From: a bacterium
GTDB taxonomy: Bacteria > Patescibacteriota > Minisyncoccia > Phycocordibacterales > Phycocordibacteraceae
Assembly (NCBI GenBank): GCA_021849125.1
Contig: JAJZTG010000004.1
Span: 1,025 to 65,024 of the forward strand
DNA length: 64,000 nucleotides
Direction of reading: 5' to 3'
In this document: piece after piece, positions 1 to 64,000 of the stretch
Position numbering within the stretch: the stretch's first letter is position 1
How the letters are laid out: the number at the start of each line of letters is the position of its first letter
Position numbers and translations under genes: made by a program
The notes under the pieces: generated by a model
What the model saw: the letters and a program-made list of their open reading frames with translations, nothing else
The model's database searches: none
What the model was told of the DNA's origin: nothing

Positions 1-1
1 C

Positions 2-505
2 CAGAACTATGCTATCTTCCCGTGGCTTACGACGCTCGACAACGTCGCCTTCGGCCTCAAGATGGCAGGGGTGCCGAAAAAAGAACGGGAACGCATCGCA
101 CGAGAAAAACTGAAGGAGGTCGGCCTTGTCGGTGTCGACGACCGCTACCCGATCGCGCTCTCGGGCGGCCAGCGCCAGCGGGTCGGCCTCGCCCGTGCGC
201 TCGCGGTCTCTCCCGATCTCCTCATCCTTGACGAACCGTTCTCAAATCTCGATACCATAACCGCTGAAGCTCTTAAGCTGGACCTCCTTAAGATCTGGGA
301 GAATTACGGCATGACCGTCCTTATGGTAAATCACCTCATTCCCGATGCGGTCGAGCTCTCTGATCAGATCATCATCATGGGTGCGCATCCAGGACACGTG
401 GAAGACGTGTTCTCGATCGACCTGCCTCGCCCGCGCGATATTCGCGCCACTCCTTTCTTCATCCAAGTCGACCGTCTTACCGAGAGGATCCGGAAGATCT
501 CCTAA
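2..505 (+). CDS. ABC transporter ATP-binding protein (NitT/TauT-like), 5'-partial at window edge
   Basis: Frame continuous from window start; LSGGQRQRV signature and DEPFSNLD Walker B; convergent with and overlapping the pyrG stop. Confidence 0.8.
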   Translation, partial: QNYAIFPWLTTLDNVAFGLKMAGVPKKERERIAREKLKEVGLVGVDDRYPIALSGGQRQRVGLARALAVSPDLLILDEPFSNLDTITAEALKLDLLKIWENYGMTVLMVNHLIPDAVELSDQIIIMGAHPGHVEDVFSIDLPRPRDIRATPFFIQVDRLTERIRKIS

Positions 506-2163
506 GCTTTCTTATCGCGTCGTGTGACTGCAGCTTTCAGAAATTCCGTAAAAAGCGGATGGGGCGAGAGCGGGCGTGCCTGGAGCTCCGGGTGAAACTG
601 CGTACCGAGCATGAAAGGATGCACCTCTTTCGGCAGCTCAGCGATTTCCATGAGGACACCGTCCGGTGAGGTGCCCGAGAAGACAAGACCTTCCTTTTCG
701 AGACGTTCCACGTACTCAGGGTTGATCTCGTAGCGATGGCGATGGCGTTCTTCGACCGTCTCGCTCTTGTAGGCACTGCGTGCGATCGTCCCCTTCTTGA
801 TACGGGCCGGATACGCGCCGAGACGCATCGTTCCGCCGTACTTCTGATTGGTGATGAGATCCTTCTGTTCAGGCATCACGTCGACGACCGGTTCGGTGGC
901 GTTCTTCTTGATCTCGGTCGTAGTCGCCTCCTTGAGGCCGAGCACGTTGCGTGCGTATTCGATCACCATGAGCTGCATGCCGTAGCAGAGCCCGAAATAC
1001 GGGATCTTCTTCTCGCGCGCGAAACGTATCGCGCGGATCTTGCCTTCGATGCCTGTCTCGCCGAAACCACCCGGCACGATGATGCCATCAAAGCCGGGAA
1101 GGATCTTGCCGACGTTCGCGCCCTCTTTGTCGAACTCTTTCGAGTTGATCCAGGTGATCTTCGCGCGCTGCCCGATCTTCGCGGCAGAGAACTTGATCGC
1201 CTCGATGACCGAAAGGTATGCATCGGAAAGGACGAAATCGCCCGTATCGAAATATTTTCCTACGACCGCGATCTTCAGCTCGGGAGCAGAACCGTCGGTC
1301 GCCGCAGTGACGAACTTCTTCCATGCGGCAAGTGACGCTTTGCGCTTATCCGGCAAGTGAAGCGCGTCGAGAAGCGCGTCGGAGAGCTTGTCTTTCTCGA
1401 AGTTGAGCGGGGCTTCGTAGATGCTCTTGATGTCCGGAGCTGAGATGACGCGCTCCTTGTGGACGTTACAGGCGATCGCGATCTTCTCCTTGCGCTTATC
1501 GTCGATCGGCTGCGGAGCGCGCGCGATGATGAAGTCGGCTTGGACGCCATAGGAGTTCAGCTCACGAACGGCATGCTGCGTCGGGCGGGTCTTCATCTCG
1601 CCGATGGTACTCGGCACCGGTAAGTACGAGACCATCACGAAGGTGACATCGTCGGGCTGACGCATCTTGAGCTCGCGTGCAGCATCGATGAAAAGCGCGT
1701 TCTGGAAATCGCCGATCGTACCGCCGATCTCGATGACGGAGATCTGGCTCCCGCTTACTTCCGCCGCTTGCCTGATACGGCGCATGATCTCATCGCGCAC
1801 ATGCGGGATGGCTTCGACACACTTGCCGCCGTAACCCAAGGCGCGCTCTTGAGCGATCACTGACTGATATACCATGCCGCTCGTCATGTAGTCGTCGCTC
1901 GTGAGATCGCGGCCGAGGAAGCGTTCGTAGTTGCCCATATCCTGATCGGTCTCGAGTCCGCTCTTCAGGACGAAGGTCTCGCCGTGCTCGGTCGGATTCA
2001 TCGTGCCGGCGTCGACGTTCAGATAGGGATCGACTTTCACGAGATTCACCGGATATCCCTTCTGTTGGAGAAGAAGACCGATCGATGAAGTGACGACGCC
2101 TTTCCCCACGCCGCTCATAACGCCCCCGAGGACGAATATGTACTTGTGACCCTTCCCTGTCAT
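502..2163 (-). CDS. pyrG: CTP synthase
   Basis: 553 aa; N-terminal YIFVLGGVMSGVGKG synthetase domain and C-terminal glutamine amidotransferase domain (GLCYGMQ). Confidence 0.95.
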   Translation of the reverse strand: MTGKGHKYIFVLGGVMSGVGKGVVTSSIGLLLQQKGYPVNLVKVDPYLNVDAGTMNPTEHGETFVLKSGLETDQDMGNYERFLGRDLTSDDYMTSGMVYQSVIAQERALGYGGKCVEAIPHVRDEIMRRIRQAAEVSGSQISVIEIGGTIGDFQNALFIDAARELKMRQPDDVTFVMVSYLPVPSTIGEMKTRPTQHAVRELNSYGVQADFIIARAPQPIDDKRKEKIAIACNVHKERVISAPDIKSIYEAPLNFEKDKLSDALLDALHLPDKRKASLAAWKKFVTAATDGSAPELKIAVVGKYFDTGDFVLSDAYLSVIEAIKFSAAKIGQRAKITWINSKEFDKEGANVGKILPGFDGIIVPGGFGETGIEGKIRAIRFAREKKIPYFGLCYGMQLMVIEYARNVLGLKEATTTEIKKNATEPVVDVMPEQKDLITNQKYGGTMRLGAYPARIKKGTIARSAYKSETVEERHRHRYEINPEYVERLEKEGLVFSGTSPDGVLMEIAELPKEVHPFMLGTQFHPELQARPLSPHPLFTEFLKAAVTRRDKKA

Positions 2164-2165
2164 AC

Positions 2166-3092
2166 CTATACCTTCAGATATTTACGGATAGCGAGAACGG
2201 ACGCTACGGCGCCAAGCGCGATACCGGAAAGCATGAGGAGAAGGAAGACCTCGATGAAATGATGGCCATAATACGCGGCGACATTAAATCCGCCGAACCA
2301 ATCGGAAGATCGCATGCCGGCGTACCAGGTCATAGGCCAAAGAAGGAGCAGGACGATGCTTGCCGCGATGATGCCGGTAATGACGCCGGTCACGATGAAC
2401 GGTCCTTGTACGTATGCGCCGCTTGCGCCCACGAGCCGCATGACCGCGATCTCGTCGCGTGCGACGTAGATCGCGAGACGGACGGTCGCGAAAGCGATGA
2501 GGATCGAAGCTATGGCGAAGAGAATCACGACGGCGAAACCGATCTCCCTTGTCGCCTTGATCGCGACCGAGAGCCGATTGATGACCTCCTTATTCTGCGC
2601 ATAGTTGATGCGATCGATGATCGACGTCCCTCCCGAAGAAAGCGCAGGCGACGCTTCGAGGAATTGGACGATGCTCTCGTACTCCGAAGGGTCCTTCGCT
2701 CGGATCTCGAGCGAGGCATCAAGCGGGTTCCCGCCGAGCTCATCAAGCGCCTGGAGCGTGAGCTGGTCGGTCGCATGACGTTCGCGGAATGCGGCGAGCG
2801 CATCTTCAGCTGAGGTATAGGAAACGTTTGCTACTTGCGGGAGCTTCTCGATCTGGCTCTTTACCGAGAGGATGTCGGCTTCGCTCGCGCTCGTAACGAA
2901 ATACACCGACACGTCCACTTTGTCCTTGATCGTATCGAGCGTGAACGTGAGGAGCGCGGAGAGGAAGATGAGTGAACCGATGATCGAAAGGGTCACCGTC
3001 ATGATGAGGACGGTTGCAGCAGAGACGGCCCCGCCTCGCATGAAACTTTTCGCACCGCTGCCGAGCACCCGTTTGAAAATCATCCAATCCAT
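2166..3092 (-). CDS. ftsX: Cell division permease FtsX-like
   Basis: 308 aa; 4-TM FtsX topology with periplasmic loop; immediately downstream of ftsE. Confidence 0.85.
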
Positions 3093-3097
3093 AGTGA

Positions 3098-3787
3098 TTA
3101 CAGTATATACTTCCCGGTCGCGTCATCGCGCACGATCTTGCCGCGGTCGATGGTGATGACTCGCTTCCCGACCGCTTCGACGATGCCTTTGTTGTGCGTC
3201 GTGATGATGACGGTCGTGCCGAGCTCATTGACCTTCTTCAGGATCTCGACGATCTCATACGTGTTGATCGGGTCGAGATTGCCGGTCGGCTCGTCGGCGA
3301 TGATGAGATCAGGCTGGTTGATGATCGCACGACCGATGGCGACACGCTGCTTCTCACCGCCTGAAAGCTGGTCGGGGAAATGACGGGCTTTGTCGGATAG
3401 GTTTACGAGCTCAAGGATGTAAGGCACGTCGCTTGCGATCTCTTCATCGGTACGACCTGCCGCTTCCATGGCAAAGGCGATGTTCTCGTACGCGGTCTTA
3501 TTAGGGATGAGGCGGAAATCCTGGAAGACCATGCCGATACGGCGACGGTAGTGGTGCAGTGCGGAGTTGGGCAAATCGTTCACATCGACCGACTCAAAGA
3601 AGACATTTCCTTCTGATGGGCGCTCCTCAGCGAGCAGGAGTTTGAGGAGGGTGGTCTTGCCGGCGCCTGAGTGGCCGACGATAGAAAGGAATTCCTTAGG
3701 GGCGACGGAGAGCGTGACGTCCTCGAGGGCTGCCAGGTCACCGTATTTCTTCGTCACCTTATCGAAATAAATCATCTCGTCCTCCAT
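3098..3787 (-). CDS. ftsE: Cell division ATP-binding protein FtsE
   Basis: Walker [24 protein letters not shown], Walker [12 protein letters not shown]; start may be the internal MIYFDKV. Confidence 0.9.
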
Positions 3788-3857
3788 TGTACCCCGCGCT
3801 GGTCCGCTTTCAAAGCAACGTAGGCGCTGCCTCTCCTAGGAGGCATGGGGATAAGGG

Positions 3858-4742
3858 TTATTCGTCCGCCGTATCGCCTGCGACTACCGCGTCGATAAAG
3901 GGATCAAGGTCACCTTCGAGCACTTTTTCCGGATTTCCTGACTCGTGGCCAGTACGATGGTCTTTCACCATCTTGTACGGATGGAGCACATAGGAGCGAA
4001 TCTGACTCCCCCACTCGTTCGCGGTCGTCGCGGCGATAGAGCGGCCCTTGGCAGCCGCTTCGCGTTCGGCTTCTTCCTTGGCGAAGATCTTTGCGGCAAG
4101 GAGCGCGAAGGCTTTCTCGCGATTAGCCTGCTGGCTGCGCTCGCTTGAGACGTGCACTGAGAGGCCGGTCGGCTTGTGAAGGAGCCGTACGGCCGTCTCG
4201 ACCTTGTTCACGTTCTGCCCGCCCGCGCCTCCGGCGCGGGCAAACGTCATCTCTACATCAGACGGATCGATACTCACGTCTTCATTTGCTGCAAGCACCG
4301 GCAGCACCTCGACAAGCGCGAAGCTCGTCTGACGTTTTGCGTTCGCATTGAAGGGCGAGATGCGCACGAGACGATGCACGCCTGCTTCGTGCTTGAGACG
4401 GCCATAGGCGCCAGGACCCGAAACCTCGATAAGCACGTTCCGATATCCGCCGTGCGGATTCTCATTGCCGTGGAGCTCGTGCGTACGCCAGCCTTTGCTT
4501 GCAGCATACCCTTCGTACATGCGCCTGAGCATCCGTGCGAAGTCTTCGGCATCATCACCACCCGCACCCGCGAGGATTGCAAGAGTCGCGTTCCCGCTGT
4601 CGTGAGGATCGCCAGAGCCGCCCTCCTTGAGCGACTGGTACTCTGCGACCGCACGCTGTGCCGCATCCTTGTCTGCCCAGAAATCGGGCGATGCCATCAT
4701 CGCTTCGAGTTCTGTAATCCGCGTTTCTCGGGATTCGTCCAT
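3858..4742 (-). CDS. prfB: Peptide chain release factor 2 (short N-terminus, no programmed frameshift visible)
   Basis: SPF tripeptide motif ([15 protein letters not shown]) and GGQ motif ([17 protein letters not shown]); 294 aa. Confidence 0.85.
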
Positions 4743-4760
4743 ATATAGAGAGAGTGTAAA

Positions 4761-4795
4761 CGAAAAACGCCGGTTCCGCGATGCGGAACCGGCGT
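4761..4795 (-). terminator. Rho-independent terminator-like hairpin downstream of the tRNA cluster
   Basis: cgccggttccgc/gcggaaccggcg stem followed (minus sense) by TTTTTCGTTT; only ~18 nt before the prfB ATG. Confidence 0.55.
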
Positions 4796-4799
4796 CCTT

Positions 4800-4875
4800 T
4801 GGAGCCGGAGGTCGGGCTTGAACCGACGACCTATGGTTTACGATACCATTGCTCTACCAACTGAGCTACTCCGGC
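4800..4875 (-). tRNA. tRNA-Thr (anticodon CGT), CCA encoded
   Basis: Manual cloverleaf: GCCGGAG acceptor, GCTC/GAGC D-stem, ATGGT-ATCGTAA-ACCAT anticodon arm, GTCGG-TTCAAGC-CCGAC T-arm. Confidence 0.9.
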
Positions 4876-4886
4876 AATCTGTTTAT

Positions 4887-4954
4887 TTTAGCCTGATTAA
4901 CCCCTTTGTGGACGACACTGGCCACAGGCCTTCCACCAACTGAGCTACTCCTGC
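4887..4954 (-). pseudogene. tRNA fragment (duplicate of tRNA-Thr 5' ~20 nt) without T-arm or acceptor 3' strand
   Basis: GCAGGAGTAGCTCAGTTGGT matches the 5' end of the neighbouring tRNA-Thr; no complementary 3' acceptor strand found. Confidence 0.35.
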
Positions 4955-5003
4955 AGAAATGCACTTTTGCGAGTCTATCGCAAAAACTGTCCTACGAACA
5001 GTG

Positions 5004-5076
5004 AGCCGGGAGTCGGGATTGAACCGACGACCCCCACCTTACCATGGTGGTGCTCTACCAACTGAGCTATCCCGGC
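5004..5076 (-). tRNA. tRNA-Thr (anticodon GGT)
   Basis: Manual cloverleaf: GCCGGGA/TCCCGGC acceptor, CCACC-ATGGTAA-GGTGG anticodon arm, GTCGG-TTCAATC-CCGAC T-arm. Confidence 0.9.
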
Positions 5077-5347
5077 ATCGCACGCACGGTGCGTACTACG
5101 AGAGTACGCTATTTCTTCCCTTCTTTCAACCGCATAAAAGCAGGAAGCCCCTTCCGGTGCTTCCTGCTTTTATGCGCGAGAGACGAGCTCGGTCAGGAAT
5201 AATTTGTTCGCCGTCGCTCACAAATTTTCACGACCCTGCCTCGCTATGCTCGCATACAGCTCCGGCTTTCGAGTTCCTTTTTGAGCTGCGCTCAAAACTC
5301 TCGCTTCGTAAAGCAAAACACGCCGACGAGGCGTGTTTTGCTAACTG

Positions 5348-5421
5348 CGCGAGAGACGGGACTCGAACCCGCAACCTTCCGCGTGACAGGCGGATGCTCT
5401 AACCAGTTGAGCTACTCCCGC
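5348..5421 (-). tRNA. tRNA-Asp (anticodon GTC)
   Basis: Manual cloverleaf: GCGGGAG/CTCTCGC acceptor, CCGCC-TGTCACG-GCGGA-type anticodon arm with GTC, GCGGG-TTCGAGT-CCCGT T-arm, discriminator G. Confidence 0.9.
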
Positions 5422-5489
5422 AAGCGAGGGTCGAAATAAAGCTGGCTTTCATTTCACCCGAGCGCAGCGGGTGCAAGCCTGAAAGGCTT

Positions 5490-5640
5490 ACTCCCACAAA
5501 GTGAGGCAAACAAAGCGCGAAGCGCAACCCGTGAGAGACGCAGAAAATCACATGCTTTTGTGATTTTCTGCGGGTCGAGCGGGTTGGCGCCCCAAGGCGC
5601 CTGTTTCGCCGAACGCCGCAGGGAGAAGGCTTTGCCTACT
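5490..5640 (-). repeat. Conserved ~130-150 nt tRNA leader block, copy 1 (upstream of tRNA-Asp)
   Basis: Shares aagtgaggcaaacRaagcgcgRagcgc...gaaaatcRc hairpin...gtttcgccgaacgYcgc with the copy at 5774-5905. Confidence 0.5.
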
Positions 5641-5699
5641 ACCGCAACGGTTTTTGCATCTTACCAGAATGCTCTCGGATTGTCTCCTTTTGATACGGG

Positions 5700-5773
5700 T
5701 GCCGGGGGGCGGGAATGATCCGCCGACCTTAGCGTTATGAATGCTACGCTCTAACCAACTGAGCTACCCCGGC
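5700..5773 (-). tRNA. tRNA-Met (anticodon CAT; could be Ile2-lysidine type) with atypical T-loop
   Basis: GCCGGGG/CCCCGGC acceptor, TAGCA-TTCATAA-CGCTA anticodon arm, T-arm GGCGG-ATCATTC-CCGCC (A54/T58 instead of T54/A58). Confidence 0.75.
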
Positions 5774-5905
5774 AAAGTGAGGCAAACGAAGCGCGGAGCG
5801 CGACTCCGTGAGGGTCGTGAGAAAATCGCGCTCAAGAGTGATTTTATCACGAGACGAAACGAAGTCGGGCCGAAGGCCCGTTTCGCCGAACGTCGCCGGG
5901 GTATG
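5774..5905 (-). repeat. Conserved tRNA leader block, copy 2 (abuts the 5' end of tRNA-Met)
   Basis: Sequence similarity to 5490-5640 including the gaaaatc...gatttt hairpin. Confidence 0.5.
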
Positions 5906-5945
5906 GGCATTTCCATACCACGGCAATCCTACGAGACTACCAGAT

Positions 5946-7520
5946 TTATGCGGGTAGCTCAACGATGAAAGTCGAACCCTTCTCAGCCCCTTCCGACTCT
6001 GCACGGATCGTACCGCCATGCGCTTCCGTGACTTGCTTAGCGATGAAAAGGCCGTAGCCGGTCGAGTTCACGTTCACCTTCTGCGAATCCTTTCCGTGGC
6101 CTCCTTCGGTAAAGAGGTGTGCCTTGTCCTCATCGGTAATACCGACACCCGTGTCTTTCACGCTGAAGACGTACTTGCCTTCGACCTTCTGGAGCGACAC
6201 GGTTATCGAGCCTGTCGGCGTATAGTTGACCGCATTATCGATCAGGTTACGAAGCACATGATCCCCGATCTCGCCCCGATCGCCCATCATGGCGAATGCA
6301 CCCTCAGGAGCCGTAAACGCAAGCGTGAGCCCCTTTACTTCCGCAGCCTGGCGTGCCTTCTCGACAGAATCTTGAACGAGTTCCTTCAGATCAAACGGTT
6401 CCTTCTTGAACGTGGTCGTTCCGCGCTTCAGGTTCGATGCCTTCAAGATATCGCTCACGCTCGTGACGCCATCTTCAGCATCCTGAAGCGCACGTACGAC
6501 GAACGGCTTCATGGTTTCGGAAAGTTCACCCAAATCGCCATCGACCAGGAGCGAGAAGACGCCCTGAGCCTTCGTAAGATACCCCTTCACCTCGTGCCCG
6601 ATGAAGTGGATGAGCCCCTCCTGCCGCTCATTGGTCTCCTTGAGCTCTTCGGTAAGCTGTCGCAGGCTTAGCGTATCTTGTACGATCCGCACGCTCCCGA
6701 GAAGGACGACGAGGAAAGCCGCGATATTAATCGCAATAGCGCTTGCAGAGGTTGAATAGAGGATATTCACGAAACTGAATACCGTGACCATGAAGCCCAA
6801 GAACGCAGTCGTCGCGACCTTCAGATTAAAAAGATGGTGCTTATAGATCGCATATGACGTAAGAGCGACAAAGGGTAAAAGGAAGAGTGCGCCGAGCGGA
6901 ACGAAGCCCGATTCGTTGAAGGCCGCCGGTAGGATGAAATTGAAGGTGAGGAGGAACGTAAACGTGATCGCCATGCCAATGATCACCATCGTATACGGTT
7001 GCCGCTCCCCTTTCGGAGCTCGCATCGTATTGCGCACCAAGCGCCAGATCGCCGTAGCTATGAGATAGAACACAACTATGCCGAAAAGCGGCATCGCGAT
7101 GCCTGGCTGAAGTCCATAGATCGTCCCGCTTGCCGTCACGCTCGTCACGCGTTCAAAGACATACGGGGTAAGTGCCAAGATAGAGACCGTACCCACGACC
7201 GGAATGAGCACGTACATGCCCCATCTCGACTCAAGATAGTGCTCATCGGGAAAGACGGTGGTGAGGTGGTAGAACGTGTACGCATGCCAGACTGCAAAGA
7301 ACATCACTCCGCGCAAGAGCCAGAACGCGAGGTCTCCTGCTGGCAGCTGATATGAGACGTAATTGAAGATGCTCCAAAAGACCGTTATGCCAGCGAAATA
7401 GAAAAAAGCACGGTTCGTCGCGGAGCGCGGATTATGAAAGAGGATAACGAAACCGAGCAAGCCAATACCTGCGACCGCGATGCCTACCGAAAGAAGATCG
7501 AGATTAAGGAATCCATCCAT
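5946..7520 (-). CDS. Sensor histidine kinase with N-terminal multi-TM (7TM-type) sensor domain; no cognate regulator adjacent
   Basis: About 8 predicted TM helices, H-box HEVKGYLT, HATPase_c G-boxes (GYGLFIAKQVTEAHGG). Confidence 0.85.
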   Translation of the reverse strand: MDGFLNLDLLSVGIAVAGIGLLGFVILFHNPRSATNRAFFYFAGITVFWSIFNYVSYQLPAGDLAFWLLRGVMFFAVWHAYTFYHLTTVFPDEHYLESRWGMYVLIPVVGTVSILALTPYVFERVTSVTASGTIYGLQPGIAMPLFGIVVFYLIATAIWRLVRNTMRAPKGERQPYTMVIIGMAITFTFLLTFNFILPAAFNESGFVPLGALFLLPFVALTSYAIYKHHLFNLKVATTAFLGFMVTVFSFVNILYSTSASAIAINIAAFLVVLLGSVRIVQDTLSLRQLTEELKETNERQEGLIHFIGHEVKGYLTKAQGVFSLLVDGDLGELSETMKPFVVRALQDAEDGVTSVSDILKASNLKRGTTTFKKEPFDLKELVQDSVEKARQAAEVKGLTLAFTAPEGAFAMMGDRGEIGDHVLRNLIDNAVNYTPTGSITVSLQKVEGKYVFSVKDTGVGITDEDKAHLFTEGGHGKDSQKVNVNSTGYGLFIAKQVTEAHGGTIRAESEGAEKGSTFIVELPA

Positions 7521-7537
7521 AGGAATCTACCGGCAGA

Positions 7538-8599
7538 TCACTTCTGATGATCTGCGCGAGTCAGGCCGCTATCGAATGAGAAAGCGTACCGTCCCGACGA
7601 TAGCGGACGCCCGAGCACGATTGCCTTGGCAGCATAGCAAAGGGCGGCACCGCGCATGAATGACGATTCGGCGAGCTGTGGGATGCCGACGAGCGTCTCT
7701 CCGAACTGTGCGAATGATTCGACCAATCGGGTATCAAGATATTCTGTGCCCATGAAATCGCGCGCAAGCGCCACCTTCTCTTGCGGCGTCTTCGGCGGTA
7801 TCCCGCCGGCGATGGCCGCGCGAACATGTTCTGGGAGAAGTCCGTTGAGGATAGGCGTATCCGGCTCAAGATCATACCGCTCGACATCGAGAAGGACACC
7901 CTCTCCGTTGCCCGTCACCATGATGACCGGGACGCCGTGCTCGCGCGCCACTTCGCGCACTCGAAGCTTGAGCGGTAACGCATCCATCTCTTCGACCAGC
8001 AGATCGATCTTCGGGTCCGCGATGAATGCTTCGATCGTATCCAACGCAAGGCCCTGTTCCCAAAGCTCCACGTCGTAGTAGGGGTCGACTTCAAGGATCT
8101 GCTGCGCCGAAAGAGTGGCTTTGTTCATGCCGAGGTCAGGCAGCCCGGCGCGGAAACGGTTCAGGTTCGTTACCGAGAGCTCATCCAGATCGGCAAGCTT
8201 GACCGTGTGAGCCCCTCCTTCAAGCGCGATGCAGAGCGCGCCAGGATTACCGACATTGAGTCCTGCGAAACCGATCTTCGCCTGTGCGAAACGTGCCTGT
8301 TCGTCCGAGGTCAGAAGGTTGCGGTTCCGATTAGTGCGCAATTCACGATAGGCCTCGGGACCGACGATACGCACGAGGCTCTTCCTCCATGGGTATACGG
8401 CGACGAATTCGCCAGGTTCCGTCGTGAGCGCGGCTGGCTCTGACCCGACCGACTGCGGATCGCGTATATCAGCCAATTCCTTGCATTGCTCGTCATAAGT
8501 ATCGACGAAGGCATACCCCTCTTCACGCAGTTTCGCGATGACTGACGCATCCTCGCTCTCCTGCGGATTAAGAAGTCGGACGGAAAAAGAGCTCGTCAT
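7538..8599 (-). CDS. ThiF/MoeB/E1-like adenylyltransferase-fold protein with ~110-aa N-terminal extension
   Basis: KIGFAGLNVGNPGALCIALEGG...DLDELSVTNLNRF matches the E1 Rossmann and D-x-D-x-x-SNLNRQ motifs; no CxxC zinc tetrad. Confidence 0.7.
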   Translation of the reverse strand: MTSSFSVRLLNPQESEDASVIAKLREEGYAFVDTYDEQCKELADIRDPQSVGSEPAALTTEPGEFVAVYPWRKSLVRIVGPEAYRELRTNRNRNLLTSDEQARFAQAKIGFAGLNVGNPGALCIALEGGAHTVKLADLDELSVTNLNRFRAGLPDLGMNKATLSAQQILEVDPYYDVELWEQGLALDTIEAFIADPKIDLLVEEMDALPLKLRVREVAREHGVPVIMVTGNGEGVLLDVERYDLEPDTPILNGLLPEHVRAAIAGGIPPKTPQEKVALARDFMGTEYLDTRLVESFAQFGETLVGIPQLAESSFMRGAALCYAAKAIVLGRPLSSGRYAFSFDSGLTRADHQK

Positions 8600-8601
8600 G
8601 A

Positions 8602-9606
8602 TTATGTAAGCTTAGCATCGACTGCGACGCGCGGCGTGCGCCAAGACACTTCCCCTGGCAGTTTGCCGGCCACAAAGACGAATTGGAGCGGCTCGGCAAA
8701 CCCGAACACCGCACCGACTTCCGCGCGCGTATCAGGATATTCGATCGAAGCCACGAATACGGAATAATCGAACGCATGCGCCGTAAGCGTCAACGCAGCA
8801 TGCGATGCGGCATACCCGACCGAAAGCCATCCTGAAATACCCTCTTCTGCGGAAAAACCGAACGCTGCTGGCGCGGATGCGATGGATCCACGATTAAGCT
8901 TCGCGAGCACTTTCCCCATGTTTACGAAACGGATGACCGTCGGGAGGATCCAGCTCATGATAAGCGGCTGATTGAGCGTGTAGCCCGGCAAACCGGTCTT
9001 GCGTGGCGATCCGGTCGGCGTTATCCATTTCGACATCTCTCGTCGGAAGGCCGGTCGCGCGTAGACTCTCATCATGTTCTTCGCCGTCGCTTCAGCGATA
9101 GTATTCCGTGCGACCTCATCCGTAACCGCACGCACGACACACTGCTCGGCAATTCTTCCTGGAATTGCAAGCGCCTCAGCAAGCACGTCTTGAGGGATTA
9201 CCTCTTTACCGAAAAGGCCGCGCCGATTCCTTCGTGTGAAAATGGCTTCCGCAAGCGAGGAAGTGCTTGCGCTTTTAGTCGCTGGAGAGAAGCTTATTTC
9301 GGCAAGATACTCGCTGCCGTCCCCAAGCGTGATCTGCGGATCCATCGAGAGCCACTTGGCCAGCTGCTCTATGTGATGAATGAGAAAACCGATACTCACA
9401 TGCGTATAGCGATACTGCGGATCCGACTGCGGCAATACGATAGCAGTGTCGCGCAGGATGCGAAGGCGGTTGTGCTTGAGATCGAAAAGCCAAGGTTGGC
9501 TGTTGTGTGTCGATGGTGCGCGTACGGCGGCCGTAAGCAACTGCTTGATTTGCTCCTCAATGCTCCCAGCAAACGGAAAACGTTCCTCAAAAGTTGTTGC
9601 GTTCAT
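8602..9606 (-). CDS. Nitroreductase-family FMN protein (SagB/ThcOx-type or Acg-type)
   Basis: APSTHNSQPW motif; 334 aa; translationally coupled to the E1-like gene (3-nt gap). Confidence 0.75.
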   Translation of the reverse strand: MNATTFEERFPFAGSIEEQIKQLLTAAVRAPSTHNSQPWLFDLKHNRLRILRDTAIVLPQSDPQYRYTHVSIGFLIHHIEQLAKWLSMDPQITLGDGSEYLAEISFSPATKSASTSSLAEAIFTRRNRRGLFGKEVIPQDVLAEALAIPGRIAEQCVVRAVTDEVARNTIAEATAKNMMRVYARPAFRREMSKWITPTGSPRKTGLPGYTLNQPLIMSWILPTVIRFVNMGKVLAKLNRGSIASAPAAFGFSAEEGISGWLSVGYAASHAALTLTAHAFDYSVFVASIEYPDTRAEVGAVFGFAEPLQFVFVAGKLPGEVSWRTPRVAVDAKLT

Positions 9607-9611
9607 GGTAA

Positions 9612-11105
9612 TTATCGCGTTTTATGCACCCATTGCTGCTTGATACCTGGCTTAAAGTATAGCGGATCCTCATGCGGCCAAAAGACGAGTTTTGGTTCTG
9701 CGCGCTTGCCGATAAAATCGGAGAGCTCGCGGAACTCTGAGTTCTTTTCGCGCAAGCTCTTTACGATTTCAGCAAGCAGCTTCGCGGCAAGCGCGTTTGA
9801 TATCACTCTGCCCGGTTTCTTTTCGATATTGATCTCGATATATTGATCCTGCTGATCATCATATTTCGTAATGAGCGTAAGCTTTCCGGTCACTTCACTG
9901 TTGAATCGATTATCAAGCAGCACCTCCTTGATAGTCTCAGGATAGACTTGCAGGCCATAGAGGGTAGTCGCCAGGTCGATGCGTTCGAACACATAGACGA
10001 ACGGGAGTTCAAGAATTGTTTTGTCGACACCTGCCTTACGCGCCTCCTTTTTGAGATCAATGCCGTGTGCCTTGAAGCGCTCTATGAGCTCATCGAACGT
10101 GTAGACGCCGCCATGATCCCCTATCGAGTAACGCATGAGCGGTATCGCGCTGTCACCCGAGATGAGGATCTCTCCGTTTTGCGCCTCGAAGGATACGAAT
10201 TCCGGAATGTATTGCGCCAAAGTCGGCGTTTTCGTAATGCCGTCGAAAAGGTCTGCAAAGAGCTCCTTATGCTTCACCGCCAAGCGTCGCGCCAAGATCG
10301 AGAGCGGCGTCTCAAATGCCATAGTCCCCAAATCGGCGCTGCCATAGATATTTACGGTATCGGTAAGCGGATTCTTTATGCCGACGAGCTTCGCCAAGTG
10401 ATCGCGGAAATTCTCGGTAAAGGCTTCAGCGGCAAAGAGAAGCTTCACCGTGTGCTTTTTGAAAGAAATGCCTTGTGCTCGTGCGGCATCAATGACGTCT
10501 TTCAAGAAAGGCGGGTAGCCAGCGAGGATGAGCTGGTCGTACTGCGGCGCGATGTCCGTCAACGCTTTCAGTATCTCGTTCTTATTGATGCCAGGCGTAA
10601 GGATGGCAAGCGGATAGCCGCGACGACCCATGAGCTCGAAAGCCTGATAGGTGATAACCCCGCCGATCCACACGCCCATGCCGAAACAGACGATGACCAG
10701 CGTCGATTTCTCAGGCGAGAGCGAACTGTTCGAGAAGAACATCTCGTGGATGAGGGACGATTGGTTATCGACTGCCTGCGAGCGTGCGAAATACGTCGGG
10801 GTGCCGGTTGAGCCGGATGTCGAGGTGAGTACCTGTGACGAACGTGTCGTGCCATCCCAGAAAAGTTTTGAAAACGGGTTGCGGTGCAAATAGTTTTTCT
10901 TAGTGAGGATCGGCGCATTCGCAGGTGTCATCCCTGCGCGAAGCATCTTCCGATATGCTGGCACCTGCTTTGCCATGCGTTCAAAAAGCGTCGCTCTATG
11001 CTTCTTCTGTGCTCGTGTAAATGATGAGCTTGAGCGTTTACGCAGCCGGGCAATCTGCGAAGAAAACGGTAGACGACCATCCTTCATATTTCCTGACTGT
11101 ACCAT
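9612..11105 (-). CDS. PaaK/F390-synthetase-like adenylate-forming enzyme
   Basis: TSGSTGTPTYF AMP-binding P-loop variant typical of the phenylacetate-CoA ligase / LuxE / CapK clade; 497 aa. Confidence 0.7.
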   Translation of the reverse strand: MVQSGNMKDGRLPFSSQIARLRKRSSSSFTRAQKKHRATLFERMAKQVPAYRKMLRAGMTPANAPILTKKNYLHRNPFSKLFWDGTTRSSQVLTSTSGSTGTPTYFARSQAVDNQSSLIHEMFFSNSSLSPEKSTLVIVCFGMGVWIGGVITYQAFELMGRRGYPLAILTPGINKNEILKALTDIAPQYDQLILAGYPPFLKDVIDAARAQGISFKKHTVKLLFAAEAFTENFRDHLAKLVGIKNPLTDTVNIYGSADLGTMAFETPLSILARRLAVKHKELFADLFDGITKTPTLAQYIPEFVSFEAQNGEILISGDSAIPLMRYSIGDHGGVYTFDELIERFKAHGIDLKKEARKAGVDKTILELPFVYVFERIDLATTLYGLQVYPETIKEVLLDNRFNSEVTGKLTLITKYDDQQDQYIEINIEKKPGRVISNALAAKLLAEIVKSLREKNSEFRELSDFIGKRAEPKLVFWPHEDPLYFKPGIKQQWVHKTR

Positions 11106-11336
11106 AGGACTCCCTCACTAAATTTCATTTCCAGCCGAGTGCCGTAATTCCTTACTTGTCGATACTTATGCCTTAAATAGATCGCGGCAAGCTCATTGCC
11201 GTAGCGGTAGGTATTGAGAAATGACTATGCATCCCCATCGATTCCCGTTAGTTCCCCCTGTCTCTTTCTTCATGCCATTCTAAGTATGCACATAACCCTG
11301 GCTACATCGCCAATGTTGAGAGGTATGATTCAAATT

Positions 11337-11876
11337 ATGAATACCATACAAAATTCTTCCTTCGCAGCAGCGCGTTTCTTCTTTTCTGACACCCGAAGCG
11401 CCTCGTTCTGGCTTCTCGTCCGGCTCTATATCGGCTGGATCTGGCTTTCGGCCGGTTGGGAGAAAGCATCCAATCCTGCATGGTTCGGATCGGATGCCGG
11501 CGCATCGATCAACGGTTTCGTCTTGGGTGCGCTCGCGAAGACTACCGGCGCTCATCCTGATGTCCAAGGATGGTACGCTTCGTTCCTCATGCACGTGATG
11601 CTTCCCCACCCGATGGCGTGGGCAAACGCGATAACCCTCGGTGAAATCCTCGTCGGACTCGGTCTCATCGTCGGACTCTTCACCGCCGCAGCTGCATTCT
11701 TCGGTTTCTTCATGAATATGAATTTCTTGCTCGCGGGTACCGTAAGCGTGAACCCGGTCATGCTCCTTTGCGCTATCGGGCTCATGTGCGCGCACCGCGT
11801 CGCAGGCTACTGGGGTCTCGATCGTTTCGCAAAACGCTGGTACCGCAAGACGTCAGCAGGCCCTCTTACTTCATAA
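11337..11876 (+). CDS. DoxX-family membrane protein
   Basis: 4 TM helices and the DoxX-like FLLAG motif; start chosen at MNTIQNSS with upstream AGAGG. Confidence 0.65.
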   Translation: MNTIQNSSFAAARFFFSDTRSASFWLLVRLYIGWIWLSAGWEKASNPAWFGSDAGASINGFVLGALAKTTGAHPDVQGWYASFLMHVMLPHPMAWANAITLGEILVGLGLIVGLFTAAAAFFGFFMNMNFLLAGTVSVNPVMLLCAIGLMCAHRVAGYWGLDRFAKRWYRKTSAGPLTS

Positions 11877-11944
11877 AACACCCTCTGCTTGATCGATGGT
11901 GACCTGCCGCATCAAGCGGCACCTCTCTCTGCTATAGTTTCTAG

Positions 11945-13240
11945 ATGATGGAGCCTACGATACGAAATTCGGAAGCGCTCGCGAAAACAGAGTTACGTCG
12001 CGATGCGCTCGCTATCGCCGAAGCCGGGTTCGCTGCCGTACAGACGAGCACTGCTCTGCATCGCGAGCTCCGTGTCGAAGGCGAGACACTCCACATCGGC
12101 GAGCGTACGTACCCGATCGAAAACCGCCGCATCTACTTCGTCGGTATCGGTAAATGCGCGATCGATGCGGCGCACGAGATCGAAGAAGTGCTCGGTGATC
12201 GCCTCACGGCAGGCATCGCGCTCGATGTCTCCCCCATCGAGGAGCACAAGCTTCGCAAGATCGTCCCGTATATCGGCACGCATCCGCTCCCGAGCGAGAC
12301 GAACGAACGCGCGACCGAAAGCATCCTGGGACTTCTCGGCATGTGTGAAGAAAAGGACCTCGTCCTCATGCTCATCTCAGGCGGCGGCTCGACCTTGCTA
12401 TGCCTCCACGAAGATTCCAAGCTCTGTCTTAGCGAAGCTGTGCTTTTCTCCAGCCTTACGAAAGCTGGAGTCACGATCCAAGAGATGAATACGGTGCGTA
12501 AGCATATTTCGCCGGCACGCGGCGGCGGACTCGCGAAAGCAGCCTATCCGGCGGAAGTCATCGCGCTCATCGTCTCGGATGTGCCCGGGAACGATATCGT
12601 GCATGTCGCTTCCGGACCGACGATCCTCGACACTTCGACGATCGCTGACGCACAAGCTGTCCTTGACCGGCACCGGATCACCCTGCCCCAAGGCATCATC
12701 CTTGAGGAGACACCGAAGGAACCTAGGTATTTCGAACACGTAGCGAACGTCCTCTTCCTTTCAAATGAAGACGTCCTCCGTGCGATGCAAGAGGAAGGCG
12801 AGCGTCGTGGATATGCCGTAACCGTCGTCGATAACCGGATTACGGGAGAGGCGCGTGACGTGGGTCAACGCATCATCGCAAAGCTGCACGAGGCCCCGAC
12901 ACGATCGCTCCTCCTCTACGCAGGCGAGACGACCGTCACGCTCAGCGACGGGCACGGCAAAGGCGGGCGCAATCAGGAAATGGCGCTCGCGGCGCTCGAG
13001 ACTGTCGATGATGACGAACTCCTCCTCCCCTTCGCGTCCGACGGACACGATAACAGCGATTACGCGGGAGCTATCGCGGATACGACGACGTGCGTGCACG
13101 CCGAAGAGAAAGGTATCGTTCCTGCCGACTACCTCGCGGGGCATCGCTCATATGATTTCTTTTCCACGACTGGTGACGCTCTCGAAACCGGCTATACCGG
13201 CTCGAACGTGTCCGACCTTATCATCGCGATAAAACACTAG
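11945..13240 (+). CDS. Glycerate 2-kinase (MOFRL family)
   Basis: 431 aa; DUF4147/MOFRL-like N- and C-terminal domains (IYFVGIGKCAIDAA..., GGRNQEMALAAL). Confidence 0.8.
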   Translation: MMEPTIRNSEALAKTELRRDALAIAEAGFAAVQTSTALHRELRVEGETLHIGERTYPIENRRIYFVGIGKCAIDAAHEIEEVLGDRLTAGIALDVSPIEEHKLRKIVPYIGTHPLPSETNERATESILGLLGMCEEKDLVLMLISGGGSTLLCLHEDSKLCLSEAVLFSSLTKAGVTIQEMNTVRKHISPARGGGLAKAAYPAEVIALIVSDVPGNDIVHVASGPTILDTSTIADAQAVLDRHRITLPQGIILEETPKEPRYFEHVANVLFLSNEDVLRAMQEEGERRGYAVTVVDNRITGEARDVGQRIIAKLHEAPTRSLLLYAGETTVTLSDGHGKGGRNQEMALAALETVDDDELLLPFASDGHDNSDYAGAIADTTTCVHAEEKGIVPADYLAGHRSYDFFSTTGDALETGYTGSNVSDLIIAIKH

Positions 13241-13244
13241 CACC

Positions 13245-15665
13245 ATGAACGATCCTTTCATCCTTTGGTTCGAAGACGTAAGCATGGACAATGTCAGACA
13301 GGTCGGCGGCAAGAACGCTTCCCTGGGCGAGCTCATCCGTGCGGTCGAGCCCAAAGGGGTCCGTATCCCGCACGGCTTCGCCGTTACCGCTGCGGCGTAT
13401 CAGCACTACCTCAAAGAGACCGGGCTCGCCATTTTCATAAAACAGACGCTCAAAGGGCTCGATACCAAGGACCTGAAAGCGCTCGCGGCGGCGGGATCAG
13501 CGATCCGCAAGAAGATGCGCGCGACCGCGCTCCCGAAAGATCTCGAGAAAGAGATCCGTAAAGCCTACGCGAAGATGGAAAAGAAATACGGTGCGAGCAC
13601 GGATGTCGCCGTACGCTCCAGCGCGACCGCAGAAGACCTGCCGGGTGCGTCATTCGCCGGAGAGCAAGAGACCTACCTCAACATCCGCGGCGCTGATGAT
13701 GTCGTACGTGCCGCTATCTGGACGATGGCCTCCCTCTTCACCGACCGCGCGATCTCCTACCGCGCGCACCGTGGCTTCGATCATATGAAGGTCTCGCTCT
13801 CGGTGGGCGTGCAGAAGATGGTACGGAGCGACAAAGGCGCTTCGGGTGTCATGTTCACCGTCGACACCGACAGCGGCTTCAAGGACGTCGTAGTGGTGAA
13901 CGCGACCTACGGCCTCGGCGAGATGATCGTCCAAGGCCGCGTGACGCCGGACGAATACCTCGTATCGAAATCCCGGATCGGTGCTGTAAAGGATCCTATC
14001 ATCTCTAAGAAGATCGGTACGAATGAAAAGAAGATGGTATATGACACCGGCAAGAAAGCGGTGCAACAGACGAAGGTGGTTCCGGTAAGTGACGCTGACC
14101 AGAAACGCTTCGTCCTAAGGGATGAGGAGATCGTCACGATGGCGACATGGGGTGCGCTCATCGAGGAGCACTACAGCGCCCGCGCGAAGAAGTGGACGCC
14201 GATGGATATGGAGTGGGCAAAAGACGGCATCTCGGGAGAGCTCTTCATCGTGCAGGCACGCCCCGAAACCGTGCAGGCAGGCCGCGACTTCACCAAACTC
14301 ACGGAATACAAGGTAACAGGGGCGGGAAAAGAGCTCTTGCACGGCATCTCGGTCGGCTCGAAAGCAGTCTCTGGCAAGGCGCACGTCATCCTTTCTCCTA
14401 AAGAAATAAAGAAGTTCCGGAAGGGCGAGGTGCTCGTCACGACGATGACCGATCCGGACTGGGAGCCGATCATGAAGATGGCAAGTGCGATCGTGACCGA
14501 CCAGGGCGGCCGCACCTCGCACGCGGCGATCGTTTCCCGCGAGCTCGGCCTCCCTGCGATCGTGGGCTCCGGTAATGCGACCAAACTGCTTAAGACCGGG
14601 ATGGTGGTCACCGTCGACACCACCGGAAGCGAAGGTGTCGTCACTGAAGGACGAGCGAAGAAGATCGAGATGCGCGAACACCACCTCGGTGCGCTTCCCG
14701 CGACCAAGACCAAGATCATGGTGAACATCGCATCGCCAGGTATCGCCTTCGAGAACTCGTTCCTCCCGGTCGCGGGCGTAGGACTCGCCCGCGAGGAGTT
14801 CATCATCGCGTCCGAGATCGGCGTCCACCCGCTCGCCCTCCTGAATCTGAAGAAACAGAAGCCCGGGGTGAAGAAAGAGATCGCCAAGCGCATGCGGGGC
14901 TGGGAGAATCCGGTCGAGTATTACGTCGACAACCTCGCTTACGGCATCGCGAAGATCGCTGCAGCGTTTTCGCCGCGTCCGGTCATCGTCCGCTTCTCTG
15001 ATTTCAAGACCAACGAATACTCGACGCTCCTCGGCGGCGAGGCTTATGAGCCGAAGGAGGAAAACCCGATGCTCGGCTGGCGTGGCGCTTCCCGCTACTA
15101 CGACCCGAAGTTCAGGGACGCGTTCATACTTGAGGTACGCGCGGTCAAGAAAGTGCGTGAGGAGATGAGGCTCGATAACGTGATCCCCATGATCCCCTTC
15201 TGCCGTACGACCCGCGAAGCTGAGCAGGTGCTCTCGGTCATGAAAGAACACGGCCTCGTACCGAAGTCGCTTGCAGGCAAAGGCGAGAAGACGACGCCGG
15301 TCTACATGATGTGCGAGATCCCCTCGAACGTGCTTCTCGCCGAAGAATTCCTCGACCTCGTAGACGGCATGTCCATCGGCTCAAACGACCTGACCCAGCT
15401 CACCCTGGGGCTCGATCGCGATTCAGGCATCGTGACCCATATCGGCAACGAGAATGACGAAGCGGTGCGCGCACTCATAAGCCAGGTGGTACGGAAATGC
15501 GCCGCACGCGGGAAGTATCTGGGCATCTGCGGCCAAGGACCGTCCGACCTTCCCGACTTCGCGGAATTCCTCGTCGAGGAAGGCCTCCCGAGCATGTCGC
15601 TCAACCCCGACTCGGTCATAAAGACGATCGAGCACGTCGCCGAGATTGAGGAAGCTAAAAGATAA
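13245..15665 (+). CDS. ppsA: Phosphoenolpyruvate synthase (pyruvate, water dikinase)
   Basis: 806 aa; PEP-utilising enzyme mobile domain (GGRTSHAAIVSRELGLPAIVG) and C-terminal TIM-barrel domain. Confidence 0.9.
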   Translation: MNDPFILWFEDVSMDNVRQVGGKNASLGELIRAVEPKGVRIPHGFAVTAAAYQHYLKETGLAIFIKQTLKGLDTKDLKALAAAGSAIRKKMRATALPKDLEKEIRKAYAKMEKKYGASTDVAVRSSATAEDLPGASFAGEQETYLNIRGADDVVRAAIWTMASLFTDRAISYRAHRGFDHMKVSLSVGVQKMVRSDKGASGVMFTVDTDSGFKDVVVVNATYGLGEMIVQGRVTPDEYLVSKSRIGAVKDPIISKKIGTNEKKMVYDTGKKAVQQTKVVPVSDADQKRFVLRDEEIVTMATWGALIEEHYSARAKKWTPMDMEWAKDGISGELFIVQARPETVQAGRDFTKLTEYKVTGAGKELLHGISVGSKAVSGKAHVILSPKEIKKFRKGEVLVTTMTDPDWEPIMKMASAIVTDQGGRTSHAAIVSRELGLPAIVGSGNATKLLKTGMVVTVDTTGSEGVVTEGRAKKIEMREHHLGALPATKTKIMVNIASPGIAFENSFLPVAGVGLAREEFIIASEIGVHPLALLNLKKQKPGVKKEIAKRMRGWENPVEYYVDNLAYGIAKIAAAFSPRPVIVRFSDFKTNEYSTLLGGEAYEPKEENPMLGWRGASRYYDPKFRDAFILEVRAVKKVREEMRLDNVIPMIPFCRTTREAEQVLSVMKEHGLVPKSLAGKGEKTTPVYMMCEIPSNVLLAEEFLDLVDGMSIGSNDLTQLTLGLDRDSGIVTHIGNENDEAVRALISQVVRKCAARGKYLGICGQGPSDLPDFAEFLVEEGLPSMSLNPDSVIKTIEHVAEIEEAKR

Positions 15666-15669
15666 CACC

Positions 15670-16914
15670 ATGAACATCACTTCCGTTTCCGCAACACAGA
15701 TTGTCGACACACGCGGGAAACCGACGATCGAAACGACGCTTCGCGCAGGCGACCTCACCGCGACCGCATCGGTCCCTTCCGGCAAATCGACCGGCTCACA
15801 TGAAGCGCTTGAGCTGCGCGACCCGGATGGTGGAGTGCAGACCGCGATCAGTAATGTAGAAGGTGAGATCGCGACGCTCCTTACGAGCCGCGACTGGAAC
15901 ACTCCCGATGAGATCGACGAGGCGATGATCGCACTCGATGGCACTCCGAACAAGTCGCGCTTGGGCGCAAACGCGATCCTTTCCGTCTCGATCGCAGCAC
16001 AACGCCTCTTTGCTCTCGCCGAAGGCATTCCCCTCTGGAAAGCCATCAGCGCACGCGCTGGTCTTACGCCGGGGAACCCTCGCCTTTACCTCAACTTCAT
16101 GAACGGTGGCGTGCATGCCCCCACACCAACTTCAACATCGCACGGGAAAGGCACTGAAAATACGGACTCAAAGTTGGTGTGGGGGCTCCCCTTCCAGGAA
16201 TACATCCTCGTGGTCGAGGGCAAGACGAGCAGCGCACTCCCGATCGCAGAGGAAGCATTCGAGATGCTCGGCAAGCGTTTGGGCAATGTGCCGATGGGAG
16301 ACGAGGGCGGCTACGCGCCTTCCTTTGAGAAACTCGACGAGCCTTTCGAACTGCTCGACGAGCTCGTAAGCGAGTTCCCCGGCACCTCGATCGCGATCGA
16401 CGCCGCCGCGACCGAACTTCGCGATGGAGACGGCTATGCGCTCCTTGGTACCCATTACACTCCCGAAGAACTTACTACCATATATGGTAGTATCGTTGAT
16501 CGCTTTCCGATACATAGCATCGAAGATCCGTTCGCAGAAGATTCGTATTCCGATTTTGTACGTCTTACAGCCGAAATCGGTAACCGAACCATAGTAATCG
16601 GTGACGACTTTACGGTGACGAATCCAGAGCGCATCGACGAAGCGCTCACCGAGCACGCGATAAATGGCGTCCTCATAAAGCCCAACCAGATCGGTACGGT
16701 CGGCGAAGCCATCAAGGCGGTGCAGATGACCCACGAAGCTGGCTGGGCGACCGTCTGCTCGCACCGCTCCGGCGAGACCGATGATACCTTCATCGCCGAT
16801 TTCGCCTACGGCGTGGGAGCGCACGGCATCAAAGCCGGTGGCCTCGGCCAGAAGGAGCGCCGAGAGAAGTACATGCGTCTGCTTGAGATAGAGCACGAGG
16901 CGGGAATGGAGTAG
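15670..16914 (+). CDS. eno: Enolase (with ~20-aa loop insertion after the NGG motif)
   Basis: IVDTRGKPTIE, SGKSTGSHEALELRD, DEGGYAP, SHRSGETDD motifs; start set at MNITS just after the ppsA stop. Confidence 0.9.
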   Translation: MNITSVSATQIVDTRGKPTIETTLRAGDLTATASVPSGKSTGSHEALELRDPDGGVQTAISNVEGEIATLLTSRDWNTPDEIDEAMIALDGTPNKSRLGANAILSVSIAAQRLFALAEGIPLWKAISARAGLTPGNPRLYLNFMNGGVHAPTPTSTSHGKGTENTDSKLVWGLPFQEYILVVEGKTSSALPIAEEAFEMLGKRLGNVPMGDEGGYAPSFEKLDEPFELLDELVSEFPGTSIAIDAAATELRDGDGYALLGTHYTPEELTTIYGSIVDRFPIHSIEDPFAEDSYSDFVRLTAEIGNRTIVIGDDFTVTNPERIDEALTEHAINGVLIKPNQIGTVGEAIKAVQMTHEAGWATVCSHRSGETDDTFIADFAYGVGAHGIKAGGLGQKERREKYMRLLEIEHEAGME

Positions 16915-16925
16915 AATGGGCGTAT

Positions 16926-17927
16926 ATGAAAATACAGTATTTTGCGAGCGAGGATTGGGAGAAGGAGTATGTTGCTGGCAAGCTTGCCGGCAATGAGGTC
17001 GTCTTTAACGATGGCCCGCTCTCCAATTTCCCCGACCTTACGGATAACGCCGCTGAAGCGCTCTGCATCTTTATCGACTCGAAGATCGGTGCCGAGGAAC
17101 TCGACCGCTTCCCTGCTGTAAAGCTCATCGCGACCCGGTCAACAGGCTTCGATCATATCGACCTTGAAGCGACGAAGGCGCGCGGCATCACCGTCACGAC
17201 CGTCCCCTTCTACGGGGAGAACACGGTCGCTGAGTTCGCATTCGCGCTCCTCCTCGCGCTTTCCCGCCGTATTCCCGAGGCAAGCGAGATCGTGAAGCGC
17301 GGCGGCTTCTCCCCTACCGGCCTGCGCGGCTTCGATCTCTCCGGCAAGACGATGGGTATCGTCGGCTGCGGCCACATCGGCATGCACATGATCAAGATGG
17401 CTAACGGCTTCGGCATGAAAGTCCTCGGCTTCGATGTCCACCCCGACCCTGAAGTAGCCAAGGCGAACGACTTCTCGTATGCCTCGCTTCCCGAGCTTTT
17501 CGCCCAGTCCGATGTGATCTCGCTCCACGTCCCCTATAACCCGCACACGCACCACCTCATCAACAAGGAGAACGTGGGCTCGATCAAGAAAGGCGCCTAT
17601 CTCATCAACACTTCCCGCGGAGCCGTCGTCGAGACGGAAGCGCTCGTCGAAGCGCTCAAGAACGGCACGCTGGCTGGCGCAGGTCTCGATGTCCTCGAGG
17701 AAGAGGGCGATATGGCCGACGAAACGGCGCTTCTCGTACAGCCGCATCCCAATGAGGACGCGCTCAAGATCGCGCTTGCCAACCACTACATCATCGACCA
17801 CCCGCGTGTCATCGTGACTCCGCATGCCGCTTTCAACACGACCGAAGCCATAACGCGTATTCTCGATACGACGATCGACAACATCACAGCGTTTGCAACT
17901 GGTGCGCCGCAAAATGCGCTCGCCTGA
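16926..17927 (+). CDS. D-isomer-specific 2-hydroxyacid dehydrogenase (D-lactate / glycerate dehydrogenase-like)
   Basis: NAD-binding GIVGCGHIGMHM and catalytic R/E/H pattern; 333 aa. Confidence 0.85.
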   Translation: MKIQYFASEDWEKEYVAGKLAGNEVVFNDGPLSNFPDLTDNAAEALCIFIDSKIGAEELDRFPAVKLIATRSTGFDHIDLEATKARGITVTTVPFYGENTVAEFAFALLLALSRRIPEASEIVKRGGFSPTGLRGFDLSGKTMGIVGCGHIGMHMIKMANGFGMKVLGFDVHPDPEVAKANDFSYASLPELFAQSDVISLHVPYNPHTHHLINKENVGSIKKGAYLINTSRGAVVETEALVEALKNGTLAGAGLDVLEEEGDMADETALLVQPHPNEDALKIALANHYIIDHPRVIVTPHAAFNTTEAITRILDTTIDNITAFATGAPQNALA

Positions 17928-17988
17928 TCGGCCCGCTTGGGCGAAAACTAAAAAGGACCCCAGTCTCGATTATTATCCACCGACATCA

Positions 17989-18019
17989 GAAAAATCGCGA
18001 CATTTGTCGCGATTTTTCT
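17989..18019. terminator. Bidirectional rho-independent terminator between convergent genes
   Basis: aaaaatcgcgaca/tgtcgcgattttt perfect hairpin flanked by A- and T-tracts. Confidence 0.55.
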
Positions 18020-18032
18020 TCATGTTCAGGAT

Positions 18033-18290
18033 TTAAGATTCAAGCACTTTCTTTCTCTCTTCGAACTCGTGCTTATCGATCTCTCCCTTTGCATAGCGCT
18101 CTCTGAGAAGCTCGAGCGAGGAGCCGCCACGAAATGCATGGCAGCGCCACATCGGCTTGCCGCGCAGTACGCGAACGAGAACGTTTATGAGCACGATCGC
18201 GACGACGATCCAAAATATCGCGTGCAACACCCCGAAAGACCCGCAACCACCGTATCCCATCATCGGATACCCATAGCCATATCCCAACAT
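18033..18290 (-). CDS. SHOCT-domain small membrane protein
   Basis: Gly/Tyr-rich N-terminus, one TM helix, C-terminal LLRERYAKGEIDKHEFEERKKVL SHOCT motif. Confidence 0.7.
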   Translation of the reverse strand: MLGYGYGYPMMGYGGCGSFGVLHAIFWIVVAIVLINVLVRVLRGKPMWRCHAFRGGSSLELLRERYAKGEIDKHEFEERKKVLES

Positions 18291-18380
18291 AGACAGTATT
18301 GCTTAAAAGCTTGTAACAATCTCAGTATACCACCGGCACGCAATCTTCTGTCGCGAGCGGGTCTGTGGTAGGCTGTCCTT

Positions 18381-18707
18381 ATGTTTGGCTTCTCTTTCGG
18401 TCCGAAGACCGTTTCTGCCGCTGACGCGCACGAGCGCATGAAGCAAGACGGCTGCGTCCTCGTCGACGTACGCTCTCGCGAAGAGGTGCGTCAGCTCGGC
18501 ATACCAGGTGCTCTCAATATCCCGCTTGAAACGCTTGAGAACCGGGCTCCTGAGCTTTCCGGCTACGAGACGGTGTACGTCATCTGCCGTTCGGGGGGCC
18601 GAAGCGCGATGGCGACGAATCTCCTCCACTCGCTCGGCATTACCCAAGCAGAGAATGTCGCCGGCGGCATCATCGCCTGGCAGGCTGCCAAGCTTCCGCT
18701 AGCGTAA
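18381..18707 (+). CDS. Rhodanese-domain sulfurtransferase
   Basis: Active-site loop CRSGGRS; 108 aa single rhodanese domain. Confidence 0.85.
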   Translation: MFGFSFGPKTVSAADAHERMKQDGCVLVDVRSREEVRQLGIPGALNIPLETLENRAPELSGYETVYVICRSGGRSAMATNLLHSLGITQAENVAGGIIAWQAAKLPLA

Positions 18708-18730
18708 GCCTTTTGCATATAAACAACGAA

Positions 18731-18762
18731 CCTCCTGCAGGATTGCAGGAGGTCTTTATTTG
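18731..18762 (+). terminator. Rho-independent terminator after the rhodanese gene
   Basis: cctcctgcag/ctgcaggagg hairpin followed by TCTTTATTT. Confidence 0.6.
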
Positions 18763-18773
18763 AAAGAACGCAT

Positions 18774-19343
18774 TCAACTCGTTACCACTCGGCGGCAAAT
18801 GAGCAGTCGGCGAGAAGCCGACCATTTCGGTTTCGCGAGCGGCGCCGGAACATCCACATGCCATACGCCCTGACGGTCGCGATAGATTGACCCGAAGACA
18901 ACCGGGCATTTCTCGTCTCCTGTCTCGAATGGGAATAAGACGCCCCATTCAGGATCAACATCAAGCTGTTCCCCTTGCCCGTTCCGCAAAGCGTCTGCAA
19001 ATTTCTCCGCCTGATGCAGCGTGAGCGTGTACCTTCCCTTGATAAGCAGGATGCCCAGATTTTTCTTACTCAGATCATCTGGGAAGGTTCCCAATACCCC
19101 CGAAACGGCTCGTTCGGTATCCCAGTTCTGCGGGAAGCCGCAAACCTTGATCGAGGCTGGAAGCATTGCCGGTTGCCTGAGCCGCGCATACTTCCGAAGG
19201 TCGGGGTCTGTGCTGTATTGGATAAAGCACTTACTGGTGTCCACCGCCTCGAGCCCGCCGATATGAAACTCGGCGAGAACCGAACAGGTCAGTGGCTCAT
19301 TCGTCCCTTGCCGGGGCGCACTTGGAGAAGCAAGTACCGTCAT
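18774..19343 (-). CDS. Hypothetical protein
   Basis: 189-aa ORF with no recognisable motifs; start uncertain. Confidence 0.35.
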   Translation of the reverse strand: MTVLASPSAPRQGTNEPLTCSVLAEFHIGGLEAVDTSKCFIQYSTDPDLRKYARLRQPAMLPASIKVCGFPQNWDTERAVSGVLGTFPDDLSKKNLGILLIKGRYTLTLHQAEKFADALRNGQGEQLDVDPEWGVLFPFETGDEKCPVVFGSIYRDRQGVWHVDVPAPLAKPKWSASRRLLICRRVVTS

Positions 19344-19493
19344 GATGGTTTCCCTTATAGTCAGAGTGGCCGCTTAAGCCGGATCGGTACGGAACATCCG
19401 TATCCGAAAGCAAGTCAACGTACTGCCACTGCAGACTATACGCAATGCGTGCCCTTATCGTCAAACGCGATCTTTGATACCCATTCAGATAAG

Positions 19494-20201
19494 TCACATT
19501 GGCACCTCTATCGCGAGTACGTCCGCTTCCCCTTTTGCAGAAAGCGAGACCGTGTCGACACCTTCGACGCCGAACGCATCACGCGAATCGAGTCTGGTTT
19601 CCGCGACAGTGACCGGTCCGGTGATGACGAAAAAATACACGCCGTGCCCAGGCTTCTTGAGACGATACGTAAGCGGATGCTCCGCATCGAGCGTAAGTCG
19701 CGAAAGGTACGCATCCTGATGGATCGTGAGTGTGGTTTCGTCTCCCATCGATGCGACAAGGAGCGTCTCGCCCGGCTGCGTGAGCCCTATGGAGCGTTGA
19801 TCGTACCGAGGCGTGACCCTTTCGGTATCCGGTGCGATCCAGATCTGGAACAGCTTCAGATCGCCTTGGCCGCCATTGTATTCGGAGTGGAGGATGCCGG
19901 TTCCGGCGGACATCACCTGCACGTCGCCCGGCACGAGGACCCCGGTCTCGCCCATGCTGTCCTTGTGCGCGAGCGCGCCCTCGAGCACGATCGTGATGAT
20001 CTCCATGTTCGCGTGCCCGTGCATACCGAAGCCGGAACCTTCGGTGATCGTGTCGTCGTTCAGGACCCGCAGCGCACCGAAGCCCATCCGCGACGGCTCG
20101 TACCAGTCCGCGAAGCTGAAACTGTACCGGGTCGAAAGCCAGCCGTATTCGCCCTTGCCGCGATCCTCTGCCCTATGGAGCGTGAGTTGTTCGGGTGGCA
20201 T
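19494..20201 (-). CDS. Pirin-family protein (bicupin, quercetinase-like)
   Basis: N-terminal cupin metal-binding motif GFGMHGHANMEIITIVLEG; 235 aa two-cupin architecture. Confidence 0.85.
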   Translation of the reverse strand: MPPEQLTLHRAEDRGKGEYGWLSTRYSFSFADWYEPSRMGFGALRVLNDDTITEGSGFGMHGHANMEIITIVLEGALAHKDSMGETGVLVPGDVQVMSAGTGILHSEYNGGQGDLKLFQIWIAPDTERVTPRYDQRSIGLTQPGETLLVASMGDETTLTIHQDAYLSRLTLDAEHPLTYRLKKPGHGVYFFVITGPVTVAETRLDSRDAFGVEGVDTVSLSAKGEADVLAIEVPM

Positions 20202-20240
20202 AGTACTCCGATCATACCGTATCTCACGCTCCTCTGTTCT

Positions 20241-20270
20241 AAAACAAAAGGCCCGGCAAGCGGCCGGGCC
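20241..20270 (-). terminator. Rho-independent terminator downstream of the 20288-20836 gene
   Basis: ggcccggc-aagc-gccgggcc hairpin with T-tract on the minus strand. Confidence 0.55.
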
Positions 20271-20287
20271 TTAGCTAGGGGCATAAC

Positions 20288-20836
20288 TTATTCCTCATCG
20301 GGTATCCTGACAGGGTTCCATGCTCCAGCGAGAAGGAATGGTTCCGATACCTCGTGAGTCTTGGCTCTTCCTCCTCGTCTGCGGCTCCCTGCAGAACCTT
20401 CTTTCGGCTCGCGCTGTTTCTTTTTCGTGGTCATACGCAGCACTCCAGAAAACCAATCCTTCCGTATGGAAAGCGAGGCTTTTTCGGGAGTCATCGGGAA
20501 CAGGTAAAACACGATGTTTGCGCCTGCCTTCTTCAAGGCTCGCTCGACTTCCGTTGTCTTAGGTTTGCTTATCTCGAGTAATGCGTGAATGCCGATCGCA
20601 GGATTGATCCTGCTCCGCAGCGCTTCAATGAATTCCACGCCATAGTCAGAAAAGTTCCTGCAACAGACCGCGACAACTTTCAGGCCTTGAGTGCTCGCGC
20701 ATTCATTTATAAGGGCATCTCGATTGAAAGAACTCACGTAGGAGTGAGCATCGATGCCGTACGTTGCAACCAGAAGAGCTGCTATCTGCGAGGCATAATA
20801 GGTCTCGCCGATGATAAAGCACGTTTCGGTAGCCAT
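20288..20836 (-). CDS. Hypothetical protein with basic low-complexity C-terminus
   Basis: 182-aa ORF; no confident family assignment. Confidence 0.4.
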   Translation of the reverse strand: MATETCFIIGETYYASQIAALLVATYGIDAHSYVSSFNRDALINECASTQGLKVVAVCCRNFSDYGVEFIEALRSRINPAIGIHALLEISKPKTTEVERALKKAGANIVFYLFPMTPEKASLSIRKDWFSGVLRMTTKKKQREPKEGSAGSRRRGGRAKTHEVSEPFLLAGAWNPVRIPDEE

Positions 20837-20918
20837 AATGCCTCCTTCGCCGGCTGATTACGTAAAGACTCCGCTTCCGCGTGGAGTAAACCACGCTGCA
20901 CATCCTCGTGCAATACGG

Positions 20919-21914
20919 CTAGCAGGCGACGTTCTGATCGACCGAGGTGCGATCAAGCTCGTACTGGATGATCCAAACCGGACTTCCAGGGATGAAAGAA
21001 GCGCGATTGAGACAAGCATTCAGCGCTTTGACCTGCGTCGAGATACCGATCGGGAACCATGTGGGGATGCTGGTCTGCCCTTTCGCGTTCTGCGTCGGCG
21101 TAAAGTCAAGACCCGCGATATTCTTCCACATATACGGGACCGAATAGATACCGACACGAATATCTTTCGTGTTCAGATAATCGATAGCGCCTTGGATGAC
21201 CTCATCGTTTACCGCCGTGTTGTCCGACCAGCTGTTCGCCTCCTCGATATCAAGCCACCAGAACGGCGATGAGACGTTGGCTTGGTTCGAAACATACGCA
21301 TACGCATGTTTTGCCGTGTTGTAGCCATAGTTGTAAGCCGCGCACGGTGTCGGCTCCGGATACGTCCCACCGGACGAAGCAGAGGTGACTGCGGCACCGA
21401 AGAGCGTTTCGCACTTTCTCGGCCCACTCACGTTCGCCGTCGTAGCGCTGCTTCCATACGGCGCATTCAGGTTGAGGTAGAACGTAGGGCGCACCGCCGA
21501 GCTCAGCGTCGCCCAGTTGAACTCATTGGCGAGACGCGCGTTCGTAGTAAACGCTTTCCCTGCCGTGACGCCGATCACCGCAAACCCGAACGGCGGCTGC
21601 GGATAGTTCTTCGTGTCGTAGGAGAGATCGAACCCGACACCGCTCGAGGGATACATGCTGCCGAGCGTCGAAGGGCGTACATAGGACGTAGTCGTCGCTT
21701 GCGTTTGCGAGGGTGAAACCGTGCTTGCCGCTTCCATAGACACGCCAAGCGCAAGGGACACGTTAGCGACGATCTTCTCTTCCGCACCGAAGGCTCGCAA
21801 AAGACCGAGAATCGCATTCACTTGCGTAGAATTAAGCCCTGCTGCAGAAACCGCACTCGGCGAAAGCAGGCCGAATGCGATCACGAGAGATGCGAGCGAG
21901 GTCTTAAGATGCAT
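20919..21914 (-). CDS. Secreted protein, possibly glycoside-hydrolase-like (GH25/DUF1906-type)
   Basis: N-terminal signal peptide (LASLVIAFGLLSPSAVSAA); FWWLDIE... segment resembles the GH25-like/DUF1906 fold; low certainty. Confidence 0.45.
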   Translation of the reverse strand: MHLKTSLASLVIAFGLLSPSAVSAAGLNSTQVNAILGLLRAFGAEEKIVANVSLALGVSMEAASTVSPSQTQATTTSYVRPSTLGSMYPSSGVGFDLSYDTKNYPQPPFGFAVIGVTAGKAFTTNARLANEFNWATLSSAVRPTFYLNLNAPYGSSATTANVSGPRKCETLFGAAVTSASSGGTYPEPTPCAAYNYGYNTAKHAYAYVSNQANVSSPFWWLDIEEANSWSDNTAVNDEVIQGAIDYLNTKDIRVGIYSVPYMWKNIAGLDFTPTQNAKGQTSIPTWFPIGISTQVKALNACLNRASFIPGSPVWIIQYELDRTSVDQNVAC

Positions 21915-21920
21915 ACCCTT

Positions 21921-22649
21921 TCAGTATACCAAGTCTCCTGATTCTCGACGTCTTCCCAAAATATTCCTTCGCAACCAGACTGTAACGAGCGTGAAAGCAT
22001 GCCCGAGCCGCACCGCTATCATGTCCCACGCACCTCTTGCGGATTCCTGTGCCGACAACACCGAAACATAAATCGGGACCGTTCCGAAGTGGTCGTACGT
22101 CTCGGCCGACTTAAGAAGATCTTCCGCACCGACAGTTGGGAGCACCGCGCGCGCTTCCTCAGTAAAAAGGATGTACTCATCTGCCTGTACTGTATTCTTG
22201 AGGAGACGGTGCGCAAGGATCACGTCCGGGCCGGACAATTCATAAAACTTCCCGACATGCGAGAACAATGCTTGGCCGCTGTGCACCACGATCTTCAGTT
22301 TGAGATCCGTAACATGGCGGCAAGCCTCACAGTCGCACGTGCTCGTAACCTTTCGGAGCCCGCTGAGCTTCTCGGAAAATGCAGCGTGGAATGCTCTGAG
22401 CTTCAGAGCTATCTTCTCGCTCGACTCTGCCCACGCATGCTCCTTGTCTCGTATGGCATATAAAAAGACCGCATCGCCTTCAAGCTTCGATATCTCAAGC
22501 GGTATATCGACCTCCGCGATGATCGCTTGCATAAGCTCGGCGATGATCGTCTGGGCGTGAAAGAGCGCTTTCCGGTTTGCGACCATGAAGCGGGTATACC
22601 CGCTTATGTCCGTGATGACGAGAAGCACGTCTTTCGGGGCGGTATCCAT
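21921..22649 (-). CDS. DUF2652-like (nucleotidyl-cyclase-related) protein
   Basis: N-terminal VITDISGYTRFM motif reminiscent of DUF2652 / class III cyclase FTDIVGFT. Confidence 0.45.
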   Translation of the reverse strand: MDTAPKDVLLVITDISGYTRFMVANRKALFHAQTIIAELMQAIIAEVDIPLEISKLEGDAVFLYAIRDKEHAWAESSEKIALKLRAFHAAFSEKLSGLRKVTSTCDCEACRHVTDLKLKIVVHSGQALFSHVGKFYELSGPDVILAHRLLKNTVQADEYILFTEEARAVLPTVGAEDLLKSAETYDHFGTVPIYVSVLSAQESARGAWDMIAVRLGHAFTLVTVWLRRNILGRRRESGDLVY

Positions 22650-22737
22650 GTGCTCTCTAGTATAGCCTCCCTAGCGGCGCTCTCCGGAATAGCAAACGAG
22701 AACGGCGCCCTTTCGGGCGCCGTTCTCGTCGTGGCCG

Positions 22738-22947
22738 TTACGCCACCTTGCTGACCTTGACCGCGTTCGGTCCTTTCGGACTGTCCCCGATCTCGAAGGT
22801 CACCTTGTCCCCTTCCCGGAGCGAGTCGAACGATACGCCGACGAGCTCGTTGGAATGGAAGAAGAGATCCTTCTCCTGTCCCGCCATCTTGATGAAGCCG
22901 AAGCCTTTGTCAGTGAGACGAGCGATTGTTCCTTCTTGCATATGCAA
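22738..22947 (-). CDS. cspA: Cold-shock protein (CspA family)
   Basis: RNP1 motif KGFGFI and RNP2-like FFHSNEL; about 67 aa. Confidence 0.9.
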   Translation of the reverse strand: MHMQEGTIARLTDKGFGFIKMAGQEKDLFFHSNELVGVSFDSLREGDKVTFEIGDSPKGPNAVKVSKVA

Positions 22948-23070
22948 TATGAATAATGAGTTTTGCCTAAGATATCAATGCAGTGGGCTGGAGAAGAGGC
23001 TCGAACCGGACTCCGCTGGTTCAGCGCTGGTTGATAGGTATACGATACCGCAGAAAATAACTCTAGTCAA

Positions 23071-23403
23071 TCACGACTCGCGCGACTTCAGATGACCCGG
23101 CAGCCAATCCATGAACTTCTTGCGGTGGAGATCGAGCGACCAGAAACCGTCTTTGAACTGGTCAGCGTATTGGCGCTTGTACTCCGCGAGGAATGCGGCC
23201 GTAGCACGAGGGAATTCAAGGGGCAGACCCTGGTTATAGAGCGTGAGGAATTCCGAAGCAGAACGCTTCTGCTCGCTACGCTCCCGGTCCAGATCAGGCC
23301 CTCTCATAGATACACCATAGCACCGATCCGGATTAGGCGCTCTCCTGGGCGCCTTTTGCTTATTTTCCCTGCATGCACTTGGAAGCTTCGCTTCCAAGTG
23401 CAA
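23071..23403 (-). CDS. Hypothetical protein (start may be the internal MRGPD at 23307)
   Basis: ORF only; GGTG 6 nt upstream of the internal ATG. Confidence 0.35.
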   Translation of the reverse strand: MHLEAKLPSACRENKQKAPRRAPNPDRCYGVSMRGPDLDRERSEQKRSASEFLTLYNQGLPLEFPRATAAFLAEYKRQYADQFKDGFWSLDLHRKKFMDWLPGHLKSRES

Positions 23404-23500
23404 AGCTTACGTGCTCAATTTCCCCGTATTTGCTAGAGTTCGATTCTTGCCCCCATTTTTTACTTTGTTCGTTGTAGTTCGATTCCGATTCCCTTCTATT

Positions 23501-24109
23501 TCATTTCTGACTGAGAGTTTTTTCTATCGCCGCAATCCCCTGCTTGATCTGTTCGTGGAGGTCATCTCTTGATGTATCAAAGGTATACACAAATGGAAGA
23601 TCAGGAAGCTTGAACTGATCTTTATGAAAATTGAAACGCTCTATAGCGTGCTCGGCATCCTTAAAGAGCCAAGTGTGCGGATAATTCTTAAGTTTGTTGA
23701 TGATGAACTCGACAGGAGGGTTGATGTGAATGAATAACTGTCGCACGTTTGGAAAAAGTTTCTTTGTTTTTTCATTGTAAGCGAGCCCGCGTGGACTTCC
23801 AGTGTTTGCATCCACGGCAACACTATACCCAAAATCGAGATATTTCTCAGTGAGTTCCTGTGATATTTCTCTGGCACCTTCATACGAATACCCTGCCGAC
23901 TTAAATCTCTTACGAATCTCGTCCGTTGAAATACGAATGAGGCCAAAATGCTCTGCAAGAGGTCTCGTTACTGTCGTCTTTCCTGATCCGACAAGTCCAA
24001 CAGGCATAAGCATCCATTGAGCAGATGGCTTCATGTCCGGAATGTTGAGTGTCGTCTCGTATTCGCATTTGATTTCGTCAAGAACTTCTTTTGGAGCATC
24101 TGGAAACAT
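23501..24109 (-). CDS. P-loop nucleotide/nucleoside-kinase-like ATPase (AAA_33/zeta-toxin-like fold)
   Basis: Walker A GLVGSGKTT; 202 aa; low-GC; immediately downstream (minus sense) of repeat copy A. Confidence 0.6.
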   Translation of the reverse strand: MFPDAPKEVLDEIKCEYETTLNIPDMKPSAQWMLMPVGLVGSGKTTVTRPLAEHFGLIRISTDEIRKRFKSAGYSYEGAREISQELTEKYLDFGYSVAVDANTGSPRGLAYNEKTKKLFPNVRQLFIHINPPVEFIINKLKNYPHTWLFKDAEHAIERFNFHKDQFKLPDLPFVYTFDTSRDDLHEQIKQGIAAIEKTLSQK

Positions 24110-24145
24110 ATATCAAAACCAGTATAACTCTACCTATCGTCTGGT

Positions 24146-24561
24146 AAAAGCCGCCCATTAGGGCGGCTTTTACGTACGTGATGCACCACAAGGGCACTTC
24201 TTGTTTTCTAACTCGCTTCGCTCCTAAGAAAACAATGTCGCCTGGCGGTACTGTACTGATCCCAATGGGGGACGGTACTAGTTCCCCCTCCTTCGTCGGG
24301 ACAGGCTGGCGTCACAATGCGTGCCCCTCGTCGATGACTTCTCGTGACTGCGCAAAACAACAAAGCGCCTACATGGGCGCTTTGTTGTTTTGCTTGTTGC
24401 CCGTGTCGGTACGGTACCCGCCACCGCAAGCAATCCAAAGGTTCTTTGGCGACTCTTCTTCCCTCTTTAGCAATGGGGGCCGGTATGGGTCGACTTTGAG
24501 ATGATTAAAGGATTTTTGGCGAGTTTTGAGTGGCGAACAGGAGGATCGGTACCGTACTAAG
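24146..24561. repeat. Island repeat family, copy A (longest; with internal 19-bp perfect hairpin)
   Basis: Hairpin ccgccc-atta-gggcgg + TTTT, then cgtacgtgatg...cctggcggtacTgtactgatcccaaTgggggAcggtac...; extra gggggccggta modules; hairpin gcaaaacaacaaagcgcc/ggcgctttgttgttttgc. Confidence 0.6.
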
Positions 24562-24567
24562 ATTAAG

Positions 24568-25524
24568 TCACGAATTATCCTTCTCACTTTGAGCCATCTG
24601 GGTGTACCACGCGCGCTCAAACGAGGAACGAACTTCTTCTTGGAGTCTTGCTCTTTCATCTTGATTATTAGAACTGAAATATTGTTCAACAAGAGCATCT
24701 ACTTTTTCTCGCTCGGTGGAATCATGTAATACCCCGAGACACGCGAGAACCCTAAGTGATCCTTTTCCAAAAGTGGCTTCAATGTCCTTAAGAGCGAATA
24801 GATTCTCGGCAAACTGACCGCGCTCGAAACTATCCATCACTTCTCCTACAGAAATCCCTTTCGTCATCGCGACTCCTCTGACAATTTTAGAAAACACATT
24901 ATTGTACTGCGCGTACCCATACGAAAACTCCTCGATATCTTTTTTAGCGATACCGAGCTCCTCTTCGAGCTCATCTTTAGTGGCCTCTAGAATCCTGACG
25001 GCCATATACTCTGTCACGATTTCATTAAAACCAGTAAGAGCCGCGCGACCTTCTGGTTCCTTCCATGGGGATGCAAGCTGATAGCCAATCCGCGCAGGAA
25101 CCATTCCATGCTCCTCACTCCCGAAGAATCGGTGCTTTGATGCGCGATGAACCATTTCGTGAACCAGTGTATCTAACAGATCGGCTCCGCCATGATGTTT
25201 GTCCTTGTTTACGAAAATCGCATCGTCAAATGCAGAGGTGGAGCCATGATCGGCACTATTCCCAAGTCTTTTTTCATACGCTTCTGCTGAAAGTAGGTGG
25301 ATCTTTTCAGGAGATATCGGCGTGTACGGGATACCGAGGTCGGCAAGACGACGCTGTAGCAGGTCATTTGCTTTTTCAATATATGCACGATTTTCTTCGG
25401 TTTTCTCCTCTTCCCCTTCGACATGCATAGCAGATTCTTCTGCCCATTTCCCCAAGGATTTCTCAGCTTGAGCCAACTCTTCCTCGTCGTAGGCTCTACC
25501 GATGAATTTCGGTCCTTTCTCCAT
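24568..25524 (-). CDS. Putative zinc metallopeptidase (HExxH) of unknown family
   Basis: LVHEMVHRASKH motif; 318 aa; low-GC. Confidence 0.5.
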   Translation of the reverse strand: MEKGPKFIGRAYDEEELAQAEKSLGKWAEESAMHVEGEEEKTEENRAYIEKANDLLQRRLADLGIPYTPISPEKIHLLSAEAYEKRLGNSADHGSTSAFDDAIFVNKDKHHGGADLLDTLVHEMVHRASKHRFFGSEEHGMVPARIGYQLASPWKEPEGRAALTGFNEIVTEYMAVRILEATKDELEEELGIAKKDIEEFSYGYAQYNNVFSKIVRGVAMTKGISVGEVMDSFERGQFAENLFALKDIEATFGKGSLRVLACLGVLHDSTEREKVDALVEQYFSSNNQDERARLQEEVRSSFERAWYTQMAQSEKDNS

Positions 25525-25555
25525 ATAGGTGAAGTATAGCTTGATTTCGCAAACG

Positions 25556-25700
25556 CAAAAGCCGCTCTCTCGAGCGGCTTTTGCGTACGTGATGCCTGGC
25601 GGTACGGTACTGATCCCAACGGGGGCCGGTAAAGGTCGGTTTTGAGATGGTTGGGAGATGTTCAGCGAGTTTTGATGGGCGAATAGGCAGGGCGATGACG
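25556..25700. repeat. Island repeat family, copy B
   Basis: gcaaaagccgctc-tctc-gagcggcttttgc hairpin + gcgtacgtgatgcctggcggtacggtactgatcccaacgggggccggta... Confidence 0.6.
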
Positions 25701-25874
25701 TGCGCGCCCGGCGGGTGATGTCGCCGATACAAGCGAAACTCAGTATCTACATCAGTGCCGCAACGAATAATATTGAAACCCGGCCTGTGCCGGGTTTCAA
25801 TCTGGACTTACATCACCTTGCTAACCTTGACGCGTTCTAACCCTTGGGGAAGGTTCGTTGCCTGCCCGAAGATA

Positions 25875-27410
25875 TCAGGGATGGGCCTGTACGTATGCGC
25901 GAGTTACGGACCCGAAGTACCCTGCGGCCGGAACTATGCCTACCGCCTTTTGCAGCTTAATGAGAGCTGCTTGAGTTGCCGACCCGAAAGAGGTAGTCTC
26001 ATGCTCGGCAGACCCCGGACCATCGACTGCAACAGTGAAGCCGTGTGCATTGAGGTAGCGTTGGAGTTCTTGCACATCGACTCCGGTGGAGCCCTTCCGC
26101 AAGTCCCTTTGGAAAACGGGGATTGTGTTTGCAGGGGGAGATACCGGCTGGTGCTGTAGTATGGCGCGCACATTATCGATAACCGCCTGATCGACCTTAA
26201 ATGAGGCGAGGACGTTAATGAGTGCCGCGATTTGACCCTCTGACAGTCCTGCAGGAGCTGGTGCGGATGCGACAGGAGTAGCCGTCTCGGTTACCGAGGG
26301 AGAAGAGGTGGCGGAGATGGTTTGCTCAGAGGAAGACGCTATCGTTCCCGTGGTGTCGGAAGTAGTCGCAGTCGTTTCCATTGTGCTCCAATAGCCGCCA
26401 CCGGATGCCGGACTAAAAACGCCAGACGTAGCGACGGTAGATATGTTCCCAACCGTGTCGCACCCTACGGCTTTAAACGATGCCGTGGAGGAAACAGTGA
26501 TGCTTGAGTACGTAGGGCTTGAACAGGTGGGTGTCGAACCGTCAGACGTGAAGCGAATGGAGGAGGCACCAGTCGAGGTAATGGTAATGGTCTGCGAGCC
26601 ATGGAACACAATCCCGTCGGGGGAAAAGATCGGCGTAAGAGGGGCAAGATTGTCCGTAATCGTTCGAGTACTGCCGGTCGCGGCAATACCCACGGAATCC
26701 TTGACTGCGGAGGTCGGATTAATCGTATCGCCGCTCGCAACCGTCATATCCGAGCCAAGCGTGATAGTAAGGACGGTGCCCGCAGTATTCCATGATATGG
26801 CGAGGCCATTTGCGGTGGTGCCAAACGTATGACTACCCGACAACGAGAGGTTCGTATTGAGGTTTGAGGTCGTGAGCGTCGATGTGGCCAACGTCTCGCT
26901 GAAAGTAAGCGCGAGTGTGTCAGTCCCTGAGATATTCGTGGATCCATCGACATCGGACCACGAAACTGAATTGAGCGTCGGTCCGGTTACGTCATAGGTC
27001 ACATTGGGACCGGTTAAGCTAGACTGAGAGATCGTAGTCGTGGCCGTACCAACCGTATCGCCCCATGAAACTTGGAACGAAACCGCTCCCTCGGTCCAGG
27101 TGCTACTGGTTGTCGTGGCATAGTACCAATTGGTTCCACTGCCAGAAAAGGACGTGGAACCCATAGCGAAGATATTGATCTTAGGCGCTTGCCAAGGGGT
27201 GGCATCGAGCGTCAGCTGATAGTTGACGCCGTCTCCCGTTGTGGCTCGCGATGTCGTAGCGAAGCCGGTATTTACATAGACAGGCGTCGAAGTCGAAGTA
27301 ATTGACGTAAGACTGACCGCGGCAGCGGATACAAAGTGCGGTGCCACACCCAACGACAACCCTACCAGGAGGGCAAGACCAATCGGAATTCTAAGAATGT
27401 AGTTCTTCAT
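25875..27410 (-). CDS. Secreted Thr/Ser-rich surface protein with C-terminal peptidoglycan-binding (PG_binding_1-like) domain
   Basis: Signal peptide MKNYILRIPIGLALLVGLSLGVAPHFVSAAA; beta-rich T/S repeats incl. FTSDGSTPTCSSPTYSS (chitobiase-C-like); C-terminal GVDVQELQRYLNAHGF...GYFGSVTRAYV. Confidence 0.6.
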   Translation of the reverse strand: MKNYILRIPIGLALLVGLSLGVAPHFVSAAAVSLTSITSTSTPVYVNTGFATTSRATTGDGVNYQLTLDATPWQAPKINIFAMGSTSFSGSGTNWYYATTTSSTWTEGAVSFQVSWGDTVGTATTTISQSSLTGPNVTYDVTGPTLNSVSWSDVDGSTNISGTDTLALTFSETLATSTLTTSNLNTNLSLSGSHTFGTTANGLAISWNTAGTVLTITLGSDMTVASGDTINPTSAVKDSVGIAATGSTRTITDNLAPLTPIFSPDGIVFHGSQTITITSTGASSIRFTSDGSTPTCSSPTYSSITVSSTASFKAVGCDTVGNISTVATSGVFSPASGGGYWSTMETTATTSDTTGTIASSSEQTISATSSPSVTETATPVASAPAPAGLSEGQIAALINVLASFKVDQAVIDNVRAILQHQPVSPPANTIPVFQRDLRKGSTGVDVQELQRYLNAHGFTVAVDGPGSAEHETTSFGSATQAALIKLQKAVGIVPAAGYFGSVTRAYVQAHP

Positions 27411-27458
27411 TGCTGTACAATAGCACAGGCTATTTGTGCATGAGCGGCTTGTCCCCAA

Positions 27459-27716
27459 GCGCCCCTTCGGGCGGCTTTTGCGTACGTGACGCCTGGCGGT
27501 ACGGTACTGATCCCAACGGGGGCCGGTACTGGTTGCCTCACGTCACAATCGTGTTGCCCGTGTCGGTACCGTACTGGTCCCCATAGGGAGTTACAAGGTT
27601 TTTCAAGCACCTTCCTTCCCCCTTAGTCGACGGGGGCCGGTATGGGTCAGTTTTCAATGGTTTGCAGGGTTTTCGCTCAGCTTTGAGCGTCGAACAAGGG
27701 GGCCGGTACCGAACCA
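27459..27716. repeat. Island repeat family, copy C (three gggggccggta modules)
   Basis: gccccttcgggcggcttttgcgtacgtgacgcctggcggtacggtactgatcccaacgggggccggtac... plus downstream modules shared with copy A. Confidence 0.6.
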
Positions 27717-27891
27717 AACGGGATAAACGGGATACCCCCTACGATCCGGTTGTGGATTTTATTTCTAGGAAACCTGCTAGCATTGAAATTGACCGATCTA
27801 GGGCAATTGCCGCATCGAGCCACGGCTCACACATAGGCACCGGATTCCTGCAGGTCATTGGATCTCCTTTACTCGATCTAATGATGTAGGT

Positions 27892-29268
27892 ATGCAAACG
27901 CAAGATATTGCGATCAGCTACGTGCCGATCGCGAGCCTCACTCCCGCGCCTTATAACCCCCGCACCTGGACGGCGGAGGCGCTCGAGCAGCTCAAAGAAA
28001 GCCTGCGGCGATTCGGATTCGTCGATCCGGTCGTCGCCAACAAAGCGCCGGGCCGCGAGAACTTGGTGCTCGGCGGGCACATGCGGATCGTCGCGGCAAT
28101 GGAACTCGGCATCGAAAGCGTGCCCGTGGTGTACGTGAATATTCCGGACGAGCAGAAAGAGCGCGAACTCAATCTTCGCCTCAACAAGAACCAGGGCGAG
28201 TTCGATCTCGCGCTCTTGGCAGAATTCGACGAGTCGTTCCTCGAGGAGGTCGGCTTCTCGAGCGAAGAGCTCGATGCGATCTTCGAAGAGGAGAAGGAAG
28301 AAGAACTCTTCGATCTCGAGAAGGAGCTCGAGCGGATCGGAATCGAGGAAGTGAAGGTGCAGAAGGGCGACGTGTACGACCTGGACGGCTCGCGCCTCAT
28401 GTGCGGCGATTCGACGATCGAAGCCGATATGCTCAGACTCATGGGCGATCAGAAAGCGGACATGGTGATGACCGATCCCCCGTACATTCTTGATTACCTC
28501 CACGGCAAGGGGCGGCACGGTTCAGCAACGACCGGCTTCGGCGCGAAACGTAACCGGCGGTATCTCGAGACGGAAAGCCTGCCGGAAAACTTCACCGAAC
28601 TCTGGATGAACGCCGTCGCCAAAGTCCAAGCACCGGATTTCGCCATCATCGTGTACGAGAATTGGAAAAACATCCGGACGATATGGGACGAGATGGCGAA
28701 GCGCTGGAAGGTGCGGAACATGCTGGTGTGGCACCTCCCCAACCGGAACCAGGGCTACGCGGGCAAGCACAAGTTCTTCTCGAAGTACGATATCGCGATG
28801 GTCGGCACGAGCGACGCGGAACGCGAAGCCGACATGGGCGACGAGGACGAGCTCGTGCAGAACGAATACGAGACGGCGCTCTTCGCGATCTCGGGCAGGC
28901 CGCAGTGGGAGTCGTACGAGAAAGGCAAGAAATACTGCCCGACGGATTTCATCGACTTCAACGCGGCCGACGAAAAGTCCTCGGGACAGGCGATCATCTT
29001 CGGCACGAAGCCGGTCGAGATCCTGATTCCGTACATAAAGGTGCTCACCAAGCGCGGCCAGATCGTGCTTGAGCCATTCGGCGGGAGCGGGTCGACGCTC
29101 ATCGCCTCGAACACGATCGGACGCCGCTGCTACATCATGGAAAAATCCACGGTGTACGCGGAAGTCATCCTTAATCGCTGGACCAAATTCTCGGGCAAGA
29201 CGCCCACCAAACTCTATGCGGCAAATAGCGTCGGAGAAGTTGGCCCTGATTCTGGAGCTCAAGTCTAA
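27892..29268 (+). CDS. ParB-like nuclease domain fused to beta-class N6-adenine/N4-cytosine DNA methyltransferase
   Basis: N-terminal ParB/Srx motif (LVLGGHMRIVAAMELG); motif IV TDPPY followed by C-terminal motif I EPFGGSGST (beta-class order); high-GC segment inside the island. Confidence 0.85.
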   Translation: MQTQDIAISYVPIASLTPAPYNPRTWTAEALEQLKESLRRFGFVDPVVANKAPGRENLVLGGHMRIVAAMELGIESVPVVYVNIPDEQKERELNLRLNKNQGEFDLALLAEFDESFLEEVGFSSEELDAIFEEEKEEELFDLEKELERIGIEEVKVQKGDVYDLDGSRLMCGDSTIEADMLRLMGDQKADMVMTDPPYILDYLHGKGRHGSATTGFGAKRNRRYLETESLPENFTELWMNAVAKVQAPDFAIIVYENWKNIRTIWDEMAKRWKVRNMLVWHLPNRNQGYAGKHKFFSKYDIAMVGTSDAEREADMGDEDELVQNEYETALFAISGRPQWESYEKGKKYCPTDFIDFNAADEKSSGQAIIFGTKPVEILIPYIKVLTKRGQIVLEPFGGSGSTLIASNTIGRRCYIMEKSTVYAEVILNRWTKFSGKTPTKLYAANSVGEVGPDSGAQV

Positions 29269-29815
29269 CCCGATCGTGCTCGCCGCGTGCCGGAAACTCG
29301 GCATACCGACGAGCACGTATTACCGGTGGCGGGATCAGGACACGCGGTTCAGGAAAGAGGCGGACCGTTCGATCAGGAACGGCCGGAGGATGGTCAGCGA
29401 CATGGCCGAAGTTCATGTGCTTAAGGGCGTGAAGCATGGCGACAAGACTTATGTCATGTGGTGGCTCAAGACGTTCTCTCCCGCCTACAAGAAACAGGAG
29501 AAATCGGTAATCGAGATCCGGCAGAAAGACGCAGTGCCCAAGGCAAAGCCCGAAAAGCCGTCGAAGTGGCTGCAGCCGACTGTCCCCATGACCACTGACG
29601 AAGATCTTGAAAAAGCCGATCCGAAACTGGCCAAGCATCTGGAGAGAGCGGTCCGAGGAATCTTCAGGCGGAGCAAGCGTGAGGAAGCTCTCGAGCGCGC
29701 GCTTCGGAAAGCCAATGTGTCTCAGCAGGAGATTGATGCGCTCTTGCAGCAGGTCGACGAGGAGGAAAAGAAGAACGAAGAGCTGAACGAGATGTTCAGG
29801 AAGAAGAAATCCTGA
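29216..29815 (+). CDS. HTH DNA-binding protein (terminase-small-subunit/transposase-like HTH), start uncertain
   Basis: LGIPTSTYYRWRDQ helix-turn-helix; Lys/Glu-rich C-terminus; ORF extends upstream into the MTase in another frame. Confidence 0.45.
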   Translation: MRQIASEKLALILELKSNPIVLAACRKLGIPTSTYYRWRDQDTRFRKEADRSIRNGRRMVSDMAEVHVLKGVKHGDKTYVMWWLKTFSPAYKKQEKSVIEIRQKDAVPKAKPEKPSKWLQPTVPMTTDEDLEKADPKLAKHLERAVRGIFRRSKREEALERALRKANVSQQEIDALLQQVDEEEKKNEELNEMFRKKKS

Positions 29816-29822
29816 AGATTGC

Positions 29823-30278
29823 CTAAGCGCCGTCCCGGAGCTCGTCGAGCTTCTTCTTGATCTCGTACGGACGCTCGATGTGCGCGAACACGATTTCCTC
29901 TCCCCTGCTACCGGCAGTATTGATCCCGAGCGAGCCGGTCTTGTATATCCAGCTGTCGAGGATCGGCTCCACGACGGTGACGTCCGTTATCTTGGAGTAC
30001 TCGGTGGTGGTCAGGTTGGTCGAGAGGAAACCGCGATGGCATAGGACGCGACGGTCGGTGAATGCGAACGCATTCGCCGCCTTCGCGTATACGCCGTAGT
30101 ACCAGACGGCGATGCCGATTGCGATCAGGCCCCACATCCACGAAAGGAAGAAAACGAACACGCCGAAGAATATGCCGAGTCCCATGCAGACGTACCTGTA
30201 GCGATCGCCGACCGAGAATTCGTACTTCACTTCTTCGTCCTTGTTGAGGACCTTGTCCCAAATATGCTGATGCTTCAT
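29823..30278 (-). CDS. Bacterial PH-domain (bPH_2/YdbS-like) membrane protein
   Basis: Two TM helices followed by AFTDRRV... PH-like domain; start chosen at MKHQHIW. Confidence 0.55.
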   Translation of the reverse strand: MKHQHIWDKVLNKDEEVKYEFSVGDRYRYVCMGLGIFFGVFVFFLSWMWGLIAIGIAVWYYGVYAKAANAFAFTDRRVLCHRGFLSTNLTTTEYSKITDVTVVEPILDSWIYKTGSLGINTAGSRGEEIVFAHIERPYEIKKKLDELRDGA

Positions 30279-30537
30279 AGGATTACGCGAGTTGGTAATT
30301 CCTGAGAAGCGGGTACACAAAACCCGCCACCAGGAGCCCTTGCGGGCCTATAGGAGTTTCCCCCTATAACGCATCGAACGCCCTGATGACGGGTTTTCTA
30401 GGTTCGATGCGATTTGTGACCATGCCAGCGGCCGGAGCCATTAGTTTAGGTCGTTACTAGCACAGGGCTAGTACTTAAAGAGTAGCTTAGATAAACGGGT
30501 TTGCGAAGAGGTCCACCAACAGCTAGCAAACAGAGAG

Positions 30538-31506
30538 CTATTTTCGACTTTTTAGGCTTTCGTGTGCGCCTACAAGTAATTGGAGAGCAGCAGCCTGGAA
30601 ACGGTGGTCAGTAACTAGCTGAGGAATTTGGATTGCGCGCACAGATTCCGGAAGAGAATAGTTGGCAAAAACCGAAGATTTTTTGCAGCGCATATCATCA
30701 GCGGGCACCACATCAAGCAATGGCCCATACTCCGCCTCGAAAGTTGTGAGCTTCGATTGAAGTGCCTTCTCGAAATCAAGTGGACGTGATTTTATGTATC
30801 GATGGTTTTTAAAGCCGACCCGCGAAGCCAGCTCCATCAAATCTTTTGCTTCCACGCCCTTCCCTAGAGCCTTCCTCATCAATAGACTCTCATTACTAAC
30901 ATGGTCTCGAATGAATGAGTACTGTTCCAATAAATCAATCCTTTTTCGATGGAGTGTTGCAACAATCAAGGATTCTTGAGCATATGCGCGAAAGGTTCCT
31001 CGGTCGTGGTGCTGCAGAAGTCTGAGAATCTCTGAAACCGCACTTTCGAAATTGCCGATTAAAAGATGTCGTTCAAGTCCGTAATAATAAAGAAATACAT
31101 AACTCAGATTTGTTGGCTTAGTGATATCCCTTAACCAGGAGAGATATTGATATCGATGTTTGGGGGAGAGACGAGAATACGATGGGTAATACATCGGTTC
31201 TTTCTCCAGTTCGTCGTTCTCCTCTACGGGCAATTTTGTCCAAATCAAACTAGGTTCTCCAAAAAAATTATGCCCATCATCAACGTGCGTTTCTACCTCA
31301 CCTGACGAAACGGAAATTGTCATCTTAATTGCCATCGGTGAGGCAATTTTCGATACATCTTCAAAAGTAACCCAGAGAAGTGATTTTGTGGGTTCGGGTA
31401 TGACGAACTGCTTTTTGAGAGACGCGGGAGTATGCACAATGAGTCCCGTAGCCGCTTGTTCCTCAACATCGTGTCTAAGGAAGCGAGAAAGATCCATGTT
31501 AGACAC
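30538..31506 (-). CDS. Hypothetical protein (island operon member)
   Basis: 322-aa ORF, 8-nt overlap with the upstream DUF2779 gene; low-GC. Confidence 0.5.
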   Translation of the reverse strand: MSNMDLSRFLRHDVEEQAATGLIVHTPASLKKQFVIPEPTKSLLWVTFEDVSKIASPMAIKMTISVSSGEVETHVDDGHNFFGEPSLIWTKLPVEENDELEKEPMYYPSYSRLSPKHRYQYLSWLRDITKPTNLSYVFLYYYGLERHLLIGNFESAVSEILRLLQHHDRGTFRAYAQESLIVATLHRKRIDLLEQYSFIRDHVSNESLLMRKALGKGVEAKDLMELASRVGFKNHRYIKSRPLDFEKALQSKLTTFEAEYGPLLDVVPADDMRCKKSSVFANYSLPESVRAIQIPQLVTDHRFQAAALQLLVGAHESLKSRK

Positions 31507-33004
31507 CCACGGCCAGCTGGTAGAGATGCTTCCAAATCACGTACATCGCGAATGTGTCGCGTCCGCAATATATCCTTAGATCTGATGCGATTTGCCTACG
31601 TTCTTCTTCAGGAGCCGTGGGGGATATCATTGACCACCAGGCATCGGAAGCCTGACCGCCTTCATGGATGTTAAGATCTCCGTAATTAAGGTCAGGCGCA
31701 AGCGCGGGAAGCACCTTCTTGATAGAAGTTTTACCTCGAAATTCAGGGTGGACGTAATACTGCTTATGGAATACGTCCTTCAGGTCGTACATCTGTTCAT
31801 TGATCCTTTCCAGAGCCGCCTTGTGATCTGGCAAGCGTGCAGCCATCTCTCTGTTCACACCCTGCTCGAAACTTTTGTTCCAAGAAATAATACTACCCTT
31901 TGCACCGATGCTTCGCACCAACAGATCAGCGAGTGGTTTTGATGGGTCAGATGCGATTTCATGCAGATACTCAACATGTTCCGGTTCGACTGAAGGGTCT
32001 CGAAGAATATGGAGAGAGAATTGAAACGGGATACGACTATATGGGCTATAGCCGTTGAACATGGGAATGGCAGGCGCAAAGGTCTCATAATCTAGGAAAT
32101 AAAGCGGAAAGGTCAACTGCTCCAATTCCTCCCGTATCCTATCGACTTCGATAATTGCCGTTTGCGAGCGATGCACTCGTAGCTGATTCACTTGGATTTC
32201 ACTTAGTTCGATATCAGCCGGAACATCGTTAAGATCGAAAAGTCGCCGCTCGACCATTATTGAGAGTTTCTTCTTACTATTTCCGATACGAGCCAGATCA
32301 TGTATGGAGTACTCCGGCACGTCCGGATTTGAGTATTTGAAGGTTGAGCAATGAGAGCTTCTTCCTGAATAGACACAATCACATCCTTCGGAGGGTTCGT
32401 CTGTTCTTGAAAGATATCCCTTTGCCGCGTCCATCTTTTCTTCAATTTCCGACAAACGGGCGGCTATCTTCTCACTCATGTCCTCCACTAGAAACATCTT
32501 GTCGAGCTCCAAATCTCCGGCGCGCACATATTCTTTGTTGAGATGTATGAGGAAGTATTTGCCAACTTCCACCCTAGCCCGCTTTAGGACGGACGCCTGA
32601 AATGCGAGATCGTCTATGTGGCTTCGATCTGACCCCTCTTCCTTGATCGAATTGGTGCCTTTTATCTCGTAGATATCCCATCGCCTGCTCGTCTCGTCAT
32701 AACCGAGAACATCAACCTTCGTGATAAACCCATCAACAACGAAAGTTGCCTGGAAGATGGCCGAAACCCTTGCGAGCACGAGCCTTTCGGTTTCTCTAAC
32801 TGCCTCGTCCTCGGTAGCAGTTACCTGCACACCTCCTGGGAAAAGATTGCGCGCGTATGTCTCCACTTCGTTTCCCTGCTCGACTAATTGCAACTCGAAT
32901 GGCGAGAGCGAGAACATGTCGAGCAACTCCGGCTTGTGCCGTTTAAGCCAGATATTTTTCGGACACATTAGAAACTCGAGAAAGGTAGTTTTGGAGATCA
33001 TCAT
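31499..33004 (-). CDS. DUF2779-like protein (predicted PD-(D/E)xK-type nuclease N-domain plus RNase-H-like C-domain)
   Basis: N-terminus ISKTTFLEFLMCPKNIWLKRHKPE resembles the DUF2779 signature; C-terminal RIYCGRDTFAMYVIWK. Confidence 0.55.
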   Translation of the reverse strand: MMISKTTFLEFLMCPKNIWLKRHKPELLDMFSLSPFELQLVEQGNEVETYARNLFPGGVQVTATEDEAVRETERLVLARVSAIFQATFVVDGFITKVDVLGYDETSRRWDIYEIKGTNSIKEEGSDRSHIDDLAFQASVLKRARVEVGKYFLIHLNKEYVRAGDLELDKMFLVEDMSEKIAARLSEIEEKMDAAKGYLSRTDEPSEGCDCVYSGRSSHCSTFKYSNPDVPEYSIHDLARIGNSKKKLSIMVERRLFDLNDVPADIELSEIQVNQLRVHRSQTAIIEVDRIREELEQLTFPLYFLDYETFAPAIPMFNGYSPYSRIPFQFSLHILRDPSVEPEHVEYLHEIASDPSKPLADLLVRSIGAKGSIISWNKSFEQGVNREMAARLPDHKAALERINEQMYDLKDVFHKQYYVHPEFRGKTSIKKVLPALAPDLNYGDLNIHEGGQASDAWWSMISPTAPEEERRQIASDLRIYCGRDTFAMYVIWKHLYQLAVGV

Positions 33005-33014
33005 GGAACGATAC

Positions 33015-36000
33015 CTAAATAACGGGTTTTATTCCTAGTTCTTCCAATTTTCCCCACAAACTATCAAGTGCCCCTTCTTTGTGGCGATAGAACGAACTAC
33101 CTGTGATACGCCAAAATTCCCATCCCGCACGACGCAATTGTCGTTCGCGTACTTGATCTTCTTCCCAATTCTCGAGCGTATGATACTGATCTCCGTCACA
33201 CTCCACCGCAAGACGAGCTTCGGCACCCTGCACGACTAAATCGATACGGTAACCAATTACGGGATATTCCGGCAGGACCTGATATCCCTTATCAAGGATG
33301 AGATTCCCAACCTCATATGAGAATTGTGATGCTCGTCCAGAATCGAATTCTTTCTTAAGTGCTTCCCGACCCGCCTTGAGCTCTTCTTTCTTCGGATCGT
33401 AGTACCAATTGAGGAGCTTGAATCGCCAGTCGTTCTGATTTCTGAATTCTTCCAAGGGAATTGAATGGAAAAGGAATACCTGGTCGCGTGCGCGAGTGGC
33501 AGCCACATTGAAGCGCTGCGCTGCCCCCTTGTCAGTGAGAGGGGCGATGGTGTCATTTGGTTTGTTGGGATCGAGAGCTCGGACCATCGATAGGAGCATT
33601 ACGTCGCGTTCATCGCCTTGAAAGGCGTAAGCGTCTCCGCAGATGATTTTTCGCTCTTCGATCACCTTCTCTCCGATCTTGGGATGCTTCAAAATGAGAT
33701 CCTTGATGTATTTTGCTTGGTCCTCAGCAAGCAAGGAGATAACCCCGAATGTGCAGAGATGACCATCTGGCCGCTTCTGATAATTCGGATCTTCAAGAAG
33801 CTCAACGAGTTTATCGACAATCGCCTTCGCCTCGGGCTCGTTTACCTTGTTGTTTGTATTTTGATATCCACCCCCAATTAAGATAGGCACGAGAGCCGGT
33901 TTAAGAAGACCTTTCGGATTAGGATGCCGAAGCGGCTGAAGCTTGTGGTCATAAATATAATGATTACTAAATTCGATAATATCTGGAACACATCTAAAAT
34001 GTTCATTCAGTTGGATCATGTTAGGAATTCTTATCTTCGCCAGGTCAAAGAGGCTCGAAGTTATCGAGAAATTATCCTTATGAGGGATATCGAAGAGGAA
34101 TCGAGAAATGAGTTCAAAGATCTTTTCTTGATCCTGGAAGATTCCCGCCGGGCTGATCTGGTCAGGGTCACCCACGACAAGCAATTTCTTACCAAGATAA
34201 CCGATAGTAAGACCGCGAATATCGCACTGACTTGCCTCATCGAAGATCACGACATCGAACATGCCGGGAATAGGATCTGAGAACATTTGAGCTACGCGGT
34301 GCAAGGGCATGATCCATACAGGGACCGCATTCTTTGCCTCCTTAAGAGACTGCTGCGCCGAATTGAGCCACTTGTTGGCATATTTGCCGGTTCCCTTTCC
34401 GTACTTCTTCATCGCATCGGACCATGCCATCAGAGCATCGCGCTGACGCTTGGTAACCTTGTCGATTTGGCGCTGCCAGGCAAGCACCGTAACAAGCTCA
34501 GAATTCAGTTCGAATTCTTTCTTGGTCAGACGCTCGAGCTGACCCTGGAGATTGTCGATGTCGTCATGATCGTGAATGCTATTGAGCCACGATTCGAGTC
34601 GAGCGACCTTCCAAGCCACGAGCAAATTGTCCGGACATTCAAATTTCTGCTTCTGATCAGCAAGCTCGATGATCTCTCCGCAAAGTTGAGGAACCTGCTT
34701 CTTAAGCAGTTCGCACAATTCATTGATCCTAATGGCCTTCTCTTTCTTTCCTACAAGTAGATCAAGCTTCTCAGTGCAGCTTTTCCAACCGGAAGAATTA
34801 TGCTTCACAATTGCCTGTGCAAGCTCATCAACAATTGCGTGCTGTGTGCGGAAATTCACAGATGATCGAATGGCTTCTTCCCATTCAGTAAATGACTTCT
34901 CGAGGTTCTTTAGCTCGAAAGCAGCCGCGCGTGACGCAGTAAGTTCGATGGCAGTATCAATATCTTCCTTTTTGATAAATGAGAGATCGGAGAGTTCCTT
35001 TACCTCATTGAAGCAAGCGTCGATGGCTGAGAAATCAGAGCGGTAATTCACCAATCTCTGAAGGCCCGCAACGAATACCTCGAGCTTAACCATATCGAGG
35101 CGATCCATGTCGATTTCAAGCGGATTCTTGAGCGTCGACAGACCTTGTTCGAGAAGCGTCTTGATGTCGCGCTCCGCAGACTCAACAAGTATCGAGTTCC
35201 GCAGGATCTCTACCCTCTCCGGACTGTCTGGCTCGACACCATCCACCTTGTACATTTCAAGAATGCGCTTTGCGTTTCCAGGAAGGAGCATTTTACCGAA
35301 TGTTCCCAACTTGCCCTTTGATGCTTTTGCATATAACGCTTCTATCGCTTCACGGAGATCATGAGGTGAGAGATTCGATTGTCCTGAAATGATGTGACCG
35401 ATTGAGCTGTTCTTACCCTTTGCAACAATCTGAATCTTATCTGAAATCTTTGAAAGAATGGTGGACCACTTTTCGCGCTCATTCTGACTAATAGTGCATG
35501 CGTCGAAGATTTCCTGTTCGTAGTCTTTATTGATTGATCCCAAGACCCTCTTTGCCTTGTTGAGCAATTCCCACAGCTGACCCAGTTTCTCTTGATCAAT
35601 CTTTGCCTTACTGAATGCCTCGTCAGAAGATTTAGATTTTGCGCTGAGATCACGATATGAGGCAAAAGCACTGAGCACCACATCTTCATTTGGAAGGGTT
35701 GAAGGATCAGGCAGATCCTCTTTGTAGAGGGTACGATCTACAGCTTCTACTTCTCGAGCGAGATCGTAGAGCTCCTGCAGATCTTCTTCGGTAAATTCAG
35801 GATCAGCATCGAATGGAACCTTATCGGTGAACCACGCAACAGCTTCGTTATCTTTATTCTTATCAACAAACTTTGCAGCATCGATCGGCTTAATTTCTGC
35901 ACCATCAATAACTAACTTCTCTGATGAATCAGTGAGAATGTACTGCCGGATCTTTGATGCAAGAGTGGCTTTCTCTTCACGAACCTTCTTAAGATCTCTT

Positions 36001-37811
36001 CGAACATTCTCCGCTCGAGCATCGCTGAATTTGGTATCTCTTTCACCCAAATTTGAGCTAATTTCCGCGATCGATTGCTGAAGCACGTCATCGCGCTTCG
36101 CGGTCTGCTGCAATTGAGATACTGCAAGGCTTCTGATGTTTTCAGGAAGCTTGTCACGCAAGACCTCCAGGGCTTTACTGGTTTGAGAAGTCACCAACAC
36201 GCTTTTACCTTCTGCAAGGAAGCGTGAGATCAGGTTTGCAATAGTGTGACTCTTTCCGGTGCCCGGTGGACCTTTTACGACAACACCATAATTTGCGTCG
36301 AGTCGTTCCGCGATTCTTTTCTGTTCATCATTCCAAGGCAATGGGAAAAAGAGCTCTGATTCAGGAATAGAGACATTGCCGCCTGCTGCCCTCTCGCCAG
36401 ATCCATCATGGGCACCTATAGGAGCCTCGTCATATTCACCAACGAGGTCAGCAATGAATTCGGTTGCTTCAACACCATATTGTTCGATATCTTTTCGAAT
36501 AGTGGCCGCGTACTTTGACCACATATCGTTTGTTCGCTTGCGTGCGAAGATCACTGGCGCATTCCAGATGCTTGGATTCTTTGAAGCCGTAGGGGCCGAT
36601 ACGATTTCATCGGTGAATTGATCCTCTCCATCCGGTGAGATGTAGTTGATAAGCGTCTGAGCCTGGCCTTTCAGTGTCTCAAGGTGCCAGAAGTCAAAAG
36701 GGTTGGTATTGATGGTATCTCCCCACGTGATGAGATCCATTTCTGCCGGGTTGTCAGTTTCATAGAGCGCTGAAGTCTCTACAAAATTTCTGAACATGGG
36801 ATCAGGATTGATCTCAATTGTTCGCTTTGAGGCATCGAAATCGAGCGTGAGCGGGCTTAAGAAGATCGGAGTGTAGATCGTACCTACACCTTGATGCTGC
36901 CAGGCCAAAACACCGTGACCCAAAAGGAGTTCATAGTTGTCGCCTTCATTCTTGAGAAGCAATCGGAGTGCGTAAAGCTGATCATAAAGAAGGTTTGCCT
37001 TATAGACTTTCTTCACCTGCTCTGCCCAAGGTTTCCAGTCATTCTCGGTATACCCATTGAGAAGCTTCGCGAGCGCCGGATGATCCACCCAATGATCAGG
37101 CTCATATCTCACACTAATGATTTCTGGTAGCTTGTTTGGCAAAATAGTTACCCAATCCTTCAAGCTTTCAGGAATATCATCTCCTTGCTCGTAATTCTTG
37201 CGGAAGTCTCTGAATTCCTTCTCACGATCCTTGTCATCAGCAAATCGGACCTTGCGATCGATCTTTTCTTTAGCAATCGGTGCTTGCAACGGATTCACTT
37301 CGTCAATCCATTCTTCGAGAAGGCTTGGCAACTCCGGTGCTGCTTTGATGTTTTTCTTTTCTACCTTGAGCCAAGAAGTGGACTGTACACCCTCAGGAGT
37401 TTTTTCAGTATCAAAAGGACGGATGGTTAGGTTCTCGAGATCTGTTGGATAGTCAGCAAGCCACCAAGGGGAAGGTGCTGCACTAGTGGTGCGGAAATCT
37501 CTAATAATTGAATCATCAATTGCGAGAGCTTTCTCCAAATATGTAAAGAGTCGGATGACTTTATTTTGTGCTTCTGCAGAAAGATTGGAGACACGCTTCA
37601 CCCGAGACTCTGTAACCTCAATATCCGTGGGGCTTGAGATCTCAACGACAGACTTCTGATTCTTGAGAATTTCGCGTTGCTGCTTCATGGCTTCCGCTTT
37701 GCATTCAGAACACACCGTGCCCTGTTTGACTTTGTGTTTCTTGCAGACAGTGCATAGAGGTTTGGTTGCCCAATATCGCCTTGCATCAAATTTGCTGCGA
37801 TAGGGCGACAT
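33015..37811 (-). CDS. 1598-aa SF1 (Upf1-like, AAA_11/AAA_12) helicase with N-terminal zinc ribbon and DUF4011-like region and C-terminal DUF559/Vsr-like endonuclease domain (Hhe-like)
   Basis: CTVCKKHK...CSECK zinc ribbon; Walker A GPPGTGKSH; motif II VVIFDEASQ; LVVGDPDQISP; motif VI NVAATRARD; C-terminal GYRIDLVVQGAEARLAVECDGDQYH (DUF559/MTES_1575-type). Confidence 0.85.
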   Translation of the reverse strand: MSPYRSKFDARRYWATKPLCTVCKKHKVKQGTVCSECKAEAMKQQREILKNQKSVVEISSPTDIEVTESRVKRVSNLSAEAQNKVIRLFTYLEKALAIDDSIIRDFRTTSAAPSPWWLADYPTDLENLTIRPFDTEKTPEGVQSTSWLKVEKKNIKAAPELPSLLEEWIDEVNPLQAPIAKEKIDRKVRFADDKDREKEFRDFRKNYEQGDDIPESLKDWVTILPNKLPEIISVRYEPDHWVDHPALAKLLNGYTENDWKPWAEQVKKVYKANLLYDQLYALRLLLKNEGDNYELLLGHGVLAWQHQGVGTIYTPIFLSPLTLDFDASKRTIEINPDPMFRNFVETSALYETDNPAEMDLITWGDTINTNPFDFWHLETLKGQAQTLINYISPDGEDQFTDEIVSAPTASKNPSIWNAPVIFARKRTNDMWSKYAATIRKDIEQYGVEATEFIADLVGEYDEAPIGAHDGSGERAAGGNVSIPESELFFPLPWNDEQKRIAERLDANYGVVVKGPPGTGKSHTIANLISRFLAEGKSVLVTSQTSKALEVLRDKLPENIRSLAVSQLQQTAKRDDVLQQSIAEISSNLGERDTKFSDARAENVRRDLKKVREEKATLASKIRQYILTDSSEKLVIDGAEIKPIDAAKFVDKNKDNEAVAWFTDKVPFDADPEFTEEDLQELYDLAREVEAVDRTLYKEDLPDPSTLPNEDVVLSAFASYRDLSAKSKSSDEAFSKAKIDQEKLGQLWELLNKAKRVLGSINKDYEQEIFDACTISQNEREKWSTILSKISDKIQIVAKGKNSSIGHIISGQSNLSPHDLREAIEALYAKASKGKLGTFGKMLLPGNAKRILEMYKVDGVEPDSPERVEILRNSILVESAERDIKTLLEQGLSTLKNPLEIDMDRLDMVKLEVFVAGLQRLVNYRSDFSAIDACFNEVKELSDLSFIKKEDIDTAIELTASRAAAFELKNLEKSFTEWEEAIRSSVNFRTQHAIVDELAQAIVKHNSSGWKSCTEKLDLLVGKKEKAIRINELCELLKKQVPQLCGEIIELADQKQKFECPDNLLVAWKVARLESWLNSIHDHDDIDNLQGQLERLTKKEFELNSELVTVLAWQRQIDKVTKRQRDALMAWSDAMKKYGKGTGKYANKWLNSAQQSLKEAKNAVPVWIMPLHRVAQMFSDPIPGMFDVVIFDEASQCDIRGLTIGYLGKKLLVVGDPDQISPAGIFQDQEKIFELISRFLFDIPHKDNFSITSSLFDLAKIRIPNMIQLNEHFRCVPDIIEFSNHYIYDHKLQPLRHPNPKGLLKPALVPILIGGGYQNTNNKVNEPEAKAIVDKLVELLEDPNYQKRPDGHLCTFGVISLLAEDQAKYIKDLILKHPKIGEKVIEERKIICGDAYAFQGDERDVMLLSMVRALDPNKPNDTIAPLTDKGAAQRFNVAATRARDQVFLFHSIPLEEFRNQNDWRFKLLNWYYDPKKEELKAGREALKKEFDSGRASQFSYEVGNLILDKGYQVLPEYPVIGYRIDLVVQGAEARLAVECDGDQYHTLENWEEDQVRERQLRRAGWEFWRITGSSFYRHKEGALDSLWGKLEELGIKPVI

Positions 37812-37815
37812 ATCA

Positions 37816-38136
37816 TTATTTAACTATATCTTGACCCAAAGGCCCCTCAATAAGCTTGATTGTTTCTTTTACGAACTCCTCCCACGTATACGAACCCTTA
37901 TACCAAAGGAGGACGGCATCCGTTCTATGTTTTAAGAGTTTGAGGAACTTCTGCCAAGTAAAACCATTGGGTTTTAATGCGTCTTTCCACTCCCTCCACA
38001 GATATTGAGGCAGCTTATTCCCGTACCAGACATTTAAGGAATCCCAATTTATTCGGCCTGACTTATCAGTCATACCTTCAATCTTTCGAATCCACTCTTT
38101 TACCTCTATGGGCTCTTTGGGCACTGATAATTTCAT
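37816..38136 (-). CDS. Small hypothetical protein immediately upstream of the helicase gene
   Basis: Longer ORF (to 38451) overlaps the recombinase start on the other strand, so the internal MKLSVPKEP start is preferred; 4-nt gap to the helicase ATG. Confidence 0.4.
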   Translation of the reverse strand: MKLSVPKEPIEVKEWIRKIEGMTDKSGRINWDSLNVWYGNKLPQYLWREWKDALKPNGFTWQKFLKLLKHRTDAVLLWYKGSYTWEEFVKETIKLIEGPLGQDIVK

Positions 38137-38241
38137 ACCCCAAGTATATAGGGCATCAAGGAAATTGCAAAGTCTGCCTAGACTCCCTGCGCGGATTGCG
38201 TCATCCCTTGGGGTGTGCGAATTATCAAGTAAACAACGGAC

Positions 38242-39579
38242 ATGCCAACGGAAATAGGGACAGGAACGGGCGTTTTGGGGGCAAAACCGGCACCCCAGGA
38301 GGCGGTAAGGGTGCGGTACTGCCTCTACGCCAGAAAGAGCACCGAGCAGGACGAAATGCAGGCGCTCTCGATAGATAGCCAGATCAAGGAGATGACCGCG
38401 CTTGCGGCGAGGGACGGACTGGAGGTCGTCGAGGTAAAACGTGAAAGCCACTCGGCCAAAGAGGCCAGCCGGAGGCCGGTATTCAATGAGATGCTGGACG
38501 GGATTCGCACTGGCAGGTTCAACGGGATACTGACATGGGCGGCAGACCGCATCAGCCGCAACGCAGGCGACCTCGGGAGGGTCGTCGACCTGATGGATGC
38601 AGGAGTGTTAGTGCAGATACAGACATACAGTCAGAAGTTCTCGAACAATCCGAACGAGAAATTCCTTCTGATGATTCTCTGTTCGCAGGCGAAGCTCGAG
38701 AACGACAATAAAAGTCTGAACGTGAAGCGCGGTCTGCGGACGCGAGCTGAAATGGGCATGCTCCCCGGCTGGGCACCGGTCGGATACCTGAATGACAACC
38801 GCTCGGATCATAAATGCGAGTACCTCCTGGACCCGGTACGCGCACCAGTCGTGAAAATGATCTTCGAGAAGGTCGGCAAAGAAAAATGGAGCGGCGTGCG
38901 TGTCTATCACTGGCTTAAAGAAGAGGTCGGGTTCAAAACGCGGAGCGGTGTGAATCTGAACTTGAGCACGATTTACACCGTGCTAAAAAATCCATTCTAC
39001 TGCGGCGTATTTGAGTACCCGCGCGGTTCGGGCAACTGGTATGTCGGCAAGCACCCTCCCCTGATATCGAGAGAGCTGTTCGAGATGGTTAGACAGAAAG
39101 TGCTCGAGGAGACGAAGCCGCATGCCAAGACGGATGGCTTCGCGTTTCTCCGCATGATGACATGCGGCGACTGCGGATCGGGCGTAACGGCTATCGAAAA
39201 GGAGAAAATCATCAAAGGCACCGGTGAATCAAAGATCTATAGGTACTACGTTTGCGGCCGTTCGCGCGACCGACGTTGCAAGAATCCGTATGTCCGCGAG
39301 GACGCGCTTGTCGAACAACTCTGCGCCCTTATAGACGAGATTGAAATAGACCGCCTCGGCGCGAGGGCGCTTATCGAAAAGGAGGTTGCCCGGTTCAATA
39401 AGATGCAGTCGAAGGTAATGGGGACAAAGATAGCGGAGAAGGCCCGCGATGTAGATATCAAACGCTATGCAAAGTACCTGCTCGAAGAAGGCACGACCGA
39501 AGAGAAGAGGCAGCTTCTAGAGCAATTGCGCGGCAAGCTTGTACTTTCAAATAAGGAGATCGTCCTAGCGCAAGGCTAA
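38242..39579 (+). CDS. Large serine recombinase (resolvase/invertase catalytic domain + recombinase domain + zinc ribbon)
   Basis: YARKSTEQ catalytic-serine motif, ...GDLGRVVDLMDAGV..., CGDCGSG...YYVCG zinc ribbon; start possibly a few codons downstream. Confidence 0.85.
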   Translation: MPTEIGTGTGVLGAKPAPQEAVRVRYCLYARKSTEQDEMQALSIDSQIKEMTALAARDGLEVVEVKRESHSAKEASRRPVFNEMLDGIRTGRFNGILTWAADRISRNAGDLGRVVDLMDAGVLVQIQTYSQKFSNNPNEKFLLMILCSQAKLENDNKSLNVKRGLRTRAEMGMLPGWAPVGYLNDNRSDHKCEYLLDPVRAPVVKMIFEKVGKEKWSGVRVYHWLKEEVGFKTRSGVNLNLSTIYTVLKNPFYCGVFEYPRGSGNWYVGKHPPLISRELFEMVRQKVLEETKPHAKTDGFAFLRMMTCGDCGSGVTAIEKEKIIKGTGESKIYRYYVCGRSRDRRCKNPYVREDALVEQLCALIDEIEIDRLGARALIEKEVARFNKMQSKVMGTKIAEKARDVDIKRYAKYLLEEGTTEEKRQLLEQLRGKLVLSNKEIVLAQG

Positions 39580-39584
39580 AGCAA

Positions 39585-39684
39585 AAGCCGCGACAAGTCG
39601 TCGCGGCTTTTGCTTACGTGATGCCCGTCGGTACCGTACTGGCCTTTGGGCGGGCCGGTACTGGTTCCTGGCGTCACAACCGTG
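39585..39684. repeat. Island repeat family, copy D = trailer and terminator of the tRNA-fMet-like gene (also terminates the recombinase gene)
   Basis: gccgcgac-aagtc-gtcgcggc hairpin flanked by A/T tracts, then gcttacgtgatgcccgtcggtaccgtactgg...gggcgggccggtactgg... Confidence 0.6.
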
Positions 39685-39755
39685 TTGCGGGGGCCGGAAT
39701 CGAACCGGCGTCTGGAGGTTATGAGCCTCCCGAGGTACCTCTCCTCTACCCCGCT
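39685..39755 (-). tRNA. Initiator-like tRNA-Met (anticodon CAT) with A1:A72 mismatch; 3' end identical to E. coli tRNA-fMet (TCCGGCCCCCGCAAC)
   Basis: Manual fold: AGCGGGG/CCCCGCA acceptor (1:72 unpaired), GAGG/CCTC D-stem, GGAGG-CTCATAA-CCTCC anticodon arm, GCCGG-TTCGATT-CCGGC T-arm, 4-nt variable loop. Confidence 0.6.
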
Positions 39756-39829
39756 ATCCTAAACAGCACGAGACGGCACACCGTCTTGCTATGACACTAA
39801 TATAACGATTTTTGAGCGCTCGTGCAACC

Positions 39830-40405
39830 CTAGAGCATCTCGAACTCGCGGAAGACGGATTCGTAGCGCGCGAGCGTGCGGCGCATGAGGGTTTCCGAAA
39901 GATCGAAAGCAGAGCCCTGGTGCGCGATCTGATTGCGCACTTTGTGCGCCTCCCAGGCGTCGTTCAGCGTATCGAAGTCGGCCGGGTCCACCGTCTTCAG
40001 CTTCTCGCCTACACCCTCCCCCGTGTAGCCCTGCTTGGTGAGCATATCGTCGAGCATAATGTCCGCTTCTATGATCGCGGTGCGCCAGTCGCTCGGGTTC
40101 GTGCTCCCTTCAAGCGACTCGATATGCGCCCAGCGCGGGTTGCCGCCCTCCTCTTCTGGCGTAAGGATGAGCGTGCCGTAGTACTCGTCTTCGCGCTTGC
40201 GCAACTCGAAGAGCCGGATCGTCTCATAGATGATGAGAATGAGCGCGAGGACCGCGAGGATATAGCCCACGATGACGATGATGAGCCAGAGGTGCGCAAG
40301 CCACGCAGAGAAACCGGCAAGGTCGACCGATCCGTAACAGCCGCCATGCAGGCAGTCATACAAGAGACGGAACCAATACTCGACGTTGGCCTGGCTAGTA
40401 GGCAT
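39830..40405 (-). CDS. Hypothetical membrane-anchored protein with C-terminal HEPN-like R-x4-H motif
   Basis: One TM helix (HLWLIIVIVGYILAVLALILII); KVRNQIAHQG fits Rx4-6H; weak. Confidence 0.4.
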   Translation of the reverse strand: MPTSQANVEYWFRLLYDCLHGGCYGSVDLAGFSAWLAHLWLIIVIVGYILAVLALILIIYETIRLFELRKREDEYYGTLILTPEEEGGNPRWAHIESLEGSTNPSDWRTAIIEADIMLDDMLTKQGYTGEGVGEKLKTVDPADFDTLNDAWEAHKVRNQIAHQGSAFDLSETLMRRTLARYESVFREFEML

Positions 40406-40436
40406 ATATCCTTAGCATACCAAGCGCGAAGCGTCT

Positions 40437-41867
40437 TTAGCCTGCTTTCTCCACTGCTGATGCTACGTTGAAGAGAATCTCCTCCGCCTGATGCGGTGCG
40501 GTGAAGTGGATGCCGATAGGGAGCGCTCTTCCATCGCGCTCTACCGTACCCATCGGTACCGAGAGTGCCGGCATGCCAGTCAGGTTCGCGGTCACCGTAA
40601 AGATGTCCTCGAGGTACATGGAGATCGGATCACTCTTCTCGCCGAACTTGAAAGCCGGCGAAAGCGTCGTCGGGAAGGCGATGACGTCTACCTTCTCGAA
40701 CGCGTCATCGTATTCGCGACGGAGGACGCCACGTGCGGCATCAGCCTTGCGGTAGTACGCATCGATATAGCCCGACGAAAGGACGAAGGTGCCAAGGAGG
40801 ATGCGGCGACGCGTCTCTTCCCCGAAGCCCTCGGTACGCGAGAGGAGGTAGTCCTCAAGGAGGGTATCGCCGCGCGAGGCGTGCCCGTAGCGGACACCAT
40901 CGAGGCGCGCGAGGTTCGTCGAGACCTCGGCTGGCATGAGGACGTAGTACGCCGCAAGCGCATGCCCGCTCGTGGGAAGCTCGATATCGACGAGCGTATG
41001 CCCTTCTGACTCAAGCTTCTTCAGCGTCTCATCGAACGCCGCGCGAACATCTTCTTGCACGCCCTCCGTAAGAAGGTGACGCGGGACGCCGATCACAAGC
41101 TTCTCTGAAACTTCTTTTGACGGATAGAGCCCGTCCGGAATGGTCGTCGCGTCCATCGGGTCGATGCCGCGGATCGTATCGAAAAGCACCTTCGCGTCTT
41201 CCACCGACTTCGTAAGCGGACCGATCTGGTCGAGGGAAGAACCCATCGCGATCGCACCGCTGCGCGAGACGGCGCCGTAGGTGGGCTTCACGCCGACAAG
41301 GCCGCAGAGTGCTGCTGGCTGGCGGATAGAACCGCCCGTATCGGTACCGAGTGCTGCGATGCAGAGATGTGCCGCGACTGCGGCAGCAGAGCCGCCCGAC
41401 GAGCCTCCGGGCACACGCTCAGGGTCGTGCGGGTTCTTGGTCGAACCGAATGCCGAGTGCTCGGTCGAGCTACCCATCGCGAACTCGTCCATGTTCGCAC
41501 GCCCGACGAAGAGCGCACCCGCTTCCTTGAGCTTCGTGATGACGGTCGCGTCATACGTCGCGCGATAGTTCTCGAGCATCTTCGACGCAGCGCTCGCGAT
41601 CTTCCCTTCTATCAGGATGTTGTCCTTGATCGCAAGCGGGATGCCCGAAAGAAGCGGTGCTGCGTCGCCTTCGCGGTCGATGCGCTCCTGCGCGGCCGCG
41701 ATCGCAGCATCGTCTGCCTCGAAGATCTCAAGGTAGGCGTTCAGCTCCAGATTCTTCTCCTTCGCCGCCGTGACGCACGCATCCCAGAGCTCGCGTACGG
41801 TACACTCCCGTGCGCGGAGCGCGCGGGCTGCTTCGATGATCCCGAGCTCGTTCGGTTTCTTAGTCAT
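40437..41867 (-). CDS. gatA: Glutamyl-tRNA(Gln) amidotransferase subunit A
   Basis: Amidase signature GGSSGGSAAAVA; 476 aa; overlaps gatC by 8 nt. Confidence 0.9.
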   Translation of the reverse strand: MTKKPNELGIIEAARALRARECTVRELWDACVTAAKEKNLELNAYLEIFEADDAAIAAAQERIDREGDAAPLLSGIPLAIKDNILIEGKIASAASKMLENYRATYDATVITKLKEAGALFVGRANMDEFAMGSSTEHSAFGSTKNPHDPERVPGGSSGGSAAAVAAHLCIAALGTDTGGSIRQPAALCGLVGVKPTYGAVSRSGAIAMGSSLDQIGPLTKSVEDAKVLFDTIRGIDPMDATTIPDGLYPSKEVSEKLVIGVPRHLLTEGVQEDVRAAFDETLKKLESEGHTLVDIELPTSGHALAAYYVLMPAEVSTNLARLDGVRYGHASRGDTLLEDYLLSRTEGFGEETRRRILLGTFVLSSGYIDAYYRKADAARGVLRREYDDAFEKVDVIAFPTTLSPAFKFGEKSDPISMYLEDIFTVTANLTGMPALSVPMGTVERDGRALPIGIHFTAPHQAEEILFNVASAVEKAG

Positions 41868-42153
41868 GAGCGATGATCTGCTTCACGACGAGTGCATCGC
41901 CTTCACGTGCGGGGAACTGCGCCGCGATCTTCTCCGTGTACGCACCCGGCGTATGGGGCTCACCGTCTTCGCGCATCACGTTTCGAAGCGGCGGCTTCTT
42001 CGCGTCAGGGCTCGTGGAGATATCGAGCGACTCGAGCTGCCCGACGTACGCGAGGATCGCGTCGAACTCGTTCGTAAACTTCTCCAGGTCAGCGTCCGCG
42101 ATCTTCACGCGCGCGAGCGCCGCAAGCTTCTTCACGTCTTCCGTGGTTGCCAT
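41860..42153 (-). CDS. gatC: Glutamyl-tRNA(Gln) amidotransferase subunit C
   Basis: MATTEDVKKLAALARVKIADADLEKF... typical GatC; start chosen at the internal Met of the longer ORF. Confidence 0.8.
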   Translation of the reverse strand: MATTEDVKKLAALARVKIADADLEKFTNEFDAILAYVGQLESLDISTSPDAKKPPLRNVMREDGEPHTPGAYTEKIAAQFPAREGDALVVKQIIAHD

Positions 42154-42240
42154 AGAAGGTACTCTACCACAGCACCAAAAAGCTTCCATTACTGGCCACA
42201 TGACGCTTGCTAAGATCGTAGGCTTTTGGCGCTGGGCAGG

Positions 42241-44782
<2,542 letters not shown>

Positions 44783-44792
<10 letters not shown>

Positions 44793-45382
44793 GGCGTCAG
44801 ATGGTCAGTGACCGTTATCTGGTAGGGCGAACCGTGGAAAGTCCACGAGACTTGCGAGACGACACGGACCTCGTTTGCGGAGATATCACTCACTTGGATC
44901 GTCCGAGTGAACGGCGTGACCTCCGCACCGCTTAAGCCTCCTTGCTCCGTATAGATATTGTTCACGAGGTAGAGCGGCGAACAGGTCCCTCCTGGGCACG
45001 GCTCAAGCGCGAACCCGCTTCCTGCACCCATGCTGCGCGCCGGATCAAGCGTACAGACGGCCGTCCGGCACGGTGTCACGGAACCCGCGCTCGAGCCGGT
45101 AAGGAAATCCGTCCATGCTGCAGCCGATGCGCCGCTACCGCCTGCCTGATACGCGGAAAGATAGGTATCATCGCGCATCGCTCGAACGTATTCGACGCCT
45201 TCCTGCGCCAGATACGAAGCGGTAAGCTCATCGCGCGCGATCTCGGCAGCGACCAGCGCCCGATTCGCGGTAAAGAGGGGTCCTGCGATCGAAAGGACGA
45301 GGATGGTAACCGCGATCATAGCCTCCACGAGCGTGAAGCCTTCGTTCTTTTTCCGGTACTGCTTGTGAGAGAGCATGGTCAT
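44783..45382 (-). CDS. Minor pilin (prepilin-type N-terminal cleavage/methylation domain)
   Basis: KKNEGFTLVEAMIAVTILVL. Confidence 0.7.
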
Positions 45383-45930
45383 ATGTCGCTTCCGCGCATG
45401 GTGGCGCCCGTCTCGACCGTAAAAGGCTGTGTCTTCCCGGGTCCGGTCGATACCGAGCCGACGACGATGATCGTCAGCCGCGGCTGATGGTAATCACTGG
45501 GCACCGGCTGGCTGCCTGACGTATAAAACGTGAGCGAAGTGATCACGACGGATGGGTCGGTAAGAGAAACCGGTACGCCGTTCGTCACTTTCTGGAGCGA
45601 TGAACCGGAAAGACTGTATGAAACGGGTGTCCCTTCTTTATCGTTGAACGAGAAGGAAGCTCCGCCAGTCGGACAGTCGCCCGCTCCGCCACAGCTATAC
45701 GCCGAACCGGTGCGGATGTCGCGCGTCATGGTCTCAAGCGCGAACGAGAGATTGTTGATACCGACCGTCGTCCCTTGCGCCTGATGATTGAGCGCGATCA
45801 TGATGAGGTATGCGCTCGCCGACATCATCATGACAAATGCGAAGAGACCGACTGCGACGATAAGCTCGATAAGCGTGTACCCGCGCCTCGCTGCATTTCG
45901 TTTTCCGTATGTCGATAGAGACTGTGTCAT
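45379..45930 (-). CDS. Minor pilin (prepilin-type N-terminal domain)
   Basis: RRGYTLIELIVAVGLFAFVMM; start set at MTQSL (ATGA overlap with the upstream gene). Confidence 0.65.
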   Translation of the reverse strand: MTQSLSTYGKRNAARRGYTLIELIVAVGLFAFVMMMSASAYLIMIALNHQAQGTTVGINNLSFALETMTRDIRTGSAYSCGGAGDCPTGGASFSFNDKEGTPVSYSLSGSSLQKVTNGVPVSLTDPSVVITSLTFYTSGSQPVPSDYHQPRLTIIVVGSVSTGPGKTQPFTVETGATMRGSDI

Positions 45931-46586
45931 GGGCATGATGCGGCGGTCGCGGTTATCTCGCCGGATGCCGAGATCGAGACATACCGGGCACCCCCTTGCG
46001 GCGAAGCGAGAGTAAGGCAAGCTTCCGTGATCGGATTGAGCGACGGATAGGTCCCGTTCGTGCTTATGAAAGGATTCGGGTTCGGGCGGGCAAAGACGAT
46101 ATCGAGCGTGGAGAGCCCTCCTCCTTGCGCGACCGCACAGGCCCAGGATCCTCCGGCAAGGGCGCAGAAATCGCTTATCGTGATGTTATTCCCGAGCGTA
46201 TAGTCCGTGACACGCGTATCTTGCGATCCGTAGCTGCAATCTCCTGAAAGCGCGTCCGGGGCCGACGGGTCCGTTATCCTGTGGCACACCGACCCGGTAG
46301 AGGGGGCCGGGTACGTATCGGCGAACACCGTATACGACCCAGGCGTCGCGATATCGAAATGCGCCCCATAGCCGGCGGGCACGGTCCCGATAGCACGCCC
46401 ACCGATGCCATACGTTTCTACGGCTGTCAAAGAAAGCGCGACATCATAGGAAGTATTAGCGAGGACCAAGGTCTTATTGAACGCGCTCTGACTCGAAAGC
46501 ACTACCGCCATCACAACGGCAATGATAGCGAGAACCACGAGGAGTTCTACCAGGGTAAAACCGCGATGAGAGTGAAAGGGTTCCAT
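45927..46586 (-). CDS. Minor pilin (prepilin-type N-terminal domain)
   Basis: HRGFTLVELLVVLAIIAVVMAVV. Confidence 0.7.
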   Translation of the reverse strand: MEPFHSHRGFTLVELLVVLAIIAVVMAVVLSSQSAFNKTLVLANTSYDVALSLTAVETYGIGGRAIGTVPAGYGAHFDIATPGSYTVFADTYPAPSTGSVCHRITDPSAPDALSGDCSYGSQDTRVTDYTLGNNITISDFCALAGGSWACAVAQGGGLSTLDIVFARPNPNPFISTNGTYPSLNPITEACLTLASPQGGARYVSISASGEITATAASCP

Positions 46587-47344
46587 TGGGTAAAGTACGC
46601 GAGGAGGAAGCCCGAAGCGAGAAACGGCGCGAAGGGTACCTCAACTCCCATTCTAAAACCTCGCGGTCTCCGCGCCAACAGCACTATGCCGATAACTGCC
46701 CCGATCCAGAATGAAAAGATGAAGCCAGGGAAAGCTGCGGACCCTGTGAGAAGCGCGAGGCCGAAAGAAAGCGGCGCATCGGCAAACCCCATCGCCCTGC
46801 CGCGCGAAAGCATATTGATCGCCGCAAGGCTTCCTGCAATAAGGAGTGCGGCTACTGCCGTATCACGAAAAGCGACAAGAGACGGAGCGGAGAGAAACGC
46901 GACGATCAAGCTTGCCGTTATGAACACGACGAGAAGCGGCGTCGGCAGTATCTGATGCGCAAGATCGTAGAGAACGAGCGAGAGGAGTGCCGCAAGCGCC
47001 AAAAGCATGAACGGCAGAGCGACCGACAGCCCGAGCTGCAGATACGCGAGAGCGAACAAGGTCCCGAGGAGCGCTTCGCTTATAGGTGAAACCGGCGAAA
47101 GGCGCGTACCGCAACAGGAAGCGCGACCGCCGAGCCCGACGAACGAGAGAATCGGGAAAAGCGCTCCCGGCACAAGCGTCACCGTGCACGCATCACAGGA
47201 GGAGCGGCCGGAAATAAAACCTTGCGCAGTGTAGAGACGTGCGACGATGACTCCTATGAAGCTTGCACTGATCGCACCGAGCGCAAAGAACGTAAGCGGC
47301 AAAAGCAGAGACATGCTCGCATGATAGCAGAAGACCCGCGGCAT
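46547..47344 (-). CDS. pilD: Prepilin peptidase (A24 family)
   Basis: N-terminal Cys-rich zinc motif (CDAC...CCG), polytopic membrane protein of the expected size; first gene of the minor-pilin run. Confidence 0.8.
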   Translation of the reverse strand: MPRVFCYHASMSLLLPLTFFALGAISASFIGVIVARLYTAQGFISGRSSCDACTVTLVPGALFPILSFVGLGGRASCCGTRLSPVSPISEALLGTLFALAYLQLGLSVALPFMLLALAALLSLVLYDLAHQILPTPLLVVFITASLIVAFLSAPSLVAFRDTAVAALLIAGSLAAINMLSRGRAMGFADAPLSFGLALLTGSAAFPGFIFSFWIGAVIGIVLLARRPRGFRMGVEVPFAPFLASGFLLAYFTQWNPFTLIAVLPW

Positions 47345-47381
47345 ACGCCGCGGGTCTTCTGGATATTCTTCTTAGGATCGA

Positions 47382-47876
47382 CTATTGCACCGAAGCGCAG
47401 GTGCCGCAGGATGCTCCGGTCAAGAGGAGCGAGTTCACCCCGCACCGGCTTCCGCTGCTGTCGACGCACCAATAGGTTGAATTAGAGGCTGCAACATCAG
47501 CAGGACGCGATACCGCTACAGCATACGCGGAGCCCGTCGATAGGCAGGCCGCGACACCACCTGCAGAATTCGTTAACGCTCCAGCAATCGCCTTTTCAAC
47601 CGTCGAATCGTGGAAGAGAGTCGTTCCGGCAGTCCCCACCGTAGGACAAGTCGCTGGCGATCCTGAACCGTTATCGAACGTCCCGTAGGAATTTCCGTTA
47701 TCTGACAAGAAGATTGCTGCTTGGGTAGCCACCGTACCGAGATCCGCCTTTATCGCTGCGTCATTACCCTTGCTGCGGGCCGTGTTGAGGGATGCAAGCA
47801 CGACTGCCGAGAGGATGCCGATGATGGCAATCACGACGAGAAGTTCGATAAGGGTGAAACCGCGTTTGACGTTCAT
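47382..47876 (-). CDS. pilA: Type IV major pilin paralog 1
   Basis: [27 protein letters not shown]; C-terminal Cys pairs. Confidence 0.8.
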   Translation of the reverse strand: MNVKRGFTLIELLVVIAIIGILSAVVLASLNTARSKGNDAAIKADLGTVATQAAIFLSDNGNSYGTFDNGSGSPATCPTVGTAGTTLFHDSTVEKAIAGALTNSAGGVAACLSTGSAYAVAVSRPADVAASNSTYWCVDSSGSRCGVNSLLLTGASCGTCASVQ

Positions 47877-47929
47877 GAGTATATCGAGTTACGGAATCCT
47901 TTTAAATTCAAAGGATCCTTTTGAGGAGA

Positions 47930-48391
47930 TTAATTTCCGCAGGCTGTTGCGCCAGCGACCATAGCCGCCGTCGTCTGCTTTGCGGTACCCGTGCTGTCGA
48001 CGCACCAGTACTTGGTATTGTCAGATGCGAGCGGTGACTGAACTGCGTATGCCGATGCCGAGCTGTTGCAGGTAACTGTACCGGTACCATTGGCCGTGTC
48101 TACGCCTGCAAGCGCCTTTACAATCGTCGCGTCTGCGAAGAGAGTTCCTGCCGTTGCGGCACAACTGTTATTAGAAACTGCAACCGAACCGTAGCTATTA
48201 TTACCGGCACCGCCGTAGAAGATTTCCGCCTGGGTCTGAATGGTCGAGAAGTCGGCCTGGATAGCTGCGTCATTACCCTTGCTGCGGGCCGTGTTGAGGG
48301 ATGCAAGCACGACTGCCGAGAGGATGCCGATGATGGCAATCACGACGAGAAGTTCGATAAGGGTGAAACCGTGGGAACGAGTCTTGTACAT
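47930..48391 (-). CDS. pilA: Type IV major pilin paralog 2
   Basis: [39 protein letters not shown] identical to paralog 1 over the N-terminal helix (identical at nucleotide level, 48264-48370 vs 47755-47860). Confidence 0.8.
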
Positions 48392-48471
48392 AATATTTTG
48401 TATTTTATTAATGCTTCAATTGTACGCCATGGTCTCTCGTAAGGAAACCATGCTGTGGATAAGCGATTTCC

Positions 48472-49677
48472 CTAAATGGACCCTGCGAGGTTGTAGATCG
48501 GGAGGAGGACGGCCGCAAGAAGCGTGCCTACGCCAAGACCGAGGAGCACGATCATGACCGGCTCGATGAGCCCGACGAGTGTATCGACAGCATTGGTCAC
48601 CTCACGATTGTAGAATTTCGCGAGCGTCGTGAGGATCTTTCCGAGCTCGCCGGTCTCCTCACCCACTTTCGTCATGGCCACCATGATTCCTGGGATCTCC
48701 GGGTGCTTCCCAAGCGCGTCAGAGATCGGCAAGCCGCCTTTCACGTCAGCAGCGACTGCGGTGAGCACTTGTTCATAAGCAACGTTGCCCACGACCGAGC
48801 TGGTGATATCGATAGCTTCCACCACCGAGATACCCGAGAGGAGCATGGTGGCGAAGTTGTCAGCGATACGCGAAAGGTAGAGCTTGGTATAGAGATCTCC
48901 CACATAGGGTACCGAGAGCTTCAGACGATCAAGAACGAGCTTGCCGTGCTCGGTCTTATGGAGTTGCCAGAGGTATGCAGCCCCCGCAACCAGCGCGATG
49001 AATATCAATATCCCGTATTGCACGAGGAAGTTCGAGAAACCGATGATGATGCTCGTATACACTGGGATAGCCTGGCCAGAGTCGAGTAGTACGGCGGTGA
49101 TCTTCGGAATAACGAGCGTGAGCATGAGACCCATCACGCCGAAGAAGACGGCAATAACAAACACCGGGTAGATGAGCGCATTCTCCGCCTTGGAGATGAC
49201 GTCGTAGGACCGGTCGAGATAGTCGGCAAGATACGTGAACGTATCGGAAAGCTTTCCCGACTCCTCGCCTGCGCGAACCATATTTACATAGAATGAAGAA
49301 AAGACCTGCGGATGGCGTGCGAGCGCCTTGCTGATCGGAATGCCGCCTTGGATATCGTCGCCCACGGCCGAAAGGACGTCTGCGAGATATTTGTTCTCAA
49401 TTTCGGCAGCGAGCAGACGGAAAACGCGGAGCGTCGATACCTGCGCTTCAAAAAGCGTCGCGATCTGGCGCGAAAGGATAACGATCTCGCGATTACTCAC
49501 CCGATGAAAGAACGGGAGGTCTTCAAAGAAGCTTTTCTTGGTCTCTGCGGATTCGATCGCCGAGATGATGAGGCTCCGACGTTGCAGCGCGGAGACGGCG
49601 ATATCCTGCGACGGGGCCTCGATAGTACCCTCTCGTTCGTGTCCATCCTGGTCTATAGCTCGGTAAGAGAAAAGCAT
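48472..49677 (-). CDS. pilC: Type IV pilus platform protein PilC (GspF family)
   Basis: 401 aa; duplicated T2SSF domains; polytopic. Confidence 0.85.
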   Translation of the reverse strand: MLFSYRAIDQDGHEREGTIEAPSQDIAVSALQRRSLIISAIESAETKKSFFEDLPFFHRVSNREIVILSRQIATLFEAQVSTLRVFRLLAAEIENKYLADVLSAVGDDIQGGIPISKALARHPQVFSSFYVNMVRAGEESGKLSDTFTYLADYLDRSYDVISKAENALIYPVFVIAVFFGVMGLMLTLVIPKITAVLLDSGQAIPVYTSIIIGFSNFLVQYGILIFIALVAGAAYLWQLHKTEHGKLVLDRLKLSVPYVGDLYTKLYLSRIADNFATMLLSGISVVEAIDITSSVVGNVAYEQVLTAVAADVKGGLPISDALGKHPEIPGIMVAMTKVGEETGELGKILTTLAKFYNREVTNAVDTLVGLIEPVMIVLLGLGVGTLLAAVLLPIYNLAGSI

Positions 49678-49683
49678 GGCGGA

Positions 49684-50745
49684 TTATAGATAGGCTTCGA
49701 AGGTCTTCGGTTCCATCGCATGCTCATAGGCGTGCTCGACCGTGACTTCCCCGCGTCGCACAAGCTCCGCGAGCGAACGGTCCATGTCGATCATGCCTTC
49801 CTGGGACGATGTCTGGACGACTGCGGTGATCTCATGCGTACGCGACTCGCGGATGAGAGTCGATATCGCGTTGTTATTGATGAGGAGCTCGTACGCCGGG
49901 ATAAGGCCCCCCGAAATACGCGGGACGAGGCGTTGCGAGAAGATGCCGCGCAAGCTTCCGGCAAGCTGCACGCGGACCTGATCTTGCTGTTCGGCCGGGA
50001 ACATGTCGATGATGCGGTCGATCGTCTGTGCCGCATTATTGGTGTGCAGGGTCGAGAAGACGAGGTGACCGGTCTCGGCTGCGGTCACGGCAGCCGAGAT
50101 CGTCTCGTAGTCGCGCATCTCCCCTACCATGATCACGTCGACGTCTTCGCGGAAAGCGCTTTGGAGTGCCGAGTGAAAATCCGGCGCATCGATATGCACC
50201 TCACGCTGATGGATGAGCGACTTCTTGGGCGCGAAGACATATTCGACCGGGTCCTCGATCGTAAGGATATGTTCTGAGCGCGTCTCGTTGATGCGGTCGA
50301 TCATCGCCGCGAGGGTGGTCGACTTACCCTGCCCGACCGGACCCACTACGAGGAAGAAGCCTTGGCTATGCTGTGTGAAAACCTCGAGTACGGGCGGCAG
50401 ATTAAGCTCGGCGAAGGTGCGGGTCGCATTCGGGATGAGTCGGAGCGCGAGCGCGACGGTCCCTTGCACGCGATATCCGTTCACGCGGAAGCGCGCGTCT
50501 TCCTTATGCGCGTATGAGAGATCGATCGCCTGATTCTTGAGGAACGTATCCCATCGCTCGGACGGCACGATGCTCTTCAGGATCGCCTCCGTCTGCTCCT
50601 TCGTGAGCACAGAGTGTTTCGTCACAGGAATGAGCGCGCCTGCTACGCGGATCATCGGCGTACCGCCTGCAAAGATATGCAAGTCGGAACCGCCTTGGCT
50701 GATAACCAGTTCGAGCAATTCTTCGAGGATCTTGTCGGGAGTCAT
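49684..50745 (-). CDS. pilT: Twitching-motility retraction ATPase PilT
   Basis: 353 aa; Walker A GPVGQGKST; Asp box; His box; AIRNLIRE-like LIRESRTHEI. Confidence 0.9.
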   Translation of the reverse strand: MTPDKILEELLELVISQGGSDLHIFAGGTPMIRVAGALIPVTKHSVLTKEQTEAILKSIVPSERWDTFLKNQAIDLSYAHKEDARFRVNGYRVQGTVALALRLIPNATRTFAELNLPPVLEVFTQHSQGFFLVVGPVGQGKSTTLAAMIDRINETRSEHILTIEDPVEYVFAPKKSLIHQREVHIDAPDFHSALQSAFREDVDVIMVGEMRDYETISAAVTAAETGHLVFSTLHTNNAAQTIDRIIDMFPAEQQDQVRVQLAGSLRGIFSQRLVPRISGGLIPAYELLINNNAISTLIRESRTHEITAVVQTSSQEGMIDMDRSLAELVRRGEVTVEHAYEHAMEPKTFEAYL

Positions 50746-50754
50746 AGGAAATGA

Positions 50755-51153
50755 TTATGGATGACCGGCTTCGCCCTTGATAATGCGTTCCGTCTCTGCG
50801 AGCACCTCGGAAGGGATAGCTGCCGCCTTGATGATGTAGCCGTCTACGGTGAGCTTTTTCGCTTCTTCGATATCCGAGTTCTGGCCCTGATTCGAAAGGA
50901 ATATGATCTTCGCTTCTTTCGCGAGATTTTCCTTCCGTATGGTCGCGACCGTCTCAAAGCCGGTCATGCCCGGCATGATGACATCGATCAGGATCGCATC
51001 AGGCATCACCGCGTCCTCTTTCCGAAGAGCGGCCAAGAGCTCTTCTCCTCCAGAAAATGAATGTATGTCATGCCCTGCGTTCTTGAATTTCACCGCATAG
51101 AGATCAAGCAGGAAACGGTCATCATCGACGAGATATATGCGGTAGGCCATCAC
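50755..51153 (-). CDS. CheY-like single-domain response regulator (PilH/PilG-like) embedded in the pilus operon
   Basis: 132-aa REC domain with acidic pocket DDD and phospho-acceptor D in ILIDVIMPGMTGFE. Confidence 0.8.
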   Translation of the reverse strand: MMAYRIYLVDDDRFLLDLYAVKFKNAGHDIHSFSGGEELLAALRKEDAVMPDAILIDVIMPGMTGFETVATIRKENLAKEAKIIFLSNQGQNSDIEEAKKLTVDGYIIKAAAIPSEVLAETERIIKGEAGHP

Positions 51154-51177
51154 TTTCAGTATACTACGCGCCTAGCA

Positions 51178-52959
<1,782 letters not shown>

Positions 52960-52961
52960 TC

Positions 52962-53267
52962 CTAATGGCCTGCGATGCTGCCCGCAAGCGGAGCGAAAGG
53001 ATCCGTACGACCAGAGGTCTCAGCCGCCACGGGAGTCGTAAGGTCGACAAGCGAAGTGAACTTCGTATCGGTAAAGATCGCGGTATTGAACGTGATGGGT
53101 TGTAGCTGGCTCACGAGCGCCTGGAATTGCGTCTGTGCGGCAGCACCGACAGACGAGGTGGACGTGAGTGGCGGCTGGTTCCCTTCACGAGATGAGAAGT
53201 ACCAATAACCTCCCGCGAAGATGACGAGCGTGGCGATGGAAAGCGAGATGGCGTTCGTTGATTTCAT
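52962..53267 (-). CDS. Small hypothetical membrane protein in the pilus operon
   Basis: One N-terminal TM helix; position between pilO and pilB. Confidence 0.4.
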   Translation of the reverse strand: MKSTNAISLSIATLVIFAGGYWYFSSREGNQPPLTSTSSVGAAAQTQFQALVSQLQPITFNTAIFTDTKFTSLVDLTTPVAAETSGRTDPFAPLAGSIAGH

Positions 53268-53275
53268 AGGTGATT

Positions 53276-53836
53276 TCAGCGCAACCAGTAAAGGCGCAAG
53301 GTCATCTGATAAATGTATACGCCCGTGTCCGAACCCTTCACGACCAGGTCGCGGATATCAAGCAGACGCGCGCTCTGTTCGATACCCTTCAGGAAGGTTT
53401 GGAGCGCAGGATACGTGCCAGTTGCAGAAAGAGAGAGGTCGACCGATCCTACCGGCGTAAGCGCAGCTGTCGGAAGGACGCCTGCATCAGGTGCGCGTGC
53501 GACATTTTTTGCGCTTGAAACGACGTCGATATTGGCAACCGAGAGACCGGCACGCGCCGCAAGCGCGTTCAGGTCGAGGATGAGACCCACGTTATCGACT
53601 GAGTCAGGCAAGAATCTGGTCAGAGCGGAAAGATCCGTCGGATCAATCGAATCTCGAGCGGACGCAAGTTGGTTCTGTTGCGTCGCATACTGCTTAGCCG
53701 CCTCAAGTGCTTGATCATCAGCCGCGATAGCAGCGCGAGCGGTAGCGATAGAGCCGGTCCAGGTCGGATTCACGTAGGCGAAAAAGATGACTACGGCAGC
53801 GATGAGGGCGATGATGGGAAGGATGCGGCTGTTCAT
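53276..53836 (-). CDS. pilO: PilO-like pilus assembly protein
   Basis: Single N-terminal TM helix + coiled-coil + periplasmic domain; gene order pilM-pilN-pilO. Confidence 0.5.
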   Translation of the reverse strand: MNSRILPIIALIAAVVIFFAYVNPTWTGSIATARAAIAADDQALEAAKQYATQQNQLASARDSIDPTDLSALTRFLPDSVDNVGLILDLNALAARAGLSVANIDVVSSAKNVARAPDAGVLPTAALTPVGSVDLSLSATGTYPALQTFLKGIEQSARLLDIRDLVVKGSDTGVYIYQMTLRLYWLR

Positions 53837-54468
53837 GGTATCGGGAGGGTCGTCGTACTTGAGACCGTGGTCGGGAACGTGGCCGTGTATGCCGAAGGCG
53901 TGTAGGCGGTAAGTCTCGGATCAAGAGCTGCCGAGAAGCTGAAAGACACGGAGTTATCCTTCGCGACGCTTATCTTCGAGAAGATGACGTCCTTGATACG
54001 TCCGTCAGAAGAGAATCCTGTCGAAGCGGCAGAGAGCGCGTTGAAACTTTTCGCAATGCCGGTTCCTTCAACCTTCGTCGCGACAGTGCCGTCAAAAGAT
54101 AGGTGTAATGTCGTGAACCGGACGCTCGCAGGGAGCAGCTTCTCAAGCGAAGAGAAGAAGTTCGAGTAAGCGACGTGACCGTCAAGGAGCGTCTGTCCGG
54201 CATTCAACCGGTCCCGTAAACGTACGAAACTGTTTACGGTCTCGGGGTCGATCGCTGCTTCCGTCTTCGCGAGTTCGGCCTCCTTGGCCGACTGCTGGGC
54301 AGAAAGGATGCGTCCATAAAAGAAGAGCCCGATCGCGAGCACGAATACGATACCGAGCACGACATACGCGAGGAGACTGAAGGTGCCGAGAAGATCAGCG
54401 CCTGGACGTTGCCGTGCCGACATCTCATGCGGCACGAACGAGGTAGGGATCGAAGGTATGAGCGCCAT
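53833..54468 (-). CDS. pilN: PilN-like pilus assembly protein
   Basis: Short cytoplasmic N-terminus, one TM helix, periplasmic domain; immediately downstream of pilM. Confidence 0.5.
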   Translation of the reverse strand: MALIPSIPTSFVPHEMSARQRPGADLLGTFSLLAYVVLGIVFVLAIGLFFYGRILSAQQSAKEAELAKTEAAIDPETVNSFVRLRDRLNAGQTLLDGHVAYSNFFSSLEKLLPASVRFTTLHLSFDGTVATKVEGTGIAKSFNALSAASTGFSSDGRIKDVIFSKISVAKDNSVSFSFSAALDPRLTAYTPSAYTATFPTTVSSTTTLPIP

Positions 54469-54526
54469 TTCATTCCTAAGTATACGCTACAGGAACGCGC
54501 GTGTGCGTTCTATACTGTGCAAAAGT

Positions 54527-55594
54527 CTAGATTTCTTCGAGCTTACGGAGCGCAAGACCGACCGCAACGGCGAACTCCGGGCCGATCTCCTCAAGCACCG
54601 GACGCATGAACGCAGGAGCTTCCGTTTTTGCGAATGGATCGGCAAGGCGAACATCGATCGAGAATGTTTTTTTCGCGTAGGCACCGAGCGATTTGGTCAC
54701 CCCGCCACCCCCGGTGAGCATGATCGAAGTGACGCTCTTATTATGCGAGGTCTCATATTGCGTGAGCACGCGACGTGCTTCGGAAAAGATACGCGAAAAG
54801 ACGAGTTCTGGGTGTCCCTGCGCCTCCTCCCCTTCTATACCTGCTTCCTTCTTCACGGCTTCCGCCCGCGTAAGCGATACGCCACTTGAAACCGCGATGG
54901 CACGCGTGATGTCCTGACTCCCCACCGCAACCGAGTGCGAAAGAGCGACGACGCCGCGTTCGACTACGTAGATCTTCGTCGAGGCTGCGCCGATATCCAA
55001 GACCATGACCGGGCGCAATGGCTCGTCGACAACCGCACGGATAGTGCTGAAGATCTCGATCTCGTAGAAACTTGCCGCGAGGCCGGCGCCAGAGACGACG
55101 TTCTGCAGAAGCGTAAGTTCGTCGTTGTGTACGGCAACGAGGAGTACGTCCACGGTATCCTTTTCCTTTTCCGACGGTTCCGTTTCGGGAATGATGAACC
55201 AGTCGAGCTGTACTTCGCTCATCGGCACCGGGATATACTTGCGCGCCTCGAGCTCGATGATCGTCTTTTGTTCTGCCTTATCCTTGCGATACGGGAGCGT
55301 GACGAGCGAGAGGAGCGAGCGTGCGAACGGGATCGATACACCACAGCCTTTCGCCGTAACCTTCGCTTCGCGCAGGAGATCTTTCAAGGTTTCGGTAATC
55401 TGCTCGGATGAGAGATTCGTCGCCTGCCCGACCTCGGCACCGCCGTAAGGACCGAGCGCGAGTTCGCCGTAGGTCTCAAGGATCGCTTTCCCGCCCTGCT
55501 TGCGCAGCTGGACGACCTTGAGCGAGGAGGAACCGATGTCGATGCCCAGAACGCTCTCGGGCTTCTTGGCAAACAACGAATCGAAAAACGACAT
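54527..55594 (-). CDS. pilM: Type IV pilus assembly ATPase-fold protein PilM (actin-like)
   Basis: LGIDIGSSSLKVVQL actin/FtsA-like phosphate-1 motif; start set at MSFFDS. Confidence 0.8.
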   Translation of the reverse strand: MSFFDSLFAKKPESVLGIDIGSSSLKVVQLRKQGGKAILETYGELALGPYGGAEVGQATNLSSEQITETLKDLLREAKVTAKGCGVSIPFARSLLSLVTLPYRKDKAEQKTIIELEARKYIPVPMSEVQLDWFIIPETEPSEKEKDTVDVLLVAVHNDELTLLQNVVSGAGLAASFYEIEIFSTIRAVVDEPLRPVMVLDIGAASTKIYVVERGVVALSHSVAVGSQDITRAIAVSSGVSLTRAEAVKKEAGIEGEEAQGHPELVFSRIFSEARRVLTQYETSHNKSVTSIMLTGGGGVTKSLGAYAKKTFSIDVRLADPFAKTEAPAFMRPVLEEIGPEFAVAVGLALRKLEEI

Positions 55595-55608
55595 GTCACA
55601 ATGATACC

Positions 55609-56229
55609 ATGCACCGCCTGCTCGACCTGCTCTTCCCGCCACGCGATGACGAACGCCTTATCCGCGACCTCGAGCCCGACGGGCTGTTTAGCGCGCTCTC
55701 TCCTCAACTCGTTCCAGCAACCCGACCAGGGACTGCTGTTCTCCTCCCTTTTCACGACCCTGTCGTACGCGCCGCGATACATGAAGCGAAATACCACGGC
55801 AGTGCGCGTGCTTCCAACCTCCTTGCTGTCGCGCTCGCCGAATACCTACGCGACGCCGACGAAAGCTCACGACACGTGGTGATCGTACCCGTACCGCTTG
55901 GAAACGTGCGGCGGCGGGAACGCGGTTTCAATCAGACTGAAGAAGTCATACTCCAGACCCTTCCCTTCCTTGAGGAGACCGGACGATTCACGATCGATGT
56001 AGAACTCCTCATGCGGGTACGGGAAACCGCTTCGCAGGTCTCGCTTCCTCGGCACGCTCGAGAAGAAAACATGCGTGGCGCCTTCGGCGCCACGCATGCG
56101 GCCGACCCTGCACACTTATATATAGTCCTCGACGATGTCGTTACGACTGGCGCCACCCTCCAGGCTGCCATCGACGCACTTACAGAAGCCGGCGCTAAAA
56201 ATATCCTGCCGCTCGCCCTCGCGCATTAA
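55609..56229 (+). CDS. comF: ComF-family competence protein (phosphoribosyltransferase domain)
   Basis: C-terminal PRTase motif IVLDDVVTTGATL; divergent from pilM. Confidence 0.75.
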   Translation: MHRLLDLLFPPRDDERLIRDLEPDGLFSALSPQLVPATRPGTAVLLPFHDPVVRAAIHEAKYHGSARASNLLAVALAEYLRDADESSRHVVIVPVPLGNVRRRERGFNQTEEVILQTLPFLEETGRFTIDVELLMRVRETASQVSLPRHAREENMRGAFGATHAADPAHLYIVLDDVVTTGATLQAAIDALTEAGAKNILPLALAH

Positions 56230-56250
56230 ATTTGGTATTCTCACAGTATT

Positions 56251-56343
56251 GGAGACGTGGCTGAGCTGGTCGAAGGCACCTCACTGCTAACGAGGCAGGG
56301 ATCTTAAAGTCCCTCGTGGGTTCGAATCCCACCGTCTCCGCCA
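56251..56343 (+). tRNA. tRNA-Ser (anticodon GCT), CCA encoded
   Basis: Class II tRNA: GGAGACG acceptor, 3-bp D-stem, anticodon loop CTGCTAA, long variable arm CAGGGATCTTAAAGTCCCT, GTGGG-TTCGAAT-CCCAC T-arm, GCCA end. Confidence 0.9.
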
Positions 56344-56622
56344 ATGTGCGCCGCACATTTGCGGGACGAGCAAATGCTCTCGAGCACTGCAAGTGGGATC
56401 CGAAGACCTTGTGAGCAGATTTTGCGAGCGAACGAAGCAGAATCTTCACAAGGTGTACTGACCCTGTATGCAGGGCATACTGCTTCTTCACTCGGCATTA
56501 AAGGATACTGAAATCAGCATCCTTTAATCCTCCCTCATTGCAGTAAGTTTCGAAAAGCGTAATCGTGATTCCACCGTCTCCTTATTTTCAAGAGTAAGGT
56601 GGTACCTGGAAACCAAAGCTAC

Positions 56623-57033
56623 CTATCGTGCGTTGACCTGGAAATTGTACATCCCCATACCACACACGCCTTGTATTTTCTGGCCCGACTGCGGCACACC
56701 AAGATCAATAACCTCTTCGCCCGTCGGTTGTAGTATCTTCTGAAATCCTGCTGAACGAATGACAAGCGCCGCTGAACAATCATAGGTGCCGCTCGTCTGT
56801 ACGATAAGCTTCGTAGGTATTCCCTCCTTTATTTCTGATACGCGTGGGAAATAACCGCCACGTGCAGTAATCGTGACATACTGCACACCGTCTCTGATTT
56901 CTACATTTTGAACTTGTTCCACGCCGGCAGATGATGAATCGTCTGAGACGGCATAGAACGCGATGCCTATGATGCTGAGGCTCAGGGCAACTGATAGAAT
57001 CGTGCTTTTTTGCATAAGATATAAACGATACAT
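56623..57033 (-). CDS. Small secreted cupredoxin-like/putative copper-binding protein
   Basis: N-terminal TM/signal segment, beta-rich domain with CGMGM; last gene of the csoR-copA operon; low certainty. Confidence 0.4.
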   Translation of the reverse strand: MYRLYLMQKSTILSVALSLSIIGIAFYAVSDDSSSAGVEQVQNVEIRDGVQYVTITARGGYFPRVSEIKEGIPTKLIVQTSGTYDCSAALVIRSAGFQKILQPTGEEVIDLGVPQSGQKIQGVCGMGMYNFQVNAR

Positions 57034-58037
57034 TAGATGCTAAACAAGGGCTCAATGACACCTAACCCGGCAAGTCCCGCGAGCAATGCGAATGCGCCAA
57101 GCCCGACCACCACCACCCCAGCTGATTTGAAAAATACCGGCGCATATTTCGATTGTGCAAACGATGCAGAACCAAAAGAGAGGAGCGCAAGCATCGGAAG
57201 CGTTCCAAGCGCGAATGCGAGCATAATGAACAACCCCGAGAGGAATGAACCGCTTGAGAGCGCGGCCACCTGCATCGCCTGAGTGAATCCGCACGGCAAG
57301 AAGAACGTCCCTGCACCAACGAGAAACGGCGTGATAGTCTGATGTTCGATCGTGCGGAAAAAACCGAACACACCTGCGGGAAGCGTTATTCGGCTCTTCT
57401 CAAGCACGCCTATCAGGTGAAGCCCGAGCAGTATCATTACGGATGAAGCGATGATGCCGAGTACCGCCGTAACGATAAAACTGATTCCAATCAACCCGCC
57501 AAGCGCACCAAGCACTCCTCCGAGGACGGCAAAACTCGCGAGCCGCCCTCCATGAAAAAGCATCATCGGCTTTATGTCGCTTACTTTGTCCTGAGAGATG
57601 GTCGCCGATAACGAGAGCACCAGTCCGCCGACTACTGCAAGACAGCTTGATACCGAGGCGACCAATCCGATAATGAAGCTAGTTGTCGGGGTGATTACTC
57701 CTCCCAATCCGAAATCCAGGATTCCTGATTTTTGAATGAAGAAAAAGAGCCCAAGGAACGCGAGTCCTATCGGCAAAGCCTGCCAGACGGCACCTCCATC
57801 TTTTTCACGCACCCCTTTTTCAAGCGAGAGACGATATCCGTTATCCTTTATTTTCTCGGTCAGCGTCTCGGCGAGTGCGCGATCATTCTCATCAAGAGAC
57901 GTCTCGACTGAAACGGTCTCTGTCTTCAAATCGACGTCTGCTCGAATGATACCGACGTGTTCACGTAACGCATCCTCGATAAAGATCTTGCATGACGGGC
58001 AGTGCGTGCCGGAGACATGGAAGGTAATAGTTTTCAT
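57033..58037 (-). CDS. HMA-domain metal-binding protein fused to a DsbD_2/TauE-like permease
   Basis: N-terminal VSGTHCPSCK heavy-metal-associated motif; 6-8 TM helices with conserved Cys pair (LPCGF). Confidence 0.6.
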   Translation of the reverse strand: MKTITFHVSGTHCPSCKIFIEDALREHVGIIRADVDLKTETVSVETSLDENDRALAETLTEKIKDNGYRLSLEKGVREKDGGAVWQALPIGLAFLGLFFFIQKSGILDFGLGGVITPTTSFIIGLVASVSSCLAVVGGLVLSLSATISQDKVSDIKPMMLFHGGRLASFAVLGGVLGALGGLIGISFIVTAVLGIIASSVMILLGLHLIGVLEKSRITLPAGVFGFFRTIEHQTITPFLVGAGTFFLPCGFTQAMQVAALSSGSFLSGLFIMLAFALGTLPMLALLSFGSASFAQSKYAPVFFKSAGVVVVGLGAFALLAGLAGLGVIEPLFSI

Positions 58038-58055
58038 ATATGAAGGTCGGTTTGC

Positions 58056-60350
58056 TTATAAGCGCTGCGCTTTGATCCTCAGCGAATTGGAGACGACCGA
58101 AACGCTTGAGAACGCCATCGCCATTCCAGCAAAGACCGGACTCAAGAGCCATCCGAAGATCGGGTAGAACAGCCCGGCAGCAAGCGGAATGCCGATGCTG
58201 TTGTAAATGAAAGCCCAGAACAGATTCTGCTTGATACCGCGCATCGTGAGTTTCGAGAGCTTAATGGCCTTCACCAGTTTAGAAAGGTCGCCGCCCAAAA
58301 GCGTGATGCCCGCGGATTCTATCGCGACATCGGTTCCCGTCCCCATCGCGATTCCGACGTTCGCTTGAGCGAGCGCTGGGGCATCGTTTACACCGTCACC
58401 AGCCATCGCAACAATCTTCCCTTGTCCTTGCAGTTCTTGTACCTTACGCAACTTGTCCTCCGGTAACACATGCGCGACAACTTCATCGATACCCACCAAT
58501 GAGGCCACATACTGGGCCGTCTTCTCTTCATCTCCAGTAAGCATCACTACCTTGATCCCGAGACGATGCAGGTCCGCGATTGCCTCCTTGGACTCTTTCT
58601 TGATTTCGTCAGCAACCGTAACGAATCCTAAGACTTCTTCTTTCGTTGCGAGGATAACCGGCGTTTTGCCCTGAGTAGTAAAGCGATCGATCGACGACCG
58701 GTCGAATGTCAGCCCGAGCTCATTGATGAGTTTCGCGTTTCCAGCGAAATATTCGACACCTTCGATCGTCCCTTTAATCCCCTTCCCTTGCATTCCTTCG
58801 AATTCCGAAACAACGTTGAAATTAATCTCCTTCTCCTCAGCATACATGCCGATCGCATGCGCGACAGGATGTTCCGACTTTTTCTCAAGCGAAGCCAAGA
58901 TCGTGACGAGCGCTCTTTCATTAAGGGCTGAAAGGCTTTGGATATCGGTGAGCATCGGTTTGCCGATGGTAACGGTTCCTGTCTTGTCTAGGATAACCGT
59001 GTCAATCTTATGCAGAGTCTCAAGCGTAGCTGCGTCTTTTACGAGAATGCCCTCTTTGGCTCCCTTCCCGATCCCGACAATGATAGCCGTCGGGGTTGCA
59101 AGCCCGAGTGCACAAGGACAAGCGATGACGAGCACGCCAACGAAAGAAACGAGCCCGAACGAAAGCGCCTGAGAAAACCCGAGTGTGCTCGTGCCGATAA
59201 GAAGCCAGGCACCGAGCGTGAGAAAAGCGATGACCAGCGTTGTGGGAACGAAAACGCTCGAGATCTTGTCTGCCAAGGCCTGGATGGGTGCACGGCTTCC
59301 TTGGGCCTCTTCGACCATCCTGATGATCTGCGCAAGAAGGGTCTCCGAACCGATCTTCGTGGCTTCGAATGTAAAAGTACCCGTGGTATTCATCGTTCCA
59401 GAGACGACCGCTCCGCCAATCCCTTTTTTGACCGGCATCGGCTCGCCAGTAACCATCGACTCGTCGACGAATGAAGATCCGTCGATAACGACCCCATCAA
59501 CAGGTATCCTTGCACCTGGCTTTACCACGACGTGGTCGCCATGCCGTACGTCAGCGATAGGGATATCTGTCTCTGTGCCGTCACGGATGACCAGCGCTGT
59601 CTTTGCCTGCAGATGCAGAAGCTTTTCGATAGCATCTCCAGTCCTTAGTTTTGATCGAGCTTCAAGATATTTCCCGAGCGCGATAAACGTGATGACGACG
59701 ATGGTCACGTCATAGTACGTGTGCTCGACGTTTATGAAAGGTCTCAATGTGTCCTCGAAGGCGCTTACGATGAAGCTGTACAGAAACGCGACTGAGGTTC
59801 CGATGCCTATGAGCGTATCCATATTCGCCTTACCGTATCGTGCGAAACGATAAACACCGAGGAGATATGGTTTGCCGACGACAAATAACGTATATGTCGC
59901 GAAGATTGGCAGAAGATGATGGAAAAATTCCTTGGGCGTGGTGCCCATCGCCGGCACCATCGCGTATTGCGCCGCTATATCCCAACCCATCACCAATATG
60001 CTGAAAATTGCTAAGGGGATCGCGGATATCACCTTTGATCTCAAGTCCGTGATTTCCATCAGTTTCTCATCTTTTGAGCGGCCCAAACCTGCATGAGCTG
60101 CATGTTCCTCCTCCGACATATTCATCATTTCGGCACCAGGCGGTACCCTGAGAGAATACCCGAGCGATTCGATATGCTTAGAAAGCTCGTGCGGACTGGT
60201 TTTTGAGGGGTCAAAAGAGACTTTCACCCGTTCTGTCCCGTAATTGACCTCGATCGCATGCACTCCCTCCGTTTTCTTCAAAGTCTTTTCGATGATGGAT
60301 GCACAGGAGGCACAGTGCATTCCTTTCACATCGTATGTCTGCGTACGCAT
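58056..60350 (-). CDS. copA: Copper-translocating P1B-type ATPase
   Basis: N-terminal HMA GMHCASC, TGE, CPC (ACPCALGLATP), DKTGT phosphorylation site, GDGVNDAP hinge; 764 aa. Confidence 0.9.
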   Translation of the reverse strand: MRTQTYDVKGMHCASCASIIEKTLKKTEGVHAIEVNYGTERVKVSFDPSKTSPHELSKHIESLGYSLRVPPGAEMMNMSEEEHAAHAGLGRSKDEKLMEITDLRSKVISAIPLAIFSILVMGWDIAAQYAMVPAMGTTPKEFFHHLLPIFATYTLFVVGKPYLLGVYRFARYGKANMDTLIGIGTSVAFLYSFIVSAFEDTLRPFINVEHTYYDVTIVVITFIALGKYLEARSKLRTGDAIEKLLHLQAKTALVIRDGTETDIPIADVRHGDHVVVKPGARIPVDGVVIDGSSFVDESMVTGEPMPVKKGIGGAVVSGTMNTTGTFTFEATKIGSETLLAQIIRMVEEAQGSRAPIQALADKISSVFVPTTLVIAFLTLGAWLLIGTSTLGFSQALSFGLVSFVGVLVIACPCALGLATPTAIIVGIGKGAKEGILVKDAATLETLHKIDTVILDKTGTVTIGKPMLTDIQSLSALNERALVTILASLEKKSEHPVAHAIGMYAEEKEINFNVVSEFEGMQGKGIKGTIEGVEYFAGNAKLINELGLTFDRSSIDRFTTQGKTPVILATKEEVLGFVTVADEIKKESKEAIADLHRLGIKVVMLTGDEEKTAQYVASLVGIDEVVAHVLPEDKLRKVQELQGQGKIVAMAGDGVNDAPALAQANVGIAMGTGTDVAIESAGITLLGGDLSKLVKAIKLSKLTMRGIKQNLFWAFIYNSIGIPLAAGLFYPIFGWLLSPVFAGMAMAFSSVSVVSNSLRIKAQRL

Positions 60351-60353
60351 ATA

Positions 60354-60638
60354 CTATTTTCTCTTCAGCTTATAGACTTTGATAATCTCTGCGCCTGCCT
60401 TCGCGACTTGACCGGCTTTCATCTGATGATGGACGCAGTGATTCAGGTGGTTTTCAAGAAGCATATCCTCGACGTTCGACAACCCTTGCTTCACGGCCGA
60501 GGTCTGAGTGATCACGTCTATGCAGTACGTGTCACTCTCGACCATCTTCTGGAGGCCGCGCACCTGTCCCTCGATGAGCTTGAGGCGGCGGATGACCTTC
60601 GCCTTGGCCTTGTCGTCCATGTATCGCATGGAGTCCAT
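60354..60638 (-). CDS. csoR: CsoR/RcnR-family copper-sensing transcriptional repressor
   Basis: RLKLIEGQVRGLQKMVESDTYCIDVITQ...HCV (Cys/His/Cys copper-ligand pattern); start may be the Met at 60620. Confidence 0.75.
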   Translation of the reverse strand: MDSMRYMDDKAKAKVIRRLKLIEGQVRGLQKMVESDTYCIDVITQTSAVKQGLSNVEDMLLENHLNHCVHHQMKAGQVAKAGAEIIKVYKLKRK

Positions 60639-60639
60639 T

Positions 60640-60656
60640 ATACCCCATGGGGGTAT
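60640..60656 (-). promoter_or_regulatory. Putative CsoR operator palindrome overlapping a TATAAT -10 element
   Basis: ATACCCC-ATG-GGGGTAT inverted repeat immediately upstream of csoR; minus-sense GGGGTATAATGG. Confidence 0.55.
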
Positions 60657-60747
60657 CAGATCAATGCTTCCCACCGCATGGGGATAAGGATTTCTCATAC
60701 TTTTCAGTGCCCTATACTGAAAGAGTCTTAGCCTAATTACCTTATTT

Positions 60748-61482
60748 ATGGGACATTTCTTCGTTCTGCTTCCTATCCTCCTTCTCATGGCAGCGCTCCT
60801 TGAGCGCGCGTACCGCGCCGATCGCACCAATACTTACGCGAAATATTTCCGCAACTTCGCGTGGCTCTGGACCGCCTGTACGCTCATCGGCTCGAGCTCG
60901 ATCTTCCTCGCGGAGTCCGGCATCCTCGACCTGAAGCCGCAATACGCGCAGCTCGTGGGCGCATCGCTCAGTCTCCCCTTCCATTACTTCGCGAGCGCAG
61001 CGCTCCTTCTCCTGCCTTTCGCGATCTACCGTAGGTATATGAAGGTCGGTTACGCGCTCGCGACGCTTGTCATCGCCGGAGGCGCGTTCATCGGCTCGGT
61101 AATCTTCGTCAAGGCGAACAACCTCTTCGCCTCTCTCGGCGCTTTCCAGGGAATCTACCAGTTCGCATGGGCGAACCTCCCTAACATCCGCCTCAGCGTC
61201 ATTCTCATCGTGCTCATCCCTGTCGCGCTCTTCTTCGTACGCGAGGCGCTCGTCGCGAGCACTGCGGAAGCACGCACACGTATCCTCGTCATCGCGATCG
61301 GTACGGCCTGGATCGGCGTCTTGGGCGGTGTCCATGTCTGGCTCGGTCCTCCTCCGGTCGGCTTCGAGGTGGACAATGCTGACCTGCTCCTCCCGCTCGG
61401 CTTCCTTATCGTCTTCCTCGGCCTCTTCTATCACCGTCGAACCGCCATCCAGGCACAGCCGAGCACTCCAGAGCTTAGCTAA
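60748..61482 (+). CDS. Polytopic membrane protein (probable sensor partner of the downstream kinase)
   Basis: 6-7 TM helices; stop overlaps the start of the histidine kinase. Confidence 0.45.
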   Translation: MGHFFVLLPILLLMAALLERAYRADRTNTYAKYFRNFAWLWTACTLIGSSSIFLAESGILDLKPQYAQLVGASLSLPFHYFASAALLLLPFAIYRRYMKVGYALATLVIAGGAFIGSVIFVKANNLFASLGAFQGIYQFAWANLPNIRLSVILIVLIPVALFFVREALVASTAEARTRILVIAIGTAWIGVLGGVHVWLGPPPVGFEVDNADLLLPLGFLIVFLGLFYHRRTAIQAQPSTPELS

Positions 61483-62556
61483 ATGTCTGAACAAAAACCG
61501 AACGGACCGACTTGGAGCGTCGTTAACAGTCTGCTCGGGCTTTTCGCGGGCCTCTATCTCGGCTCTTGGATCTTGAAAGAACTCATCTACCCGGGCGCGA
61601 CCGATGTGACCGCCTACGAACGGATCGTCTCGGATTTCACCGAAGCACCCGTCGTCTTCTGGCAAGCGGTGGTGCTGCTTAGTCTCAGCGCAGCAACGGG
61701 TTTCTTCGCAGGCTTGAGCATCTCGTTGACTCAGCTCTGGCTCAACGAGCGCACGTACTCTCGTGCGGTCCGTGAAGTCGCACGCTCGAAAGACGCGTTC
61801 ATCTCGATGGTGCTCCATCACATCAGGACGCCTCTAACCGGTATCAAGTGGGTACTTGCCGCGCTTGGCGGCGAGAACCAGGAAAAGATACTCACGCCTG
61901 AAAACCTACGCGCCCTGAAGCTTGAGAACGAACGTGCCATTACGGCCGTGAACGAGCTCCTCGAGGCTGCGCGCGTGAGTTCGGCACAGACGACCTACCA
62001 GGTCGAGATCCGTCCGGTCCCTGAAGTCTTTGCGCTTCTCGACGAGATTACCAACGCGGCAAAGTCGCTTGCTGCGGCAAAACATATCGTCCTGAAAGTA
62101 TCGCTTCTCCCTCCTCCGCCTAACACTTATATCGCGATCGACAAAGAGAAGCTGCAAATCGTCTTCGAAGGCCTTCTGAATAACGCCATCAAGTACACAC
62201 CTGAGAATGGTTCCGTGTCCGCTACCATGAGCGTCATCGGCCACCATCTTAACTTTACCGTCGCTGACACCGGCATCGGTATCCCTCCCGAACAGCAATC
62301 GAAGATATTCGGCCAGTTTTTTCGCGCAGATAATGCGCGCGTAAAGGAACCGGACGGTTTCGGAGTCGGTCTCTTCATAGGAAAGACGTTCGTCGAGCGC
62401 ATGAGGGGCACGCTCACGTTCACCTCGACACTCGGCAATGGCACTACATTTAGCGTTGAACTGCCCTTAGTTGGTGCCGCTGGAGAACGCTTCCTAGCCG
62501 GCATTACCGCCACGCCGGTCTCCACACCGCAACCAGACACCGCCCCCAAGGGCTGA
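61483..62556 (+). CDS. Sensor histidine kinase
   Basis: Two N-terminal TM helices; H-box MVLHHIRTPLTGI; N/G1/G2 boxes (NAIKYTP, DTGIGIP, GFGVGLFIG). Confidence 0.85.
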   Translation: MSEQKPNGPTWSVVNSLLGLFAGLYLGSWILKELIYPGATDVTAYERIVSDFTEAPVVFWQAVVLLSLSAATGFFAGLSISLTQLWLNERTYSRAVREVARSKDAFISMVLHHIRTPLTGIKWVLAALGGENQEKILTPENLRALKLENERAITAVNELLEAARVSSAQTTYQVEIRPVPEVFALLDEITNAAKSLAAAKHIVLKVSLLPPPPNTYIAIDKEKLQIVFEGLLNNAIKYTPENGSVSATMSVIGHHLNFTVADTGIGIPPEQQSKIFGQFFRADNARVKEPDGFGVGLFIGKTFVERMRGTLTFTSTLGNGTTFSVELPLVGAAGERFLAGITATPVSTPQPDTAPKG

Positions 62557-62568
62557 TATCATACGGTT

Positions 62569-62937
62569 ATGAAAATCCTAGTCATCGAAGACGATACGTT
62601 CCTCTCTTCCCTTATCTCAAGCGAACTTCAGGGTGCCGGATACGAGGTGCTCGCCGCTCATGACGGTACTCAAGGTCTCGAGATGGCGAAAGAAAAGCCT
62701 GATCTCATCATGCTTGATCTCGTGATGCCTGGTATGGATGGCTTTGAGACCCTCGCTGCCCTTAAGGCCGATCCGGCGACTGCAAGCATCCCGGTCGTCG
62801 TCGCAAGCAATCTCGGCGAAGCTGAGGAAATCAAGCGTGCCAAAGATGCCGGTGCGATAGATTTCCTCGTGAAGGTACACTTTACGCCGGCTGAGATCAT
62901 CGCGAAGATCCGTTCGCTCCTCCCCGGGGTGCACTAG
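62569..62937 (+). CDS. Single-domain response regulator (REC)
   Basis: MKILVIEDD..., phospho-acceptor in IMLDLVMPGMDGFE, conserved K in FLVKV. Confidence 0.85.
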   Translation: MKILVIEDDTFLSSLISSELQGAGYEVLAAHDGTQGLEMAKEKPDLIMLDLVMPGMDGFETLAALKADPATASIPVVVASNLGEAEEIKRAKDAGAIDFLVKVHFTPAEIIAKIRSLLPGVH

Positions 62938-62944
62938 CGCACGA

Positions 62945-62983
62945 AAAAGAAACCGCCGGCATTTATGCCGGCGGTTTCTTTTT
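62945..62983. terminator. Bidirectional rho-independent terminator
   Basis: aaagaaaccgccggc-attta-tgccggcggtttcttt hairpin between convergent genes. Confidence 0.6.
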
Positions 62984-62995
62984 CTGAAGAAGAGA

Positions 62996-63232
62996 TTACA
63001 TCCCCGAAGGGTTTGCGGAACATTCGCGGCAGGCTGCCTTGTGCGTAAACATGCACGAGAGCGCAGCGAGACCGACGAGCACGTAGACGAGATTCTCGAC
63101 CGTCGGCCAGGAGCCGAGGATGAGATTCACGACATTCCAATTGCTGCCCATGAACGAGCCGAGCCCGACGAGACCCCAATTGAGGCCGCCGATGACGAGG
63201 AGCAGGACTGAGAGACGGTGCGTTGATTTCAT
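62996..63232 (-). CDS. DUF378-family small membrane protein
   Basis: LLVIGGLNWGLVGL signature; start chosen at MKSTHRL within the longer ORF. Confidence 0.7.
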   Translation of the reverse strand: MKSTHRLSVLLLVIGGLNWGLVGLGSFMGSNWNVVNLILGSWPTVENLVYVLVGLAALSCMFTHKAACRECSANPSGM

Positions 63233-63436
63233 GCTGGAGGAATGGGTTTTGGTTAGCGCGGGGTGTCCCGCTCCTTTAAGTATGCCCTTCTTTTGCACCT
63301 TCTCGTGTCCCCCTGTGCAAAACTCGATAGAGGATAGCTCGGGTATACTGGAAATATCGTGCTTTCTACTTCCTCCCTCTTCTCAGCCTTCGCGCCTCTT
63401 TTCGCGCCTCTTCTTGTCGTTTTGCTGTGGCTTCTT

Positions 63437-64000
63437 ATGCGACCACGACGTTTCTATTTCGTCCGTCATGGCGAGACCTTGTTGAACGCGCAGCGCATCC
63501 GACAAGGCGAAGAAGGATTGCTTTCTCCGAAAGGCCGCGCTCAAGCCGAAAAAGTCGGCCTGTATCTGAAGCGCTTCCCTATCGAACGGATCATCACGAG
63601 CACCTACCCGCGCGCTGGAGAAACCGCAGCGATCCTTGCGACCGAACTCAAGGTTCCCGTTCTCGCTTCGAAGCTCTTTGCCGAACGAAAGAACCCTTCA
63701 GAGATCATCGGTAAGAGTACGCGCGATCCTGAAGTGATTCGTATCGTCGACCAGATGGACCTCGCCTATCACGCTGATGACTACCGCTTCTCTGACGAAG
63801 AGAGTTTTCTCGACATCAAGATGCGTGCGAAAAAGGCACTCGCTCTCCTCTCCCGCCAAGGTGCGCGTAATACCGTGATCGTGACGCATCACCATTTCCT
63901 CAAGATGCTCCTCGCCTATATGCTCTACCGAGAAAATATTCACGCCGGCGACTTCGTGAAGCTCTCTTTCTTCAATATTTCCGATAATGCCGGCATCACC
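63437..64000 (+). CDS. Histidine-phosphatase (phosphoglycerate-mutase family) protein, 3'-partial at window edge
   Basis: FVRHGETLLN RHG catalytic motif; open to window end; possible upstream GTG start (63359) adding a hydrophobic N-terminus. Confidence 0.7.
   Translation, partial: MRPRRFYFVRHGETLLNAQRIRQGEEGLLSPKGRAQAEKVGLYLKRFPIERIITSTYPRAGETAAILATELKVPVLASKLFAERKNPSEIIGKSTRDPEVIRIVDQMDLAYHADDYRFSDEESFLDIKMRAKKALALLSRQGARNTVIVTHHHFLKMLLAYMLYRENIHAGDFVKLSFFNISDNAGIT

Follow-up and report, generated by a model that had tools for sequence, protein, structure and literature searches.

The window (the whole 64,000-nucleotide stretch of DNA analysed here) carries a minus-strand operon of four genes. 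The list of open reading frames confirmed exactly three co-directional minus-strand genes where a preliminary description had reported them (9612-11105, 8602-9606 and 7538-8599), with all of the motifs quoted there. By sequence, these encode a PaaK-like adenylate-forming (ANL) enzyme (gene A, 497 aa), an Acg-type flavin-dependent oxidase (FDO; gene B, 334 aa) and a predicted TrzS/OxzB-type ThiF-like ATP-dependent cyclase (gene C, 353 aa), respectively. A co-operonic gene on the same strand, gene D (5946-7520), had been overlooked and encodes a 7TM-receptor sensor histidine kinase (524 aa). The spacers first given as 3 and 6 nt were differences between coordinates; the real gaps are 5 nt between genes A and B (9607-9611) and 2 nt between genes B and C (8600-8601). 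Gene D follows gene C after 17 nt. The upstream intergenic region (11106-11213, minus strand), divergent from a DoxX gene, contains a GAGGGAG ribosome-binding site 5 nt before the ATG of gene A at 11105 and probably the promoter; a scan of this region for the sigma-70 consensus matched none and did not locate it. Downstream of the kinase gene, a terminator-like GC hairpin (CGGGCCTTCGGCCCG) is followed by a T-containing tail (5880-5866, minus strand; consensus match only). This gene set recurs far beyond chance, with hundreds of homologues for each protein and conserved linkage, and the operon has been retained in hundreds of species of ultra-small Patescibacteria.

Family membership of the four proteins

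Gene A contains the previously quoted motif TSTSGSTGTPTYF. A single-sequence Pfam search returned no match. Its earlier designation as PaaK-like was nevertheless upheld by a 16-sequence family profile, which matched the phenylacetate-CoA ligases 2y4o (PaaK, E 5.9e-14) and 4r1l (6.5e-10) in the PDB. The ANL core motifs TS(T)SGSTGxP, NIYGSAD, RYSIGDxG and ERxDxxxxLYGxxxYPE, as well as the C-terminal catalytic Lys489, were invariant in the family. Gene A shows 55-76% identity to its homologues across Patescibacteria, which are annotated at source as 'phenylacetate-CoA ligase'. Gene A is thus, by fold family and retained adenylation motifs, a PaaK-like adenylate-forming enzyme. However, it does not count as a PaaK equivalog: the protein exceeds PaaK in length by ~60 residues, carries insertions beyond about residue 270 and did not match the PaaK equivalog model TIGR02155 at E <= 0.01, and its fused relatives scored only 28-48 bits against a cutoff of 646 bits. 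In further contrast to PaaK, it lacks neighbouring paa genes, and natural fusions link its type to ThiF as well as to amino-acid dehydrogenase domains. We propose that it performs an ATP-dependent acyl-activating or N-acylating step.

Gene B carries the APSTHNSQPW motif, and its family invariants include A30-P-S-T-x-N-x-Q-P-W39, R125 and R129. It matched the NCBIfam Acg family NF047509 over residues 23-331 with 163 bits, below the 199-bit cutoff, and the PDB structure of MsAcg (2ymv) with E 1.8e-10. The match to the FDO half of the Rv1355c family was partial (49 bits, profile positions 374-568), and identity to a Rhodococcus TrzS-type FDO half was 28% over 111 residues only. None of the SagB-type models matched. 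Of the 'SagB/Acg-type' label given initially, the Acg part therefore held and the SagB part did not, and these profile matches place gene B among the Acg-type FDOs.

Gene C carries the TNLNRF motif and is ThiF/E1-like, as first described. Its link to Rv1355c/TrzS had been overlooked. It matched the NCBIfam Rv1355c family NF005901 with 297 bits (E 3.4e-88, residues 4-350, profile positions 10-343 of 722), and over residues 2-337 it shared 38% identity (E 2e-62) with a Rhodococcus member of the Rv1355c family (residues 4-325 of that protein). The score against PRK08223, possibly a TyzB-like model by our assumption, was 48 bits, placing the protein nearer to the TrzS-type family. Invariant adenylation residues comprised R88, R91, G113-L-N-V-G-N-P119, D137, D139, N145, N147, R148, K160 and D206. 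In the AF2 model (pLDDT 92.9), the Rossmann core begins at around residue 108, and residues 1-95 fold into a beta-alpha-beta-alpha-beta-beta-alpha unit of their own, which bore out the conserved ~110-aa N-terminal extension reported earlier. Foldseek matched the model to AclA (9egb), ThiF (1zfn), PaaA, MoeB and TcdA. In sequence terms the nearest solved structure was that of TcdA (E 3.6e-06), an enzyme that forms an oxazolone ring on t6A (PMC12596934). The alignment with the ThiF half of Rv1355c/TrzS spans the full length of gene C, N-terminal extension included. Since gene B is predicted to be an Acg-type FDO with a match to the FDO half and gene C matches the ThiF half, the two would together amount to a split TrzS.

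Gene D matched HATPase_c (85 bits) and fell just short of HisKA_7TM (28.4 bits, cutoff 28.6) in Pfam. H309 and the N, G1 and G2 boxes were invariant in the kinase family, and identity to the kinase at the same position in another locus (L001) was 67%.

Conservation of the operon across Patescibacteria

Conservation of the neighbourhood, proposed as a check in the preliminary description, was observed across 55 informative loci (species-level Patescibacteria loci with enough flanking sequence). The ThiF-like gene was present in all 55, the FDO gene in 51 and a co-directional kinase gene in 51 (median gap 10 nt; 9 overlapping start/stops), with all three in 49; ligase, ThiF, FDO and kinase occurred together in 49/55. 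The order ligase-ThiF-FDO-kinase was found in 36 loci, ligase-FDO-ThiF-kinase in 8 and FDO-ThiF-ligase-kinase in L008, L009 and L071. Natural fusions joined ligase-ThiF (P0262), ThiF-ligase (P0328), ELFV dehydrogenase-ligase (P0261) and dehydrogenase-ligase-ThiF (P0349); those with a source name all came from Parcubacteria/Patescibacteria.

Some loci encode ligases 72-74% and kinases 65-67% identical, yet their ThiF proteins share only 35% and their FDOs only 27-29% identity, and the order of the two genes is opposite. As judged from these identities, the ThiF/FDO pair has been swapped as one unit, and its exchange between like ligases and kinases suggests that the pair works together in a fixed slot. 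The FDO of the majority cassette, with ThiF-FDO order, is Rv1355c-like (186 bits, full-length match to the TrzS FDO half).

Upstream, 26/55 loci carried an aminotransferase or dehydrogenase gene (HisC-like aminotransferase, branched-chain aminotransferase, or Leu/Phe/Trp-type dehydrogenase), a feature of the relatives that had also gone unremarked; this gene is absent from the window. About 11 Patescibacteria loci had a methyltransferase-like gene, and a TrpRS gene was often a neighbour. No recurrent OxzA/TyzA-type acyltransferase was found in the neighbourhoods of relatives. A ThiF of this type is also encoded on a Streptomyces plasmid, in a fusion with a weakly GNAT/FeeM-like domain; that domain takes the position of the PaaK-like domain in the Patescibacteria fusions, which offers an analogy for the role of the ligase.

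A candidate oxazolone-type pathway and its alternatives

No description of this four-gene operon was found in the literature. The closest characterised relatives catalyse adenylation-dependent modification and oxidation independently of YcaO, in agreement with what had first been suggested for the trio. TrzS, a ThiF-FDO fusion reported in 2025, converts N-acyl-tryptophan to an oxazolone by ATP-dependent cyclisation and then O2-dependent desaturation, the ThiF domain itself being the cyclodehydratase (PMC12856293). TyzB/TyzC and OxzB perform the same chemistry on N-acyl-Tyr or N-acyl-Phe (PMC10404671; PMC12596934). With moderate confidence, we therefore interpret the operon as a form taken in Patescibacteria by the OxzAB/TyzACB/TrzAS oxazolone pathway, here coupled to a membrane sensor kinase. 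Rather than a modified peptide, its product would most likely be a small oxazolone-type molecule built on an acylated amino acid.

In the proposed scheme, gene A would use ATP to activate a carboxylic acid and then either form the N-acyl amino acid directly, in the manner of GH3 or amide synthetases, or supply an acyl thioester, an ATP-dependent ligase thus standing in for the acyl-CoA acyltransferase. Gene C would adenylate the carboxylate of the N-acyl amino acid, allowing the amide oxygen to close a 5(4H)-oxazolone ring, as expected from its homology to TrzS and TyzB, whose activities were both shown experimentally. Gene B, as an FMN-dependent oxidase, would desaturate C-alpha/C-beta to give a conjugated oxazolone, by analogy with TyzC and the TrzS FDO domain. 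Where present (about half of relatives), the upstream aminotransferase or dehydrogenase may convert the amino acid to the corresponding 2-oxo acid and back; the types found point to a hydrophobic or aromatic building block. A 2-oxo acid could equally be the ligase substrate, in place of a fatty or aryl acid. The linkage of the co-translated kinase suggests that it may sense the product or a precursor, or control the operon.

Among known systems, TrzAS (Rv1356c/Rv1355c; N-acyl-tryptazolone; mycobacteria and Rhodococcus; PMC12856293) shares with the operon a homologous ThiF protein, adenylation residues included, and a nitroreductase-superfamily FDO as obligatory partner, and in the majority Patescibacteria cassette ThiF precedes FDO, as it does in TrzS. 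In contrast, the operon encodes ThiF and FDO as two proteins, their order is reversed in this window and the window FDO is nearer to the Acg-family model; a PaaK-like ATP-dependent ligase occupies the place of the TrzA-type acyl-CoA N-acyltransferase, a 7TM histidine kinase is part of the operon, and the host is a reduced-genome member of the Patescibacteria, not an actinobacterium. The tyrazolone pathways TyzACB (Rv2336-Rv2338c) and OxzAB (Pseudoalteromonas rubra) share the predicted chemistry, in which an N-acyl aromatic amino acid undergoes ATP-dependent cyclisation and flavin-dependent desaturation, and TyzACB, like the window, pairs a stand-alone ThiF cyclase (TyzB) with a stand-alone ~340-370-aa monomeric FDO (TyzC), the two being encoded by adjacent genes (PMC10404671; bioRxiv 10.1101/2020.06.11.147165). 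However, their acyl donor step is performed by acyl-CoA- or ACP-dependent GNAT/AHL-synthase-like enzymes (TyzA, OxzA), and they lack a ligase, kinase, aminotransferase and dehydrogenase. Indolmycin assembly (Ind3/Ind6) bears a resemblance and no more. There, a transaminase converts Trp to an arylpyruvate, which methyltransferases tailor, and the ATP-dependent Ind3 joins an acid to an amino acid to build a five-membered O,N-heterocycle (PMC8246080). The Patescibacteria loci likewise bring together an aminotransferase or dehydrogenase, an ATP-dependent ligase, in about 11 loci a methyltransferase-like gene, and often a TrpRS neighbour. Ind3 is presumably PaaK-like, but the indolmycin pathway has no ThiF or FDO and a different ring type.

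Several observations count against the oxazolone reading. The acyltransferase that defines the known pathways is absent, the best named relatives of gene A are CoA ligases, and gene B scored higher against the Acg model than against the Rv1355c FDO half. Known FDOs use O2, whereas an anaerobic, fermentative way of life has been described for many Patescibacteria. Furthermore, Grigg et al. tied the Acg-like FDO-B group to non-oxazolone roles.

The annotation of gene A homologues and the upstream genes in 26 loci would also fit salvage or catabolism, in which the PaaK-like enzyme makes the CoA thioester of a 2-oxo or aryl acid from the aminotransferase or dehydrogenase for energy or carbon metabolism, with ThiF and FDO unrelated or accessory. 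We consider this unlikely, given the equivalog scores and the lack of recurrent paa ring-oxidation or oxidoreductase genes nearby; the ligase-ThiF fusions, together with the linkage to ThiF and FDO in nearly all loci, speak for a ligase that feeds the cyclase.

It is rather improbable that the FDO and kinase form the centre of a redox- or oxygen-linked stress module, comparable to Acg proteins of the DosR dormancy regulon, with ThiF and ligase modifying a cofactor or some protein, for example the kinase. The Acg affinity of the window-type FDO, the translational coupling of the kinase in many loci, ApbE flavin transferase and DoxX genes close by in some relatives, and locus L092, where a distant Acg-like gene directly adjoins a GAF histidine kinase, a response regulator and a universal stress protein, agree with such a module. 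However, Acg proteins themselves have no established function, the closest characterised ThiF relatives are small-molecule enzymes, and no invariant Lys or Cys was found as an attachment site in the kinase 7TM region. Moreover, the occurrence of two FDO lineages with the same ligase and kinase is easier to reconcile with a common small-molecule reaction than with one specific protein partner.

The preliminary description had set the trio beside TOMM-type RiPP pathways, with their E1-like docking protein and SagB dehydrogenase, a framing that was not supported. TOMM/azoline machinery and this operon do each pair an E1-superfamily protein with a heterocycle-oxidising flavoenzyme of the nitroreductase fold, and in a YcaO-independent version the ThiF-like N-terminal extension would bind a precursor peptide for adenylation before the nitroreductase oxidises the heterocycle. 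MccB and PaaA, ThiF-like proteins with N-terminal peptide-binding domains, were both among the fold matches, and proteins, peptides or tRNA are the substrates of most ThiF-like enzymes characterised so far (PMC12596934). Nevertheless, we regard this as very doubtful: the gaps of 2, 5 and 17 nt are too small for a precursor gene, the 80 related loci showed no recurrent YcaO and no conserved small ORF near the cluster, and the nitroreductase is not SagB-like. The extension is common to the TrzS-type proteins, which act on small molecules, and gene C, with its adenylation residues all retained, is the predicted cyclodehydratase itself. The amino-acid dehydrogenase fusions, in turn, point to free amino-acid or 2-oxo-acid chemistry.

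Finally, housekeeping sulfur-carrier activation by a true ThiF/MoeB with unrelated neighbours, raised previously as a refuting case and suggested by the Pfam ThiF match and weak equivalog matches, was effectively refuted, as scores fell far below cutoffs (ThiF 42 versus 159; MoeB 26 versus 266-449), gene C lacks a CxxC zinc motif, neither a rhodanese nor a ThiS/MoaD-like small ORF recurred nearby, and the Rv1355c family was the best match by a wide margin.

Organisation and encoded proteins of the operon

Four co-directional minus-strand genes were identified, encoding a PaaK-like ligase (gene A, 9612-11105, 497 aa ORF), a flavin-dependent oxidase (FDO; gene B, 8602-9606, 334 aa ORF), a ThiF-like protein (gene C, 7538-8599, 353 aa ORF) and a 524-aa histidine kinase (5946-7520) with a HATPase_c domain and an N-terminal 7TM region (HisKA_7TM, 28.4 bits, marginally below the 28.6 cutoff). 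The preliminary description had presented A, B and C as co-directional minus-strand genes with 3- and 6-nt spacers; strand and direction held, but the real gaps are 5 nt (A-B) and 2 nt (B-C). All the motifs it quoted for the three proteins were found in the ORFs. The kinase ORF starts 17 nt past C in the same direction, a GAGGGAG ribosome-binding site lies ahead of the ATG of A, a GC hairpin with a T-containing tail (5880-5866) follows the kinase gene, and a divergent DoxX-family gene (11214-11876) lies upstream of A. The gene spacing, ribosome-binding site, hairpin and flanking genes therefore delimit a four-gene operon. Directly downstream of the kinase gene are four minus-strand tRNA genes (Thr-CGT, Thr-GGT, Asp-GTC and Met-CAT; 4800-5774), after which comes a peptide chain release factor 2-like ORF (3858-4742).

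Gene C matched the NCBIfam model NF005901 (‘Rv1355c family’) with 297 bits (E 3.4e-88; residues 4-350 against profile positions 10-343) and aligned with a 710-aa Rhodococcus ‘Rv1355c family protein’ (residues 4-325, 38% identity, E 2e-62). Rv1355c, or TrzS, is the ThiF-FDO fusion of the TrzAS pathway. Because C aligns with this family from residue 4, its N-terminal extension, which had been proposed as a substrate-recognition domain, is real but is a trait of the Rv1355c family rather than evidence of such a role. The adenylation residues R88, R91, G113-P119, D137, D139, N145, N147, R148, K160 and D206 were invariant in 36 homologues, aligning with the DMDD...NTNR and ...AID motifs of TcdA and with LADFDDL...NLNR and EECD of the Rhodococcus protein. 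An AlphaFold2 (AF2) model built with the 36 homologues reached a pLDDT of 92.9, and its core matched the folds of AclA (9egb; the top match), ThiF, PaaA, MoeB, TcdA and MccB. By sequence, TcdA was the nearest solved structure. No literature was found on AclA of Tenacibaculum discolor (9egb), and no CxxC zinc motif occurs in the C sequence. PADLOC returned only generic E1-E2 matches to C (33 bits at most) and none to the other two proteins, A and B; an anti-phage Cap2/Bil-type reading was dropped.

The Rv1355c model was matched by C in its N-terminal half and by B in its C-terminal nitroreductase half (profile 374-568, 49 bits, partial), so that B and C together correspond to a split Rv1355c. 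Identity between B and the Rhodococcus FDO half was 28%, over 111 aa only. Whole-length similarity was to the NCBIfam Acg family (NF047509; 163.4 bits, below the 199 cutoff), for which the FDOs of two related loci scored 190 bits (L009) and 155 bits (L091). The only NCBIfam matches of B were the Acg family, the Rv1355c family, PRK14851 and BluB (E 0.005), and Pfam matches were TM1586_NiRdase and Nitroreductase; its sole solved relative was the M. smegmatis Acg nitroreductase 2ymv (E 1.8e-10). No SagB-type model in NCBIfam or Pfam was matched; a SagB/McbC-type dehydrogenase is rejected, and the SagB/Acg-type call given previously narrows to a placement near Acg. On these profile scores, B is kin of the Acg FMN-binding oxidoreductases, while falling under the family threshold. 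The FDOs of sister genomes with ThiF-FDO gene order matched the Rv1355c FDO half over their full length (186 bits), whereas the window-type FDO was nearer the Acg model than the TrzS FDO half. B may belong either to FDO-A, the oxazolone-linked subgroup, or to the Acg-like FDO-B.

The single sequence of A gave zero Pfam or PDB matches. A family profile of 16 members, searched against PDB, matched the phenylacetate-CoA ligases 2y4o (E 5.9e-14), 4r1l and 2y27, a likeness to PaaK at superfamily level only. The fold assignment rests on this profile match because the single-sequence AF2 model (pLDDT 38.6) was useless. The adenylation motifs of ANL enzymes were invariant in the family (TS(T)SGSTGxP, NIYGSAD, RYSIGDxG, ERxDxxxxLYGxxxYPE and the C-terminal Lys489). 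A was rejected as a PaaK equivalog: TIGR02155 was unmatched at E <= 0.01 and paa genes were not found nearby or in related loci.

Conservation of the operon across Patescibacteria and exchange of its ThiF/FDO pair

One genome per GTDB species was scanned, yielding 320 stretches with a relative of A. The best 80 of these 320 loci were all from Patescibacteria, and the closest homologues of A, B and C came from the class Paceibacteria (Kaiserbacteria, Wolfebacteria, Harrisonbacteria and others). Per-gene-family HMMs were run on the 80 loci and occurrences were counted in the 55 whose sequence extends 5.2 kb or more past the ligase gene on its downstream side. ThiF was present in 55/55, the FDO in 51/55 and the 7TM kinase in 51/55; all three accompanied the ligase in 49/55, confirming neighbourhood conservation for the trio highlighted in the preliminary description. 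Operon genes were co-directional throughout the 55 loci, and the kinase gene followed after a median gap of 10 nt, with overlapping stop/start pairs in nine cases. The occurrence of A relatives in at least 320 species-level genomes, together with the near-constant ThiF/FDO/kinase linkage in the informative loci, implies an important, unrecognised function in Patescibacteria.

Gene order was ligase-ThiF-FDO-kinase in 36 loci, ligase-FDO-ThiF-kinase, the window's type, in eight, and FDO-ThiF-ligase-kinase in L008, L009 and L071. Two discrete locus classes were apparent from identity to the window's genes. Where FDO preceded ThiF, identities were 43-73% (ThiF) and 32-63% (FDO); where ThiF preceded FDO, they were 33-43% (ThiF) and 22-40%, mostly 22-37% (FDO). 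Three loci (L001, L012 and L013) carried ThiF and FDO of the second class despite ligases and kinases with 72-74% and 65-67% identity, respectively, to those of the window. Such low ThiF/FDO identity in otherwise near-identical operons shows that the pair has been swapped as a unit between them, which supports a tight functional pairing of ThiF and FDO.

Enzymes interconverting amino acids and 2-oxo acids were encoded upstream in 26/55 loci. In 14 loci this was an aminotransferase of class I/II resembling HisC (224 bits, below cutoff) and in 12 an ELFV dehydrogenase closest to the tryptophan dehydrogenase ScyB (240-296 bits, below cutoff); another locus, L008, had a true branched-chain aminotransferase (393 bits). 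No aminotransferase or dehydrogenase of these types occurs in the window's 64 kb. The order DoxX (divergent), ApbE flavin transferase, HisC-like aminotransferase, ligase was observed in L001, L015 and L074; in the window DoxX directly adjoins the ligase gene (11106-11876), and ApbE and the aminotransferase are thus missing from this slot. The position of ApbE, an FAD:protein FMN transferase, beside an operon for flavoenzymes may be significant or fortuitous. About 11 loci (e.g. L014, 4218-5147; also L012, L017, L020, L021, L029, L038, L067 and L078) carried a gene of ~310 aa between FDO and kinase with weak similarity to SAM-methyltransferases (Pfam E ~9e-4, below cutoff), which may encode a tailoring enzyme; the window is without it.

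The remaining recurrent neighbours were housekeeping genes (DnaK, DnaJ, TrpRS, AspRS-like and RF2). In 17 loci (e.g. L005, 11316-12251; L009, 11248-12291), the gene immediately after the kinase encoded a true TrpRS (TIGR00233, above cutoff), usually with an AspRS-like gene next. This is probably plain synteny, and is recorded here because the nearest characterised relative of the cyclase uses N-acyl-tryptophan and the fused dehydrogenase is ScyB-like. In L012 (9465-13909), a graspetide-type RiPP island comprising an MvdC/SAV_5884-like ATP-grasp maturase (202 bits), an S9 prolyl-oligopeptidase-family protein and a TPR protein was inserted between the ligase and ThiF genes, both of which were left intact; insertions of similar size were present in L019, L022 and L084. 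The only locus seen outside Patescibacteria was L091 (5441-8831; CP070635.1, 1.07 Mb, labelled Thermoplasmatales archaeon). Its ThiF scores 271 bits against the Rv1355c family and its FDO is Acg-like; the pair is bordered by a truncated ligase remnant of ~158 aa and a 7TM-only gene without a kinase domain. The locus is apparently a copy gained by horizontal transfer and now decaying, unless the genome is mislabelled.

An exhaustive HMMER search with A against 1.84 billion representative proteins returned 1425 relatives. Among these were fusions of ligase-ThiF (P0262), ThiF-ligase (P0328), ELFV dehydrogenase-ligase (P0261) and dehydrogenase-ligase-ThiF (P0349); all fusions carrying a source name came from Parcubacteria/Patescibacteria. 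The ThiF parts of P0262, P0328 and P0349 scored 257-302 bits against the Rv1355c family. Ligase, cyclase and amino-acid step are thereby linked in a single pathway.

Comparison with oxazolone pathways and alternative functions

TrzA and Rv1355c/TrzS together produce N-acyl-tryptazolones: TrzA N-acylates L-Trp from acyl-CoA, the ThiF domain of TrzS performs ATP-driven cyclisation of the N-acyl amino acid, and its FDO domain carries out O2-driven desaturation after cyclisation (PMC12856293). Cyclisation was lost in TrzS D217A, and R540A bound less FMN and showed less desaturation (PMC12856293). Oxazolones are ring-opened by acids and by alcohols (PMC12856293). Tyrazolones and phenazolones are made by TyzACB, in which ThiF (TyzB) and FDO (TyzC) are separate, and by OxzAB of Pseudoalteromonas rubra (PMC10404671). 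According to a 2025 review, the sole known small-molecule ThiF-like enzyme is of the oxazolone-system type, and TcdA likewise forms an oxazolone ring, in its case on tRNA t6A (PMC12596934). The operon resembles these systems in its ThiF-like cyclase homologue with an intact adenylation site (C) and in a nitroreductase-superfamily FDO (B) located 2 nt from it. Unlike OxzAB, TyzACB and TrzAS, it has no N-acyltransferase of the OxzA/TyzA/TrzA type (GNAT or AHL-synthase-like). No acyltransferase family recurred among the neighbours of the 80 loci.

A different arrangement was observed on a plasmid of Streptomyces sp. NBC_01431 (L094, 4122-7036), where a 622-aa protein annotated ‘ThiF family adenylyltransferase’ combines a TrzS-like ThiF domain with an N-terminal domain that weakly resembles GNAT/FeeM (below cutoffs, Pfam E 0.002-0.05). 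A KAS III gene follows, and no FDO gene was among the annotated features of this ~11-kb stretch; the locus may represent another uncharacterised oxazolone-type architecture. Searching 5292 ORFs by phmmer with the Streptomyces GNAT/FeeM-like domain and a Rhodococcus neighbour gave zero matches, a weak single-sequence test limited to the loci. Our main argument is that the cyclase-adjacent slot holds an acyltransferase in an actinobacterium and a PaaK-like ligase in Patescibacteria. From this analogy, we infer that A supplies the acylation step of the pathway, the acyl-CoA acyltransferase having presumably been replaced non-homologously by an ATP-dependent ligase.

In the proposed mechanism, A would convert a carboxylic acid, which may be a fatty or aryl acid or else a 2-oxo acid, into an acyl-adenylate and hand the acyl moiety on either to a thiol carrier or to the amino group of a hydrophobic or aromatic amino acid. 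By homology to the experimentally demonstrated reaction, C would then adenylate the carboxylate of the N-acyl amino acid to form a 5(4H)-oxazolone, and B, with FMN, would by homology desaturate the C-alpha/C-beta bond. Genetic linkage suggests that the kinase might finally respond to the product, to one of its precursors or to some related cue. Tryptophan or another aromatic amino acid as the substrate is faintly hinted at by three features: the TrzS-like cyclase, the resemblance of the dehydrogenase to ScyB and the TrpRS gene often found alongside. Ind3 of indolmycin, which may be PaaK-like, is noted as a lead only.

Other functions were weighed against this oxazolone-type pathway. It is possible that A is a catabolic CoA ligase, but such a role leaves the fusions unexplained. 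A minority possibility is that B and the kinase form an Acg/DosR-like redox module. This receives support from L092 (6001-9442), in which the gene for a distant Acg-like nitroreductase (24% identity to B) runs into the beginning of a GAF-GAF histidine kinase gene; next come a GerE-type response regulator and a universal stress protein, a DosS/DosR-like layout that provides a second, independent FDO-kinase link. We disfavoured maturation of a RiPP by a TOMM-type route, for which the E1-like protein would serve in docking and B as a SagB dehydrogenase. The absence of YcaO and of a precursor ORF noted previously was confirmed: the kinase is the operon's only gene besides A, B and C, the gaps are 2, 5 and 17 nt, the 108 nt upstream are non-coding, and related loci add neither a conserved large non-housekeeping family nor a conserved small ORF. 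Precursor gene, YcaO and SagB are all missing, and the N-terminal extension of C also occurs in enzymes that act on small molecules. A housekeeping sulfur-carrier E1 was rejected, as C scored 42 bits against a cutoff of 159 for ThiF and 26 bits against 266-449 for MoeB, and no ThiS/MoaD-type carrier ORF was found among related loci.

Possible signalling role and genomic surroundings

Patescibacteria (candidate phyla radiation) are attached to the cells of their hosts, and with their tiny genomes they are usually portrayed as nearly devoid of biosynthetic capacity. We know of no physiological role for oxazolones, M. tuberculosis included, nor, to our knowledge, has one been assigned to the tyrazolones or tryptazolones, whose systems were solved in 2021-2025. 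It is conceivable, though we consider it rather unlikely, that the operon is a signal-synthase and receptor cassette, in which an oxazolone-type molecule, diffusible or resident in the membrane, is produced by the ligase, ThiF and FDO and sensed by the co-translated 7TM kinase. Single-domain response regulators were encoded directly before the ligase gene or after the kinase gene in L040, L044, L049, L069, L083, L071 and L088, and in such species would complete the circuit. If true, host-attached Patescibacteria would own dedicated small-molecule signalling for sensing themselves or their host, and oxazolones would gain a first assigned function. A version wired to a kinase and response regulator makes the hypothesis that oxazolones are signals directly testable. 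The ligase-for-acyltransferase swap would be sensible where CoA and fatty-acid metabolism are poor, and would broaden genome-mining rules for oxazolone clusters, which now rely on an acyltransferase neighbour.

The type of chemistry is already known (2021-2025). No account of the Patescibacteria operon turned up in literature searches, and the ligase-for-acyltransferase substitution, the kinase/response-regulator coupling and the dual FDO/ThiF cassettes were likewise not found in the searchable literature.

The idea that the oxazolone is covalently bound to a Lys of the 7TM kinase, as ligand or chromophore, gained no support, the 7TM region having no invariant Lys or Cys across 56 kinases. The operon kinase has no adjacent response regulator in the window. 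A second histidine-kinase-like ORF (61483-62556, plus strand) is immediately followed by a single-domain response regulator (62557-62937), and a further receiver-domain ORF lies at 50755-51171 (minus strand); either the regulator at 62557-62937 or this receiver ORF could be the kinase partner. Elsewhere in the window, GC content fell to 0.46-0.48 over ~30500-39600, compared with 0.55-0.60 in the rest. Encoded in this stretch are a large serine recombinase (38242-39579), a DUF2779 protein, a TerB_N protein and an SF1 helicase of 1598 aa whose C-terminal domain is an MTES_1575 restriction endonuclease, and a ParB-N6/N4 DNA methylase is located at 27892-29268. The low-GC region looks like an integrated mobile or defence island.

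Follow-up and report, generated by a model that had tools for sequence, protein, structure and literature searches.

What does the stretch of irregular base composition beside an initiator tRNA gene represent in the genome of an uncultivated CPR (Paceibacterota) bacterium, one insertion or several? In the window analysed here (the whole stretch of DNA, 64,000 nucleotides), this locus is a layered genomic island adjoining the tRNA gene, and its youngest layer is a mobile element of a widespread family whose members encode a large serine recombinase (LSR) and insert by tRNA genes. The initial annotation had proposed a mosaic island at the tRNA, and the composition shift, the gene content and the border repeats were all found.

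The GC content of the island (23405-39683) is 0.502 (50.2%), against 0.564 in the left flank and 0.565 in the right flank. Outside the island, 1-kb windows have a mean GC of 0.565 (sd 0.028, minimum 0.496), and the minimum inside is 0.441. Tetranucleotide L1 distances, calculated on 4-kb pieces, range from 0.22 to 0.43 in the island and average 0.158 in controls (maximum 0.235); sliding-window GC and k-mer comparisons had been proposed in the initial annotation. Three low-GC blocks (23405-24145, GC 0.426; 24146-25585, 0.485; 30461-38240, 0.465) are interspersed with host-like segments, namely 25586-27480 (0.551), 27721-29815 (0.571), 29816-30460 (0.557) and the LSR gene (0.545). Third-codon-position GC (GC3) is 0.42-0.53 in the cargo genes and 0.70-0.80 in the genes for the ParB-methylase, the HTH protein, the bPH protein and the LSR, GatA being at 0.74. 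The island is therefore a mosaic, with foreign composition in its cargo and host-like composition in its backbone. The sharp dips separated by host-like segments, as initially described, hold; the dips, however, lie at 43-48% and not at 42-45%, the background is 56-57% instead of about 60%, and the second dip starts at about 30.46 kb, not at 29.8 kb.

Four layers make up the island: M1 (27.49-39.68 kb), an intact LSR element of about 12.1 kb, and M2 to M4 (23.4-27.49 kb), three single-gene modules without a recombinase. M1 comprises the ParB-methylase, the HTH protein, a LOOT RNA, a helicase-nuclease defence-like operon and the LSR. All the genes listed initially (the LSR, the ParB/methyltransferase fusion, the HTH protein, the helicase-nuclease operon and the three single-gene modules) are present, and the earlier reading is refined in that the autonomous element is limited to 27.49-39.68 kb and includes the LOOT RNA. 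By comparison with the related locus L002, the variable zone may extend back to about 18 kb.

The LSR gene (38311-39579, plus strand) encodes 422 amino acids according to the source-record annotation. Its product matches the Pfam domains Resolvase (8.5e-21), Recombinase (2.4e-14) and Zn_ribbon_recom (8.3e-08) as well as a PHROG integrase family (1.1e-65), and, among solved structures, the integrases of SPbeta and A118 come nearest. With three domains and an ARKST motif, the enzyme looks intact as judged from its sequence. Its best NCBIfam match, CcrB, scores 122 bits where the cut-off is 900; the LSR is thus not a CcrB orthologue. More than 8000 homologues were found, and the family was surveyed in 82 loci containing LSR homologues. 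Around these LSR genes, 36 tRNAs occur in 157 kb downstream and none in 192 kb upstream; the nearest tRNA is convergent with the LSR gene in 30/30 loci, and nine tRNAs lie 107-136 nt from the LSR stop, which in the window is 108 nt from the tRNA 3' end. The type of tRNA tracks the LSR clade: LSRs of 62-82% identity adjoin tRNA-Met, and those of about 57% mostly tRNA-Ser.

The tRNA that anchors the island is a tRNA-Met(CAT) (39684-39755, minus strand; ARAGORN; Rfam tRNA, 58.9 bits). Read from the sequence, it has an A1/A72 mismatch and A11:U24, and the other tRNA-Met of the window (5697-5774) has G1:C72 and C11:G24; from these identity elements, we take the former to be of the initiator type and the latter of the elongator type. 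Right at the 3' end of the anchor lies a 65-nt imperfect palindrome, Y_D (39619-39683, minus strand), a candidate attL in which a variable centre of 13 nt separates 28 conserved nt (ACGGTTGTGACGCCAGGAACCAGTACCG) from a right half of 24 nt. This right half contains GTACGGTACCG, the variant found in copies adjoining an LSR gene. Y is exactly 65 nt long in 15 of the 17 distinct copies, with conserved arms around the variable 13-nt centre, and changes in one arm have no compensating change in the opposite arm, a pattern that suggests a DNA site bound by protein. Between Y_D and the LSR gene, a bidirectional terminator hairpin (39579-39615), formed by a perfect 16-bp inverted repeat, is common to the LSR gene and the tRNA/Y transcript. 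Its GCCGCGAC...GTCGCGGC stem is also found 3' of six other LSR genes (L089, L101, L104, L100, L110 and L119); like the right-half variant GTACGGTACCG, the stem GCCGCGAC accompanies the LSR. In all LSR clades, the tRNA is separated from the LSR terminator by a site of 60-70 nt, whose sequence differs from one clade to another.

The modules had been described as bounded by repeats resembling the tRNA 3' end. The repeats are real, but they are not plain copies of that end: no duplicate of the tRNA 3' end matching at least 12/14 was found in the window, and the border repeats consist of the tRNA-flanking site Y and a 170-nt element, X. The duplicated unit begins inside the tRNA, with its final 5 nt. 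Within the window, these repeats are confined to the island (CGGTACNGTACTG has 6 matches against 0.06 expected). Two of the inner module borders carry Y again, identically oriented and each time with X; the third module border is a deleted X/Y hybrid and the outer border a short Y remnant. The repeated copies are 69-91% alike.

At the tRNA-distal end of M1, the conserved element of about 170 nt, X_C (27545-27720, minus strand; nhmmer), is joined at its 3' end (GGGCAAC/ACGA...) to a second full 65-nt copy of the site, Y_C (27488-27552, minus strand), a candidate attR followed by a terminator (27454-27487). Y_C matches the tRNA-proximal copy over 38 nt at 89%, extending 5 nt into the tRNA. X is also found just past the ParB-methylase gene in L083, L093, L102, L115 and L082. 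The ParB-methylase itself is a fusion of ParB_N and N6/N4 DNA methyltransferase domains (27892-29268, plus strand; Pfam ParB_N and N6_N4_Mtase; PHROG 8.8e-81), which shares 76% identity with its L083 counterpart and 60-73% with those of many loci. It lies on the LSR strand in at least 25 of the 82 LSR loci, with the HTH gene next in most. In the window, this HTH gene (29216-29815, plus strand) has weak Pfam matches to HTH_Tnp_1 and HTH_Tnp_1_2 and a weak PHROG match to a small terminase subunit (~3e-4). Because the distance separating the ParB-methylase from the LSR varies among loci (0.4 to 9 kb), the cargo sits in slots; the smallest members of the family, of about 3.5 kb, contain the ParB-methylase, HTH and LSR genes only. 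Besides the LSR at the tRNA-proximal end, X, and the ParB-methylase and HTH genes at the far end, the backbone includes the LOOT RNA (Rfam RF03000; 30335-30452, minus strand; 75.7 bits, gathering score 46.4). Directly downstream of LOOT lies the gene for a membrane protein with a bacterial PH domain (29823-30320, minus strand; Pfam bPH_2, 1.4e-09), which has a host-like GC3 of 0.79 and homologues in three LSR loci (L139, L145 and L155). LOOT RNAs occur in 30 of the 82 LSR loci versus 1 of 45 control loci (one match in 686 kb), and the orphan LOOT RNA is usually carried by members of the LSR element family.

The cargo of M1 is a low-GC, defence-like operon with four genes on the minus strand. 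It begins with a small ORF of about 106-130 aa (37816-38208, start uncertain), at the equivalent place of which a 130-aa gene is called in the sister element L167, the region being 73% identical at the protein level. A longer 211-aa ORF (37816-38451) was rejected, most of it being an artefact antisense to the 5' end of the LSR gene. Then come a 1598-aa SF1 helicase with a C-terminal MTES_1575/DUF559-type nuclease (33015-37811; Pfam AAA_11, AAA_12 and MTES_1575), a DUF2779 protein with a Cas4-like N-terminus (31499-33004; Pfam DUF2779, 1.7e-42; PADLOC Cas4, 2.3e-05) and a TerB_N-domain protein (30538-31506; Pfam TerB_N, 1.4e-16), whose PADLOC match to SngA covers part of the model only. The helicase-nuclease matches PDC-S37 (204 bits), MkoC and Hhe in PADLOC and, far under the cut-off, ProA in NCBIfam (234 bits). 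It is 91% identical to its counterpart in L167 and 67% to that in L148, both just upstream of an LSR gene, and the DUF2779 protein is also encoded in LSR loci L098, L133, L139, L124 and L167.

Beyond M1, each of the older modules consists of one minus-strand gene and a border. M2 encodes a secreted protein with CHB_HEX_C/Fn3_assoc and PG_binding_1 domains (25875-27458; Pfam; GC 0.549). A csp 3' fragment was observed at 25.8 kb. Junction B (25553-25695, minus strand) joins the 5' half of X to the 3' half of Y at TACCGGCCCCC, followed by a terminator; from its sequence, it can be derived from an X-Y junction like that at 27488-27720 by a putative deletion between two TACCGGCCCCCGT repeats. M3 encodes a 318-aa HExxH protein (24568-25524; GC 0.467, GC3 0.43) with no family match in Pfam, PADLOC, NCBIfam or PHROG. 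Junction A (24146-24562, minus strand) contains X_A (24380-24562), two terminators (24352-24393 and 24146-24172) and a Y copy broken by two insertions (24173-24330). M4 encodes a P-loop kinase (AAA_33; 23501-24109; Pfam 2.3e-07; GC 0.432). The outer border (23335-23415) combines a Y right-end remnant, CACGTAAGC (23404-23412, minus strand), with two terminator-like hairpins; in L005, where no Y adjoins the tRNA, the CACGTAAGC motif likewise comes directly after it. As M2 to M4 have no homologues among the comparison loci, their origin as elements is deduced solely from their borders.

Comparison with related genomes, which the initial annotation had suggested, places the variability on one side of the tRNA. 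The right flank (type IV pilus cluster, LigA, GatC, GatA, a 191-aa gene and tRNA-Met) is kept in relatives with GatA identities of 72-80%, and the contents beyond the tRNA differ in every relative. In L005, the cold-shock gene lies 1.8 kb from the tRNA; in L002, orthologues of window positions 16.9-11.9 kb begin 0.74 kb from it; and in L003, the orthologue of 20.9-21.9 kb begins at about 1 kb. The LSR element family occupies the equivalent chromosomal site, with other cargo, in L082, L083, L115 and L168. L082 and L115 contain several Y-bounded modules each. The L083 element carries metal-resistance genes and has a direct repeat of 45-60 nt (tRNA 3' end and Y left half) at both ends, 12.7 kb apart; a displaced tRNA fragment at the far end of the island is found in L006 too. 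Colinearity with the sister element L167 extends over 9.3 kb, with 81.6% of nucleotides identical and a matching GC mosaic.

Alongside this observed anatomy, the family and its association with tRNA genes, we consider it probable that the region 3' of the initiator tRNA-Met is an integration hot spot built up by successive insertions, the LSR element being the youngest. The initial annotation had left the choice between several successive insertions and one composite element at a tRNA-fMet-like gene; the comparative loci support this proposal and sharpen it. We infer that the LSR catalyses the events, that the crossover falls within the variable centre of Y or close to it, and that the element is still mobile. 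The site of the circular element would consist of X, a Y-like sequence, a terminator and the LSR gene in succession, and the recombinase would join it to Y, the 65-bp imperfect palindrome starting at the last bases of the tRNA; the tRNA would be left intact and the inserted element flanked by two Y copies. Every new arrival would shift older material farther from the tRNA, and M2 to M4 (23.4-27.49 kb) would be leftovers of earlier arrivals, either decayed elements or riders without a recombinase. Of the three modules, two end in X and a Y copy and the third in the X/Y hybrid B. Several points nevertheless run counter to this scheme. Pseudo-tRNA 3' halves with well-formed T-arms precede some Y copies (L082, L091 and L083), and a crossover inside the tRNA gene would fit them too. 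A long similarity between attP and attB is unusual among serine integrases, and their minimal sites need no 170-bp arm such as the one X would provide. Moreover, X and Y are present in L004, L005 and L006 with no LSR within 10 kb, and could be host features instead of element features; Y is also absent after the tRNA in some relatives (L002 and L005).

That X and Y are kept at the locus in genomes without an LSR would equally suit an explanation in which only the LSR element is site-specific, and M2 to M4 and the other variability arose by homologous recombination after DNA uptake, anchored on the conserved tRNA, Y, X and terminators, together with local deletions and duplications. A deletion between 13-nt repeats explains junction B, the csp 3' fragment at 25.8 kb suggests a local duplication or rearrangement, and a type IV pilus cluster adjoins the island. 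However, the repeat copies, being only 69-91% alike, are poor substrates for homologous recombination, and one Y per border, a single orientation and pseudo-tRNA ends in relatives are what tandem site-specific insertion predicts; we regard this explanation as rather doubtful. We also hold it unlikely that the modules are non-autonomous cassettes (a gene, X and a Y half-site) moved singly in trans by the resident LSR, as in an integron-like capture platform. The three successive modules of the window indeed share one plan, running from a Y right half through a terminator and a single gene to X or part of it, and are all co-oriented; L082, L115, L091, L006 and L004 have comparable short modules, of 1-3 genes and bounded by Y; and SCC composite islands show serine recombinases mobilising neighbours without a recombinase. 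Yet no identical cassette was found in two contexts among the comparison loci, junctions A and B, having suffered insertions and a deletion, look decayed, not active, the L082 modules end in pseudo-tRNA halves and not in X, and serine integrases normally leave hybrid sites unrecombined without a directionality factor.

Two further explanations concern the LSR element and the contig. The element might be a degraded temperate phage or a helper-dependent satellite whose ParB-methylase and HTH genes begin a packaging module: the HTH protein weakly resembles small terminase subunits (~3e-4), there is a match between the ParB-methylase and a large phage family, IMG/VR lists one member of the element family (L112/L166), and PICI-like tycheposons provide a precedent. 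This origin is improbable, since neither the window element nor the inspected related loci contain capsid, portal, large terminase, tail or lysis genes, the minimal family members measure only about 3.5 kb, and 2.9 million viral contigs yielded 1 relative. An assembly chimera, with low-GC pieces misjoined at repeats, might be suspected in a metagenome-assembled contig whose island has repeats and abrupt GC changes. It is very improbable: the independent assembly L167 keeps the order LOOT, TerB_N, DUF2779, helicase, LSR over 9.3 kb with GC steps that match those of the island, L148 and L098 likewise have this cargo beside an LSR gene, and the repeats are too divergent for assembly collapse.

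The island, with its proposed succession of LSR-mediated insertions, shares traits with several known systems. Prophages with serine integrases (SPbeta SprA, A118, phiC31 and Bxb1) use att sites that are imperfect palindromes of 40-65 bp; they have the same three-domain enzyme, encoded at the element end beside an att site. They differ from the present element in being full phages, in having attP and attB with little sequence in common, and in their targets, which to our knowledge are protein-coding genes or intergenic sites and not tRNA flanks. In the SCC/SCCmec elements of staphylococci, the large serine recombinases CcrAB/CcrC insert at the 3' end of a conserved housekeeping gene, and repeated integration produces tandem arrays with direct repeats of the integration site between units, some of which lack a recombinase. 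Insertion at the 3' end of a conserved gene, tandem units, recombinase-less units and the CcrB match of the LSR are common ground; in contrast, the SCC target is rlmH and not a tRNA flank, a recombinase pair replaces the single gene found here, and the present repeats are much longer (65 nt plus X). Integrons likewise have ordered, co-oriented short gene modules with site-like repeats between them and an adjoining recombinase gene, but their tyrosine recombinase (IntI), folded single-stranded attC sites and common promoter have no equivalent here. Classical tRNA/tmRNA islands (Islander; PMC4383910) also have an integrase gene by the tRNA, an island 3' of it, displaced fragments at the far end (as in L083 and L006) and deviant composition; they rely on a tyrosine integrase, which is missing here, and on a duplicated tRNA 3' end, which the window lacks. 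Finally, among the tycheposons of Prochlorococcus, 27 of 937 carry a large serine recombinase (bioRxiv 10.1101/2020.12.28.424599). Tycheposons mostly use tyrosine recombinases, have partial-tRNA flanks and in many cases replication genes (10.1101/2020.12.28.424599), whereas the present element has a serine recombinase, a repeated site that is a 65-nt palindrome just outside the tRNA, a backbone of ParB-methylase, HTH, LOOT RNA and X in which no replication module was seen, and CPR bacteria as hosts. They nonetheless resemble it in being small cargo-bearing integrative elements that insert at tRNA genes, in their adaptive or defensive cargo, in leaving scattered degraded remnants with partial att repeats, and in that newcomers displace older elements deeper into the island (10.1101/2020.12.28.424599).

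The interval 23405-39683 has all the features by which a tRNA-linked island is recognised: a tRNA gene at its border with a recombinase gene beside it, contents that differ between relatives, an att repeat at the far end and a deviant composition. The anchor is a tRNA-Met(CAT) gene (39684-39755, minus strand) with an A1/A72 mismatch and A11:U24, which mark it as an initiator tRNA; the second tRNA-Met gene, at 5.7 kb, is of the elongator type. The large serine recombinase gene (LSR, 38311-39579, plus strand) is convergent with it, its stop codon being separated from the 3' end of the tRNA by 108 nt. GC content is 50.2% in the island versus 56.4-56.5% in both flanks, and the tetranucleotide distances of the island pieces exceed those of nearly all control pieces. 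The sharp drop in composition and the mosaic of low-GC and host-like segments described in the initial annotation were thus borne out, and every one of its gene calls was confirmed. Composition departs from that of the host in the cargo (the low-GC helicase-nuclease operon) and not in the element backbone, made of LSR, a ParB-methylase gene, an HTH gene, a LOOT RNA and the repeat X. GC is 0.426 in the kinase module, 0.485 in the HExxH module, 0.465 in the operon (30.46-38.24 kb), 0.551 in the PG-binding module, 0.571 in ParB-methylase/HTH, 0.557 in bPH/LOOT (bPH being a small PH-domain gene downstream of LOOT) and 0.545 in LSR, and GC3 is 0.42-0.53 in the cargo versus 0.70-0.80 in the backbone (0.74 in GatA). 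A further modest GC dip (0.50-0.53) is seen outside the island, at 9000-12000. The object is real and, at face value, an ordinary tRNA-linked island; what sets it apart is its enzyme class, the site in the tRNA flank, the conserved LOOT-bearing backbone, the extent of its family and its occurrence in a CPR host.

Loci anchored on GatA in relatives support the proposal of an island that received successive insertions at this tRNA. These relatives are Candidatus Paceibacterota/Kaiserbacteria MAGs, which places the host among the CPR bacteria. The right flank, composed of type IV pilus genes, LigA, GatC, GatA, a 191-aa gene and tRNA-iMet, is kept in all close relatives, and the content that follows the tRNA is different in each (L002-L008, L082, L083). 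In L002, the tRNA is followed by a terminator and then, at 0.74 kb, by orthologues of window 16.9-11.9 kb; in L003, an orthologue of window 20.9-21.9 kb lies at ~1 kb; L005 has, within 1.8 kb, two small genes, X, a terminator and a cold-shock gene; L006 has Y, a terminator, three small genes, X and then a displaced CCGGCCCCCGCAAC. In the more distant L010 and L015, elongator tRNA-Met comes directly after the initiator tRNA, and tRNA-Asp, tRNA-Thr and then orthologues of window 0.5-4.7 kb come next. Both tRNA-Met genes stand side by side in the distant relatives L009, L010, L011 and L015; in the window they are 34 kb apart, with elongator tRNA-Met, tRNA-Asp and two tRNA-Thr genes at 4800-5774 and the initiator gene at 39684-39755, and the whole interval between them may have grown by insertion or rearrangement. 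We also observed that the orthologous initiator tRNA-Met of L006 (12590-12900) and L083 (13003-13305, minus strand) is interrupted in its anticodon loop by a ~240-nt group I intron. The L083 copy matches Rfam Intron_gpI at 72 bits, ARAGORN misses these intron-bearing tRNA genes, and the tRNA-Met genes of L088, L091 and L093 probably contain the same intron.

With L002 as reference, the variable zone extends back to ~18 kb. We nevertheless kept the border at ~23.4 kb because the segment 18.0-23.4 kb resembles the host in composition and lacks X and Y, and its genes adjoin the tRNA in L003 and L005. Between this border and the cold-shock leader lies a 78-aa high-GC ORF (23071-23307, minus strand) for which we found no family match and no homologue among the fetched loci. 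A tRNA-like fragment at 22985-23010 was dismissed, as it is part of the cold-shock gene's 5' leader, a conserved stretch present in L005 too. Downstream of the PG-binding gene, positions 25770-25828 hold a terminator hairpin and the last ~25 nt of a cold-shock gene, stop codon included, with 21 of 25 nt identical to the end of the resident gene (22735-22760); this fragment may have been left behind by an earlier border of the island or by an imprecise transfer.

By its domain content, LSR can be assigned to the bona fide large serine recombinases. It carries an N-terminal resolvase catalytic domain (PF00239, 8.5e-21) with a serine nucleophile and a YARKSTEQ motif, then a recombinase domain (PF07508, 2.4e-14) and a zinc ribbon (PF13408, 8.3e-08), and it aligns with the SPbeta and A118 integrase structures; catalysis of attP x attB recombination, with a 2-bp staggered cut, is putative. 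The CcrB model gives 122 bits against a cut-off of 900, and LSR is not a Ccr or XisF orthologue. A 211-aa ORF (37816-38451) was not retained as a gene, since most of it runs antisense to the 5' end of LSR.

LSR belongs to a large family: over 8000 homologues, with identities of 60-87%, come from MAGs of the Paceibacterota type. In 82 non-redundant LSR loci, its association with tRNA genes is strict: none lies in the 192 kb upstream of LSR and 36 lie in the 157 kb downstream, and the nearest one is convergent in 30/30 loci (at 107-136 nt in nine). The target follows the LSR clade, being tRNA-iMet at 62-82% identity and mostly tRNA-Ser in the ~57% clade; Arg, Glu, Gly and Ile tRNAs are seen as well. 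Between the tRNA and the LSR terminator, every clade has an imperfect palindrome of 60-70 nt whose sequence is clade-specific. The backbone is conserved as well. Of the 82 loci, 25 have a ParB-methylase gene upstream of LSR and in the same orientation, in most cases with HTH after it, and X is found just beyond ParB-methylase. The gap from ParB-methylase/HTH to LSR ranges from 0.4 kb in minimal elements of ~3.5 kb (L088, L092, L096, L154) to 8-9 kb elsewhere. In the window all four backbone parts stand in the usual order and orientation (27892-29815, 30335-30452 and 38311-39579), and the same layout was found in L083, L082, L115, L087, L099, L102, L133, L134, L152 and L167.

Two of these elements occupy the same chromosomal site. 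L083 combines a ParB-methylase 76% identical to ours, HTH and X with a metal-resistance cargo, and spans 12.7 kb between direct repeats of the tRNA 3' end plus the Y left half; in L082, the cargo is of the restriction-modification and defence type, and three modules bounded by Y separate the element from the tRNA. The sister element L167 aligns colinearly with window 30280-39533, the nucleotide identity being 81.6%. Its proteins are 91% (helicase), 86% (LSR), 71% (ParB-methylase) and 30% (HTH) identical to ours, and it shows the same GC steps as the window. This comparison rules out an assembly chimera and shows that modules are shuffled between elements. One family member (L112 / L166, IMGVR_UViG_3300025323_000435) is listed as a viral contig in IMG/VR and has three large ORFs (844-1198 aa) upstream of LSR; a scan of viral contigs for relatives returned a single match, the L112 contig itself.

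Within the window, the two repeats X and Y are confined to the island and keep one orientation throughout. Read on the tRNA strand, Y is a 65-nt site that starts right after the tRNA end (...GCAAC) and consists of ACGGTTGTGACGCCAGGAACCAGTACCG, a 13-nt variable centre and xCAGTACxGTACCGxxxGGCATCA, with a terminator next. X measures ~170 nt, starting with GTACGGTACCG, with CCCATACCGGCCCCC in the middle and GGGTACCGTACCGACACGGGCAAC at its end. Y copies or their derivatives stand at the module borders. Y_D (39619-39683) lies directly against the tRNA. At 27488-27720, X_C is joined to a complete Y_C (27488-27552) that repeats Y_D over 38 nt at 89%, extending 5 nt into the tRNA, of which no longer stretch is duplicated. 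At 25586-25695, the hybrid B joins the X 5' half to the Y 3' half at TACCGGCCCCC; an X-Y junction can give rise to it by losing the sequence between two repeats of 13 nt. Junction A (24146-24562) comprises X_A, a terminator and then an interrupted Y_A, and a remnant at ~23404 retains the Y right end only; Y-derived sequence beyond the complete copies thus includes the right half at 25.6 kb and the interrupted copy at 24.2 kb. We rejected a simple duplication of the tRNA 3' end in the window, where no match reaches 12/14 and no partial tRNA is present.

Y copies keep their length exactly, their centres vary and changes in their arms are uncompensated, and for these reasons Y is better explained as a putative DNA site recognised by a protein than as an RNA helix; an RNA hairpin was rejected, the centre being often unpairable. 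Neither repeat is a known RNA, the Rfam matches being sub-threshold only and driven by terminator hairpins, and X shows no supported fold either (RNAalifold consensus of -6.7 kcal/mol, no covariation gain). X and Y are not dispersed MITE- or REP-like repeats: their only place, in the window as in the loci, is downstream of tRNA-iMet, and in the GatA-anchored loci this holds for the initiator tRNA-Met without exception. X and Y are present too in genomes without LSR nearby. Linked to the LSR gene are one variant of the Y right half (GTACGGTACCG) and one stem of a terminator. Pseudo-tRNA 3' halves precede some Y copies (L082, L091, L083, L167, L168). Ahead of pseudo-tRNA 3' ends before some Y copies, we also noticed 100-150 nt of conserved sequence that include an inverted, T-arm-like motif, GGAATCGAAC (L006 14650-14800, L083 330-470, L167 12200-12290, L168 13370-13450). 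In 33 other LSR loci, a blastn-short search for att repeats in 10-kb flanks found almost none, probably because the far ends lie beyond these flanks or the repeats are too short.

We propose that a circular element would carry an attP region made of X, a Y-like site, the terminator and LSR, and that LSR would recombine this circle with the Y abutting the tRNA, leaving the tRNA intact and the element between two Y copies. The crossover would fall in or near the 13-nt Y centre; alternatively, it might lie within the tRNA 3' region, because pseudo-tRNA 3' halves precede some Y copies. Newer arrivals would push older ones outward, and the LSR element (M1, 27.49-39.68 kb) and the recombinase-less PG-binding (M2), HExxH (M3) and kinase (M4) modules would range from newest to oldest. 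M2 to M4 could be either decayed elements or cassettes mobilised in trans.

The window cargo recurs beside LSR genes in L148, L098, L133, L139, L124 and L163. Its helicase-nuclease matches PDC-S37 with 204 bits over residues 497-1591, ProA with 234 bits (cut-off 1500) and Hhe with 118 bits (cut-off 2000). Judged from these alignments, it appears akin to the PDC-S37, ProA, Hhe and Mokosh proteins and, with scores far below the family cut-offs, is not an equivalog; we describe it as "defence-like" only. The TerB_N protein gives a partial SngA match of 54.7 bits over the TerB_N region, and a Shango system (SngABC) was rejected as SngB and SngC had no matches. For the kinase, HExxH and PG-binding genes, the fetched loci gave no useful homologues. 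A second GC dip (0.50-0.52) at 56251-60830 starts at a tRNA-Ser(GCT) gene (56251-56343) and comprises cupredoxin, HMA/DsbD, P-type ATPase and CsoR-like genes orthologous to the L083 LSR-element cargo (ATPase 77% identical). No LSR stands beside these metal genes, and the segment may represent the remnant, without a recombinase, of an island at a second tRNA.

LOOT RNA (RF03000), an orphan structured RNA of CPR bacteria, was found at 30335-30452 on the minus strand, with 75.7 bits against a gathering threshold of 46.4 and all model positions covered (1-121 of 121). An Rfam scan recovered it in 6 of 7 related loci. Copies lie at 4272-4390 in L115, 5100-5218 in L082, 3811-3928 in L083, 2555-2666 in L093, 7402-7540 in L091, 2053-2170 in L167 and 12906-13024 in L004. 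A covariance model built from seven copies was then run on 982 kb of LSR loci and 686 kb of CPR control loci. Of the 82 LSR loci, 29 gave a total of 30 hits; the window's own copy brings this to 31 hits in 30 loci, and L167 yielded one further copy. The controls yielded a single match, in the X/Y cassette zone of L004. LOOT lies on the tRNA strand in 28 of 30 hits and is present in 21 of the 25 loci with ParB-methylase, 0.3-0.5 kb upstream of that gene or 0.5-1.3 kb downstream of HTH, often followed by one small gene (bPH in the window). LOOT is a regular component of LSR elements. The match agrees with the CPR assignment of the host, LOOT being known to us only from the OD1, OP11 and TM7 lineages. 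Our literature search found no published function or context for it, and the main text of Weinberg 2017 makes no mention of it. In this sample, the elements give LOOT a testable context, beside ParB-methylase and HTH. We consider it rather unlikely that LOOT is a working part of these tRNA-flank serine-recombinase elements, for instance controlling or aiding recombination or maintenance, with the X-Y single-gene modules as cassettes moved in trans; if true, CPR bacteria would possess an integron-like gene-capture system based on a serine recombinase.

CPR/Patescibacteria have tiny genomes and their gene gain is little known, hence the interest of a family with thousands of recombinase homologues; we found no description of these CPR LSR elements in the literature. 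The 3' flank of tRNA genes constitutes a fixed, recognisable entry point for genes, here for defence, restriction-modification and metal-resistance cargo, and a genetic tool could be built on a serine integrase whose 65-bp site is defined.

Several known systems were compared with the island. To our knowledge, the well-studied serine integrases do not use tRNA-flank sites. Integrons are defined by an IntI tyrosine recombinase, attI and attC hairpins; the island has no IntI, Y lacks compensatory pairing and X lacks a supported fold, so that this assignment was rejected. The genes that define a prophage or a phage satellite are absent, the element containing no structural genes and HTH giving only weak matches to small terminases (~3e-4). 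The SCC composite islands are among the closest to the window island in behaviour, yet it is not an SCC element, given the low CcrB score and a target in the tRNA flank where SCC uses the rlmH 3' end. Tycheposons are defined by a tycheposon-clade tyrosine recombinase, att repeats made of partial tRNAs and a replication module (bioRxiv 10.1101/2020.12.28.424599). The element, which has no tyrosine recombinase, no primase/polymerase and no partial tRNA in the window, does not belong to them; in behaviour, the tycheposon islands of Prochlorococcus are nonetheless, like SCC, among its closest counterparts (bioRxiv 10.1101/2020.12.28.424599).

Follow-up and report, generated by a model that had tools for sequence, protein, structure and literature searches.

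A conserved tRNA-Met 3′ flank as the probable attachment-site module of an integration hotspot in Patescibacteria

Introduction

To our knowledge, little is understood of how Patescibacteria (CPR), whose genomes are very small, acquire accessory genes. In the stretch of 64 kb analysed here (the window), repeats in a single orientation separate one gene from the next downstream of a tRNA-Met gene. The original prediction offered two readings of these repeats, namely attachment-site (att) remnants of repeated integration at the tRNA 3′ end, or a family of leader, attenuator or small RNAs. We consider, with a probability of about 0.7, that Patescibacteria have an integration hotspot where initiator-like tRNA-Met ends on its 3′ side, and that the repeats are its attachment-site modules. 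This is a familiar type of integration hotspot, not a new regulatory RNA.

Results

Repeat copies in the window

A core profile searched with nhmmer gave exactly four matches in the 64-kb window (24176–24317, 25586–25634, 27483–27556 and 39615–39687), all on the minus strand and confined to one 16-kb stretch, in agreement with the four co-oriented copies, A to D, originally described. The repeat family is real, and its motifs are much more frequent than chance would give: GGGGCCGGTA, allowing one mismatch at most, was observed 11 times against 2.4 expected (reached in 0 of 100 shuffles), CGGTACNGTACTG six times against 0.06 and GTACNGTAC eight times against 0.17. A fifth, degenerate copy (E) was newly found 3′ of the kinase gene. 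Sequence divergence among the window copies is 10–30%, hence they are not recent. The features, from the tRNA outward, are:

39684–39755, minus strand: tRNA-Met(CAT), initiator-like, anchor of the array (ARAGORN; Rfam tRNA, 58.9 bits)
39663–39701, minus strand: candidate recombination core at the tRNA/trailer boundary, GATTCC-N8-CAAC / ACG / GTTG-N8-GGAACC, centre 39681–39683
39585–39683, minus strand: copy D, trailer directly 3′ of the tRNA, core plus GCGAC-type terminator hairpin (66.3 bits)
38242–39579, plus strand: large serine recombinase (LSR), 445 aa (Pfam Resolvase, Recombinase and Zn_ribbon_recom)
27746–38241: body of the recombinase unit, low G+C (Pfam, Rfam)
27459–27745, minus strand: copy C, M-type left arm 27553–27743, type I trailer 27483–27556, hairpin 27459–27480 (150 bits)
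25875–27410, minus strand: cargo gene, secreted protein with CHB_HEX_C_1/Fn3_assoc and PG_binding_1 (Pfam)
25556–25700, minus strand: copy B, partial left arm 25617–25694 and distal trailer half 25586–25634, then hairpin (40 bits, profile positions 26–74)
24568–25524, minus strand: cargo gene, 318-aa HExxH protein, no match in family searches
24146–24586, minus strand: copy A, two scars back to back (175.8 bits)
24396–24586, minus strand: copy A, first scar, M-type left arm ending GGGCAAC, then an 18-bp terminator-like hairpin, 24352–24393
24318–24351, minus strand: copy A, second scar, short arm ending GGGGCAC, then type I trailer 24176–24317 and hairpin 24146–24175
23501–24109, minus strand: cargo gene, P-loop kinase (AAA_33, Pfam)
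23335–23493, minus strand: copy E, class-3 left arm 23420–23493 (E = 1.3e-16), hairpins 23335–23419

Within the window the array runs from the tRNA through copy D, a 12-kb recombinase unit, copy C, the PG-binding gene, copy B, the HExxH gene, the double scar of copy A and the kinase gene to copy E, with copies D, C, A and E (B in part) forming same-orientation repeats on the minus strand at the far ends of units. The serine recombinase gene ends, at its stop codon, right against the hairpin of copy D. The junction in copy C reads GGGCAAC/ACG/ATTG, and an end homologous to this copy adjoins a ParB-methylase in L021 (L numbers denote related loci). Copy B is a deletion derivative, its left arm fused to the trailer at TACCGGCCCCC and the junction core missing. 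The second-scar trailer of copy A carries two hairpin insertions, which are also present in L008/L021 and in L009/L014/L045, and the architecture of the whole copy recurs in L045 and L015. In copy E the left arm is succeeded by a remnant (...CACGTAAGC) and then by two hairpins, one of 12 bp and one with GGCGC; this copy forms the outer edge of the array, and homology to a relative's CSD-gene region picks up again near 23034.

Several details of the original prediction could be refined. The spacing between repeats and gene starts was correct in minus sense, at 33–49 nt. The ~50-nt core is split by two hairpin-forming insertions in copy A and lacks the junction in copy B, and the "perfect 19-bp hairpin" of copy A has arms of 18 nt (24352–24369 and 24376–24393).

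The repeat is the 3′ flank of tRNA-Met

What is repeated is the conserved sequence that follows the initiator-like tRNA-Met gene on its 3′ side, made up of a trailer and a terminator hairpin. This gene stands intact at one end of the inserted DNA, shows an A1xA72 mismatch (read from the sequence) and does not encode CCA; its synteny with GatA and a 191-aa ORF (GatA / 191-aa ORF / tRNA) is kept in more than 20 loci. The trailer unit of ~75–100 nt, laid out as ACGGTTGTGACGCCAGGAACCAGTACCG-hairpin-CAGTACAGTACCGCCAGGCATCACGTAC followed by the terminator hairpin, was found in more than 50 Patescibacteria contigs. It lies directly 3′ of an intact tRNA-Met in many genomes, and in some 3′ of a tRNA-Met containing a group I intron (Rfam match in L048 only, intron identified by eye elsewhere). 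In L002, L008, L054 and others the tRNA is followed directly by the trailer and then by an unrelated gene.

Trailer and upstream sequence meet at a junction where the tRNA gene ends, a few bases past the mature tRNA end. Upstream of it stand unrelated sequence classes (tRNA, M-type, class 3, 3b and 4), the left arms (M-type of ~190 nt, or class 3) taking the place of the tRNA, and the junction core is the sole segment common to all trailer types and all left arms. CAAC/ACG/GTTGTGA is common to 53 of 53 distinct junctions, an apparent invariance that is inflated, since the search patterns prescribed parts of the core. Its dyad symmetry (12/20) is not significant, with P = 0.13 after scan correction (13% of shuffles, all centres scanned).

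The gggggccggta modules had been described as resembling the tRNA acceptor/T-arm strand. They belong to the trailer and the ~190-nt left arm, and neither ARAGORN nor Rfam tRNA, even at E ≤ 10, finds a partial tRNA in the displaced repeats between 24100 and 27800. A displaced repeat shares only the last 4–5 nt of the tRNA gene, and left arms mimic the tRNA end only as T[T/A]CC-N8-CAAC. In substance the att-remnant reading is upheld, in that the repeat is the tRNA-Met flank, that arrays form round variable cargo and that a unit can be tRNA-adjacent or displaced; the junction, however, lies outside the T-arm and the modules are not tRNA fragments.

Arrays and cargo in related genomes

Profile searches detected same-orientation arrays of 2–4 copies, 1–3 kb apart, around variable cargo in at least 14 other loci (including L028, L018, L014, L048, L043, L005, L024, L041, L009, L003, L040, L055 and L034). 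The cargo is hypervariable: downstream of the trailers, ORFs with a length of 150 aa or more fell into 138 clusters, nearly all singletons, and include Shedu, DUF4238, RM methylases and Fic. The tRNA-Met site is differently occupied in related genomes, and one downstream unit can be tRNA-adjacent in some and displaced in L028 and L019. L002 and the fourth copy in L028 are 94.5–97% identical over 500–655 nt, with the GatA flank at ~70%, and L054, where the trailer is tRNA-adjacent, shares a downstream gene with L019, where it is displaced. A homologue of the window kinase (72% identity) sits elsewhere in L003, between tRNA-Met and a canonical trailer. Searches with the repeat against viral, phage and plasmid sequences gave no match.

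A serine recombinase accompanies the trailers

The LSR is the sole recurrent recombinase, with orientation and gene order fixed relative to the trailers, and its homologues (57–80% identity) adjoin trailers in at least 16 loci. Its best NCBIfam match is CcrB (E = 2e-35), at 122 bits far under the cut-off of 900, hence it is a relative of the Ccr recombinases but no equivalog, and probably not an orthologue. Among solved structures the SPbeta YokA integrase comes nearest (5.8e-12). The body of the unit holds a 211-aa ORF, a 1598-aa helicase-nuclease, DUF2779, TerB_N, a LOOT RNA, bPH_2, an HTH protein and a ParB-N6/N4 methylase, and the order from LSR to HTH/ParB-methylase is repeated in L016, L047, L052 and L021. 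The small single-gene units encode no recombinase, nor was one present within the retrieved flanking DNA of several arrays (e.g. L028). Pfam detected no tyrosine recombinase domain in the window island or sampled neighbours. The LSR at 38242–39579 is most likely the integrase that catalyses insertion.

Structure of the repeat

The alternative offered in the original prediction, a family of leaders, attenuators or small RNAs, was not borne out. Rfam 15 returned nothing at gathering score for the repeat region, and only terminator-like noise at E ≤ 10. In the aligned copies compensatory support is limited to the terminator hairpin, where 10 of 13 pairs covary. This hairpin lies upstream of the next gene's −10-like box, so it is not in the leader of that gene and cannot attenuate it. 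The core helices show 0–2 isolated double changes and frequent mismatches (C.A in 40 of 44 sequences at one pair; pair 67–80 unpaired in 13 of 44), and the fold of the M-type arm is weak (−10 kcal/mol over 157 nt, 1 of 14 pairs covarying).

Discussion

Weighing the alternatives

The trailer could also have its main role as a functional RNA (a 3′ external transcribed spacer, sRNA or cis leader), the copies being paralogous RNA genes. Its transcription is almost certain from its place between the tRNA and a well-supported terminator, and ~75 nt of the trailer are 90–95% conserved where GatA is only 70–83% identical. Its hairpin insertions recur at two fixed positions, like the variable stems of structured RNAs, and a possible closing stem shows two compensatory changes, each isolated. 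We nevertheless regard this explanation as unlikely, given core helices that are invariant or mismatched, covariation limited to the terminator, the weakly folding M-type arm with its one covarying pair, the lack of Rfam matches beyond terminator-like ones at E ≤ 10 and the position of the terminator ahead of the −10-like box; moreover, copies far from any tRNA are as well conserved as tRNA-adjacent ones. The trailer may still act as a 3′ trailer RNA, perhaps a processed one, of the initiator tRNA.

According to Islander, most tRNA-gene islands use tyrosine integrases, and classical islands of this kind, their integrase lost or outside the sampled DNA and the LSR a bystander among the cargo, would also suit the several T-arm-like motifs of the left arms (GGAATCGAAC and GTTCGATT), which recall multi-site attP arms, and the arrays without a serine recombinase in the retrieved flank. 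We find this very unlikely, as Pfam shows no tyrosine recombinase among the recurrent downstream families or 10 unknown singleton ORFs of 272–492 aa, the only recurrent recombinase keeps a fixed orientation and gene order relative to the trailers, and the junction lies past the mature tRNA, not in the anticodon or T loop. Segmental duplication with homologous recombination between trailers, leaving frozen duplicates and no dedicated site-specific system now, has little chance of accounting for the locus. Copy B and the minimal arms in L028 and L030 do resemble repeat-mediated deletions between short motifs, and the divergence of the window copies fits as well, but cargo is unrelated between units and between genomes, so that units are not duplicates of one another, near-identical units occur in divergent genomic backgrounds, and the context switches at one same position in every copy, which duplication does not predict. 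Scarcely credible is a generic dispersed intergenic repeat (REP/BIME- or MITE-like) clustered here by chance: the element is short, non-coding, hairpin-bearing and multicopy, and contigs break at it, but its core has four matches in 64 kb, on a single strand in a single 16-kb stretch. All eight genomes matched in a species-representative scan have one locus each, further copies all follow tRNA-Met at a distance of no more than a few kb, and neither terminal inverted repeats nor target duplications are present. Scatter in both orientations, as for REP-like elements, was likewise rejected, the copies being clustered and co-oriented downstream of tRNA-Met in the window and at each related locus.

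Accretion at the tRNA-Met boundary

The best reading is tandem accretion of integrative units, most without an integrase, at the tRNA-Met 3′ boundary. Mobile units would insert at the tRNA/trailer junction (...CAAC/ACG/GTTG...), the probable site of a site-specific crossover catalysed by the serine recombinase. Each would have two arms, one being its own trailer-like arm and terminator, which would re-create the tRNA 3′ flank and insulate the unit, followed by a cargo gene with its own −10 box. The opposite arm would be a left arm, M-type of ~190 nt or class 3, ending in the tRNA-end mimic ...T[T/A]CC-N8-CAAC. Repeated insertion would have moved older units outward, and the small single-gene units, encoding no recombinase, would have been moved in trans or become fixed. 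Against accretion by this route, large serine recombinases require only ~40–50 bp, which leaves unexplained both the conservation of the distal ~50 nt of the trailer and the hairpin insertions, which fall inside the proposed right half-site.

More tentatively, the tRNA-Met boundary could be a true cassette-capture platform run by the CcrB-like LSR, with integrase-less units exchanged at the ~40-bp core; we think this possible, though rather doubtful. Self-insulated units of trailer-terminator, promoter, one or a few genes and a tRNA-end-mimicking left arm would then be captured, shuffled and exchanged between lineages, and the boundary would be the chief route by which defence and other accessory genes reach these minimal genomes.

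Comparison with known systems

Accretion at the tRNA-Met boundary is largely in agreement with the Dehalococcoides ssrA islands (DsiB), tandem islands downstream of a single-copy tRNA-like gene with same-orientation 3′-end repeats, where a CcrB-related serine recombinase gene on the reverse strand and a ParB-domain gene lie next to attL, and where units without an integration module were read as cis-mobilisable or accreted elements (PMC3146451). Our locus differs in its target, which is just past the mature tRNA-Met end with a repeat of 75–100 nt plus terminator, not the tmRNA T-loop with a 20-bp repeat, in its many single-gene units of 1–3 kb, in its 445-aa recombinase with no second small serine recombinase seen, and in its host phylum. 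The tycheposons of Prochlorococcus, a minority of which use large serine recombinases, and other tRNA-gene islands likewise insert site-specifically at tRNA genes, newcomers pushing older elements outward, and tycheposon islands show degenerate remnants and partial repeats across a hypervariable island (10.1101/2020.12.28.424599). In tRNA islands and tycheposons, however, repeats are true partial tRNAs and integrases mostly of the tyrosine type, whereas here the repeat is the downstream flank.

SCC/ECC elements form composite arrays between direct repeats, including recombinase-less pseudo-elements. Their large serine recombinases are of the Ccr type, and CcrB is the best NCBIfam match of the window protein; as proposed for our locus, they insert at the 3′ end of one conserved gene, but SCC targets the rlmH coding sequence, not a tRNA flank, and has a ccrA/ccrB pair that is lacking here. 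Integrons resemble the locus in their arrays of mostly single-gene, recombinase-less cassettes with a recurring site module beside one recombinase gene. Our locus, however, lacks an IntI-type tyrosine recombinase and any attC-like imperfect hairpin with R″/R′ boxes, its cassettes carry their own terminator and promoter-like box, and the recombinase lies inside or after the array and not at a fixed attI. Integron attC sites were also rejected as an identity for the modules, which are conserved in sequence and have the terminator as their only supported hairpin. The locus is not a new class of system; on our reading it carries Ccr/DsiB-like accretion at the end of a conserved gene, a mechanism already known, into a new phylum and to a new target.

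With the more than 50 related contigs, it marks a conserved and easily recognised hotspot beside an initiator-type tRNA gene, where small cargo, defence systems (Shedu, restriction-modification, Fic, helicase-nuclease) included, builds up in tandem units. The LSR and its candidate ~40-bp target form a testable enzyme/site pair. The ~75-nt trailer and left-arm profiles can serve as markers for such islands in CPR metagenome bins, and also help account for contig breaks in these bins, as metagenome contigs often end at the element.

The tRNA-Met 3′ flank and its copies in the window

The repeats mark a real, widespread integration hotspot of a kind already known elsewhere. The original prediction had offered tandem att-site remnants left by repeated integration at a tRNA 3′ end as one of two readings, and this is essentially right: the repeats are the flank of tRNA-Met, they form arrays, and the contexts of their units shift. 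Its four copies (A–D) lie where it placed them and share one orientation. Searched with a profile built from related sequences (nhmmer), the 64-kb window gave four core matches and no more, each on the minus strand, which is also the functional sense of the repeats and of tRNA-Met(CAT). A fifth, degenerate copy (E) had been overlooked.

Features of the array in the window
23335–23493, minus strand: copy E, degenerate, 3′ of the kinase gene; class 3 left arm and two hairpins (decayed trailer)
24176–24317, minus strand: core match, copy A (nhmmer profile)
25586–25634, minus strand: core match, copy B (nhmmer profile)
27483–27556, minus strand: core match, copy C (nhmmer profile)
38242–39579, plus strand: large serine recombinase, the only recurrent recombinase among the loci
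39615–39687, minus strand: core match, copy D (nhmmer profile)
39684–39755, minus strand: tRNA-Met(CAT), the array anchor

Short motifs of the family were strongly enriched over the counts expected from dinucleotide shuffles, with 11 occurrences of GGGGCCGGTA at no more than one mismatch (2.4 expected), six of CGGTACNGTACTG (0.06 expected) and eight of GTACNGTAC (0.17 expected). The copies differ in their state of preservation. Copy A consists of two scars, a left arm of the M type with a terminator and then a short arm with a trailer (the conserved 3′ flank of the tRNA plus terminator hairpin), in which two insertions interrupt the core; its hairpin, described earlier as a perfect 19-bp stem, has arms of 18 bp. 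Copy B is a deletion derivative which lost the segment between two TACCGGCCCCC motifs, and one of the hairpins in copy E is a perfect 12-bp stem with a GAA loop.

Read in the minus sense, the array runs from tRNA-Met and copy D through a 12-kb serine-recombinase unit, copy C, a gene for a peptidoglycan (PG)-binding protein, copy B, an HExxH protein gene, copy A and a kinase gene to copy E, outward of which are a 78-aa ORF and the CSD gene. The G+C content is reduced over 23–25 kb and 30–38 kb. Homology to a relative picks up near 23034, and no clean pair of empty and occupied chromosomal sites was obtained for the window; as the related locus L041 has only the CSD-gene region in common, the outer array boundary is approximate (23034–23335). 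The longest repeat of the window, a 155-nt direct repeat with 88% identity (47708–47862 and 48217–48371, 509 nt apart), is unrelated to the array.

A single exact-pattern scan of species-representative genomes returned eight loci, every one in Patescibacteria and one per genome, and a single scan of metagenome contigs returned 52 loci, 47 of them genuine. The discarded matches (L017, L020, L022, L039 and L042) are GTAC-rich tandem repeats unrelated to the family, with long arrays of ~24-nt units (CAGTACAGCAGTACCGTACCGGT...) caught by the search pattern in L020, L022, L042 and L039. In these related loci the element ACGGTTGTGACGCCAGGAACCAGTACCG-N-CCCCC...GGG-CAGTACAGTACCGCNNGGCATCACGTAC, together with a GC-rich hairpin with a T-run, is found directly 3′ of an initiator-like tRNA-Met, whose synteny with GatA and a 191-aa ORF is conserved in more than 20 loci, the window included. 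Given this position across loci, copy D is the native-type 3′ flank of the tRNA, and copies A–C are additional copies of that flank.

Two apparent tRNA remnants were rejected. MAFFT aligned part of copies A and C with the tRNA body, where ARAGORN and Rfam give no tRNA; the conserved M-type left arm of ~190 nt accounts better for this stretch. What look like displaced tRNA 3′ halves in L004, L007 and other loci, resembling an attR with a half tRNA, are actually 3′ exons: in these tRNA-Met genes a group I intron interrupts the anticodon loop, and a normal trailer follows. The 5′ exon and intron are visible in L007. The intron was matched by Rfam in L048 only (6998–7249, minus strand) and was identified by eye elsewhere. 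It also occurs in L004, L007/L012, L013, L028, L032, L035 and L047/L051, at two distinct insertion points; ARAGORN overlooks such split genes, and the tRNA-Met of the window is intron-free. The window additionally carries a cluster of four tRNAs (Thr, Thr, Asp and Met; 4800–5774, minus strand) with a 40-nt spacer repeated at 5489–5528 and 5765–5804 (85% identity) and a 28-nt inverted repeat at 5525–5586.

Arrays and mobile units in related loci

Besides the window, at least 14 loci contain two to four co-oriented core copies at a spacing of 1–3 kb (nhmmer core profile), with four copies in L028 and three each in L018, L014 and L048. There are several trailer types, and the only sequence common to all, CAAC|ACG|GTTGTGA, straddles the end of the tRNA gene and the start of the trailer. 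Its upstream side is occupied either by the tRNA or by a left arm replacing it, namely the M type, class 3 or two more classes (3b and 4). The M-type arm is present in copies A and C and in at least 15 other copies (nhmmer E-values 1e-42 to 1e-53), and the class 3 arm, represented in the window by copy E, has many T-arm-like motifs. Every left arm retains T[T/A]C[C/T]-N8-CAAC in register with GATTCC-N8-CAAC of the tRNA, and the trailer start, GTTG-N8-GGAACC, is approximately the inverse of that tRNA end. The resulting dyad scores 12/20 and coincides with the independently defined junction, a hint that it may mark a recombinase site. With every possible centre included, 13% of shuffles score as well (P = 0.13, not significant), and we did not accept the dyad as proving a site for a serine recombinase.

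Movement of units is indicated by comparisons between loci. Between the tRNA-adjacent trailer of L002 with its downstream gene and the fourth L028 unit, identity is 94.5–97%, versus about 70% for the GatA flanks. A downstream gene is common to L054, where it is tRNA-adjacent, and L019, where it follows a class 3 arm (83%), and the kinase gene of the window with its class 3 arm recurs in L003 as the first unit past the tRNA (72% amino-acid identity). Metagenome contigs very often end less than 300 nt from the element, as expected of a multicopy junction varying between strains. In L035 (4874–7100 and 9946–12267), a Fic gene follows GatA and the 191-aa ORF with no tRNA there. An intron-bearing tRNA-Met with its array is found in inverted orientation at a distance of 5 kb, pointing to an inversion event at the hotspot.

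Is the repeat an RNA?

The other reading, a family of cis-regulatory leaders, attenuators or small RNAs, found no support. Across 44 distinct trailers, analysed with RNAalifold and explicit pair counts, compensatory changes were present in 10 of 13 pairs of the terminator hairpin and essentially absent from candidate core helices, where one candidate pair is C·A in 40 of 44 sequences and another is unpaired in 13 of 44. For the M-type arm, the consensus fold is weak and one pair covaries. With covariation confined to the terminator, RNA structure of the core and M arm was rejected, and no Rfam 15 family matches. A TATACT −10-like box precedes the start codons of cassette genes by 6–10 nt, so mRNA leaders would be very short or absent, and as the hairpin is upstream of this box it is no attenuator of those genes. 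Such boxes directly follow the trailer terminator at 24121–24126 and about 25535–25545 in the window, and also in L010, L013, L016, L028, L056 and many more loci. A simple promoter/terminator scan picks up few hairpins because the T-tracts have four T only. An RNA role for the trailer is a secondary possibility beside integration at the tRNA 3′ end, favoured by a distal half more conserved than a 40–50-bp recombinase site needs and by two fixed positions with recurring hairpin-forming insertions.

Recombinase, cargo and known systems

Homologues of the large serine recombinase occur in at least 16 loci (57–80% identity to the window protein), in 13 of which the gene is downstream of a trailer on the opposite strand. 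Its best NCBIfam match is CcrB (2e-35, far under the cut-off), and a non-exhaustive sampling of ORFs in the window island and its neighbours contained no tyrosine recombinase. Next after the recombinase comes a short conserved ORF, and at a greater distance are genes for an HTH protein and a ParB-methylase; in the window and L021 alike the ParB-methylase is followed by an M-type arm and trailer, which marks the other end of the recombinase-carrying unit.

Cargo is diverse: when the ORFs ≥150 aa that lie downstream of the first trailer are grouped, 138 clusters result, almost all of them singletons. Those identified include Shedu SduA, DUF4238, DNA methylases, HsdM, Fic, GDSL lipase, NYN and subtilase, and the window encodes a 1598-aa helicase-nuclease, DUF2779, TerB_N and the PG-binding, HExxH and P-loop kinase proteins. 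A phage or plasmid origin was rejected, since neither exact searches of IMG/VR with the core and arms nor blastn against phage and plasmid collections gave a match.

Among published systems, Dehalococcoides offers the nearest parallel with its tandem ssrA islands, which are bounded by ssrA 3′-end repeats, carry a serine integrase of CcrB-like type together with a ParB gene by attL on the reverse strand, and include units without an integrase, ascribed to accretion (PMC3146451). SCC/ECC composite elements are also analogous, as are Prochlorococcus tycheposons. The hotspot described here differs from these systems in that its target is the boundary just past the mature tRNA-Met, it has a long shared module (75–100 nt plus terminator) and integrase-less single-gene units are very common. 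We found no description of this Patescibacteria locus in the literature, and its value lies chiefly in what it adds to the genome biology of CPR and in the candidate pair of recombinase and site.

Two further features of the recombinase unit were observed. A 211-aa ORF (37816–38451, minus strand) and the recombinase gene, on opposite strands, share ~210 nt where their 5′ ends overlap; the first ~75 aa of the 211-aa ORF are conserved beside the recombinase in about 10 loci, and it could be a regulator or directionality factor. A LOOT RNA (RF03000; 30335–30452, minus strand) scored 75.7 bits against a gathering score of 46.4 and is situated between the TerB_N and bPH_2 genes.
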